A stretch of DNA of 63,874 nucleotides, the filler included, from Kipferlia bialata (lineage: Eukaryota), in assembly GCA_003568945.1 (NCBI GenBank). It is 4 parts of 4 records of this genome, joined end to end, with 100 filler letters (N's around TTAATTAATTAA, not from the genome) between each part and the next. Parts side by side here need not be neighbours in the genome. Positions count along the whole stretch, not along the records: positions 1 to 31,041 come from BDIP01000115.1; positions 31,142 to 49,713 come from BDIP01000116.1; positions 49,814 to 57,151 come from BDIP01000123.1; positions 57,252 to 63,874 come from BDIP01000156.1. One strand, given 5' to 3'. Below, one piece after another: positions 1 to 63,874 of this stretch. The position numbers were made by a program, and so were the translations under genes. Each line of letters starts with the position of its first letter. Position 1 is the stretch's first letter. The notes below the pieces were generated by a model. The model was not told the origin of the DNA, ran no database searches, and saw only the letters and a list, made by a program, of their open reading frames with translations.

Positions 1-7
1 CATATAC

Positions 8-55
<48 letters not shown>
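1..55. repeat. (CATATA)n intronic microsatellite
   Basis: Direct tandem hexamer repeat just before the acceptor tgccag at 61-66. Confidence 0.9.
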
Positions 56-66
56 CCCGATGCCAG

Positions 67-3000
67 ATACATCCTGAGGCGGGAGAAGGGGGCTGTGCTG
101 GGCCCCAAGGATGGTACTGCCCCAGACACCGACAGGGTCAAGGGTGTCAAGGGCGTCAAGGGTGAAGGGGGGTTGGACATTAAGGCTGACTCAGACCTTG
201 TTAAGCCGGAGGCAGAGGCAGAAAAGAAGAGAGAGAGAGGGAAGGACGTGGCCCAGATGCGGCGCCTGCCTGTGAAGCTGGATGTGGTTGTGTGGATCCC
301 GCTGTCTCTGTTCCAGCTCATGATGTACAACAGCTGTATCAGATCCAAGTCATTCACCCAGATGCTGACACACACCCTAGTCGATAACAAGAGGACGCCA
401 TTCAAGCTCATATCGCTACTCAGGAAGATATGCGACTCCCCAGACCGATTGAGGTGGGTGGGAGTGAGTGTGTGGGTCTACCCGAGAGACGACGTGTGTT
501 AATTCCGTTGTCCATACCTCTGAAGTATACCCATCTGGTATCAACACCGTGTGGCCACCCCGTCTGACTGTTGCATACTAGTATATATATACGCCCTGAT
601 GCACACTGCTATTCACTAATGCATACTAGTACATAATAGCATATATACCAATACACAGGGACGAGGACTTCCTCATGTGGCCCGAGGAGGCCAGGGCCAA
701 CATATCCAGACTCATGATGTCCTTACCCCCTACCCAGAGGTCCAGCAAGCTGTCCTTTGCCATCAACCTGTGCCGTCAGATGTGTGGGCCGGACAGGGCC
801 AAGCCTAAACACAAGATGCTGATATTCAGTGAGCATGTCAAGACCCTAGACATCATAGAGGTGGGGGTGTATGGGTATATATATGTGTATGTATGTGACC
901 TGTCTTATACCAGAGTGGCCTGGGGGATGCCGGTCTGTCCTACCTTCGCATAGACGGAGGGGTCAAGGACCACGCAGAGAGACAGCGCCTCATCGACTCC
1001 TTCAACCATCCCAGGTCAGTGTGTATGTCAATGGTGTTGTGTTGTTCCATTCTTTCGCTGGATAGTTCTTGTGTCCCCTTGTGTCCCTGACAGCAGGTCC
1101 TCCACCTTTGCCTTCCTCCTGACCACTGGGGTGGGTGGGATGGGACTCAACCTCACAGCGGCAGACAGGGTGCTGCTATTCGACCCAGGTTGGATCCGTC
1201 GTACTACATTGGACATACTGCATTATATATTGACACAGTGATATACAGATGCAGACATGAGTATACGGGTGTGTATGTGTTTATGATGCAGTACCTATCC
1301 CTCTCTCTGGGTATCCCCCCTGACCCCAGAGTGGAACCCCGCCATCGAGTCCCAGGCCATTGACAGGGCATACAGGATAGGCCAGAAGAGACCGGTCGTG
1401 GTGTACAGGCTCATCACAGTGAGTACCATCGAGGAGAGGATGTTCGCAAGACAGGTACAGACTATATGACCACATGTGTCGGGGGCACTGGGGGTGTATT
1501 TGTATGATTCGTGCCATAATTGTACATTTATGATGACCTCTACCTTTTGTGAATGAATCACGTGAATATACCAGTGGCACCTCTCTCTCTCTCTCTCTCC
1601 CCCCCCCCCTTCCCCCCTTCCCCCAGGTCTTCAAGCAGGGCCTGTTCTCAGCCGCTGTCGAGCAGAGGAATACCAAGAGGTGGTTTGGCCAGTCCGAGTT
1701 CTCCGATCTGTTCAAGGCCCCAGAGGTGCCCCACTATGCACCGAGGTGGGTGGCAGTGTGATGCTGTATATCATATGGCTGTAACTAGAGCAGCATGTGT
1801 GTTGCTGGTGACACTCCTTCTATTGTGTTTGGTTCTCTCTGTGCACACCTCTATGTCAAGTGGGTAGAAGTGCCTGACTGTACCTGTATCTCTAACTCTG
1901 CAGAACTGCGCTCTCCCTTGCCTCACAGACTGGGGATGTCTTTGACACGCTGGGCAAGGTATCACGGATTGGGGGAGATGTCTCTCTCTATTTCATATGT
2001 ATTCTTTGAACGTTTGTACCTGTTGGTGTGTATGGCACCTCGATTAACTGACTGTATTGCTTGATACGCCTTCGATCAGATTTATGGGTTATTCTTTGTC
2101 TGTTTCAGTCCCTCCCCCCTGTCTTCACCCCAGGACTATGAGGCCAAGATCCCAGGCATCACCGCCCACATGAGGGGTCTCCTATCTAGGTTCAGACCCG
2201 AAGACGACCCCGGTTTCACCCATATCCAGAGCGCCTCCCACTCCTTCAACCCTGCCCTGCTACACGACACATCAGAGCATGCACCCCAGGGGTATGTGGA
2301 TAAGGACGATCAGAGGGCTGTGGCCATTGTTAAGGAGGCCGTGAACCTACTCGACATGGACCATCAAGAGGGAGAGGGAGAGGGGGAGGGGGACGAAGTG
2401 GATGGAGAGAAGGGAGGGGTGGGAGAGGACCTGGGGAATGGGGCTGTGGCTCTGTCTCTATACTCCGAGACGCTCTCTCTCAGGGACAACCCTCTCAATA
2501 TGCCCCCGGAACAAGTCAAGCAACTCATAGCACGGTACGGCACAACGATGACAGGCCTTGATATGGGCACAGTGACAGGGACTGGTATAGGGACAGGTAT
2601 AGGGGTCACAGGCCAAGTTGGGGGGTCTCCCCACCCCATGTCTCAACACCTGACAGGGGCTGGGGGTCCCTCCACCACCCATCCCAACACCCACGCCAAC
2701 ACCCACGCCAACACCCACGCCACAGTGCCCTTTGGGATGCCGGGTATAGGGGGTATAGGGGGTATGGGTGGTGGTATAGGTGGGGGGATGGGTGGTGTGG
2801 GTGGGCCTGGAGTCAGCGTTCCAGGCCACTACCCGTCTGCCTTCGCCAACCCCCTCTCATCCAACCAGGCCCTGATGCCTATCATCGATGATGGAAGCGG
2901 TATATATGGAGCCAGGGTGGGGCATGGTGCTGGTATCGATCAGTCTCAAGATATGGGAACAGGCCAGAGGGAGAGGGAGAGGGAGAGGGAGAGGGAGTGG

Positions 3001-3923
3001 GGAGCTGGCACTAGAACAACCCCTAACATTCTGCAGAAGATGATTTCCAACGCTCGTGGCCGTTCCTTCTCACGGCCGACTTCGTCTGCCCCTGTGCATC
3101 CTGATACACATGGGGCACAAGGGGTGGCCAGGGCAGGGCAGGGCCTGGAGAGTCCCTCTGGACTCTTTGGCCTGGGGCACCCCAGGGGGCAGCCCCGTAC
3201 CTTGGGGGGTGGGGTAGTTAGGGGAGGGTTCTCCACCCGGCCTAGCTTCATGCCTCAGGGTAAGTATTCCAGTTTCTGTGTGTATTGTACTACCCATCCT
3301 CACGTGTCTCTTAGTATGTCGTAGTATAATCACCTTTCTATGTCATATTTTTGTATACTTGTGTTTATAGTTGAATATTTACACTATACCTATAGCATAT
3401 GCGTGGTCTTGCTTTCCATACGCATATAGATATGCCATAATTCGATTCAGTTGTCTGGGGATAAGATCTCTATACCCCGTCTCCACGGATTCAATACACA
3501 TTCTGACATCTTGTGTATACCCCCTGTTGACCCCTAGGAGATGGGTCCGTCAGGATGTCTGTCCATGGTCGGTCTGCCAGGCCGGTGCCCATAGGCATGC
3601 ACGGGGGTCTCAATGTCAGTGTATCAGGCAGGCCAGTGGGAGGGGTGGGTACCCCCAGTGACCCTACTGCCACCCATAGCATGTCTGGGGTGGGAGAGGT
3701 GGTGGAGCTGGACGCGGCAGGAGACCTCGAGGTGCAGGGCGAGGTCTATGACGCCACTGGTGTGTCCGACACCACCAACCGAGGCAGGGGGGCGGGGCGG
3801 GGCCATGCTGTACATACAGATGCGGCACATGTATATACAGATGGTGTGGCAGGGGCTGAGGCAGATATAGTGGAGCTGTCAGATGCAGACCTCTCCTTGG
3901 GAGATATCCTGGACTTTGATTGA
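67..3923 (+). CDS. SNF2-family helicase, ERCC6L/PICH (CHR24)-like; 3' part, multi-exon
   Basis: Spliced exons (~67-452, 659-860, 914-1013, 1096-1188, 1330-1454, 1627-1744, 2134-3258, 3538-3923) give [91 protein letters not shown] and [15 protein letters not shown]. These are SNF2 helicase-C motifs typical of the ERCC6 group, followed by a low-complexity tail. Confidence 0.85.
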
Positions 3924-3930
3924 CTCTCTG

Positions 3931-3985
3931 ATTAGGACTTACTAGGACTGACTAGGACTGACTAGGACTGACTAGGACTGACTAG
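3931..3985. repeat. 10-bp minisatellite (ACTAGGACTG)n
   Basis: About 5 tandem units directly after the helicase stop codon. Confidence 0.85.
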
Positions 3986-5828
3986 AGAGACCGGCCTGTT
4001 ATGGGTAGGAGCTGGCCTGGCGACCTATGTTTCTCAGATGGTACTTTTGGCCAACCGTACTGATTTTGACACTGTATATGATTCACCACCATATGCACAT
4101 GTATACACACACACATGGACCCAAGTGGAAGAGCACCCATTACCTTCCACTGTTGTTGGTGCCATGTTTCTATATCAAGCTCTTCTTCTTTACTTTTGTT
4201 TCGTTAGCTAGATGACCTTCCTTAATCCGAATTGGTGTATATAAATGGGTAGCGGTGTATGAGTGTCTCTCTACAGTACAGAGTATCAGGCATCGACCGC
4301 CTTTCCCAGGTTCCATAGGGTAGAGAGATGGTTCTACCCTGTTTGAAAAAGTGACGTAGCAGCGCTATGGACACCAAAAGTGGTTTTCCGGGATATCGTG
4401 TGTCATGAAATGGGTGAGATTCATTAGTCACAGTTACCATCAGAGAAGGGCAACCTTTTGGAAAATAGGCAGGGGAGGTACTCAATTACTCGTTATAGCA
4501 GCATGTATAACGACCACGAAAGAACGAATCAGTTCTGGAGAGGCGAGACTATGACGTAGAATCGCTCGGTTCATCGGGCAGCCAGAATAGTTGGTATGTC
4601 TTGATATCTACACGGTACATCCTCAGAAGTGTGAGATTGGTTACAGGACTTCGTTGTGACAGCGAGGTTCGTTGTTGCACTAGCGACATCGGTGTCCATA
4701 TTGATATGTGGCAACTACTTGCACTCTCAATTATTGGCCCAATAGTGCCATTACAGTATATATATCATTGTTTGCCGTTGGTGTGTCTGTACGTCGAGTC
4801 GTAAACGTGATTACTCAAAACAGTTGATACTGAGGGTATATACCATCGATGTCTGTGGGTATCATCTCGGAGCCGTAGTGATTCACTACTAGTAAACCTT
4901 CCAAATTGTGGAGAATCATATGTGAATAGTGTGGCGGCATAGTAGCCACTGCATAGTGTTAGAGTACGATAACCAAAGATGATATGTGAGATTTTGGATT
5001 AGTGAGATAGTTGAGACAGATGGCATATCTATCTCTCTTCGCTGTGTTACAGCATAAATCGTGGATTTTTTAGCATTTCCCGCGCTCGGGGTGGCGCGAT
5101 ACCACAATAGAGAGGCTAGAGAACAGTCATATGACCAGAGGTGTACTGGGGATAGACTTGGGCTGCATGTCTGCAACACAGACCGCCATATATCTCGACA
5201 TTGAGGATAGAGCCCCAAGTATAGGAGGCACCCGTCTTCATCGGAGACACTTCCTGACAGAGGAGAGGTAAAGATTCACTGTGGAATCGGTTGGACCAGG
5301 ATACCCCTACACGAACTTCAATATAGCACAACTATCACATACACGAGACATGAGGTGGTCGGGAGGTCTGTGGGGAATGACACCACATCAGCAAATAACC
5401 CTTTCGACATAGTTACACGTTGGGTCGTACTAAACAAGCCAACGCAGATATATACTGACTCATCGATATCGAGTAGTATTAGTGCCATACTGCACTGACT
5501 ACGTTTCTCCCTTTCTACAATAGAACCTCGAGCAAGTCTATCGGTGTCACCTGTCAGGCAAGAGCCCCATTTTCATCTCCAATTAATTAGTGACCCATCA
5601 TATTGTCACTCTTCCTCCAAAACAACAGAGGAGAGACAGAGGTCCCATGACAAGATACACCAGGTAGCATTATCTCCTTGGCCCGTGCAAAGTCAATACC
5701 AGTGGTATTGATTTACTAGCTGTGTCCTTGTAGGGAACAACCGAGTGTCCAAAGAGAAGAAAGAAACACTCTGGATCAGAAGAAGTCCACACAGAAGCAT
5801 GTCTATTAATCCCAGCAACGTCAGCAAC

Positions 5829-8800
5829 CTAAGGATAGAGCCGCAGCAGGCGACCCCCCACGTCCTGGGTGTGTGGGTACCGGAAGTGCTGTCTGCCCAC
5901 ACTGGACAGCACAGCAGTGGCCAGGGCATGGCCCTCAGCGGCAGGGAGGGTGAGGGGGAGAGAGGGGTCGCTAAAGGCCAGGGCCTCGGCCCAGGGCAGA
6001 AGCTGGTCCACGAAGCTACCAGCTGCCAGGGCTGCAGCGATGCGTCTGACGACCCCCACGAGTAGGGAGGGAGAGAGGAGGTGGAGCACGGGCCCTGTGC
6101 GTATGCATGTCTGCACCACAGAGAGGGGGTCAGGGGAGGAGAGGGCGGCCGAGTACACATCACCCACCACAGACGGGGTGTACGCCTCTGACGTCCCAGG
6201 GCCACGTACAGTATCTACAGTATCAACTGTTACATGGGCACTGGTCCTATGATGTGCATGGGTCTGAGCAGACAGAGCGTGGTGGGGCACTGCACCAGAG
6301 TGGAGTGTCGTTGCACTGCCAGTTGTCGTTGGTGCTAGACTGGCACCTGTCAGTCCCTCTGACCCGGACATATACATACCCCTCCGACCCATCTGAGGAT
6401 ACTGCCCATTACTATGATTATGGTATGTTTGACCCAATCCCTGACTACTACCAGGCTGGTGTGTGTGGTACCTACCCCTCTCTCCCCCTGTATCTGTCTG
6501 CCAGTGTGTACCCACCACAGGCACCTGGGCCACCCTCTTCTCCAGACCCTCCACCCGTGTCTCCACCTGCCCCAGCCTCTCCTCCACCCCGTCCACCCTC
6601 TGCATCACTCCAGCCTCTAGGGCATCCATCCTACCCACCAACACACCCTCCAGAGATGCCACCAGTCTCCGCACTGCCTCAGTGGCAGACCGGGTGGCAT
6701 TGAGCTGCTCTGCCACAGGCCCCTTCTCCGGCACAACCCCAGCAGCCACCCTAGCCGCCATGCCATCCAGTCTGGCACGGGCTCTGAGATCACCTGGGTG
6801 AGAAATAGGGTAGTACTTAGAGCGTATACATCTAGTACGAAAAATACACACTAGTATAGGCTGCTGGTATGATTCAGCACAGAATACACACCTGCATGTG
6901 GTGACCCCGACATATGGGGTCGGTGCACACGACACGATGCAGCCCTGACATCTGTAATACCAGGGGACAGGGAAGGGGGTACCCCATATTGACCGACACC
7001 TGATGACTTAGTGGACAGAGACCCCAGGCCACTCTGTCTCTGTTGATACTGTATGTGTCGGGGGTGGGGGTGCAGCGGCAAGGAGGGGTGTACAGACAGA
7101 GCCCCCAGGGTCTGGGACTGGTGGGAGTGCCCTATGTCTCTGGATGACTGGTGATGCCTTACACTCGTGTCTGAACGTCCTGAGGTATCAGGTGTATCAG
7201 GCGTGTCACTGACAGAGACAGACGGCATGACCCCCCCTGCTGTATCACCCCCTGGGACACTATCACTGCCGACATGCCCCATAGACATAGACATGGAGGT
7301 GTGTCCATGCCTGTCACTGCCAGTGTCGGTATCAATACCAACCCGCTGATCGGGACCTGTCTCTAATGCCAATGATGACGGTGGTTCCTGGTCTAATACA
7401 CCCTGATCCATAGTGGTACCAACACCATTCACCGGTTGTCCCTCCCCTTCCTCTCCAGACACCCTGTGATGCATAGGTGGAGGCATGCCTGTGTCCCTGT
7501 CCCTATCCCTGACTGATACTCTACTGGTAGCACCCCTGCCCCTATGCTTCACAGTGCCAGCGGTGCCCCTCTCCTTTTGACCACCACCAGTGCCACCACC
7601 ACTCCCCGCCCTAGCCCCCACCCCACAGGCATCGAGGCTCTCCAGCACTGCCTCACGGACATGGCTGATGCGGTCAAACCTGGGGGTCAGACGGGATGGG
7701 ACAGATATAGACACACCTGGAACTGGGGTGTCTACAGTGTATATGAGTGTATGGAGACACCCATCCACGTATAGATGTGTGAGGGAAGTGAGGGTAAAAC
7801 ATACGATGACGCCCCCCCCCCTACCATTACTTTAACCACGGCTCTATATCGGATAAGGATCCCATATGCTATCCATGCTACACCCCCTACCTAGCACCCT
7901 CCAGCGCCTGTTCTATCTGTTGGAGGTGGGCACGGGTTGCAGCTGCCTGGTGTGTGTCTACCCCTACCCTGTCACTGCTGAGCTGGGTGGTGGCTAGTAC
8001 CCCACCAAGACGGGCGGCGGCACACCTACAGTGTAAGCATGAGTGCTGAGTGGCACCTGTCCAGAGCCTAGTAGCCACCATACATACTGTCCACACCCTC
8101 CCCATACACATGTATGCCGACCTGTCCATACCTTGTCTGCCAGTGGGAACAGGTCACATACTGCACACACACACCCACAACCCTGTGGATCTGGAGGGAC
8201 AGGGACCCTGGGGGTGAGGCTGGAGGGGAGGGCCTATCAACAACAAGCAGTATCCATATCAGATCTATCCATATACACATATATACACATGCGCACCTGG
8301 GTGTTGGGTGGATAGTAGACAGAGTGTACCCAGTAGGCCTAGGGCAGCCTCTGTGCACACACTCCCCCCCTTGTCAATAGACGCATCCACCACCCCCAGC
8401 ACCCTGTCTGCCACTCTGTCCAGTACCCCAGAGGCCATGAGGCAGGGGGGGGCGGCCTCGACAACAGTGCCTATGCATACAAGGGCCCTGGCCTAGGGTC
8501 AGAGAGCATGAGAGCCTGGTGGTACTACATACACAAACATAGAATAGAAGGGACACTTGACAACCACGGTGCCGGTGTTGGTATATCAGCATCGCCCCTC
8601 CCCCCACTGTACCTGCTGGGTGGCTGGGGGTGTGGACCCCACCCTGAACAGGGGTCTCAGCAGCACACGCAGGCTCACATCTGTCTCCAGCTGCCCCAGC
8701 ACACACCTGGTCAGCTCCGCAAAGGCACGGGACACCTGGGTCAGACTGGAAGTATCAGAGTCAGTGTCAGAGTATCAGAGTGTCATAGTGAGCCCCCACC

Positions 8801-9376
8801 TCGTGTCCCAGGGCTGTGTCCTGGGGGCATGCCTCGACGAACCTGACCAGACACGAGGCCATGGAGGGTAGGTGCGGCACACAGGAGGGGCCAAGGTGGG
8901 TGGCCACAAGGCCGATGCACCTGGCGGCAGAGCGGAGGGCTGGGGTGAGCAGAGGTGGGACAAGAAGACATAATGAGACATATTGAGACATATATAGTGA
9001 GAGGTGGCATCACGGCTCCCATACAAGCACAGGTCTCCACCCACCATTGGGCCCATGCACAGTGTCCGTGGCAGACACAGCCTCTAGGAAGGCGCCCAGG
9101 GCAGAGGGAGAGAGGTCTCTGACAATGGATTCAAGCTCGGCATCTGACAGATGAGTATATAGTACACTCTGTACTTCATGGACTGCCATGTACACATGGA
9201 TATATATATATATATATATACATCCATACCCACACCCACCTGATCTCTGTCTGGTTGAGAAGTCTGTGCTCTTACCAAGGGCCTGGGGTGAGACATGGAA
9301 CCCTGGTCTATATCACAGCACAGTGACAGATACATACCGTCTGTGTTGCCTGCAGAACATCCGACCTACGACCCAT
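5829..9376 (-). CDS. TORTIFOLIA1/SPIRAL2-like microtubule-associated HEAT/TOG protein, multi-exon
   Basis: Spliced N-terminus MGRRSDVLQATQT/ALGKSTDFSTRQRS/DAELESIVRDLSPSALGAFL. Also EGARFDRISHVREAVLESL (cf. plant EACRFDKIKPVR motif), a coiled coil ending VETRVEGLEKRV, and C-terminal GDVYSAALSSPDPLSVVQTCIRTGPVLHLLS (cf. plant LLVKLMDRSGPVLDQLS). Comparison is from memory. Confidence 0.8.
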
Positions 9377-9756
9377 ATAGAATCAGTGTCAGTATCAATG
9401 TCTATGGTCCATAGGCCATAGGGCGGCAGATTGATACAGAGGCAACAGTGACCCTCACTGAAGAGGGGGCTAAGCATCTCTCTTCTGCAACAACCTGAGA
9501 AATTTCCTTTTGCTTTTCGGAGAAAGCCAACTCGCTTGCCACAAGCTCTTGGTGACCTAATTGTATAACATCATCTGAATGGTACATTGTCTCCCTTCCA
9601 TGTTTGTGTTACAAGACAAGGGACATGCAATAGGAAACACTGTCTGAATAGCCCTGAACCACACGGATATATGGTACACATTTATGGACTGACATGCAAC
9701 CAGGCTAGTCCGGATATGTTCCTGTGGCTATGCACTCCACTCAGTCTCTGGGAGTC

Positions 9757-12652
9757 CTAACAGGCCATCAGGCACTGTGGGATGTCGACGGTCAGCGACA
9801 CGTAGCAGGCCTGGGGGTAAGGCAGGGGGGGTAGAGCTGAACAGAGAATAATGACAGAAGATAACACATACCATGAAAGAGTGTATACATATATAAGACC
9901 AAGGAAAGGAAATGAGAACGAAAGAATACACCAGAGTTTGAATAGCACCCACCTCATCCGGCACGACCAGGGTGATGTCCTTGGTCTCTCCCTCTGAGTA
10001 GGCGTACAGGGTGACACACACAGAGCCCCCCTTGCCGGGGTCCCCCCTGTCCCCCCTCACCCCCAGCACCTTTCCGCAGTGCTGTAGGTCTGAGGCGGAG
10101 GGCGTCTCCCTGCCCTTGGGGGCCTTGTCCCACCTCAGCTGTATCTCGGTCTTGTAGGCAGTCACTACAGCACACCTCGGCTGCACCTTGCCCCTTCTGT
10201 TCACCTTGCCCACCCTCATGACCTGGGCACAGGGCAGACCGGACACACGGGCACTGAGAGAGGGGGGGACAGCCCCCTCGCCTGAGGCCAGGGAGACAGA
10301 CTCAGATGCAGCAGAGGCGGATAGGGTGAGGGTGGGGTTGGGTGCCCCCTGGGGGTGGGGGGTGAACATGGCATCTGAGGAGCTGACTGTGACACTGGTG
10401 GTGTCTGGGGGAAGGGCGGTGCTGGTAGTGTCCTTGGCACGGTCAGTGTCAACAACAGTATCAGTATCAGACACTACCTCGGCAGCGAGAGAGAGGGGGG
10501 CAGGGTTGGGCACGTCACCCTCCCCCTCCCCACCTCCCATACCGACAGACAGGGTCTCGGTTCCGTGACCCTCCTCTGCCTCTGCCTCTGCATCTGCATC
10601 TGCCTCTGCCTCTGCCTCTGGGACTGGGACTGGGACTGGGTCACTGGTGGGTAGGGATGCCGCCTCAGACTCAGACTCCCTCACCTGGATAGGCTCGGTG
10701 TCTGTTCCTAGCACTCCACCAGTCTCCTCCTCCCCCTCTGACTCTGGGTGGGCCACAGGCCTGGGCTGTCCCAGCATCTGCACTGCATCCAGGGGGGGCA
10801 GGGCGGACTGGGGCGACTCGTCTCTGGCCACACTCCCCTTGGGCCCCATGAGACTACCAGACTGCACGGAGGGCACCCTCCCCTCCCTCCCCTGCAGCAG
10901 GGTCTGGAGGGGCAGGGCGGGGGGGGCATCACTCCCTCCCAGGCAGGCAGACCGCCCCCTCCTCTCAGACTCCCTCTGGGACGGTGTCTGCGAGGACCGT
11001 ACCCTCTCAGACTGGGGACACCCGGTCCTGGCAGACCGTCTCTTCTTGCTGGACCCCCTCCCAGTGAGACCCGAGTGCACCCTGCGTGTCTCCTGCTCCA
11101 GGGCCAGTCCCACCGAGTACCGATGGCTCGACACACCCCTAGCAGGAGAGAACTCGAGGGTGTCGGTGCGGCCTGGGAGTGGGAAACGCATGCATAAGTA
11201 GAGATGGTATGTACTGAAATACAGATCATATCTACACTGACACTGGCCCTAACTGTCTGGTACCTGAGTGGAGGCTGGACCCGTGGGGGCTGCACACCTT
11301 GGACCGTGCCAGGGCAGAGACCTCCTTTAGCCTGAGGTCCCTCTGCCTTCTGGCCTCCTTGGCCGCCGCCTCCTCCTCTCTCTCTCTCTGGGCCGCAGCC
11401 TCTCTCTCCCTGACCACACGCAGATATGCCGCCCTGCTGCGACTGGGCTTTGCCCTCTCTCTCTCCTTTGGCGAAGCGGATGAGACCTGGTTGGGTTAGA
11501 ACCAAACAGGGGGCAGCAGAGGAGGTGATATACATACAAGGACAGTGGCCTGAATAATAGACCACCTAGAGATACACTTCCTGGATAGTACATGTACACT
11601 ACTAACAGAGTCATGCACACTATATGCATACATGTAAGGATATAGACACATACATATCCATGTACCAGCACATACCACAGTATCCTCCTTGGTTGGGGAG
11701 CCCTGGGGTCCGTCACCCTGATCTGCCTCTCCCTCCCCAGGGGCTGTGTCTGCCTCTCCCTGCTCAGTGGGTGTTAGGGGCCTGAGCCCCAGTCCGTCCC
11801 GACACACAGCTGGGGCCGTCTCGGCTATGAGTTGGTCGATGTCCTCCAGGGAGAGAGCAGCGGCCTGGGCAGCTATGGCCTGGGAGTCCACCTGTCCAGC
11901 ACGGTCAGTCTCTGCCTCTGCCTCTGCCTCACACCCAGGAGACTGAGACTCAGGGTCTGGCCCATCTGTCTCTGGGGAGACATCCACAGCCTCAGCCTCT
12001 GTCTCCGCCTCTGCCTCTACAGGATCAGTCCCCTCTGCGCCCTCTGCCTCTGCCTCTGCCTCAGCCATAGACACCTCGCCCGATGCAGGTGAGGGGTACT
12101 CCTCCACAGGGAGAGAGAGAGAGTCAGGGTCTCTGGCCAGCGCAGGGGCAGGGGCAGACGGCAGTAGAGACGTGGGGGCCTCGTCATAGACTGGCATGTC
12201 TGAGCCGTTGTCCTCCAGGGGCTCTGTGGTCACTGGGCCTGATCCCCCACTGGGACTGGGTGTGTAGGGGGCGGCATCGCACAGCCGGAAGATGGGGGTC
12301 CTCAGCACCGTGTCGACATCGGCATCACCCCCTGGCCTCATATGGAGGGACTGTCCCTGCAGCGCTGGGAAGTCGTCCCACCCGCAGGTGTCAGACAGGG
12401 TCGGGGAGCTCACCTTGCCGCTGACAATGCCCTCATCACTGGGGGAGTACCCGCCGGGGCTGTCCCCCCCCTCTGCTGCCACAGTGGCTGAGTCAGGGGG
12501 CCTGGGGTTAGGCCAGACTAAGTACACACTAGCTGTTAAGATATACTGTATACAGATACTACGAGAGTGGGCAGAGAGTGCACAATGACATGCCTGTTCT
12601 CGGGTATCCTGCCCTGCCCTCCATCGTCTGAACTCCTCTTGCCCACGTTCAT
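9757..12652 (-). CDS. Uncharacterised acidic low-complexity protein with short coiled coil and C-terminal PH-like segment, multi-exon
   Basis: Long open exons (~11680-12501, ~11297-11486, ~9954-11190) bounded by splice signals. C-terminal QVMRVGKVNRRGKVQPRCAVV..IQLRWDK resembles PH-domain strands. The 3' end is uncertain. Confidence 0.5.
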
Positions 12653-12854
12653 GTGCCACAAGGGGTCAGCCAAGACAGAGGCGGTCACAGCGAGCAATTG
12701 CGACCCGTCTTGGTGAATAGATGGCAGTTGAGGTAAACAGTAAGCTCAGGCTTGACTCAGGCCCTATACAATATTGAGGGTTTGTCTAAGCTTAGATCAT
12801 CAAAAACTGGCTCATTTCTGTCTGTCACTGATCTTCCCTTCTACCCAGTCTCCG

Positions 12855-15484
12855 ATGGCCAAGCCTGCCAGGAGCAAGCACTCCAATGCGCCCCAGGGGG
12901 AGGCATCAGGGAATATCTGGGTGTGTGTTCGAGTGCGCCCTTGGGATGGGAAGGGGGCCAGCCGGAGTCTCTCTGTCAACGAGACCCAGCCCATTATATC
13001 TCTGCTATCTGAGGACAAGACCAAGGGCCACAAGAGGCAGAGCAAGTTCCAGTACAACCACGTGTTCGATGAGGGCAGCTCCAACAGGGATGTGTACGAG
13101 CAGGTTGGGGTGGCAGCCCTGACTCAGGTGGGTATATGGTTATTATTAGAATGGGTCTTGTGACCTCTAGAGAGGCCACTGCTGCATTTCCCTGCTCCTA
13201 TCGTATATGTATCTATTACACACTGCCAGTCCATCACCCAGTGGATGGAAGGTTAATGGAATCCTCTTACACTGGGACATTATTATAATATACTGATTCC
13301 AGGTGTTGGACGGGTACAACTCGACCATATTTGCCTATGGTCAGACCGGCAGTGGCAAGGTGAGGGAGGGTGTCCGTGTGTGTGAGTGCATGTCAATCTG
13401 TGTTGGTTCCATGCACATATGTGTGTCCCATGTCTCCCCCCAAGGTATACCCACCCCAGACCCACACCATGCTTGGCAGCGATGCCCAGCCAGGAGTGAT
13501 CCCCCTCCTAGGACAGGCCCTGTTCAAGGAGATCCAGGCCAAGCAGACCCCCAAGCAGAGCAGGGAAGGGGGGGGCACCACCAGAGACCAGGCAGAGTAT
13601 AGAGTGACGGTGTCATACCTGGGTATGTGCCACACTCACCCATGTGTACATATACACTCACATATATGTGTGGATATCTGTATGCATGTACCTTCCTATT
13701 CCACATTGAGACTGTCAGTACGCCTGCACATACTCATGTCTTCGTGTAGCTCACCAATGTCTCTAAGTACACCATATTCGATCGTCTAATATACTCTGTA
13801 TCCGTATTGTAGCATCCTCCAGCCATGGCTTGATCTCTAGAGGTGTATATGTACCTTACATATACCTCTGATGACACTGCCACCCATCCCAGAGGTGTAT
13901 CAGGAGCAGGTCCTGGATCTGCTGGAGCCGGGTAAGCAGCCCCTCCGGCTCAGGGAGCACCCGTCCTTGGGTGTGTTTGCAGACGGTCTAGCCGAGGTGG
14001 GTTGTTCTATCCATATCCATATCCATCTATATATATGTCCATCTGTATATGGCATCCCCCTCACTGTCAGGTCAGGGTGGCAACGGCAGACGACGTGGCC
14101 CAGCTTCTATTGCAGGGGTCTGCGGTGCGCAAGGTGGCCTCGACGGATATGAATGACAGGTACACTATGGATAGTACTAACTGGGACATGTATCTATGGG
14201 TACAGTATACGTATATATATATATGCAATTATGTATGACACATGTGTATACACTGCCCCCACCCCCCATGTACACTGACGCCAGGAGTAGCCGCAGCCAC
14301 GCTGTGTTCATGATGAGGGTGCAGCAGAGACACGTCTCTAGGACCAGGGGGGAGGGGGAGGGGGGGAGGGAGAAGGAGAGCGTGTCCACCATGTCTGCAC
14401 GACTGTACCTGGTAGACCTGGCTGGCAGTGAGAGTGTGCGAAAGACCAAGGCCACTGGGCAGACCCTGAAGCAGGGTGCATCCATCAACAGATCTCTGTT
14501 TGAGCTGGGCAATGTCATCAATGCCCTGTCCTCCGGCACAAAGAGACACGTCAACTACAGGTACGGTGTCAGTAGCTATAACTAGCTGTACTGATACTGA
14601 TACTGATACTGATACTGAGACACGTCAACTACAGGTCCAGGGGTGTGTGGATGTGTGTATGGTATATGCCCTTCCCCCCCTCCCGCTCACCCCCCAGAAA
14701 CAGTGCCCTCACCATGTTGTTGAGAGACAGTCTGGGGGGGAATGCACGCACAGCAGTGGTGGCCACTGTGAGTGCAGCCCCAGTGCATGCCCCAGAGACC
14801 AGGACCACGCTCATGTTTGCATCCAGGTATGGGGTGGTATGGTGTAGTGTGTGTGTCCACCTCGGTGGATGGGTGTGTGCAGTGTGTGTCTGTGTATGTG
14901 TATGTATGCCATCTGACCCCAGGGCCAACACCATCCAGGTCAAGGCGGTGCGCAACATGGACACCACAACCAGGTGGGGGGCAGTGTAGTGGGGGGGCAT
15001 TTGTAGGCTGTAATTGTATTGCTAGGGTGTCAGATGTATATGTTATGTTCAATGCCTTCTGCTCTGCTATTAGTGTGGTCACGTCGTAGTGTGTATATCG
15101 CTGTATGTGTAGATCTGCCTCACCCCAGGGTCATCTCTGAGCTGAGGGCCGAGGTCACCAGGCTGAAGCAGCTGCTGCAGGGGGCAGGGGAAGGGGGGGA
15201 GGGGGCCAGTGCGGATCAGGCCCAGGAGGTCGAGGTAGGCGGTGTCGTACTGACTGATACTGATACTGATACATACTGTGAAGTGCAGTGGTGTATATCT
15301 GGTTGCTGGCGAACAGAGGCTTGAATTGTATTCCTTTGTATATCCCTCTGCCATTTTTCCGTCGCACACAACACCTATACCCCCCTCCCCCCAGGCCGTG
15401 CTGGCTGCCCTGGACCTTGCCAAGAGGGCCTCCTGGGACTATGACACATCGTCAGACGAGACCCAGCGACAGGGGGCACTGCAG
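12855..15484 (+). CDS. N-terminal motor kinesin (kinesin-3-like), multi-exon, runs into gap
   Basis: IWVCVRVRP, FQYNHVFD, P-loop IFAYGQTGSGK/THTM, LRLREHPSLGVFADGL, switch I SSRSHAVF, switch II LVDLAGSE, SALTMLLRDSLGGNARTAVVATVS, and neck RVISELRAEVTRLKQLL. Confidence 0.95.
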
Positions 15485-15540
15485 GTAGGGGGGGTAGGGG
15501 GATATGGGGGGGGGGGGGGGAATTTTGGGGGGGGGACTGA

Positions 15541-16009
15541 NNNNNNNNNNNNNNNNNNNNNNNNNNNNNNNNNNNNNNNNNNNNNNNNNNNNNNNNNNNN
15601 NNNNNNNNNNNNNNNNNNNNNNNNNNNNNNNNNNNNNNNNNNNNNNNNNNNNNNNNNNNNNNNNNNNNNNNNNNNNNNNNNNNNNNNNNNNNNNNNNNNN
15701 NNNNNNNNNNNNNNNNNNNNNNNNNNNNNNNNNNNNNNNNNNNNNNNNNNNNNNNNNNNNNNNNNNNNNNNNNNNNNNNNNNNNNNNNNNNNNNNNNNNN
15801 NNNNNNNNNNNNNNNNNNNNNNNNNNNNNNNNNNNNNNNNNNNNNNNNNNNNNNNNNNNNNNNNNNNNNNNNNNNNNNNNNNNNNNNNNNNNNNNNNNNN
15901 NNNNNNNNNNNNNNNNNNNNNNNNNNNNNNNNNNNNNNNNNNNNNNNNNNNNNNNNNNNNNNNNNNNNNNNNNNNNNNNNNNNNNNNNNNNNNNNNNNNN
16001 NNNNNNNNN
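15541..16009. other. Assembly gap
   Basis: N run flanked by poly-G/poly-C. Confidence 1.
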
Positions 16010-16055
16010 TGGATTTTTATGTTTTGGGGGGGGCCCCCCCCCCCCCCTCACGCCA

Positions 16056-16782
16056 GGGCACCCTTGATGTTGTGGCTGGTATCGGCCTGGTGTCATACAG
16101 CTCTCCCAAGGTGGGTAGATATATTCATATATATATATATATATATATATGTGTATGTATATATATCATCATCATCACGTATGGCCATTCCATAGAGATT
16201 TCTGTGTATTGTACTACTGTTGTATATGTCTCTCTCATCCTCTCTTCTGGGAGGAATAGAGACATGAACACATAAGTCTTATCCCAGCAAGTTGCAGACG
16301 TAGTGTTTGACACCTTTCTCAAGATAGGCATGGAGGAGGAGGCGTCCTACATAGGTATGTGCATACATTGATGCAGGGACATGTATATACTACTCTACTT
16401 TCATATCCCTTCTCTCACCCCAGCCTCTCTGGCCCAGCAGGTGTTTGGTCACCCTAAACAGACCCAGTTCCACACAGAGGGAGAGGGAGAGGGAGAGAGA
16501 CTGACTGACAGCGACATGGACTCCCTGATTGAGTACACTGACTCTGATGATGAGTCTGACCTAGACGATGACGACCTTGACGACAGTGAGTGTGACTCCC
16601 AATGGAAGGCAGAGTGGGACGATGTGGACGAGGAGGCCCCCGCCCCCCTCGCCCCCTCCTTCCTATCCTCCTCCACTGCCTCCAGTGTTAGGGTTGTGTC
16701 ACACTCTGACCTATATGAGGGGTCCTCCATAGACCTCGGTGATGGCATCCCGTGCTTCCCAGGGGCCTCACAAGACGAGTGA
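16056..16782 (+). CDS. 3' exons of a protein with acidic tail (possibly the kinesin C-terminus)
   Basis: Exons ~16056-16110 (GTLDVVAGIGLVSYSSPK), ~16288-16354 and 16424-16782 (D/E-rich, ends TGA) with canonical splice sites. Same strand as the kinesin across the gap. Confidence 0.5.
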
Positions 16783-17078
16783 AGAGAGAGAGAGAGAGAT
16801 GGGTGTGCAGCCCATGTGTCCCCAATAGTGTATATCCCGCCTTTGCATAGTGTAGTGTGTAGTGTGTCCCGTCCCATGCCTAGAAGCCACAGTGTGTGCA
16901 GTGTATCTATCTGCTACCCAAGTAGTATGTGGCTCCCATGGAATGAATAGAGTTTCTACCAGTGAATGTCTTATTGTCTCTGTATATCTGCAAGCCTCAG
17001 GTTGACGTATACTCATCCCCACACATGACTATACTAACTCTATTTCTATCTAATTGTGGGTCTATACACCACAAATGC

Positions 17079-18827
17079 CTAGTTCTCCTTGTTCTGAACA
17101 ATGCTGAGCTGCCTCTCCCTCCACATCTCCCCAAACACACCGCCCTCCTGCTCGGCTAGCTCTCTGGGGACACCCTGCTCTACAGCCATACCGGCATCAA
17201 GCACAATGACCTGTGGTGAGGTATTTGAACACATCCATATTCATATACACAAGATGGGTAGGGTATTAAGAGAGAGACGTCCATACCGGCATCAAGCACA
17301 ATGACCTAGAGGGTAAGAGAGTGTGTAAGAGAGAGAGAAAGAGGGAGAGAGAGAGAGAGATACTGCTCAACAGCCATACCGGCATCAAGCACAATGACCT
17401 GTGGTGAGGTATTCACACACACAAACACACACATATATATATATACTAGGTAGAATAATGGATGAGACAGAGAGAGAGAGACAGCGATACAGTACGGCAT
17501 CAAGCACAATGACCTAGGGGGTAAGAGAGAGAGAGAGAGAGAAATACTGCTCAACAGCCATACCGGTATCACGCACAATGACCTGAATTGAGATGTACTA
17601 GGCATGGTATTAAAGGAGAGAGAGAGGGAGAGAGTGTGTATTCTGATACCTTGTCGATGATGACAAATAGTGGGTCTGTGTCAATATATATAACAATATG
17701 GGGATTGATACCTTGTCGAAGTCGATGATGGTCTCCAGCCTGTGAGCAATGGTGATGATGGTGCACCCCAGTTCACTGAACATGGTGTTGAGCACAGACT
17801 GGATCCTCTCATCGTTGTCCCTGGGGGTTAGGGGTATATACTATATACAGTCCATATGCATATAGAAAAATATATACAGGGTGACATGCAAAGACGTACT
17901 ATTAAGGCAGTCACATACCAGTCATGGACACAACCTAAATGTGTATTTCATAAATATCATCTGTATCTATACTATTAGTATCTATATACCTGTCCACGTT
18001 GGCCGTAGCCTCATCTAGGACAATGACCTTGGAGTCACGCAGCATGGCCCTGGGGGGTCAGAGAGAGAAAGATAGAGGTATATACATATTAGTGATAATA
18101 CACACTCTATACATACCTGGCCAGACACACCAGCTGCCTCTGCCCGGCACTTAAGTATATATATATAATAATATAATATATGTATATGTATATAATAGTG
18201 TTAATATATGTATATGTATATAATAGTGTTAATACATACCTGGCCAGGCACACCAGCTGCCTCTGCCCCGCACTGAGGTTGGACCCCCCAGAGGCAATCT
18301 CGATGTCAAGGACGGCAGAGAGAGGGTCAGAGGTCTGGAGGGTGAGGGTCTACAGCAACCACTAATATGTATAGGTGAACACATTACCTCTGGGACTGGT
18401 GCCACACCAGATGTCTCTCCCTCTCCCTCTCCCTCCATAGGCTCTCCAGGTCCAAGGGGTGTGGCTGTCTCAGCCACGTCTGCACCCTCTCTCTCTCCCT
18501 CTCCCTCTCTCACCATGCCCACCCTGTCCTGGGCCCAGTCCAGCAGGTTCACCTGGGGGTTAGTGAATTCATATGTATATACATATACAGAGGCCAGTCC
18601 AGCAGGTTCACCTGGGTTAGTGCATACGAATATCCATATATACAGAGGCCAGTCCAGCAGGTTGACCTGGGGGTAACATAGGGAACGGAATACAGACTGA
18701 TACTGGATATAGAGGGGTATGTTCATATACTCAATTATGCACATATATATGTCCTGGGCCCAGTCCAGCAGGTTCACCTGGGGGTTAATGTAAACAATAT
18801 AATATATATGTGTGCATATATATAGAT

Positions 18828-18859
<32 letters not shown>

Positions 18860-21800
18860 GGACTATCTGCACAAACATACCTGTCTCAGTGCCTGCACCA
18901 GCTGTGTGTCTGAGTACAGGTGGGATGGGTCCAGGTTGTTACGGAGGGTGTCGGTGAAGAGGGTGGGGTTCTGGGCCACAATGGTGATGGCCTGGGGGGT
19001 TAGAGAGTGATTATCACACTACTATCACAGAGAGAGAGACAAGAGAAAGACTCCCACACTCCTTAGGCGGTGCATTCACCCGGTAGTGTCTTACTATATG
19101 TAATAATATGCTAAGTACATACCCTCCTCAGGTGGTGCAGTCCCACCGATGTGATGTCCACCCCGTCCAGCTCAACTGTACCACTCTCAATGTCCAGGAG
19201 GCGGAACATGATGTTGGCCGTGGTGCTCTTGCCTAGGGGTAAGAGAGAAGAATACTAGGAGAAGTATAGAATATAATAGATAACACTGTATATTGAAACA
19301 GATCTTGGCTACAAGGTCAGAGGCTACTCTTCAGAATTTCAACTAGGACTCTCTGAAACACAGTACAAACCATCTCTCACCTGATCCTGTCCTGCCCACC
19401 AGTGCCACTCTCTGGCCAGCCTCGGCCTCGAAGGAGAGGTCCTGCAGTGAGGGATACAAACATACTACATACAAACACATTTACATGTGCGTGTGAGGTA
19501 TACATGCACTTGCATACCTGCAGCACAAGAGGCAGCTCGGGCCTGTATCTGGCAGAGACAGACCGGAAGGACACCTGGGTATGAGAACACCCTACACTAT
19601 ACATTGTATTGTGCTATTGTGTGAGGATCTCCGCGGAAGCCTCACCTTGCCTGTCTGTGGCCACAGAGTACACAGGTATCGTAGTGTGGTATACATATAT
19701 ATATATATATACACTAATAATATGAAACAGATGCTCTCTCACCTTGCCGGTCTGTGGCCACATTGGGTCGTCTGAGGGCAGGTTCCACTCTGGCTCCTGG
19801 TCTGGGTCGTTGGTGTACTCAAGGACCCTCTCGACTGAGGACAGCTCGGCCTGGGGTGAGGGAATGTATATATATACAATACATCTAATATATATCAATT
19901 ATCCATGTAGTATATGACAGCTCGGCCTGGGGGTGAGGGAATACTGTGTTCAGTCAAGATTCACTTGAATAGATATGTATACTATGAATAATACATAATA
20001 GACAGCTCGGCCTGGGTAAATACCAAATAGCAAGTCCATAGCATAGTCCATAGCATACATGACCCTACCTCAGCAATGCTGATGCGCCTGATGAGCCATC
20101 CCAGGGACTGGGAGGTAGAGAGACCTGGGGTGTGGAATATAGTAATGATATACCTATGGACAGCCCAGTACACATAATTATACCTGTGGATAGAGCCATG
20201 TTGGTGGGTGTGCCAAGTCTCTCTCCCTATCTCTCCCTCTCTCCATATTAATATATATAGGTATATACATATTCATATGTATATATATGTATACCTGTGG
20301 ACAGTGCCAATGCTGCCATGTTGGTGGGTATGCCAAGTCTCTCTCCCTCTCTCTCTCTCTCTCTCGATATATATACTCTACCTTGATATATATATATATA
20401 TATATATACGTATATACACATATATACCTGTAGATAGAGCCAGGGCTGCCATATTTGTAGGTATGCCAGGCACCACAGCCACCAGCAGGGCACTGGTACA
20501 TGCGATGACAGAGGCAAGGGTCTCAAGTCTCACAGAGATCCACCTGAGAGTGAGACATCAACAATCACTACTCATTTCCTATCTCTCTATCAGAGTTTCC
20601 CATAAAGATAGTCTATTCTTCTCTGGTACCTGTTGTTTGACACCGAGACGTAGTTCATCTGGCCGTTCTTGTCCAGTCCCTCATAGAACCTGGGGGTCAG
20701 AAACACATACTTCCCTTTTTGTACATAGTGGGTTTACATAGAGAGTGACCACATTCATTCTTGTTACTCCACTGTACCCCTACCTATCTGTGAGCACTGG
20801 GATGTAGTCACTTGCAACACATACTTATCACAATATTCTATACAATAGCGGGTATATATATAGTATGCGTTCAATCACTCTACAGTACCATACCTATCTG
20901 TGCGCACTGGGATGTAGTCGTACCCACTATATACATATAGTAGCGGGTATATATAGAGAGTTAATACCACCACTCTATTCACTGCACCCCTACCTATCTG
21001 TGAGCACTGGGATGTAGTCGAGAGCATTTGTTAGAACTACACATATCAGATAGTCTGTATAGAGAGTGACACTGCTACTCTACCTATCTGTGAGCACCGG
21101 GATGTAGTCGTATGCCCTCAGGGTGGACAGACCTCCCAGGGTCTCAGTGGCAATGGAGAGAACGGGGGAGCGGGCAATGCTCTGAGGGTTAGGTCTTAGA
21201 CAATATTGATTATATGAACGATACATATGTACAATATACAGAATGACAAGGTTGAGAGGAAGTCCTCACCTCCAGCCTGAACAGCTCTCTGTGGCTTGAT
21301 CTGAACACGTTCAGGTAGTGGACGTATACGATGAGGGAGGGTACCACCACTGCAATGTAGTAGGGCGACACAACGCAGATTGCGAAGAAGATGGCGCCGA
21401 CCATCAGAGAGAACCTGGGAGTGAGAACAGCTCATAACAATTATTATATAATAGTATTAATTATATAGCATGAATATATGAGTATATAGTACATAATTAT
21501 AATAATACAATAATAATAATACACACCTCACAACCATGGAGACTTCAGGAGGCAGCTTCTCATCAAGGGAGAGCATGTCAGCACTGAACCTGGGGATGAG
21601 GGCATAGGTAGAGGGAGTATAGATATATATTCGTTAGTAGTATATGCCTCCCCACCTGTTTAGCACCCTGCCATACCTGGCATATATATACCTACCATAT
21701 ATATATATATATATATAGTGTATATATACCTGTTCAGCACCCTGCCTAGTGGCCTTGTCTGGAACCATACATACTATATATATACATACATACACAAACA

Positions 21801-22152
21801 TATATACATATGTATGTACCTGTTAAGTACTCTGCCGAGTGGCCTTGTCTGGAACCATGTGAGGGGTGCCCTAAGGAGTGTAGAGAGGAGAGAGGTGTGG
21901 AAGGCAGCAGAGGCACGCTGGCAGGAGATGCGGAACACAGTCTCACGGCTGAACACCGTAACAACACCTGGGTAGGTGAGGAAGGGGCTGAGAGCACAAC
22001 AATACTCATAAGATGTAAAAACACTCACTCATGTATCGATACCTGCGAATGATATGGCTGCGTACATGGCCACCAGGTACCCAGAGGAGTGCTCGTCACT
22101 GCCATCACCCACCCAGTAGGAGAGCCAGAAGGTGGCGCCTGGCATGAGAGAG

Positions 22153-22188
<36 letters not shown>

Positions 22189-22842
22189 CTGTATACCCCA
22201 CCTGTGTTGAGGACCTGTGCCATGACAAAGAGCAGTGCCATGAGGACTAGACCGAAGGGGGTGCCAAGGGCCTGGGGGGTGAGAGCGACGCAGAAACAAG
22301 AGAGTATATTTACACATACACACATAGACACAATAAATATAGAAGGGAGTGCCAAGGGCCTGGGGGGTGAGAGAGGGCTACACTAATGAGATATTATACA
22401 TATACATGCATATTCACACTGTATACATACCCTTCCATACTGGGCCCACACGGCCCAGGGCACCTTGCCCCTCCTCCTCGACTCCTCCACCATAATCTTG
22501 CCATCAGTCTCTCTCTCTCCCTCTGCCTCTACATCAGGGGTATCCATGTCAACATCCTCCACTCCCACTGCACCATCTTCCTCCTCCTCCTCCTCCTGCA
22601 CTGCCTCGGGGGTCTGGGAGGCATGGTCGACAACCTACGCGATGAGTAGGTGTAAATAGACACATATACATGTGTACTTAGCCGCCACTCGGGTAGGGAC
22701 ACACACATAGAGTAAGCAGTTACTCAGGGACACTGTCACTGAGCCTATACCTTGCCGTCCTCGAGAGTGAGCACTGTGTCCGCAAAGGGTGTGACATAGC
22801 TGGAGTGCGTGGCCAGGATCACAAGGGCACCCGCCTCGTCCC
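17079..22842 (-). CDS. ABCC/MRP-type ABC transporter, 3' half (end of NBD1, TMD2, NBD2), many short exons
   Basis: KIMVEESRRRGKVPWAVWAQY, WFQTRPLGRVLNRFSAD, RSPVLSIATETLGGLSTLRAY, RWISVRLE, ELSSVERVLEY, ARYRPELPLVL, Walker A GRTGSGKST, signature NLSAGQRQLVCLAR, Walker B VIVLDEATANVD, H-loop TIAHRLETI. Stop at 17079-17081. Confidence 0.95.
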
Positions 22843-22913
22843 TAGGGTTAGAGTATAGTAAATAGTATACATAATAATATGTCATATCACAAGGGCACCC
22901 GCCTCGTCCCTAG
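17174..22913 (-). repeat. Splice-junction echo repeats in ABCC introns (11 clusters)
   Basis: Direct copies of exon ends plus splice site at ~17281/17362/17493/17545, 17648, 18113, 18592/18647/18751, 19641, 19916/20001, 20184/20295, 20780/20891/20990, 21654/21730, 22343 and 22886. Confidence 0.9.
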
Positions 22914-22949
22914 TAGGGTTAGGGTATACATCAAGACACTATAGACGGT

Positions 22950-22980
<31 letters not shown>

Positions 22981-22991
22981 CCCGGGCCCCC

Positions 22992-23422
22992 NNNNNNNNN
23001 NNNNNNNNNNNNNNNNNNNNNNNNNNNNNNNNNNNNNNNNNNNNNNNNNNNNNNNNNNNNNNNNNNNNNNNNNNNNNNNNNNNNNNNNNNNNNNNNNNNN
23101 NNNNNNNNNNNNNNNNNNNNNNNNNNNNNNNNNNNNNNNNNNNNNNNNNNNNNNNNNNNNNNNNNNNNNNNNNNNNNNNNNNNNNNNNNNNNNNNNNNNN
23201 NNNNNNNNNNNNNNNNNNNNNNNNNNNNNNNNNNNNNNNNNNNNNNNNNNNNNNNNNNNNNNNNNNNNNNNNNNNNNNNNNNNNNNNNNNNNNNNNNNNN
23301 NNNNNNNNNNNNNNNNNNNNNNNNNNNNNNNNNNNNNNNNNNNNNNNNNNNNNNNNNNNNNNNNNNNNNNNNNNNNNNNNNNNNNNNNNNNNNNNNNNNN
23401 NNNNNNNNNNNNNNNNNNNNNN
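22992..23422. other. Assembly gap
   Basis: N run flanked by poly-G. Confidence 1.
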
Positions 23423-23515
23423 CTTTCCCCTTTTCGCCCCGGGGGGGGGGGGGGGGGGGGGGGGAGTTACTAATAACAACATTAGGGATATGATATGACC
23501 ACTACTGCCCCTTAC

Positions 23516-24653
23516 CCTTGGGGTCAGGCCTCAGCCAGGTGTTCCTCTCGTGGAGGGCCAGGTCCATCTCCAGAGACACACAGGGAGACAGATCGGGGTC
23601 CACGACAACAGGCACACAACGAACGGGATGTGCGGCACTAGGTGGTGAGGACACGGAGTGATAAAGCGTAATAGAAGGGGTGGATTGTACTGGACTTAAC
23701 GGAAATGTAACTCAGACACTGATAGAATATTGCAATTGTTGAGTAGAGACAATACGTACAAGTAAGCTGGGGACGCTGGCCTGAAGAGCATCGACGACCT
23801 GTTGGGCAGCTTCTGTCTGCGGGGGTCTCTGAACACAGCCTGTGCAAAGGGGACCTGGTTGCGCTTGGCCCCGTCTCTCCACCTCACCCTCCCTGCGCCC
23901 TCTGGCACCGTGGCATGGGCCCCAGTCAGCCTACGGCGCACCTCGCTCCTGGAGTCTGGCTCTGGGGCCATGGTCTCTGGCTGCGGCAGCATCTCCACCA
24001 CGTTGAGGAAGGAGTTGCGGTGCAGCTCCTCCTGGCTGGACAGCACCATCCCGCTGATGTCCCCAAAGATGTCCTTGAACGCCCCCCTCTCCCGCCGCAC
24101 GGTCTGGGCCCAGTTGTTGAGCTGCCTCCTGAACGAGGGCAGGGGGTCAGCGTTGAACCGCTTGGTGGCAATGTACTGCAGGGCACGGGCTGGGGGCCAA
24201 TGGAATCGGTGGACTAAGAATGCAGCCAACACTATCACGGAGCGGCTGCTGCCATCCATAGAGTGGACCAGGATGCACTGGTCAGAGTCAACTGCCTCAG
24301 TAATGAAACGTACACATGCATCCATGTTACGGCCAGCTGGGTCGAAAACTTCTGTTGCAGGGTCATCTGCCCACTTGAAGGACAGATACCGCACGCCAAC
24401 GCTGGCAAACCGGTTGGGAAACTCTTGGGCACAGCAATTGACCACATGAGTAATGGAGTTGGAGAAGATGAAGTCTTCGTCCTCTGCGGCCATATATGAG
24501 CCTACGAAAATACCTGGGGTCAGAATACAGCAACATAAATCCACCATCAGAGAAGGGTATTGTCAAGCGTAGAGCACGGAATACAACCACCACTACAAAT
24601 AACTCACCATCAATGATGCGGTTAGCCAGGAAGAGAGGCACACCATTGTCCAT
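23516..24653 (-). CDS. Dual-specificity-phosphatase-fold protein with catalytic Cys replaced by Ser (pseudophosphatase)
   Basis: Exon 1 24653-24608 (MDNGVPLFLANRIID), intron, then GIFVGSYMAAED..ITHVVNCC..VRYLSFKWAD..ILVHSMDGSSRSVIVLAAFL..SFRRQL. A further exon lies at ~23516-23638 with uncertain frame. Confidence 0.85.
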
Positions 24654-25175
24654 GATGAAGTCAAGCCACTAGTCCTTCGTTTGCGGGCCGTGGAGCGGTC
24701 AAGAGTATCCAGACTCAGAGTAAAGAGCCCTTAGATAGCTTACACCCAAACTTTATCACACAGGGGCAGCCTACAGCCTTGTCTGCTTTGAGATTAAGGC
24801 AGCTGATCTCTCAGAGAGTTTGGCAGAGAACCCTTAGTTGTTTTTGTTGTCAATCTGAGCTCAAGGACCTGACACAAAGAAAAGGCCCTCATGCATCACT
24901 GCATAAACATAACAGCATTAAACAATCGGCATCTAATGGTCTATTGGTGGGTATACACAAATGAGTATATACTGCAGCGTGAAGTGCTGCATACATAAAG
25001 AGCTAGAAATGTTGGCATCATCATCCAGATGATTGGAATCACAGAGACAACCTGTCTCCGTATCCCACAGATCAACCACAGCTTGGGTTGAACACATAAG
25101 AACAAAACAATTATACAGAAGGGGCCCTGTCTGCTGAAGGGCTGCTACATGGATACACTCCCTAGTGCCGAACGT

Positions 25176-37445: not shown

Positions 37446-38779
37446 TCACACGTAGCAAGAGAACGTGTCAGGATTGTTCACACACTCTGCCTCCGGTCGG
37501 AGAAAGCAAGGACGCAACGGAAGATTCTGAAGAATCAATTTGATTCCAGTACTCTAAATATATTATGACCCAGGATGCTGTCCACAGACCCAAGGCTATG
37601 ATGATATCCAAGGAAATTGGTCTCTGTATTGTGCCGTGAAAGCCCAGTGTACTCATTTAGACGGTACGAGACAGAAATTGAGTCAGTATTTGGCTGAGTC
37701 ATTCCACACTAAATGATTCAGTCTGAATCACTGAATCATTGGATTAGTGGGGGGTGTACGCGAGTTATGATGGAGCAAAAACACTTTGCTGTCCTCATCA
37801 CTACTATTGCATGTCTATCACTACAGCATCACTTGCTAGTTGCAACACATGAACAGCTGAAGGAATGCCCAAGACTCTTGTCAAGAGGTGAGTGGCAGGG
37901 GCTGACAGGTGACATGTGTATATGTGACATATAGATATTCTGACTCACATCACTCACAAATGTCAACCCAAGTCGGGCTTGAGTAGCGGTTCTAGGTCTA
38001 GTACTACTTGGTGGCTTTCTCACACCCACCCGTAAAGGACATTCACACCTATTTGTAGGCCACCCACGTTTCACCGATGTGGATGTATGATCAATGGCTT
38101 CAATGAATAGAATCGATACATAGATCTAGATCGTCTAGCTCCTGGCCTGCACAGTGCCGACCTCTCTGGAATATGCCACCATATAGATCCTGACATACGC
38201 CACCCTACCAGTGTATCCCCTATATATATATATCCCTGAGGGCCTCGAGTCAGGCTCCGTCATATATTCATTCAGCCATTCCATGTTTGCGCTGGAGTGT
38301 GTATCGTGGAATACGCTAAAAGGTGTGTCACCGTCCGACAACACATCCACACAACGCTGTCGGGCCCTTATAAGATTGTCTTCGCGTCTGTATGTATAGG
38401 TATTGAACTGTTCATAGATTAGAAGAGAACAAGTATGTTTCAGGGTGCCTTTTGGATATCCAGTCCCTCCTACTATGACTCTTATTCCTCTTGTGCTCTC
38501 TCTCTTTCTCTCTCTCTGTCAACTGCCGATCAGACAGCCCCCCCTCTTATATATGTCACCTTGCCACTACCGGCTTGCGTTGGGATATCCACTGTAACCT
38601 CCCCCACATAGAGGCAACCCAGCCTCTCTCTCAAATATGTCTCCATGGGGACACCATGCACTGATCCATACCGAAAGAAGAGTTTCAGTAAAAGATATGG
38701 CTTTTGATTACTCCAACGGTTGCCTCTCACTATTTGTGGCGGCCCTTGAGACATCTCTATTATTATACACTGCCGCACG

Positions 38780-40162
38780 AAGGCCCATACTGTACATCAT
38801 TCTTACTATTCTGCCTCAAACATTGTGGTGTTGTCCCCTCCCCTTCCACACCTGGGGTCAGCTGTAAGAACAATTACACACATACATATATGCCCCCCAG
38901 CCTGTGTGATATATATATATATATATAGGTCCCCACCTGGATGTGATGAGTCTCTGGTGCCTGGCCTCCCTCCTGGCCGTCTCCCTCTCCAGGGCCCTCT
39001 TGGCCCTGACCCTGCCCCACTCCTCTATGGCAGTGGTCTCGTCATCGAGAGGGTCGCCAAACACGATGAAGAAGCAGTTGGCCAGGGTGACAATGGTACC
39101 GAGGACAAAGCAGGCCACGCTGGAGTCAGAGACAGAGCACTGATACTGATACTACCCTCACTTGGGGCACTCACCTACACGCCAGCTCACATGCCCAGAA
39201 CCCCCTGGTGCCGGTATTGGTCATCATATCGTCAATCTCGGCTGCACTCTCACGGCACAGCCACACGCCTATGAAGAAGTTGAGTGCGTAGCAGGATGCC
39301 ATTATGAGCTCGGACAGCAGAAGGTAGGGCTGTCATGAGCCGGGAGTGCCAGTGAGAGACACAAACATTAGGGAGTCAATTGTATAGTATATCTTTGAGG
39401 GGGATATCAGCACCAGTATCAGTATCAGACACTCATAAGAGTGTCATTAGTATACCTTTGAGGGGTATCTGGGCTGCCCCATTGTCCAGGACGTCATCAT
39501 CATGGGGGTCAGCATGATGGGCAGAAACAGCACGGCCCACTCCACGCAGCAGTAGATGCCAGAGGCCAGCCAGTGGGGGCCCCTGATACATGAGACATGT
39601 ATATTACATGAGGTGGATAGTAGGGGGGAAGGCTAGAGGGGGGGAGAGAGACACACCTATATATCGGGGCCATCACTGTGCCTGTCACCAGGAACCACGC
39701 GGCTACCAACAGGTGGCACCACACGTGCATCTGCCATGAGAGTCCGTGTATATAACAGCATACACTGATAACTGTTACTATCCATGTCCTACTATGTCTG
39801 ACTACACAAGGGCCACATACCTGTAACCTCAGAATGTCCCCTTCGTCACGTGCCGCCCAGTACACAATCAGGCCGACTCCCACAACAAATACCGCAAGTA
39901 CCCATATCCACCAACGGGTGAGTGTGTATATCACCAGGTAAGAAAACACGGCGTTCTCTTCGCACAAGTCGCCTTGTGTAAGTATCAGTTATACGATGCA
40001 GACGATACTGATACTGATACTGATACCTGTGTACCCGTCGTAACACACGCACTCGTCGTCAGTCTCTGACTCCGTGTGCTCAGCCACACACTCCAGACAC
40101 AGACAGGTGGACAGGAGCAGGAGAAGGACAGAGAGCCGCAGAAGAACACATTGCCTTGCCAT
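38780..40162 (-). CDS. Signal peptide + EGF-like motif + multi-pass membrane protein, multi-exon
   Basis: MARQCVLLRLSVLLLLLSTCLC..ECVCYDGYT/GDLCEE followed by several hydrophobic exons (RWWIWVLAVFVVGVGLIVYW, CHLLVAAWFLVTG, ACFVLGTIVTLANCFFIVF). The 3' boundary is approximate. Confidence 0.5.
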
Positions 40163-40489
40163 CCCTGAGGGGGGGGGGGGGAGACACGCTCTGGTGATTA
40201 CAATACGTACCAGCCAGACACAGTGGTCGCCTAGAAGATTCTCACTATATTACGTTGATTGGGATAGAGAGCATCACAACAGTCACTAAGTTGTGACATG
40301 GGTTTTTGTGGAGAAGGGTCTTGTCTACACTCCTCTTTTCACTGGTCAGTGACTGGGCATTCTCCTTTCGCAGAGGCTTCAGAGAGGCTTTGCTCTACAC
40401 AGCTTGTAGTTGTGTGAATCGTCAATTAATGATTTGCCAAAGGAATCCTTCCGAGTCTAGCTACCAATAAGACAGGTGCAAGTCACTTC

Positions 40490-42132
40490 ATGTCGGATGG
40501 CATAGAGCTCTACCCTGTTCTGACTGGTGGTGTCCCTGGCTTCTCTTCCTTGGGTGATCTGTTCCCCAGTGAGAGGGCTGTGGTGCGTGTGCTGACTGTA
40601 TCCAAGGCCATGGTGGTGAAGGGCCAGGACTACGGTATGGCTGACATGCTCTGTGCTGACAGCGCTGAGTGTGAGACTCACCTGGAATCCCATGGGTACA
40701 CCCGGTTTGCTCTCCCTGCGTCGGCCCCCCCTTCCTCTGAACCCTCCTTTGTGTCTCTGGAATACCGAGGCTCTGCATTCGAGAAGGAAGACCTGTTTGT
40801 GGGCATGCACAGTACACTGAGCCAGTGGCGTCTCCCTCCCCACCTGTGTCAGGCCGACCGTTCTCTCCTACCCTTCCTCATGACTGCTCTGAGAAAGGTA
40901 TCTGAACCCGTGTTTCTCAAGGACGCCGGACAGGCACTGGCATCTATGTGTAGTGAGGGACATATCTTAACCACCTCCCTTGGCACGGCTCTGGTGGCGT
41001 GTCTCAAGGCAGTGTTTGCATGTTCTCAAGTGTGCCATCTAGAGTTTGTTCTTCCCATCACACCCAATATAGCCGGGTTGTGCGACGACCTCTTTGGAGA
41101 GAAGTGGGTTTGGCTGCGTCTTCTCTGCTATAGGGCCCCATCCCGCACCCTATTTGCCGCGTGTGACGTCCCAGGGGTGTTTGCAGACACTGGGGAGAGG
41201 ATCGACAGCATTGAGGCCTTCTTACTCGACGATACTGTCACACCTGAATGAAAAGTCTTCTGTGCCGTGGTCTCATTCGTGCCGAGAGACGTCCACGTAG
41301 TACACAACACGTGTCAGAGCACTCTGGACTGTCTGTCTTGAAGTCTGAGGCCGGCAGGGTATCCGATCTCCTCGTGGACCATATTGGGTGTCTGGGTACT
41401 TCTGCTACCCCTGCTGATGTGGTGTGCCTCAGCAAGTCACTGAAGAAGGTGCTAGGCCACCATGAGAAGGCCTTCCGAGTTATCATTCTGCCCCATGCAG
41501 CGCGTATACTCCGTCTTGTGCTCTCCCAATACAGTGGACGCAGTATGCTAGACAGTGTGTTGGACACAGCCAGTCACATCCTCATTGCTACCAAGGACGA
41601 CATTGACCATGCTCTGGAGCACACAGAGGCTGACAATACAATGCTCCTGTGTGTCTGTCATACTGTTTCTCCCTCACACGGACTCTGGATACCTGAGGGT
41701 TCTGGAGGAGTTCTGCCATTCCATAGTCAGCAAGCCATTGTCCTGGCCGCACTGCCAGTCCCTCTGTGCATCGGTGTACAACAATAGTCTGGCGCGAAAG
41801 CAAGGTACTTGCAGTGACTCGGGGGATATCCTGCGCTTGTTTGCCTCGTCTTCTGGCATGGAGACAAACACCGCTCTCTTCTCTGCCTCCGTGTTCGGAC
41901 TATATTGGCAAGTTGCCAATGGCAACACGCTGACTTTGTGACACGTCTCTATGGAGGTTGGGACGACAGGGAAGAGGACACAGAGGACGGAGAGTCCTCC
42001 CGCTGCCGTGTCGAGACCTCTATTGTCAGGTCAGGCTATGCTGTAGATGAAGCAGAGTTCCATCACGCGCAGTTCTACCACGGACAGATCGAACTGCTAT
42101 CTGACGTCTTTGGCTTCAGAGTCCATGTCTAG
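40490..42132 (+). pseudogene. Intronless chain of overlapping ORFs, probably one frame-disrupted gene
   Basis: ORFs 40490-41251, 41248-41787, 41555-41941 and 41905-42132 in successive frames, with coding-like composition, no AT-rich introns and no recognised domain. Confidence 0.35.
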
Positions 42133-43257
42133 GCCCTAGATTTTAGGGGAGAGGTTGGGTGTGAATTCAACCGTCTGTTAGTGTTCGAGCTTGTAGTCAT
42201 AACAAGTACAGAGATAGTAAAGGGTATTATATGTTACCAGAGGATAGAGAAACGTATGACGCTTAAGTTCAGAGGAAGTGGGCACAAATAGATAACTTGA
42301 GGCAAGATGAGAATACTCTACAACTCTGGGTCACTGTCATATAGATACTACACGTGGTAGCGGCTACCGTAGACGGTATTGAATATGGAACACTCTACGC
42401 GACAGCTATCGATTCCCTGACGGTTGAACTCCAGTGCTGTGGTTTCCCACTACCAACTCTCTCTCTCTCCCGCCCAAGACCAAGTAGACTGGCTGCTCTA
42501 TTGGAGTAGTGACTCCCCCCGATCTCACACCCTTAGCAAGATCTCAGATCATCGTGACAGCAACCAAAGAGAAGATGTATACGTCACTCATCAGCCCACC
42601 ACAGAGCGAATAACACATAAAGGTGAGATAAGTTCTTGTCTCCTCTCTTTTCGGCAATAGAGAGTCCCATAACCACTATTTGGAGACCGTGACGGTCCGT
42701 AAGTCTCTCCTGTCATCCTCCTCTAACATGAATATGCGGGAGATCTCCCCAATTACTTCTGGACTAACGATAAAGTTCAGTGTATGGGTGTTTCACCGGG
42801 AAACTTTAGCGATCCCGTTGCAGCCCAGGTCTTGTATTTGGGGCCTGATGCATCTGGTTACTCTGTACAAGAGTCCGTTGGTATCCGTTGACTCTCATGG
42901 TTCTAAGTATAGGTACACTACTCGATGAACGGTCGAGGACCCACTAGATCATTGATTCTATTCGCAATGAAATGATGCGGGTCCTTAAAGTTTATAAGGC
43001 TTAAACGTTACTGGATAGAACGTCACTGAGGATACTACAATATTACTTATGAATCTGTGATATAGACCGTAGTATCAGGATTCCTGAAATTTTTTCAGGA
43101 AGAATCAGAAAGATACACAGCAGCAAAACCGAAAATGGGAATTATTCATTGGTGCACACAAAGACAACATGAAACGGACACAATCACTGTCACCACAACA
43201 CACAAGACACACAGAACAATGCCATAATCGGGACACGGTTAACTATCGCCCTCCTCC

Positions 43258-46200
43258 TCAGAGGTGGTTGAGGGAGAGGGGCGCATCGCGTAGCCTACTC
43301 GACTGGGGCCTTGCCCCTCTCGCCCTCTCTGCCCTCCCGTCCCCCCCTGCCATCGACTGTGCCAGCTGCTGCACCTGGGCAGGCCCCATGGACTGCGACA
43401 TCATCTGGGCAGACTGGGACTCAGTCATGCGGTCTGCCACTGTCTCGAGCTCAGCCCTATCCAGCCACCCCTGGGCACTGGTGCCGTTGAGGAGGAGGGC
43501 CAGGGAGTGCGTCAGGGACCGGAAGCCCTTCTCAAGCTGCTCGTGGAACTCTAACAGGGCGGGGACCCCAGCCACCAGCCTCCTCCCTAGCTTGATGGCG
43601 TCACTAGCACTGTCTAGGAACCCACAGAGTGCGGCATGCAGGGCCAGCCTGTCATCCTCGCTGTAGTCTGTGTTGTGGAGGAAGATGCGTGCAGGGGGCA
43701 GGAGGCCCGAGTTGATCTGGGGCATCACGCTACCCTGCAGCACCAGCTGTAGACTGTTGAGGTCGGGGTTGGGGGCGGTCGTCTGGGACACCAGCTTGGC
43801 AGTCTGTTCCTCACACAGCACTACAGCACTCTGCAAGGGGGAGAACTCCGTCACCTCCCTGTCCACCACGGCCTGTCTGGACACCAGGTACGGGAAGGGG
43901 TGCTTCACAGTCAGCACGGTGCGGCGCCTGCACACGTCCTCCAGGGCATCCTCGATCTTCTTGGACCCACTCCTGGTGAATATGGTGGTGTAGCTGAACT
44001 GGGTGGCGCCCACCACAGACCTGTAAGGGTCTGAGGCAGGGGCCCTGTCTCCGAAGGGCTTGACCTCGTGGATCTGCACTGTGACGTCACTATGAGTGTA
44101 CCACTCCTCAGCAGGCACCCTGGACCCAGTCTTGAAGGCCACCACCGAGTTGGGGTGCTGCCCCTCGAGGAATTGCTTCAGCCTGGCCCTGACGGCATCC
44201 CCCCTGGTGAGTCTGGGCTCCATGTAGATAAAGACAGACCCGTTGTCGTCCCCCAGCACCTTGCCGTACATGCCCACCATGTAGAAGGTGCCCAGAGACC
44301 GGTGTGTATCTGCCCTGTCCCTAGCAGCATCAGCACACACCTTGGCCAGGGTCTGCCCCACCTCACCAGCTGCCTCCCAGTCACCCACCCTAGACAGGAG
44401 AGAGAGGGCAGACCGCAGCGGGACCATGGCCATCTCATGCAGACCGGCCTTGGCAAGCAGAGCGGCACCCTCCCTGAGACGCCTCACCACCCTCTCTCCG
44501 TTCCACTCCAGCAGCGACTCCGGGCGCATGTCGGTGTGGGATGGTATCTGGTGCGACAGCCAAGGAAGGACCTGGCGGAGCTCCCCGATGAGGGAGTCTG
44601 CGACACACACCCCGTCTGCCCCCTCCTTCTCTGTCCCTACCACTGTTCTGAAGAGGGATGACTTGTCTGAGTGCATGGAGTACCACTGCCAACAGGCCGG
44701 GTCCGAGTCAGTACCTGGGAACCTGACACCCTCTGATATCAGGGCAGCCTCGAGCAGAGACACCAACCCAGCCTCGGCATGGTGGTGCCTGGGCTTGGCT
44801 GGGTCTGTACTGGACAGATGGGCTGCCAGGACACCGAGGACAGTGGCCCTGACAGAGGGTGTGTGCTTGTAGCCATCGGCCCTGCTCAGGTGGAGGTCGG
44901 CCAGTAGCTCCTCGTCCTCGATGGGTGGCAGCTGGGTGCCGTCAGAGGGGTTGACCCTCCGGACAGTCGCCTTCGCCACAATCTCCCTGCTGTCTGCAAT
45001 GACCCCACTCATGGCATCCACAAACCGGTCCATGCAGGACATGAACCCGTCGTCTACAGCAACAGGGGTGGTTGGGGAGTCTGCCTCTGCCTTGGCGTAT
45101 GCTACGAGGCTGCTGAGGGAGCAGGAGAGGTAGGAGGCCTCGAAGGAGCCGTTGACGGGGGTCAGCCTGTAGATGCAGTCAGTAGCCAGGGTCACGGTGT
45201 GGGGGAACCCCTTGACACCAGAGTCACCCCCGGACTGCAGGTACTCGTCCCTCAGCAGGGTGTAGAGGAAGGCGGCACTGCACTGGCGGTACTCCCTGGT
45301 GTGCCTAGAGAACAGGTCGATAGACTTACGCACAACCTCCAGACCCGGCTCAAAGCGGCCCGAGAGGAACAGGGGCCCAGCGACACTGGCCAGTCTGATC
45401 AGGAGGTCCAGGGCACGGCGGACGGCAGGTACAGAGTTGGGCATGGAGAGGACACTTGCTAGCAGGGAGAAGGCGGATGTGCGTAGGGGGGACACGTTCT
45501 CGAGAGAAAGGGTCTCTGGGCACACGTTGATGAGTGTCTCGAGCACCTTGAGCACGTAGGTGGTGGCCGAGGAGCACACATGGCCAACAAGAAGGGCACG
45601 TCTCTTAGTCTCCTTGGGGGATATGAGCAGCTCTCTCTCCCCCTCGCCTCTGTAGGACTGCATGCCCCAGTTGCTGTTGCGGCTGTGGCTCCCATGCCCC
45701 CTTGCCGCCATGCTCTCTCTCCTCTGGGGCCCAGCCATTGACATAGACATCGACATGCTACCCGGCCTCTGCCCCCCTGCAGTGGACATGGACCGCATCG
45801 ACCCCGCCCTGCTCTGGGACAGACCCTGCCCCCCCTGGGACAGCCTCACACTGCGGGTGCTGCCAGGCCCCGAGGCTCCCTGGGTGGCCCTCCTCTGCCT
45901 CTGCCGCCCCTTGCTCTGGTACATGGTGCTGAGGGCACCCAGCTTGGAGGCCACAGACGTGTCAGCCTGGGAGGTGCTCTTGGACGCCGCCGTCAGCTGG
46001 GTGTGTCCCATTACGACCAGACACCTGGCCAGTACCTTGGTGAGGGTGGCCTTCTGGTCTGGAGACAGCACAGTGAGTATGTGGGTGAGGCTGGACTCCG
46101 ACAGACCCCCCAGCACCCACAGCATGCACCCCAGCAGAGACAGCTCTGTGCCGGGCCTAGTCTCTAGTGACTCAGGCTTGGCATCGGGTGCGGCATCTAG

Positions 46201-49200
46201 ATTAAAGGCAAGGGGTGCGTTGTCTAGGGGGATGCATATGATGGGGGCATACATGGCTGCGATGCTCTCAGTCTTCCTGGTGTCTGCATACCGCTTGTCA
46301 GCATCCACCAGAGAGAGTGTCTCGAGGAGGAGGGCTGCCCCCTGCTCCTTGGCACCCACACCCCCTGCCAGCGACATCTCGACGTGCTGTATCAAGGCAG
46401 AGGGCAGGAAGTGGTACTTGGCCATCCTGCTCTGCATGGCATCCAGCAGAGAGGCAGACGAGTCGGAGCGGGACAGCTTGCGGGGTGCGTCCCCCTTGGC
46501 CCTGCTTCTACTCCTGGGGGCCTTGGCTCCTAGGGGTCTAAGGAGGGGGAGGGAGAGGGCCACTGCGTTGGGGTGGCAGAGCATCTCCCTCAGCAGCAGA
46601 GACACTGGCTCGAAGTGGGACGCCCTCTTGATGTCCTGTGTCCTGAGGCTGCCTCTCTTGTCATCGACAAGACCCCCACTCAGCACAGTGTCTGTGAAGA
46701 GCTGGACCATCAGGAACACCTGCCTCCTGTCCACTACCTCAGACAGGTCGGCCAGGAACCGCCCCATGGCCCTGGAGAGCAGCTTGCCGTGCTGCTGCAT
46801 CCTATCAATCTGGTCAGCCACCCACTCTGCTGTCTGCTCCACCACAGAGTGCAGTGCGGAGTAGAGAGAGGGGGGGAACCTGCCCTTCCTGGACTCTGAG
46901 CAGTCGAGGGGGGAGGCAGACAGGTTGGGGAGAGAGGTGCCGACAGGTGAGTGGGCCACCCCCGATCCCACTGAGGCCTCGACCACCAGGCTCCTGACCA
47001 CCAAGCCGAAGAGGAAGGGCGCCTTCTCGGCCAGCAGCCTCTGTCCATCAGCGTCTGCACTGGCACTCTGTCCGTACTGTGTCCAGGCCTCCAGCATAGC
47101 CTCTGCCCACCCACGCCTCACAGGGGGCAGGAAGTGGTGGGCGAGGTAGGACTCGAGCAGGGGGTTGAGAGACTCCTCGGAGGCAGAGAGAGAGACACCG
47201 AAGGAGAAGGTGGAGGCAGCCTCGGCAGCCCCAGGCTGAGATCCAGTCCCAGTAGATGTCTGGGTGCTCTGTGCCCCCTCCCCCTCATCGACACTCTCCA
47301 TGACCCCTAGCATGTGGGCAGCAGCTGCATCATCAGTCTTGGACAGCACAGTCAGCACAGCCCTGAACAGACCAGCGCTCTGGTCTGCCCTCTGTGCCGC
47401 ATTCAACAGCTGCAGAGACCCAAACAGGATGTTGAGGGTGGTTACCAGGGTACGGGAGAAGTCCGGCATGTCAGATATCTTGCCCACGATGGAGGGGAAG
47501 TCAATCTCCTGGGCCAGCTTGGACGAGAGGCGCATAGACTCCATCCTAGTGGACCTAGAGGGAGAGGTCAGTGACCCTGTGCCTGGCTGCATCTTACGGG
47601 CCAGATCGGCCAGGCCCTTGACGTCACCATACGCCTGGTAGAGCCCTGCGATACCTGCATCCTGGGGGTAGAGCAGGGACCTGGACACAACGGAGACGTC
47701 AAACACATTCTCCCCCTTGCAGAGCAGGGTGTCTGTGTCTCTCTCCCTCAGTCTGCTCATGTAGTTGGCGGGGAGGTCACCGTACAGGGGGTACCCTTGC
47801 ACCCCCTTGGGGACCAGCCGCAGCCTCTCCCCTCTGTCGTTCTGGTACAGAGGCACCACCACATACCCGACCAGGGAGAGAGAGGGTGCAGACAGACGGG
47901 CCCCGTTGGCACCCCCTCTCTGGGAGGCACCGAGCAGGGCGGGGTCGCAGTCAGTGCCGCGAAGCGTGTCGTCGCAGGGACCCAACAGAGCAGGCATCTG
48001 GTCAGAGGGGAAGTCCGATAGAGACCTCTTCGCCTTGTCCTTGACTGACACGTGGTACAGAGTGAAGAGAAGGTGGTGGCGGGGGGTGACCTGCAGGGGG
48101 AGGCGCACCCTCACCTCATCACCCATCTCTGGTGTCTTGTGGTGGTAGGTCCCAGACGTCACGTACATGCGCTGCAGCCCATCGCTCTCCCTCGTCCACC
48201 CTGCCTCTGCTACACTCTCCTTCTCCTTAGACACAGTGCGCCTGTGCCCCCTACCCCCAGTACCACTGTTACCCTGCACGTGGCCATGGTAGGGGGGGTA
48301 TATGGCCTGCATGGCCTCCTTGCCGAGGTCATCGTTGTCCCTCAGCTCCACACTAACCACAATGTTACGGCATGACCGGCCTGAGTAGCTGTACCTAGAG
48401 AGATTGACACCCTGGGGAGACACCAACATGTCATTGACAAACTCTCTCTCGGGTACCGCAAAGGCCCCATCCTGGGGTCCTACCCAGTCCATTACCCTCA
48501 CAAGACTTCCCGAGAAGTCATCGGTGCCAAGCACGGTGGTCAGTGCCTCGTCTGACCCCCCCAGGGGCACCCTGCTAGGGGACATGAGGGGCAGGGCGTT
48601 GAAGAGGGCATCCTCACCAGTCAGCATGCGGCACCTCAGGTTGAAGCTGAAGGGAAGACGCCGGGGCTCCTTGTTCTCACGCGTGATCTCCCTAGGAGTG
48701 AGACAGACATTGCTAAGGTGTATAGTATACATATCGACAGTGAAGGCACTACTTCCCCTCACCTGATGCTCTCTACCAGCGAGTGGTCTCCGTAGTTCCC
48801 GTGCTGCTTGGCCATGTAGAAGGTACCCATGGTGTGGACAGCCCCGTCCTTGGTTAGGGCAGCGTCGGACTGGGGGGTGGGGAAGGGGCGACGCACAGAG
48901 GGAGACAGGGGCGAGTGGTGCTTGGGTGAAGTGACCACAGTGCTATCTGCCCCCAGAAGGAACTTGAAGGTGTCTACCCCTCTCTCGGGCTCTCCCTCTG
49001 CAAAGACAGGGGTGTACCCCCAGATGAAGACCTCCCTCACGGCACCCAGTCTGCGCAGCCCAGTCTTCATCTTGGCGTGGAAGGTCTGCACAGTCTTGGA
49101 GGCCTGGGGGGGGTAAGGAAACAGATAGAGTAGTAGTAGCTGAATACAATAATAGAGAGATCCATCACACCTATGAGGAATATACAGCTAACACATACAT

Positions 49201-49653
49201 CCCAACCATACCTTTGGGTCGGACACCCCCACCCTATCCACTGTCTGGTACATGTCGGCTGTATCATCTGCCTCCCCTGCCAGAGACCGCTCGAACCTGA
49301 CAGCCAGCACCAGGGAGGTAGATGGCTCAGGTATCTCAAACACGGCCACCCTGGACAGAGAGGCCCCCTGGTCAGTCGCCTTGGGGTACATCATCTGGGT
49401 GATGTGGTTGTCATTCACGTTGAACTGGAAGGACTCCGACACTCTCTCCCCACTCTCAATGTCTAGCAGACACAGGTTGCCCCAGAAGGGCTCTATGAGG
49501 GCTCCTCTGGGGGGGACTAGCTTGTCCACTGCAACAACCACACGCAGACACCGCCTAGTGGGGAGGGGGGCGGGGTTGGTGGTGTGGTGTCTGGCGGCGA
49601 GGGAGGAGACGGGGTGGAGAGCATTCAGAAGGGGGACAGAACCGGTGGTGCGC
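43258..49653 (-). CDS. DOCK-family (DOCK-C/D, zizimin-type) Rho GEF with DHR-1/C2 and DHR-2; 5' end missing
   Basis: IEPFWGNLCLLDIESGERVSESFQFNVN; DHR-1 RNIVVSVELRD..YHHKTPEMGDEVRVRLPLQVTPRHHLLFTLYHVS; DHR-2 GTFYMVGMYG..FIYMEP..RRTVLTVKHPFPYLVSRQ..LQLVLQGSVMPQINSG. Exons 49653-49212, 49103-48763 and 48691-43258. Confidence 0.95.
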
Positions 49654-49757
49654 CTGGGGTGAGGGAGGGTAGGGAGGGGGGGGGGGGGGCACCTGCCAAG
49701 AAGGGGATCACCCNNNNNNNNNNNNNNNNNNNNNNNNNNNNNNNNNNNNNNNNNNNN

Positions 49758-49769
49758 TTAATTAATTAA
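49758..49769. other. Artificial contig linker TTAATTAATTAA
   Basis: Same 12-mer within N runs. Confidence 0.95.
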
Positions 49770-49813
49770 NNNNNNNNNNNNNNNNNNNNNNNNNNNNNNN
49801 NNNNNNNNNNNNN

Positions 49814-49898
49814 AGATCCAAAAAAGTCGCATGCGACGTCGCACCAAAATGGGGCTAGTCGCAAGATTCTTGGGGTGCGACGTCGCATGCCAACCCTA
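49814..49898. mobile_element. Candidate end of a hAT-like DNA transposon/MITE
   Basis: Perfect 17-bp inverted repeat (49829-49845 / 49874-49890, core palindrome TGCGACGTCGCA) ending in GCCAACCCTA (minus strand TAGGGTTGGC), at a contig start. Confidence 0.35.
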
Positions 49899-49999
49899 AT
49901 CAGCATCTAATCCTTCGTCTTCAGACTAGAGTGAGAATCCGTGAGTACAAGATAGTCGTTAGCCGGTAATCACCTCTTTGCGTTCGGACCATTGACATA

Positions 50000-51201
50000 A
50001 TGTCAGAGCTCCCCTACCCCTTTGTCACTATGGGTACTGTCCACCCGTATCCAGGCTATATAATGAGAATGGTTGCTACAACCCCCAGGCACGTATTCGT
50101 TCTGAGACAGGACGGGTCTGGGAACGCACTCTGCTCCGAGATCCACGTCAGTACAATGGGAGAGATCATTGAGCACCAGTTGGGTCCCGTTCCTCAGAGA
50201 CTCCCTTCTCTGTCACGCATGACTCTGAGGCAGAAACTGGTGGGCATCTCAGGAATGATATACACCGGTGGTTACGTCTATGTGTCTGCGCATGGCCATA
50301 CATATGTACGTTGCTGCGGTTGACACTGGAGAGTGGCTGGATCTAGACATTGGGCTCGACACCCAGTCACCCCCTCCATTTGTGTACGACGATCACGTGT
50401 GCCGTCTCGTCCGGGTCAAAGAGCCAGGCACATCTCACCCAGGGGTCCCCTGGGCCAGGGGAGCTCAGTAGAATGCAGAGCCTAGTCCATAATGGGACTG
50501 ACGCACTCTGGGAGGACTGGCCATCGACTGAGGGAAGCCACAATATTACTCTGGATGTGGGGCTGATGCACAACTCTAGAGAGGGTGCTGACTATCCTGA
50601 GCTTGTTCCCACTGTAAACGCCGACTGTGTGGTATCCCACGGCTTTGGGGCAACGGCCAATGTTCACTCTGATCTCACAGACCACACCTATCTCTGTGAC
50701 ATACATAGGACGTGTGGCTGGGCAACCCCAGTGAGAACGCCGCTTGAAACTGTCCTTGTTGGAGCTACTGACCGTCTGCTTCTCTTAAGGATTAGCGCTG
50801 GACGCCTCTATCTCTATGACACTGTGTCTCAGGAGTTCTGCAGAGACCAGCACTGGGATAGACAGGAGGCCTCCATGCTTACATTGGACTGTTTCAGCTT
50901 CCGTGGGCAGTCGGCATATCTCTCCTCGACAGAGCTCCTTGTTGTTGGTCACCAACTTGATACTGATCTTCTGATTGTCAGGTGTATGAACCCAGCTTTA
51001 CTCTACTCCGCCGCATGCGGTGGTGACTGGGATACTATTCCCCCACTGTCAGTGCTGTGTGATGGGGACAAGAGCTTTGACAGGGACGAGGATCTTGATG
51101 CTGATGCAAGATACGGCAGGGACGGGGGTGGGGCAGGATTCTGGGGAGAAGAAGAGAACAGGGGAGAGTATTATGATGCAGACGATGGATACTTCTGGTG
51201 A
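50000..51201 (+). pseudogene. Frame-disrupted intronless gene, possibly kelch/beta-propeller-like
   Basis: Overlapping ORFs 50000-50323, 50268-50471 and 50350-51201. Blade-like segments MYVAAVDTGEW and LYLYDTVSQEF, and an acidic tail. Confidence 0.35.
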
Positions 51202-51589
51202 AAGATGAGACTTAGATATCGAGGGAATAGAGTACGGAGTAGATATATCAACTGGGCAAAAACTTGCTAAATTCCGGCAAAATGGTAATGAAAAGTAGTT
51301 ACATAGATGAGACGTTGTGTATCGGGTACTTACAGATAGGAACGTGTATGTAATGGTAATGTCGGGGTTTCGTAGAAGCCGTTTCGTCTTAACAACGACA
51401 CTCAACTGTCATGCGAAGGAAATACCAAGTACAGACGCCGAGCTCTATTGACACCACACCCATTCAGACTAAAGATAACACAAAACACCAGAAGAGAATA
51501 CAAACACAAATGGGGGTGGTATAGTGGCAAGGGTCTCTCTCTCTCTCTCTCTTTCTCTATCTCTCTAGTATCTCTCTTTCTCTATCCCT

Positions 51590-53776
51590 CTAGTACACAT
51601 CAGTCCCCACCACCTCCTCCAGTGCACGTCTGGTCTGCACAAGCATGTCGCTGATGCTGGTGACCTGGGGTTAGATCGGATACACTATAGGTACACACAC
51701 AACTATAGATGTATACATGCTGGGTAAGCATGTCGCTGATGCTGGTGACCTGGGGTGAGTACAGAGAGAATATAGAATGTATAGAACATTATTGTCGTCC
51801 TTCCATATCTGTCACTAACATATATATATATATAGACTAAACTATACATATACACTACATACCTGGTCACTCGAGTACTTGATGTGGTCGTCCTTCCACC
51901 AGTACAACAAGCACATACAAATATATATATATATTAGGAGAGAGACTAATGCCTATATATATACCTGGTCACTCAAGTACTTGATGTGGTCGTCCTTCCA
52001 TGTAGTCCCACTCAGCACACTGTCACTCTGCCTCTCCCGCACACGCTCCATCTCCTAGGGGTTAGACACATACATACATTTATGCATATATATATACACA
52101 CATATATATATGGGTGTCTCTCCCGCACACGCTCCATCTCCTAGGGGTTAGATATTTAGACAAACAAAAATCTATGGTTTATAATATTGATAGATGCGTG
52201 TGTGTGTGTAATTTATAGCGTATGAATGTGTACCTTGAATGACCCTGTCTCGAGCTGTCTCTCCAGCTGCTCTACCTTGCTCTCCCTGTCTGCACCTTCC
52301 TCCCGCATGGCACCTAAGGTAAGGGGTATATACAGTATGATAGATATAGTGTATAATATCATGCATAATATCATATATATATATGTGTGTGTGTGTGTAA
52401 TCTCCACGTCTGCACCTTCGTCCCGGACGGCACCTCAGAGGTGAGGGGTATATGCTTTGACACACACACATATATATATACTATAGAAAGACCAGATTAA
52501 CGTCACTTGGGGGTTCGGCGTACAGATACACTCACACAGTGTGATATACATACTATATGCACTATATATAAACACCATACCTATCTCGCGTTGCAGGGCA
52601 CCGATGCGTCTGAGTAGCACGGCAGTCTCACTCTTGGTGTCACCTGGGGGTGAATGAGTGTGGGCGGACCAAAACTATTGTGTCTATATGGATGTATACA
52701 CACACCCAGGTCCGACAGGCACTGTGCCTGCCACCAATGTACATACAGAGTATAATGTACACCACTATTCAGGTATATACCTAGGTCCGACATGCACTGT
52801 GCCAGTCTCATCTGCTGTAGGTGGGTGTCAGCCTGGTCCTCACTGGCCACGGTCCTGGGGGGTAAGATACTCGGGATAATGTATGTGTGGAACACTATAT
52901 AATGTGCTTGTACTCAATTCAATTGACCACAACTCTATCGTGAGTATATGGAGTCGCAATGCATACCTGTACTTGGCTGCCGTTCTCTTGGACTGCCTCA
53001 GTCTCTCGGTGTCCTCCTCCAGCACAAGCTCAAACTGAGGGGTCAGTAACAGTGGGAACACTAATATATATGTATATATACATATATATGTATATTTAAA
53101 ACTACATATGCCATTGATGTCCTCTTATAGCACTGTTTATATACACTATATACCTCCTCCCTCTCTGCCTGTCTCTCCTCCACAGCATGTGTCAGCTCTA
53201 TCACTGTGGTGTGTAAGGCACTGGCCATGACCTCATCCCTGGCCCTGGTGGCTAATATGCTCTGGATGTTAGGTTATATGTGTACATAGATGTATATATA
53301 TGTACCTCTGGGGATTAGGGTTTGTATACACATATGTATATAAACATATGACCTTATCTCTGTCCCATGTACCCCATATAATTATATGCACACATATGCA
53401 TCTTACTATATTATTATACTATGCATATTTTTTTACCACTCAATAAGTACAAGTATATCTTCCTCTACCTCGCACCACCACCTCCTCTCTGTCTCGTACT
53501 AAGCATACAAATGTATATATAAATAGAAAGAGAGGGAGAGACTATATAACCATGTCTCACCTCGCACCACTGCCTGCTCTCTGCCTCATGTACCCCATAT
53601 ATATCACCACATATGTACTATAGTATCAACCCTTACCTCGCACCACTGCCTGCTCTCTGTTTCATGCACCCCCACCCTGGCCAGGAACTGTTGGAAGACA
53701 GATATGATGAGAGAGGCCTCCTTCTGGGTGGGGGTCCGCTTCCTAGTGACGTCCTGAAGACCTAGGGGTGAGGGGG

Positions 53777-53827
<51 letters not shown>

Positions 53828-56800
53828 GCCTCCTTTTGGGTAGGAGGCCTCTGTCTAGTGACATCCTGAAGACCTGGGGTAAGGACGGGTACGCATGTAT
53901 ACAATAAACTGCGTAGAAAGATCAGTATTATACCTCTGATGAGCTGCACCAAGTCTCTCTTCCTGAGAGGTGTAAAGGGGGGCAGGAGGGAGAGAGCATC
54001 GTCGGAGACAGTCTCATCAGGACTGGGGGAGGGTTCATATGTGTACTTCCTCTCTCCCTCTCTCTCCCCCTCCCCCTCTCCACTCTCTAGTGCAGTGTCA
54101 GTCTCTGAGACCTCACCCCCCTCAACCTGCATCACACTCACTACCCTACCCGCAGTGCCTGTACTGGCAGTGGAGGCACCCCCCTCTCCTTCCCCTCCCT
54201 GGCTGAGAAGGGAGGGTAGGAACACAGAGACAGAGGGTATACGGGTCATGGCACCATCCTCCTCTCTCTCCCTCTCTGATCCTGTAGAGCGAGAGTGAGA
54301 GGGAGAGAGGGAGACAGACCGCGAAACGGTGCGGGTGCGAGACTCGGAGCGTCTCTCCGCTGGGGACACCGTCCTCTCTCTCTCTCCGTCTCTCTCTCTC
54401 TCCTCACTCTCCCTACCCCTCTCCTCCTGTATAGTAGTCTGACCCCACAGGGAGGGAGTGCCAGGGAGAGACAGACCAGCCACATAGCCGCTGCCCCAAT
54501 CACCCTCCCCATCCCTCTCTCTCTCTCCCCCCATGCCTAGGGTATCAATGAAGGCACGCATCTGCTCCTGGGAGTCACTAACCCCCTTGCTACCCTTGCT
54601 GGAGTGGCCGAAGGGTAGAGGGGGGAGGGCAGAGGTAGATCCTGCCCCAGAGGCAGAAGGGGAGGGAGATGATTCATTAACCCTCTCCACACTATCTCTC
54701 TCCCTCTCATTCTCTCTCTCCCCCTCCGTCTCCACACTAGCAGAGGCCCCTGAGACATCAGCAGATGCATCCACTACCCCCCTGTCCCCACTGTCATTGT
54801 TAGAGAGGGCAGGACTCTCTGAAGGTCCACTCTCTCCCTCCCTCTCTGTCTCTGTCTCTCCCTCTCCCCCTGTCTCCCTCGCCTCACTGCCGACAGCAGA
54901 TGCAGAGTGAGAAGACTCCATGGCATAGCGAGATTCAGAGAGTGTTTGCTCCCGATACTGTGACTCAGTCTCCTCAGTCTCCTCATAGACAGGTGAGGCA
55001 TCCTCTCTCTCCCCCTCTCTCTCTCCCTCTCCCTCTTCCCCTCCGAACCCAAAGATACCCCCAGCCCCATTCTGCACCACACTGCTAGTACCCCACACTG
55101 AGTCAGGCACACCCTCACTGGAGGCATCTCTACTCAGGGTGACCTCTCTCTCTCTGCTCACAGTCTCAGTGCGTGCACTACTCTCTCCCTCTACACTCCC
55201 TACACTCTCTGTACTCCTTAGGGTCTCTCTAGACCCTCTAGTCTCTCTAGTCTCTCTAGTGTCTGCCCCCGGTGGTCTACTTGTCACAGAGGCCATACTA
55301 CTGTGCATATCTAGCAGAGCCCTCTCCATGGCACTCTCTCTCTCCCTCTCTCTCTCCCTATCTCCAGTATTGTCAGATACTGTACCCTCCTGACCATCTA
55401 GGCCCTCCCCGAAGCTGGGCTCAGTACCAGCCCTGAGGCAGGCCTGGGTGTGAGTACAGGTAGAGAGAGAGCCAGATGTAGAGAGATACACCTTGATACC
55501 TGTGGCGTGTATGCCATGTAGGGCATTGATGGCAGGACAGCAGGGGATGGGGCATATACAGGGGCACTACTAGACGGTATAGATGGTATGACCACACTCC
55601 CCGGTGGCACAGGTGCAGCCCCAGACACTGTGGGTGTATCCCTCTTCTCGTCCAGTATCCTCTTACCCAGTGAGGCCAGGAACTGACTCAGAGTGTCATT
55701 GCTAGTGGCACTCTCTCCCTCCTTCTCCTTGCCCCCCTCCCTCTCCCTCTCCCTCTCCCTCTGGTCGAATATCATCAGGGGTGAGTGTGTGGTCATGATG
55801 GAGGGACGGGCAGGGGGTCTGGTGGGGGAAGACACCTCAGCAGCAGGGGTAGGGGCAGCAGCAGGGGGGACTTCTCTCTCCACCTCTCTCTCTCTGTGTA
55901 TCTCTCTCTCCTGGTGAGTGGGAGGCATAGCTCTCGACCCCTGCCGCCTCCCCCTCTCCCTCCCTCTCTCTCTCCCCCCCTCTCTCTGTGTGGGCTGGGG
56001 CTGCGCTGGGGGGTGGGGAGAGTACATCGCCTGGGGGGCATGCACTGGTTCGGCCGCTCTCTCTCTCTCCCTCTCCATGTCTCCCTCTCCCCCTGTCTGG
56101 GTGGGTACCTGTGTCGTCAGATACATAGACACTGCCGCAATGTATCAGAATACTACATAATCACAGAACCCTACCTGCCCTGTCACGAAGAATGACATGT
56201 CCTCTCTGACCCACTATTCCTTAACCCATTACATGTATATGTGTATGTGGCCACACACTAGATATACATATAAATATAAATACATGAGTATACACACCTG
56301 CCCCGTCATGAAGAATGACATATCAGGTGCCGCAGAGTCCAGGTGCCTCTCTCTCTCCACCTCAGCGTCTCTCTCTCTCTCTCTCTTGGTCTCCAATGGG
56401 GGTTGAAACTCCACACTCATGCTGGGTCCAAACATACCCCCTCCCTCCTGCTCCCCTACCCCTGCCAGGCCCATGCGCCTCTCCACCACTAGTAGCTCTC
56501 TCTCCCACTGCTGTCTCTCCCTGGGATCAGTGTCATACATACATACACATAAATTGCACATACACTACTCTTTGTACATGCATCAGTGGTCTATGCATGC
56601 TATATCATATTAGACAAAACTGTCATTTTTCCTATACACATTACATACCTGTCCCCCCACAAACACTGGAAATATACAATTATAACATATATATATGTAC
56701 ATCCACACTCTATACCTGTCCCCCCTGCGTCTCTGCAGGGTAGTGACATTAATACATTCATTGTATATATACCCTAGTATTGATACTTGTATCAGTAGAG

Positions 56801-57073
56801 GTATATATATACACATTACAAATACCTGTCCCCCCTCCGTCTCTGCAGGGCTGCTGCGATATCCCTCTGTTGTCTCTCTGTGATGCTGGAGTTGTATGCC
56901 AGGGACAGAGACCCCAGGCCACACTCGGTGCTCATAGCCACAGCCATGGCGGCCTGGGAGTGGGTCCACAAACAATATTTCTACATATAGAATTTAGATT
57001 ATACAATGATTACTCTGTGTACATATACCTTTGATGTCCTGAACCCCATGCCGTTCCTGTCCAGCGAGAGAGC
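51590..57073 (-). CDS. Large uncharacterised protein: E/R/S-rich low complexity with C-terminal coiled coil, multi-exon, 5' end missing
   Basis: Long exons (~53934-55441, ~55500-56107) and many short exons ending ..WKDDHIKYLSDQ/VTSISDMLVQTRRALEEVVGTDVY* (stop 51590-51592). Confidence 0.65.
51641..56850 (-). repeat. Splice-junction echo repeats in the 51.6-57 kb gene
   Basis: Copies at ~51727, 51860, 52118, 52408, 52705, 53467/53558, 53822, 56172 and 56646/56713. Confidence 0.88.
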
Positions 57074-57195
57074 CTGGGGGTGAGAACAGAAACACTGAAC
57101 GAGAGGGGGGGGGGGGGGGGGAAAAAAAAAAAAAAAACAAAAAAAAAAAAANNNNNNNNNNNNNNNNNNNNNNNNNNNNNNNNNNNNNNNNNNNN

Positions 57196-57207
57196 TTAAT
57201 TAATTAA
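57196..57207. other. Artificial contig linker TTAATTAATTAA
   Basis: Same 12-mer within N runs. Confidence 0.95.
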
Positions 57208-57251
57208 NNNNNNNNNNNNNNNNNNNNNNNNNNNNNNNNNNNNNNNNNNNN

Positions 57252-58227
57252 TGCCTTCACCCTGATCGCCAAGGTATTTCTCTCTCTCTCTCCCCCCCCC
57301 CTCTCACACATGATTCTTTATCTCTTATACTCTTTCACTGTGCCCCTGTTTTCATGGGCCGTTCAACTATGTACCACCTGCAATGTATACAGACGGTATA
57401 CATATCATTATATATATGTTGTGGTATGTATATTGTGGTATGTCTTCTCATACCAGGTCGAGGCTGAGCACGAGCGCCGCTACAAGGCCTTCCTGTCCAA
57501 CATCGAGGACGGGTCAGTCTTTGAGAAGAAGGAGGTATGGGAACATGTATGGATACCAGTCTGCTCTATCAATGTACTGAAGTATATATTTCACATATAA
57601 CATATCTAATCCTCTAGGTGATATACTGGCAGTGCCGCAACTCTGACCACATTCTCTCTCTCTCTCTCTCTCCCTCCACTCTCTCTATCTCTCTTTCTCC
57701 CCCCCCCCCTCTCTCTATCTCTCTCTCTCATCTAACCCCCAGGAGGTGTACTGGCAGTGCCGCAACTGTGGCCACGTCCACCATGGCAAGAAGGCCCCAG
57801 GTATAGTATAGTGTGTATGTGTAGTTACACATATGTAGTAATGTAGATATAGGGTAGAGAGTGTATATATATATAGTACCATGTCCTTTGTCTTCATAGC
57901 CACGTCCACTTTGGCACAAAGGCACCAGGTACTCTCTCTCTCTCTCTCCCTCTCTCTGTCTCTCTCTCTGTCTCGTTTTCCCCTCTTACCCCAGGAAAAT
58001 GCCCCACATGTGACCACCCCCAGGTACCCACCCTCTCTCTCTCATTCTCTCTGACGCTCATTCCATTTGTCTGTCTCCCTCTGTCTCTCTCTTCCTCTCC
58101 TAAACCACCGCTCAATTTCAACCCTCCCCACTCCATCACACTCCCTCACCTTAAGTTGAAGGTGTGTGTTATATGATATATATCCAACCCCCAGGCCTAC
58201 TTTGAGGTCCGTGCCGCCAACTACTAA
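57252..58227 (+). CDS. rbr: Rubrerythrin, 3' part (di-iron ExxH + rubredoxin-like CxxC..CxxC)
   Basis: Exons 57252-57273, 57457-57534, 57743-57800, 57995-58023 and 58195-58227 give AFTLIAKVEAEHERRYKAFLSNIEDGSVFEKKEEVYWQCRNCGHVHHGKKAPGKCPTCDHPQAYFEVRAANY*. Confidence 0.95.
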
Positions 58228-58453
58228 GCAGGTCACTATAGACTGTAGTACACACCGCTAGGGACTAGTAATGTTCACTACTTGTGTGCTATGTGCTAAC
58301 TGTTGTATGTTGTGCTTGGTGAGTATCTATACACCCGCGGTTCCTGAGTGTGCCTTTGAGAGGTATATCGGGAGCCAGATACCAATACCAATAGATATTC
58401 AACAAGGGCTGTCTGTCGAATAGTCAGGGTTCAATCCTCCTCTGGTGTTAATA

Positions 58454-61400
58454 TCACTCGTCGCCTTCGGAGTCCGAGTGCAGCTCAGTTGGAGAAGACT
58501 AATCATTCTATTCATTGCCTCCAATGGATAGTTATAATACTAGTTCTATTTCTTTGTGGACTCTATTAATTCAGTCCTCACCCTCTGAGTCTGAGTCCAG
58601 CTCCGCGGGGTGTAATACTAGAAATGTATCTATTTAGTATAGAAACCAAGTCAGGCGGGAACTTCCCGCCTGGCGGGTAGTCTTTGTACTCAGTCCTCGC
58701 CCTCTGAGTCCGAGTCCAGCTCAGTAGGGTGTGTCGCAAGGACAGGTCTCTTCACGGCACATGCTGTGACAGGGGAGGTGGGGTTGGGGGCCTTGCCCAT
58801 GTACACGGCAACGGTCTCACGCATCATGCTGATACATTAGAAAAAAACTCATTGTAGGGTATATTATATAGCCGCTATATATATGTGTGTGTGAATGGAT
58901 TTCCGAGTGTACTCGAATGGTCAGAGCATCATGCTGATACATGAGAGAGCAAAAGAGAACAACATTGTAAGGATATATGTGTGTGTGAATATGGATTTCT
59001 GAGTACCGAGACTTTGTGTTTCTGTAGTACATCAATATCCCAGTATAGACTTCCTAGGTTGTGATATGGGATAATAATAATATGATAATAATACAGAGAC
59101 TTATCAGTACCTTCTGACCCTATCTGTAGGATTCATGGACGAGCTCGCTCCCTTGAGATACACCAGTGTGTACTTGAGAAACTGCTCCAAGGTTAGACTC
59201 CCTCCCTTAGACGCCTTCTTGTTCATGATAGACGCCCTGCGGATCTGGAGTGAGGGAAGATTCTTACAGTATATAGTATTCCACAAAGTATGCGTGACAA
59301 TAGTATGCATATATATGTAGACATACCCTGTGTGACACCGACTGCATCAACAGGCAGCACAGCTCAATGAGGGAGTATATATGCAGTGTATACACTATAT
59401 AGTATAGAGTAAGCAGTGGATATACCCTGTGTGACACCGACTGCATCAGCAGACAGCACAGCTCAATGGGGGTGTAACCAAAGTGGACATATATACTATA
59501 TCTCCTATACTATGTATATACTGTATATACTCATATACATACCTTGTTGGATACCGACTGCATTAACAGGCAGCACAGCTCAATGGGGGTGTAGTCAAAG
59601 GGGACACTGGGGTCACTGCCCAGGTCAAGCACCTTCTGAAGATCAGATTCCAGTAGTAGTTCATAAACTAAAGAACAACTATATAGTATAATAATATATA
59701 CATACTCATAATGATGCTTACGAGTGTGACTGCCCAGATCAAACACCTTCTGACATCAGTATCTACACGAGTAACTGATGTATCTACACGAGTAACTGAT
59801 GTATACTGATTGACAGTATTAGTAATTATTAAATTACCTTCATTCCGAAGCGCTGTGTCAGTTGGGTGATGTACTTGATGGCGTTCTCTGGGTTATTGGC
59901 GACCACCCCCGGCTTGCACGGGTTGAACGTGGCTAGGAAGGGGTCGTTGGCGGGAACCAGTCTTTGTGCAGCTGATTGAAGAATGGGCATCATCAGAAGG
60001 GGGTTGATGTACTTGCAGGTAAGGACTGTGATCGGTATCCATCCCTAGGGTCAGTATATGAGGCACACTATGATCCTTCTGGACTCTTTAGAAGTTCCAA
60101 ATTAGAACTATAGTGTCAATGAAAGGGTGTCACATCACTTAGAGAATGCTAGTTGAGTACATATATACATAATTTACCTTGTTGAAGCTGGCTCCTATCA
60201 GCCTAATCCCTCCCTTGTGCATATGTGCCACAGACCCCAGAACCTCCAGGCTCTCATTGATTAGCTCTAGTCGCTCTGAGCTCCTCTTGGCTTCTGGGAC
60301 GTCTGGCACGTCTGGAGCGTCTGGGACGTTTGGGACGTCTGTACGGTACCTCACACTGTGTGAGGCGACACTGATGTTGTGGAATGTCTTGAGTAGTCTG
60401 TCCTGGAGTCCAGACATGATACGCCTCCATGACAGGAAGTGCAAGAGGGCAGTGTTGGAGGATATGTCCTCGCTGTCACCCTTCTCACTCCCTGCTAGAA
60501 CGGCCTTGTCGGTGGCAATGTCTGCCCTGAGGGAGACAATCTGTATTGTAAGAGGTGTATGTGTACATGACAATATTTAGAGAGTCATATACATGACAGT
60601 GGCAATGTCTGCCTTTAGGGATGCTACCTGGAGAGTAAGAAGTATATGATATATATATGACTATGTGTACATGACATAATGTATAGAGAGAGACTTTTAT
60701 ATGGCAATGCCTGGCTTGCGGGTGGCTACCTGCTGAGTGAGACAGGAGTAAACTAAGTTATGATAGTACATCACTCTTATGAGGGGTTATGACATCAGGG
60801 ACACTATCTGTACTAGTACCTGTGATGGAAGGGAGGGATACAATGCAAATACATAACGTATGCGGTCTCAAGTACTATATAGTACTTCATAGTACACTGG
60901 TACCCTCCGCACCCCTATCCACCTATGTATACATATATACATGTGTATATACATACATATACATATACATAGATACATACATACTATTTACGCATTATAG
61001 ATATACTCGATATAATGCCTTGGCAGGATCTGCATCGTTGCCATCTATATATGTATGTACATATATATATGTTTGTGTGTGTGTGCGTGTTTTTATGTAT
61101 ATACAGAATGTAACTACAGATACTATATACACTATATATCATAGACTACCTTAGCAGGATCTGCATCTGTGTCCGCCCCTGCCCTCCTGGCCAACCGCTC
61201 CTGGGCATTCTCAAGCTTGAGAGTGACTATCTTGCGATGCAGCTGTATTAGCATGGGGTACGGAACATGCATATATGGCGTTGGTATATGCCAGTAACCG
61301 CATGTCATCAATTAGTCAATCTATCAATACATGAATTCATCACACCTGCAGTGTCTTTCTGAACCCAGCCTTGAACGGAGGAAACATTCCACTCTGAGCC

Positions 61401-63743
61401 TCGTACTCCTCAGGGTATACGCACAGGAAGGTGGGGTCAGACTCTAGGGCCTAGGGTCAGTGTATACTCTGAAGGAATTCTAAAAAGAAATACATACTAT
61501 GTACACAGCATATTCTATCTATATTGTACTATACATATATGTATTAATATAATCTCACACATATGCACAGGAAGGTGGGGTCGGTCTCAAGGGCCTAGGG
61601 GTGAGGATATACCTAACGCATTGGTGGGAAGTACTTATATTATTTATTTTTACATATATATATATTATTATTATTATATATATATAGGGACGAGGGGTCA
61701 CTGTCTAAGGCCTAGGGGTGATAATACTGGTAGTCTTGATGTAAATGTACTACATACTGTAAGAACACATACACACATACACACATACACACATATATAT
61801 ATATATATATACAGGAATACGGGTTATCTCTCTAGGGTCTATAGATGAGACAACATACTGAACCAGTGACTATATACAATATTAGTATACTTAATACGTA
61901 GGGACCAATCACCGTTCCTCAATCAGCTGAATGACAGCCAGGGCAGACTGGTTGTGCAGAGCTTAGGCCTAGTAGATATATACATATATACACTTAGAAT
62001 ACAAACTCCTCTAAACACAGTATATATGTATTGTACCTCTATCAGCTGTATGACAGCCAGGGCAGACTGGTCATCCACACACCCCTTGGCTACCAGTGAG
62101 TGGAAGGTGGCGTCGAACACAGCGTGCTTCTGGAGGTAAGGTATATATATATACTGATGAGTGTACATCGAATACATAGAAATATATATACTACACTTCT
62201 ATATACTAAGGAAGTGGAAGGTGGCATCGAAGACAGTGTGCTTCTGAAGGCAAGGTACAAATATACTAGTGAGTGTATACATCAACGAATACATAGAAAT
62301 ACATATACTGTACTACTCTATACTGGGTGGCAATTAGTATTCACACTAGTACAGAGTAACAATATATTAGGGTCGCAATAATATGTGCACGTACGTGTAG
62401 GATATATGCACCAGGCTCAAATGTTCCGGCTGCAGGCTGCTTGAATAGCTCTCCAAACATCTCTCTGACACTCACTGCCACCTCTGCCACATTGGACAGG
62501 GTGAGGGTGTCTGGGGTTAAGAGTATCATTCATTATATGCATATATGCATATAGTGCTGGAGATGCCACCTCTGCTACATTGGACAGACTGAGGGTGTCT
62601 GGGGTTAGAAGGATCATTCATTATCACTATATATATATGTGTGTACGTGTATGTATATATCCATACAAATATATAGTTGACGGCCACCTCTGCTACATTG
62701 GACAGGGTGAGGGTGTCTGGGGTTAATAGCATCATTATATATGTAATATATATATATGTACATTATCACTGCATATAGAAACAACATAAATAGTGCTGCC
62801 ACCTCTGCCACATTGGACAGGGTGAGGGTGTCTGGGGTAAGATACATATAGTGATGCACTACATATACATTATGCAAATATAGTGTTATAGACAACCTCA
62901 AACACATTCGAGTGGGTCAGGGGGTCAGGTGTTAATAGATGTAGCAATCTAGAGAGGTATAACAATATAGTGTCGGACACAACATCACACGTGTTGCCCA
63001 AGTGTATCTATATTAGCGAAATTTATATACCAGATAGACAGATAGTAGCAGTATACCGGATAATACAGTCATTTCCGAATTCTCGAATGTAAGAGTGGAT
63101 AGTGTCCGCGAGTATATAGATAGGCTGTCACCGAGTACACTTGGAGACAAGGATATACAAAGAGACATGTACCTATTGGCATGGGAGGAAGAGGATGGTT
63201 CGATTGTATCCACTTGGCATCTCTGGTTGTGGACACTAGACGCCTGGTGCGTCAGTAACTATATAAACGTTATATACTTTATACAATCAACATACATAGA
63301 CGCCTGGTGCGTCAGTAACTATTTCAACGTTATATACTTTACACAATCATTACACCTAAACGCCTGGTGCGTCAGTAACAATCTAAACGTTATATACTCT
63401 ATAATAATCAACATAATAATCAACATAAACAAACGCCTGTTGCGTCAGTAATTGAGGCTATACATACGAGGCCTACTCTATGATGTAATCTAAAAACAAC
63501 TTCGATAGAATAGATAGACTACTAGAGACTAAGAGAGACGTAGGAAATTGAGAATCCATATATCTCGGTATTTGGCGCATACATGAGTGACAGAATATGA
63601 TATGACAAGAACATTTGGTCTTCATCCACAAGATTAATCATATTGTACTATAATTTGCATTGACAACAAGCCCATACGTACCTGGCATATTCGATGTATT
63701 GAGTCTCTACACGCCACCCCTCGGCACTGGAGAGACTGATAGT

Positions 63744-63778
<35 letters not shown>

Positions 63779-63810
63779 GTGTCACGCCACCTCGGCACTG
63801 GAGAGACTGG
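58454..63810 (-). repeat. Stop-codon and splice-junction echo repeats in the terminal gene
   Basis: Copies at 58454, 58571, 58926, 59324/59422, 59725, 60599, 61017, 61565/61693, 61922, 62212, 62565/62683/62798, 63298/63358/63431 and 63709/63783. Confidence 0.88.
58690..63243 (-). CDS. Uncharacterised multi-exon protein (probably extends beyond the window end)
   Basis: About 10 exons with canonical sites (e.g. KHAVFDATFHSLVAKG.., ALESDPTFLCVYPEE.., IVSLRADIATDK.., KVLDLGSDPSVPFDYTPIELCCLLMQSVSNK), ending HPTELDSDSEGED* at 58690. Confidence 0.65.
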
Positions 63811-63874
63811 ATGTTAGAGAGAGGGGGGGGGGGGGGGGAGAGGGGGAGAGGTCATTATATAGGCACTGGGTTAT

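Follow-up and report, generated by a model that had tools for sequence, protein, structure and literature searches.

Tandem exon duplication with mutually exclusive exons leaves two exon copies with silent differences in one gene, each copy whole and with both splice sites. A second class, internal gene duplication, was reportedly described by Gao and Lynch in 2009 and is said to cover the case of potato RdRp. In potato RdRp, a tandem duplication across an intron-exon boundary, with the intron 3' end and the exon start in tandem, is described as a single case that gave a new intron and a small exon (PMC4974935). Junction-spanning minisatellites are described for human F7 (the 37-bp VNTR of intron 7), IFI6 (6-16), CBS, lamin B2 and PDGF: the end of an exon recurs with its donor site in the intron that follows, in single genes and at donors only, as 5–25 near-identical monomers, and in the F7 type, as far as the cited account goes, splicing uses the donor that lies furthest upstream and the repeated ones stay silent (PMC1557585). 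In Schizophyllum commune, with a parental distance of 14%, crossovers are reported in conserved exons (PMC4209137).

Here we analyze a window of 63,874 nt (64 kb; the whole stretch of DNA analyzed) from four scaffolds of Kipferlia bialata, a free-living protist in which about four in ten of the examined introns (33/86) carry 'echoes': that is, direct copies of the end of the adjacent exon. As in the F7 type, the first unit spans the exon-intron boundary (54 junction-anchored copies, GT or AG retained in 49). Unlike the F7 type, the echoes are spread over 33/86 introns, occur equally at donors and acceptors, and have exon parts with a codon signal; units that resemble each other from end to end, the intron portion too, are found only at 63237–63451, and the intron sides align in 6/54 echoes overall. 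In the F7 type copy number also differs between individuals, and the data here come from one sample. The echoes are local head-to-tail direct copies with one new joint, as in internal tandem duplication, and acceptor echoes share the anatomy of the potato RdRp duplication; in contrast to that case, the Kipferlia copies are spliced out together with their introns in the three cases observed, where no new spliced intron is formed, and their edges lack a splice site. In contrast to mutually exclusive exons, each echo has one splice site and part of an exon. Single-gene precedents are thus known; as far as searched, that is, in the available full-text literature, no description of such echo density or of the codon signal was found. 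The main text of the K. bialata genome paper has neither the string 'duplicat' nor a passage on intron repeats, and the text available for PMC10078293 has nothing on the echo pattern.

Anatomy and distribution of the echoes

Proteins encoded in the window are identical to Kipferlia bialata database entries. We hand-built 12 gene models, with open frames in 11; the terminal-gene model equals database protein P0001 at every letter, and the eIF2B-alpha model (170 aa) is exactly the C-terminal part of P0005. Scanning anchored at the junctions (threshold 20), for which 4170 non-cognate tests gave a false-hit rate of 0.0007, identified, from the 64-kb window alone, 54 echoes at 38/172 junctions, 27 at donors and 27 at acceptors, with GT retained in 23/27 donor echoes, AG in 26/27 acceptor echoes, and the dinucleotide lost in 5/54. 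The initial annotation had described one to four direct-orientation copies in at least seven genes, seven of them named, on all four scaffolds. The scan recovers the seven named genes and places echoes on every scaffold (21, 7, 11 and 14, out of 53 echoes used for codon counts) and finds 1–4 copies per junction, with up to five versions of a single junction; inverted matches (n=5) are four simple repeats and one 12-nt palindrome. The copies had also been called truncated on the exon-internal side, and echoes indeed cover 7–69% of their exons. Echo lengths, put at 20–60 nt, range more widely, from 10 to 64 nt (median 28.5). Spacers, described as unrelated and 50–130 nt long, span 33–145 nt (median 72.5, vs. 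90 for echo-free introns) and are unrelated for 48/54 echoes, the other six aligning with the live intron side. Wrong-side echoes were found in 0/172 tests. Echo lengths are not bound to multiples of three (22, 13 and 18 of 53), and no frame is favored at the cut points (21, 17 and 15).

Echoes are clustered by gene (permutation p 0.002): there are none in the eight introns of a gene that we take to be SNF2-like, and none in the six introns of a presumably threonine dehydratase-like gene. For the genes at 6–12.6, 23.4–26.3 and 35–37.4 kb, which lie outside the modelled set, a self-comparison of the window lists no junction repeats. Echo-bearing introns are richer in microsatellites than others (18% vs. 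12%, p 0.005).

On the plus strand, the kinesin gene (12855–15484; 10 exons modelled; Pfam Kinesin) has an 18-nt donor echo with no differences at 14617–14634, and the methyltransferase-like gene (27721–28869) has a 17-nt acceptor echo, also with no differences, at 28541–28557. The gene at 17080–22841 (minus strand; 21 exons modelled), which we take from its motifs to be an ABCC-type transporter, has 19 echoes in 10/20 introns. Its last exon has four acceptor echoes in a nested array with three acceptor types (17281–17305, 17363–17398, 17495–17513, 17547–17582); further acceptor echoes lie at 18594–18611, 18649–18666, 18750–18777 and 22342–22359, and donor echoes at 18117–18151, at 21730–21768 (4/4 differences synonymous), and at 20784–20809, 20894–20922 and 20994–21020, these three with one silent change in common. 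The remaining ABCC echoes are at 19058–19077 (silent changes only 1/4), 19646–19665, 19916–19926, 20001–20011, 20184–20198, and 20295–20335 (41 nt, 8/8 differences synonymous). Also on the minus strand, the 3' part of the eIF2B-alpha gene (31993–34062) has seven echoes in 4/6 introns (32513–32544, 32624–32654, 32754–32797, 33035–33073, 33351–33373, 33565–33595, 33858–33885), and an extra partial copy of its last exon lies directly past the stop, near 31940–31958. The unassigned minus-strand gene at 38.9–40.2 kb has one 13-nt donor echo (39393–39405); its frame is not open, and this echo was excluded from codon counts. The gene at 51–57 kb (51589–57073, minus strand; no Pfam family for the scanned 503-aa exon) has 11 echoes in 8/12 introns (51726–51749, 51863–51898, 52115–52140, 52401–52433, 52706–52728, 53469–53495, 53561–53596, 53821–53873, 56175–56201, 56649–56658, 56716–56740).

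The 3' part of the rubrerythrin gene (57457–58227, plus strand) has an acceptor echo at 57618–57650, in which a metal-binding cysteine of a CXXC motif is altered, and a donor echo at 57899–57928. The terminal gene (58690–63735, minus strand), P0001 extended upstream by exons 63735–63682 and 63243–63173, has 12 counted echoes in 6/9 introns (59327–59377, 59426–59489, 59726–59749, 60599–60627, 61019–61036, 61561–61594, 61918–61952, 62213–62243, 62564–62598, 62680–62716, 62796–62831, 62895–62925), and an acceptor echo of exon 63735–63682 lies at 63790–63810. Three young acceptor echoes (63303, 63363 and 63436, within 63237–63451), 60-nt units with short exon parts and similar intron sides, are ordinary tandem amplification of one junction; a reading of these 63.2–63.4 kb repeats as a promoter motif was rejected. 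Besides splice junctions, the stop-codon end of the terminal gene is echoed: its last codons and stop recur, on the minus strand, at 58571–58613, with the same last 10 residues, and at 58454–58492. The pattern thus follows the coding/non-coding border, not splicing alone.

Codon signal and intron flanks

Across the 53 counted echoes, 132 differences from the live exon occur in 1543 sites, 78 synonymous and 54 non-synonymous, giving a pooled pN/pS of 0.21 (junction bootstrap 0.14–0.30); 78/132 fall at third codon positions. The skew toward silent change noted in the initial annotation holds for the pool, and it rests on four genes: the ABCC gene (24 synonymous and 6 non-synonymous; pN/pS 0.08), and the eIF2B-alpha, 51–57 kb and terminal genes (0.20–0.25), since the kinesin and methyltransferase echoes do not differ from their exons and the rubrerythrin echoes are unskewed (3 synonymous vs. 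7 non-synonymous). The ratio goes with the gene, and without ABCC the pooled value is 0.26. Zero differences are found in 13/53 echoes, some of which have unrelated flanks. Read in the wrong frames, 30 and 21 of the 132 differences are synonymous, vs. 78 in the true frame, and third-position transversions occur at 24/254 four-fold sites vs. 3/209 two-fold sites (p 2e-4).

A dN/dS of about 1, originally proposed as the line of refutation, sets the bar too low, since selection acts on the live exon whatever happens to the echo; the fair null, a neutral echo facing an amino-acid-frozen live exon, gives ~0.43 through the same detector. This strict null reached 0.212 in 0/150 runs under each of three age models, and purifying selection on both copies reached it in 88–91% of simulations; its rejection weakens to P 0.02 when each change enters once and the transition bias is set to 10. 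Divergence of a dead copy without regard to codons predicts ~0.43 or more, vs. the 0.21 observed, and the claim of protein-level constraint in echo-vs.-exon differences survives this stricter test. Loss of GT or AG shows no association with amino-acid change (4 echoes, p 1.0), and codons hit twice are not significantly in excess (17 vs. 12.4 expected, p 0.07). We conclude that the codon tests support purifying selection on both copies since their split.

Identity drops at the junction, from ~0.9 in the exon part to ~0.35 within 6–10 nt, vs. 0.27 for unrelated introns. The intron sides of 48/54 echoes align no better than unrelated introns, those of 6/54 clearly align, and overall the intron sides are slightly more alike than controls (Wilcoxon p 0.035). 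Several junctions have three or more flank types, more than two haplotypes alone supply. Synonymous counts are not overdispersed (index 0.81, reached by exponential spreads of synonymous distance in 0–3 of 150 runs), which fits one fixed synonymous distance, ~0.25.

These data bear on the possibility that the echoes arose by same-chromosome tandem duplication: that is, the echo would be the old resident copy, gene conversion from diverged alleles, limited to the exon, would have replaced the live exon's sequence, and the spacers would have been scrambled by slippage. Changes common to sibling echoes relative to the live exon are mostly synonymous (8 synonymous and 2 conservative unique changes), so that a large part of the skew can belong to the live exon; changes confined to a single echo are only borderline skewed (14 synonymous vs. 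16 non-synonymous, P 0.02–0.065 against neutrality); and the plain young units at 63237–63451 and the microsatellite excess of echo introns point the same way. However, pN leaves room for no more than ~0.05 of neutral decay; at that level an intron side duplicated along with the exon end (microsatellites ~18%) would not be scrambled and should still align, but does so in 6/54; echo-vs.-echo pairs, which are not independent, are skewed too (pS 0.19, pN 0.067); and a pool of diverged alleles is still required. We regard this origin as unlikely, though it deserves some weight.

Splicing and read-level evidence

Read evidence covers 57252–60880 (3.6 of 64 kb), where many bins have no coverage from run X1, to which no weight is given. 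Among the runs listed for the sequence, none is on record as RNA. One spliced contig from run X2, a guessed RNA run, skips three echo-bearing introns whole, with 0 other letters, in a type of data that drops rare forms; each stretch with echoes (282, 298 and 202 nt) is excised as one intron, and at these three the repeated splice sites are silent and the outer site is used. The cut edges of echoes have a splice-like site in 2/27 and 1/27 cases (random 6%), so that the acceptor-plus-donor pair of a mutually exclusive or cassette exon is absent from the copies. AG|GT is not enriched at echoes, and a test of recursive-splicing rescue finds no enrichment either: exons that start with GT account for 6/18 echoed cases vs. 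17/68 others, and exons that end in AG for 19/20 vs. 59/66. A micro-exon reading was rejected. At the acceptors, the last one is preferred over equally scoring echo acceptors (9/27), for which the reading favored below offers no explanation.

That echoes are in present use, whether because unusual splicing lets them be translated or because frequent pop-out exchanges them with the exon, with selection ongoing, could draw on the retention of GT or AG in 49/54, on echo sites scoring at least as well as live ones in 9/27 on each side, and on the synonymous lean of private changes. Splicing use, one of three mechanisms initially suggested, is opposed by the omission of echoes from the X2 contig, by cut edges without splice sites and without AG|GT enrichment, by lengths untied to multiples of three, and by stop-codon echoes that lie past the contig's end. 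A second suggestion, a purified reservoir maintained by exchange, gains little from the private changes and is at odds with the loss of GT or AG in 5/54 and the altered metal-binding cysteine; moreover, exchange frequent enough to purge echoes should presumably wipe out silent differences as well. Present use is accordingly improbable, and a present function of the echoes is not supported.

Misassembly, with haplotypes or strains of different introns placed in tandem, would account at once for the silent skew and the unrelated flanks, and two k-mer peaks are reported for the species (PMC5874029); read-level support for the echo structure covers only two short contigs in one gene, from one run that is possibly the assembly's own source. 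On the other hand, a contig from run X1 joins the live rubrerythrin exon, the spacer and 27 echo letters with 0 other letters at depth 360, 4 letters under a 31-letter bridging rule; decayed echoes (GT or AG lost, cysteine changed) and cut points free of splice sites cannot be live alleles; and up to five versions per junction exceed two haplotypes. We consider an artefact improbable, only marginally less so than present use. The share of words of the stretch present in X1 (0.95) was set aside as evidence, new-joint words making up just 4.5% of the stretch.

Origin of the echoes and its meaning

We favor, somewhat above even odds, the reading that echoes are scars of two diverged working versions of a gene joined 60–170 nt out of register, the echo having decayed since. 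The versions were probably alleles or homeologues ~0.25 synonymous changes per site apart, joined by break repair. At least two versions would coexist until their introns became unalignable, the exons staying under purifying selection; repair would pair through the conserved exon, not through the intron, and end joining would close the other end, leaving a short overlap and, as expected of such a joint, microhomology or filler. An overlap that duplicates an entire exon or disrupts one would be purged, and one that crosses a single junction would persist, as splicing still employs the outer sites; the captured echo would then decay neutrally, and some arrays would expand through ordinary unequal exchange. 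A single out-of-register join predicts the 0/172 wrong-side echoes. The exchange would be like that in S. commune, where genotypes that differ by more than 10% exchange only within conserved exons; that report, in its account of crossover positions, mentions no retained double junctions (PMC4209137). Metamonads are described as being without Ku-type end joining (PMC8516963), and K. bialata has entries for PolQ, Rad52, XPF and ERCC1 (PMC8516963, Supplementary Data 2).

Of the three mechanisms initially suggested, the best fit is the one in which the junction is copied from an allele or homeologue that had diverged. The anatomy, the codon signal, the drop in identity at the junction and, at three introns, removal by splicing are observed; the donor version and repair route are those we infer, and a donor allele was not found in the searches made. 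The search for a second version of the terminal gene found none: it gave one match among 313 longer candidates and none among 1106 shorter ones, with no relatives above 37% identity among 1.84 billion representatives. For eIF2B-alpha, the best 120 of 241 matches include one K. bialata copy. A metagenome scan with P0001 returned 80 pattern matches and 0 relatives, and one with P0005 returned four loci of 45–68% identity, which lack direct repeats and do not match the window at the DNA level and are too distant to serve as a control. Echo residues shared with 65 eIF2B-alpha relatives were set aside, most being at split codons or beside a likely insertion. Also weighing against the favored reading are the junctions with three or more flank types, the 13/53 echoes without differences, the slight overall likeness of the intron sides, the ratio of 0.26 without ABCC and the weaker rejection of the strict null under the transition bias.

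Diverged copies could also have come from tandem duplication of whole genes or exons, both working for a time and later fused out of register by deletions, which would give purifying selection on both copies and spacers of near-intron length (median 72.5 vs. 90 nt). Loss from either end should, however, leave wrong-side echoes, seen in 0/172 tests; ABCC would require at least 10 cycles at similar distances; and no paralogue of the two tested genes was found. We think this history improbable, on a par with present use.

Joining of diverged versions extends, more tentatively and at somewhat less than even odds, to the whole genome: it may be stitched from at least two lineages ~0.25 synonymous changes per site apart, with both junction versions routinely kept and no Ku-type end joining, so that introns would lengthen as entire intron alleles are stacked, and echoes in their thousands across the genome would form a fossil record of a vanished parental genome.

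Dead DNA that respects the genetic code in many unrelated genes is unexpected. Echoes can mislead gene prediction and allele counts in the K. bialata genome, and they provide numerous natural examples of competition among 3' splice sites where the spliceosome is reduced (87/174 proteins; PMC6679479). If intron alleles are indeed stacked, coding sequence of lost versions is preserved within a single assembly at over a fifth of junctions (38/172), which would permit testing a fornicate for cryptic sex or a hybrid origin and make intron turnover measurable against silent sites. If the genome is stitched from several lineages, the echoes would represent a new way for introns to grow and, in a protist, a new mark of hybridization or sex in the past.

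Gene models, echo census and intron sides

All counts refer to the window, which consists of four eukaryotic scaffolds with N spacers between them and in which 12 genes with 86 introns were modelled manually. According to its genome paper (PMC5874029), Kipferlia bialata, a free-living fornicate, has 124,912 introns, and its k-mer spectrum shows two peaks. The models gave open frames for 11 of the 12 genes; no continuous open frame could be built for the gene at 38.9–40.2 kb, and its single echo (that is, a short direct copy of an exon end, with its splice signal, inside the adjacent intron) was left out of the codon counts. The terminal-gene model (58690–63735, minus strand) is identical to K. 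bialata database protein P0001; two further in-frame exons lie 5' of the P0001 start (63173–63735, minus strand), and P0001 is probably cut short at its start. P0003, a 1288-aa relative with a weak MIF4G match under cut-off, resembles the terminal gene only in its C-terminal third. The eIF2B-alpha model (31993–34062, minus strand) equals the C-terminal 170 residues of K. bialata protein P0005. Open frames required GTACGT donors at 62395, 27018 and 63682, two of which follow A or C, not G. At acceptors across the window, branch-point-like letters run directly into the 3' splice site, as in CTAACCCCCAG and CTCACCCCAG, and hardly any pyrimidine tract separates the two. A GC-rich stretch of ~5 kb (42900–48000, minus strand), continuing a gene that starts near 49650 and that may encode a DOCK-family exchange factor, has no evident introns in an otherwise intron-dense window. 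The stretches at 40490–41250 and 41290–42130, between intron-rich genes, are coding-like and apparently without introns, and ~1.4 kb at the start of scaffold 3 (49814–51200), unlike neighbouring genes and with a short inverted repeat near 49830–49890, is possibly the remnant of a mobile element.

A scan anchored at each junction (false-match rate 0.0007 over 4170 non-cognate tests) detected 54 echoes in 33 of the 86 introns, seven sub-threshold candidates being excluded. Echoes are 10–64 nt long and lie 33–145 nt from the preceding unit; GT is retained in 23 of 27 donor echoes (copies of exon 3' ends) and AG in 26 of 27 acceptor echoes (copies of exon starts). Exon-end copies lie exclusively downstream of the exon and exon-start copies exclusively upstream: within the window, 172 tests yielded no wrong-side copy, and the five inverted matches were all simple repeats or a 12-nt palindrome. 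The distribution is clustered by gene (p 0.002), and self-comparison of the window revealed no junction repeats in genes outside the 12 models. Echoing also extends to the terminal gene's stop codon, with two copies downstream of the gene. We conclude that the pattern is real, dense and statistically firm. Runs of (GA)n within exons (for example, 53935–56108, minus strand) translate as Glu-Arg repeats, and introns are filled with the same runs; the echo at 53821–53873 terminates within one.

Identity falls from ~0.9 in the exon part of an echo to ~0.35 within 6–10 nt of the junction. The initial annotation had described the intervening spacers as unrelated, which is accurate for most intron sides but not for 6 of the 54, whose alignments exceed those of unrelated introns; taken together, the intron sides exceed these controls slightly (p 0.035). 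Simple repeats make up ~18% of echo introns. Judged by non-synonymous divergence, neutral decay can be at most about 0.05, so a co-copied flank would be expected to remain alignable unless the mutation rate of spacers is over 10 times higher. Ordinary duplication, with the live exon (the working copy) overwritten later, is a reading that we set beside this expectation and consider unlikely.

Codon signal and timing of selection

Across 53 echoes, echo and exon differ at 132 of 1543 sites (78 synonymous and 54 non-synonymous differences), corresponding to a pN/pS of 0.21 (bootstrap 0.14–0.30); the ratio is 0.18 with one echo per junction, 0.23 for unique changes and 0.19 with ends trimmed. Wrong-frame controls gave 30 and 21 synonymous differences. 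Third-position transversions occur at 24 of 254 four-fold sites vs. 3 of 209 two-fold sites (p 2e-4), and this avoidance of two-fold sites indicates that constraint acts on protein. The appropriate null pairs a neutral echo with a constrained exon. Passed through the same detector, this null gives ~0.43, and 0.212 was reached in 0 of 150 runs with each of three age models, bearing out, within the window, the earlier contention that neutral decay does not predict the skew. Direct sampling rejects the null at P <= 0.004 when every change is counted and, under the most demanding settings, which take unique changes only and a transition bias of 10, at P 0.02. The silent skew claimed for at least seven genes holds for the pooled ratio but not gene by gene: the ABCC-type transporter gene (17080–22841, minus strand) has 24 synonymous vs. 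6 non-synonymous differences (ratio 0.08), three genes have ratios of 0.20–0.25 and the pooled value without the transporter is 0.26, whereas rubrerythrin echoes (gene at 57457–58227, plus strand) have 3 vs. 7, and kinesin and methyltransferase echoes have zero differences. We conclude that echoes are junction-spanning duplications whose copies bear a coding past.

Changes private to one echo of a multi-copy array comprise 14 synonymous vs. 16 non-synonymous (ratio 0.37, P 0.02–0.065), GT or AG is lost in 5 of 54 echoes, and one echo alters a cysteine conserved among aligned solved rubrerythrins. These results fit selection that preceded capture, with decay coming afterwards. Splice sites are missing at the cut edges of echoes, echo lengths show no frame dependence, and echoed junctions show no AG|GT enrichment, so that present use, the proposal that echoes function now, is highly improbable.

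Echoes in sequencing runs

Contigs of X1 and X2, two sequencing runs of one sample (X2 presumably RNA), were placed on positions 57252–60880 only. An X2 contig of 1717 nt omits four stretches (282, 298, 202 and 133 nt), each bounded by CT..AC, and otherwise matches the window letter for letter; the 282-, 298- and 202-nt stretches contain a weak echo, a pair of donor echoes and a single acceptor echo. Because echo-bearing stretches are omitted whole, outer splice sites are used at those introns. The contig terminates 18 nt beyond the working stop, short of the stop-codon echoes. At 58187–58390 the X2 rubrerythrin contig has depth 1305, vs. 14.7 for the terminal gene, values from which, being contig depths, expression cannot be ranked.

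An X1 contig of depth 360, 4 letters below the bridging rule and from a run that is possibly the assembly's own source, contains, without mismatch, the live exon of rubrerythrin, the spacer and 27 letters of the echo. The X1 word share of 0.95 is indecisive, since joint-spanning words amount to 4.5%. Against mis-assembly as the creator of the copies speak this contig, the decay of copies and the occurrence of a single junction in up to five versions, and we see little chance of such an artefact. The 31–35 nt after the last rubrerythrin donor (58070–58104) attract many short X1 contigs (summed depth ~10,000) and may be a dispersed intronic repeat.

Origin of the echoes

According to the hypothesis that we moderately favour, echoes come from joining two diverged working gene versions out of register. 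In its simplest form, a single event type, a joint with 60–170 nt of overlap, would yield a donor echo where the overlap crosses a donor, an acceptor echo where it crosses an acceptor and a stop echo where it crosses a stop; selection would remove overlaps that copy or break an entire exon, and those confined to introns would leave no visible trace. Pairing during repair would run via the conserved exon, with end joining completing the event where introns cannot pair, and sibling echoes with common changes, like the young units of 60 nt at 63237–63451, would stem from later unequal exchange. In a hypervariable fungus crossovers were located in conserved exons (PMC4209137); metamonads are described as lacking Ku-type end joining (PMC8516963), and K. 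bialata has entries for PolQ, Rad52, XPF and ERCC1 (PMC8516963 Supplementary Data 2), which, together with Ku absence, permit the proposed route rather than demonstrate it. The synonymous differences show no overdispersion (index 0.81) and are consistent with a single distance, fixed near 0.25; spreads of exponential form matched in 0–3 of 150 runs and a gamma(4) spread in 7 of 150, in a test of modest power (~7 synonymous sites per echo). Joining of diverged versions is weakened by the failure of protein and metagenome searches to find a donor version (for eIF2B-alpha, one K. bialata entry among the 120 of 241 matches listed), by at least three flank types at some junctions and by 13 of 53 echoes without any difference from the exon. 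Collapse of tandem paralogues we regard as very improbable.

Echoes share anatomy with the minisatellites of F7 and four other human genes, in which the first unit lies across an exon–intron boundary and the most upstream donor is the one used (PMC1557585), and with a potato tandem duplication over an acceptor that created a new intron (PMC4974935). They differ in lacking F7-type whole-unit similarity, the neutral decay of a dead copy as in neutral internal duplication, and the new-intron creation of the potato case. In the literature within reach, we found no description of this echo density or of the codon signal. Tentatively, and with slightly less than even confidence, we suggest that, through allele stacking, the echoes may preserve the fossil record of a parental genome now lost.

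What the first reader, a model, noticed from the sequence alone, without database searches (positions are those of the whole stretch)
20184..20467. Strongest echo: 8 of 8 differences silent over 13 codons (GIPTNMAALALST)
The exon end at 20428-20467 (minus strand) reads GGC ATA CCT ACA AAT ATG GCA GCC CTG GCT CTA TCT ACA G|GT. The intronic copy at 20295-20334 reads GGC ATA CCC ACC AAC ATG GCA GCA TTG GCA CTG TCC ACA G|GT. That is 20% nucleotide divergence with an identical peptide, including a first-position Leu change. A third copy (20184-20214) is a mosaic of both with an in-frame 9-nt deletion, which suggests recombination among the copies.
Basis: seen in the sequence. Interest (0 to 1): 0.85.

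Follow-up and report, generated by a model that had tools for sequence, protein, structure and literature searches.

The report
Intron echoes of former exon alleles
In the free-living protist Kipferlia bialata, many introns hold short unused copies of the neighbouring exon end that differ from the working exon at silent positions more than twice as often as dead duplicates should, likely because they are leftovers of other working versions of the gene brought in by recombination between divergent strains.

Summary
Observation confirmed: an intron of a Kipferlia bialata ABCC transporter gene holds a 40-nt copy of the preceding exon end with 8 of 8 silent differences, plus a shorter third copy. 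DNA contigs carry the copies; the RNA contig uses only the first. It is the extreme case of a window-wide pattern: 52 echoes at 37 coding boundaries in 8 genes, two of them at a stop codon. Four-fold sites differ at 60 of 270, zero-fold sites at 49 of 1021: ratio 4.6, where a dead duplicate beside a constrained exon gives 2 (P about 1e-5; 0 of 450 simulations reach it). Flanking introns are mostly unalignable yet keep GT/AG (46 of 50). Best reading (inferred): echo and exon diverged while both worked, as alleles, and were joined by one-sided or unequal recombination. No donor haplotype was found; the one paralogue has a different peptide. The 'mosaic' third copy does not show recombination. 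The scan noted similar echoes in two other genomes and put their weaker silent bias down to exon-only selection; that explanation fails here. My literature searches found no description for Kipferlia.

The parts
20428..20543 (-). Working 116-nt exon of the ABCC gene; its last 40 nt (20467-20428) are copy 1
   Evidence: Model equals P0001 over 717 aa; spliced length 765 nt matches the RNA contig between two anchors
20125..20427 (-). 303-nt GT-AG intron that holds the echoes
   Evidence: RNA depth per bin fits cover of the exons only
20295..20334 (-). Copy 2: 40-nt echo, 8 silent differences, followed by GTATAC
   Evidence: DNA contig from 20332 down, 0 other letters
20184..20214 (-). Copy 3: 31-nt echo, 9-nt in-frame gap, one Ile>Thr change, followed by GTATAA
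   Evidence: DNA contig
20149..20163 (-). Probable copy 4: 10-nt echo plus donor, 14 of 15 letters as copy 2
   Evidence: read by eye
20335..20427 (-). Spacer 1 (93 nt): donor, (TA)n, (GA)n, CTT; same build as spacer 2 (20294-20215, 80 nt)
17079..22841 (-). ABCC gene, 21 modelled exons (5' part lost in the N gap); 18 echoes at 10 junctions, 29 silent and 11 replacement differences
21730..21768 (-). Second donor echo in the same gene, 4 of 4 differences silent
17281..17582 (-). Four acceptor echoes of the last ABCC exon, with two unlike but consensus-type acceptors
31993..34062 (-). eIF2B-type gene, 7 echoes (9 silent, 4 replacement)
51590..57073 (-). Unnamed gene C, 9 echoes (12.5 silent, 10.5 replacement)
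58454..62925 (-). Unnamed gene E, 14 echoes (33 silent, 26 replacement), two of them copies of the coding end with its stop codon in the 3' flank (58613-58571, 58492-58454)

Best explanation
The intronic copies are unused pieces of an exon end with its splice site, and they likely come from other working alleles of the same gene that were placed next to the resident allele by recombination between divergent haplotypes. Shown: copies exist in DNA, are skipped in the main RNA contig, are anchored at coding boundaries, and differ from the exon like one working gene from another plus about 5% decay. Inferred route: in a cell holding two haplotypes, only exons are alike enough to pair. A break inside an exon invades the other haplotype, copies through the exon end and splice site into the unalignable intron, and is rejoined without homology to the other broken end. 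The incoming exon end becomes the working one and the old end is stranded in the intron. Only events that run past a splice site or stop codon keep the reading frame, so survivors sit at coding boundaries. A variant route gives the same pattern: an ordinary small duplication, after which the working exon end is replaced by another allele. Later unequal exchange multiplies copies (copies 2 and 3 share a joint). The spliceosome uses the outermost sites and ignores the echoes.
For: 52 echoes, 1594 aligned nt: 85.7 silent and 56.3 replacement differences, pN/pS 0.21 against 0.5 for a dead duplicate; junction bootstrap 0.14-0.29. One echo per junction with the focal one left out: 56.5 against 34.5, P=0.0005. 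Four-fold 60 of 270, zero-fold 49 of 1021, P=1e-5 against a ratio of 2. Simulations through the same kind of local alignment give a silent share of 0.37-0.41; 0 of 450 reach the observed 0.60. Intron flanks exceed the 95th percentile of random intron pairs in only 13 of 52 echoes, and 3 of 11 that have no exon difference, yet 46 of 50 keep GT or AG. Splice signals carry 81 edits in 364 and 42 in 144 positions where a plain duplicate predicts about 35 and 14, and echo acceptors score 8.6, close to 9.0 expected from 5% decay alone. Echoes at a stop codon show a DNA-level, not splicing-level, origin. Fornicates lack Ku-type end joining and Rad51A and have two Dmc1 (PMC8516963, passages); Dmc1 stabilises mismatched joints (PMC6719624, short abstract).
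Against: No donor haplotype seen: X1 shows one version of the gene at 85% likeness or more, apart from a paralogue at 19150-19209; the echo motif has 0 matches in metagenome contigs. It needs silent diversity of roughly 12-20% between haplotypes, and about 70% at the focal copy, with sex or parasex that is not documented for this species in what I read. Echo-against-echo differences (22 of 44 silent) beat a fully neutral null (P=0.001) but not a serial-snapshot null (P=0.08-0.28). The splice-signal test is weak under the fair null with half of the edits on the echo: 84 of 2000 for acceptors, 331 of 2000 for donors. A five-fold faster silent rate in the working exon reproduces the silent share (82 of 150). 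Amino-acid changes are only marginally conservative (P=0.06). Echoes cluster by gene (29 of 60 introns in 8 genes chosen for them, 0 of 18 in 4 other genes), which the model does not explain.
Confidence: 0.52

Rival explanations
1. Working exons and their intron ends change about five times faster than an echo 100 nt away, for instance through error-prone RNA- or cDNA-templated repair, so echoes are slow snapshots of the exon's own past.
For: Exon rate x5 reproduces the silent share; differences shared by all echoes of a junction are 9 silent to 2 replacement; echo-echo test does not exclude serial snapshots. Transcript-templated repair is proposed for Carpediemonas (PMC8516963, passages).
Against: Needs intronic echoes to be slow while the intron DNA beside them is the most diverged part. 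No directional GC shift on the exon side: silent GC>AT 34, AT>GC 22, P=0.14. cDNA repair should remove introns, which are abundant (PMC5874029, passages).
Confidence: 0.14
2. Echoes are stumps of whole-exon tandem duplicates that were both used for a time as mutually exclusive exons, then lost one splice site.
For: Explains silent bias and working-type splice signals. The 7 letters before copies 2 and 3 also occur in the exon exactly 57 nt (19 codons) upstream of copy 1, as if copy 2 were a whole exon with an in-frame deletion. In three short exons the acceptor and donor echoes nearly meet.
Against: None of 52 echoes covers more than 67% of its exon or has both sites; lengths stay at 13-62 nt whatever the exon length; echoes occur at a stop codon; the RNA contig uses one version. 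The 7-letter match is partly a GA microsatellite.
Confidence: 0.13
3. Echoes are kept coding-competent by second-order selection: arrays collapse often enough that an echo becomes the working exon end.
For: Would act on both codons and splice sites; arrays do expand.
Against: Inference: a collapse rate high enough for selection to act would erase an echo long before 20% silent divergence builds up; two-way conversion on one chromosome gives pN/pS of 0.5 or more, not 0.2.
Confidence: 0.07
4. Plain tandem duplications across exon boundaries, with selection on the exon only, plus chance and picking the best case.
For: Known class (F7 intron 7 repeat, PMC1557585 abstract); explained the weaker bias in two other genomes in earlier scan notes; one 64-kb window, gene models C and E are mine.
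Against: 0 of 450 simulations reach the observed share; holds without the focal junction and with one echo per junction; detection used nucleotide scores only, control 0 of 720 at score 15 or more, 10 of 720 at 12.
Confidence: 0.08
5. Copied from a paralogue, or an assembly artefact that strings two haplotypes together.
For: A paralogue exists; the published genome is a short-read assembly (PMC5874029 methods section); the exon-to-copy-2 spacer is not bridged by a listed contig.
Against: Paralogue peptide differs at 3 of 13 residues; a single read-derived contig holds copies 2 and 3, their spacer and the next exon with 0 differences; depths are even (426-493) with no half-depth pieces.
Confidence: 0.06

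Closest known systems
Human F7 intron 7 37-bp VNTR (Borensztajn et al. 2006, PMC1557585; abstract read)
   Same: First unit spans the exon-intron boundary; downstream donor copies are intact but silent, the most upstream one is used.
   Different: F7 units are near-identical head-to-tail repeats at one locus. Here echoes are at 37 boundaries in one window, on donor, acceptor and stop-codon sides, with unalignable spacers and coding-type divergence.
Internal gene duplication and intron gain by tandem duplication (Rogers model; Gao and Lynch 2009 as cited in PMC4974935; passages read)
   Same: Short duplications inside genes that copy splice signals and leave the protein unchanged.
   Different: No new intron or exon at the focal site; divergence between copies exceeds what an intrachromosomal duplicate allows at silent sites.
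One-sided invasion / aborted synthesis-dependent strand annealing with end joining (Belmaaza and Chartrand 1994, seen only as a reference title in PMC4888836; mechanism recalled)
   Same: Homology on one side, non-homologous joint on the other, leaving a duplication.
   Different: Known from engineered breaks; here inferred as a recurring natural process between divergent alleles, with no donor in hand.
Tandem mutually exclusive exons (recalled)
   Same: Neighbouring exon copies that differ mostly at silent sites.
   Different: Those are whole exons with both splice sites and appear in mRNA; these are partial and skipped.

Membership tests
Splice-junction-spanning repeat (F7 IVS7 type) | First unit spans a coding boundary | tested here: met
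   47 of 52 kept alignments end exactly at or 1 nt from the exon end, the rest within 6 nt, which was also the keep rule
Splice-junction-spanning repeat (F7 IVS7 type) | Pseudo-sites intact but unused | tested here: met
   46 of 50 keep GT/AG; main ABCC RNA contig fits use of the outer sites only; minor isoforms cannot be seen in contigs
Splice-junction-spanning repeat (F7 IVS7 type) | Whole unit, intron part included, repeated head to tail | tested here: not met
   Flank likeness above the 95th percentile of random pairs in 13 of 52; the focal spacers 1 and 2 are among the alike ones
Splice-junction-spanning repeat (F7 IVS7 type) | Copy number varies between individuals | not testable with these tools
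   One sample only
Dead duplicate beside a constrained exon | Four-fold/zero-fold divergence ratio of 2 or less | tested here: not met
   4.6; 0 of 450 simulations
Mutually exclusive tandem exons | Whole exon with acceptor and donor | tested here: not met
   Largest echo is 67% of its exon
Mutually exclusive tandem exons | Alternative copy found in mRNA | tested here: inconclusive
   Not in the main contig; no other letters listed at the focal exon end; rare isoforms not visible
Intron gain by tandem duplication (Rogers model) | Duplication yields a new intron and a retained exon piece | tested here: not met
   One 303-nt intron at the focal site; spliced length matches RNA contig
Conversion from a paralogue | Paralogue with the echo's peptide | tested here: not met
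   KIPB_006631 reads GITESMAALALST; no other hit among proteins of 30-1799 aa; unannotated paralogues not excluded
One-sided recombination between alleles | Homology ends at the coding boundary, unlike sequence beyond | tested here: met
One-sided recombination between alleles | Coding-type divergence between the two pieces | tested here: met
One-sided recombination between alleles | A donor haplotype whose working exon carries the echo's letters | not testable with these tools
   No second strain; none in X1 or metagenome contigs

The most novel reading that the evidence does not exclude
Kipferlia introns are a fossil record of past alleles: a recurring, Dmc1-type one-sided recombination between highly divergent haplotypes swaps in new exon ends and strands the old ones, splice site and all, in the intron. 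One homozygous genome would then give both evidence of sex or parasex in a free-living fornicate and a direct estimate of past silent diversity, and would show a new route of intron growth.
Probability: 0.4. Interest if true: 0.85.

Novelty: new variant of a known kind. Interest (0 to 1): 0.66.

Why it matters
Duplicates that straddle splice sites are known, but a dead copy should not look like a purified coding sequence. Here the excess of silent differences is robust and the standard explanation fails, so something kept both versions working while they diverged. If it is allele capture, thousands of echoes in this 124,912-intron genome (PMC5874029) would allow tests of sex, population diversity and repair mode in a lineage that lacks Rad51A and Ku, from a single assembly. 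It also shows a spliceosome that picks the outermost of several intact sites in short introns, and it misleads annotation (an echo seems to be read into the paralogue's protein model).

Tried and rejected
No whole genome was held, so the count covers one window. No RNA holder was on record as RNA; X2 is a guess, but its contig is spliced at GT-AG joints. A closer view of RNA joints over the focal intron was not obtained; the focal joint rests on contig length (765 = 765 nt) and bin depths. Exact search for 23 nt of copy 2 in metagenome contigs: 0 matches. Earlier scan notes on this genome or sequence: none. Six of 58 alignment hits were dropped before counting: four not anchored at a boundary, one off-register duplicate, one whose working copy is uncertain. 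'Mosaic means recombination' rejected: three sequences cannot show it. RIP-like mutation rejected: copy 2 keeps CpA sites at replacement positions. Recursive splicing at AG|GT considered: it could make echo sites harmless but gives no codon bias and does not cover stop-codon echoes. The first splice-signal test (0 of 3000) put all edits on the echo and ignored indels, so it overstated the case; one search replaces it. The first echo-echo null was too low for serial duplicates. Literature searches listed nothing on such copies in Kipferlia; the library lacks most subscription papers and I did not open supplements.

Full report
Source and gene. A 48-residue exon of the gene matches KIPB_000914 of Kipferlia bialata, a free-living fornicate, at 100%. 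My 21-exon model (minus strand, 22841-17079) translates to 717 residues found letter for letter in that protein; Pfam gives ABC_membrane and ABC_tran, an ABCC-type half with its 5' part lost in an N gap. No whole genome was held, so everything below rests on this window.

The observation. Copy 1 (20467-20428, exon end) and copy 2 (20334-20295) differ at 8 of 40 positions, all silent; copy 3 (20214-20184) has a 9-nt in-frame gap and one Ile>Thr change. The codon before the copies differs non-silently (CCT against CTT). With the exon fully constrained and the copy neutral, 8 of 8 silent has P=0.0017-0.0032, about 0.01 after allowing for the 5 echoes with 8 or more differences. A DNA contig of run X1 covers 19122-20332 without a difference, at the same depth as its neighbours; the microsatellite between exon and copy 2 is not bridged by a listed contig. 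The spliced contig of run X2 has 765 nt between two anchors, exactly the model that uses copy 1 and removes one 303-nt intron; bin depths of 279 and 176 against a contig depth of 785 fit cover of the exons alone. Contigs do not show rare isoforms.

The third copy. Copies 2 and 3 share the same left joint and similar spacers. Four sites group copies 2 and 3, two group the exon with copy 3, two are deleted in copy 3. A tree ((2,3),exon) explains this without homoplasy, so the 'mosaic' shows no recombination.

It is general. An unbiased repeat scan showed junction-anchored repeats in several genes. I modelled 8 genes that have them and aligned the terminal 70 nt of each exon to the neighbouring non-coding DNA with nucleotide scores only; control pairs from other genes scored 12 or more in 10 of 720 and 15 or more in 0 of 720. 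Of 58 hits, 6 were dropped, leaving 52 echoes of 13-62 nt at 37 boundaries: 26 acceptor-side, 24 donor-side and 2 at a stop codon. They occupy 29 of 60 internal introns of these chosen genes and 0 of 18 introns of four other genes, modelled roughly. Genes C and E have no named relative here; their frames rest on open reading across GT-AG joints.

The silent excess beats the standard null. A dead copy beside a perfectly constrained exon gives pN/pS of 0.5. Observed: 85.7 silent and 56.3 replacement differences in 1594 nt, pN/pS 0.21, codon positions 36:20:86; bootstrap over junctions 0.14-0.29; nearest echo only and focal junction left out 56.5 against 34.5, P=0.0005; four-fold 60 of 270 against zero-fold 49 of 1021, P=1e-5 for a ratio of 2. 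Simulated duplicates passed through local alignment give a silent share of 0.37-0.41 and 0 of 450 reach 0.60; a three-fold faster exon reaches it in 2 of 150, a five-fold faster one in 82 of 150. Two genes do not show the excess clearly (gene C 12.5 against 10.5, though with few silent sites; the rubrerythrin-like gene 2 against 5). Results against a strong reading: echo-echo differences are 22 of 44 silent, above a neutral 0.25-0.28 but not above the 0.39-0.45 allowed if echoes are successive snapshots; replacements are only marginally conservative (P=0.06); 11 echoes have no difference where 3.9 are expected, so divergence is uneven.

The intron side. Flanks beside echo and working splice sites are more alike than the 95th percentile of random intron pairs in only 13 of 52 cases, and 3 of 11 where the exon part is identical; 46 of 50 keep GT or AG. 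With indels allowed, acceptors carry 81 edits in 364 positions and donors 42 in 144, against about 35 and 14 for a plain duplicate at the zero-fold rate. Echo acceptors score 8.6 (working 10.6; 9.0 expected from 5% decay alone); under a null with half of the edits on the echo, 84 of 2000 simulations reach this for acceptors and 331 of 2000 for donors. This is supportive but weak. The clearest case is the last ABCC exon, whose echoes with identical exon parts carry an acceptor that differs at 8-9 of 14 positions and is closer to the consensus than the working one.

Reading. Zero-fold sites bound the decay since the echoes died at about 5%. The rest, in codons, splice signals and flanks, looks like divergence between two working copies. 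In cis they cannot both have worked, since each echo has one splice site or none. A paralogue is not the source: KIPB_006631 reads GITESMAALALST, and X1 shows a second version only at the Walker A exon. That leaves alleles. The proposed route, all inferred: exons are the only pairing partners between divergent haplotypes; a break in an exon is repaired by copying from the other haplotype past the splice site and joining without homology; frame-preserving products have exactly this anatomy. An ordinary duplication followed by replacement of the exon end with another allele gives the same result, and I cannot separate the two. Fornicates lack Ku and Rad51A and have two Dmc1 (PMC8516963, passages), and Dmc1 stabilises mismatched joints (PMC6719624, short abstract and headings), which makes the route plausible, not shown. 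No donor was found, the diversity needed is high, and the clustering by gene is unexplained. Confidence 0.52; fast exon rewriting 0.14; former alternative exons 0.13; second-order selection 0.07; plain duplication 0.08; paralogue or artefact 0.06.

What is known. The genome paper reports 124,912 introns, and has 0 occurrences of 'duplicat', 'ploid' or 'heterozyg' in its main text (PMC5874029; passages and the assembly methods section read). PMC6679479 (passages) treats only the spliceosome of this species. The nearest described object is the F7 intron 7 repeat with silent pseudo-donors (PMC1557585, abstract); tandem-duplication models of intron gain are in PMC4974935 (passages). PMC4888836 gave only a reference title for one-sided invasion. 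Eight searches listed no account of such echoes in Kipferlia; subscription papers and supplements were not seen. Earlier scan notes describe junction copies in two other genomes with a weaker bias (43 of 107 silent in a sea urchin gene), put down to exon-only selection; that null is the one rejected here.

Verdict. Real, general in this window, a new variant of junction-spanning duplicates whose silent excess needs an explanation beyond the usual one. Interest 0.66.

Noticed in passing
P0002 (KIPB_006631), residues 322-353: The paralogue's annotated protein repeats MGLHHLRR around an intron-like stretch, as if an echo at the same junction as window echo 19088-19059 had been read into the gene model.
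   Followed up: no
window 24653-23514 and 22841-17079: The database protein P0001 fuses a dual-specificity phosphatase to the ABCC half across the N gap at about 22991-23422; probably two genes.
   Followed up: partly
window 31086-31097 and 57196-57207: TTAATTAATTAA spacers inside N runs suggest that the window joins three separate scaffolds.
   Followed up: no
window 60750-60526 (minus): The acceptor at 60526 is out of phase with the nearest upstream exon I could model; the echo at about 60628-60594 may be a used micro-exon, a possible intron gain in progress. Left out of the counts.
   Followed up: partly
window 32960-32885, 57743-57800, 59635-59543: In three short exons the upstream acceptor echo and the downstream donor echo are nearly complementary halves (overlap 7, overlap 5, gap 5 nt), as if a whole exon with flanks had been inserted into an older copy of itself.
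   Followed up: no
window 1-14500, 23500-28400, 29200-31000, 34100-51500: Genes here have almost no echoes; echoes cluster in a few genes.
   Followed up: partly
window 63236-63451: Non-coding array of about 60-nt units with a conserved 18-nt core.
   Followed up: no
window 31957-31943: 15-nt copy of the near-terminal coding sequence of the eIF2B-type gene in its 3' flank; dropped from the counts as not anchored.
   Followed up: no
window 61711-61686 (minus): An echo has AGT where the exon has TCT (both Ser) and a sister echo has ACC (Thr): a serine codon-set switch, suggestive of protein-level constraint.
   Followed up: no
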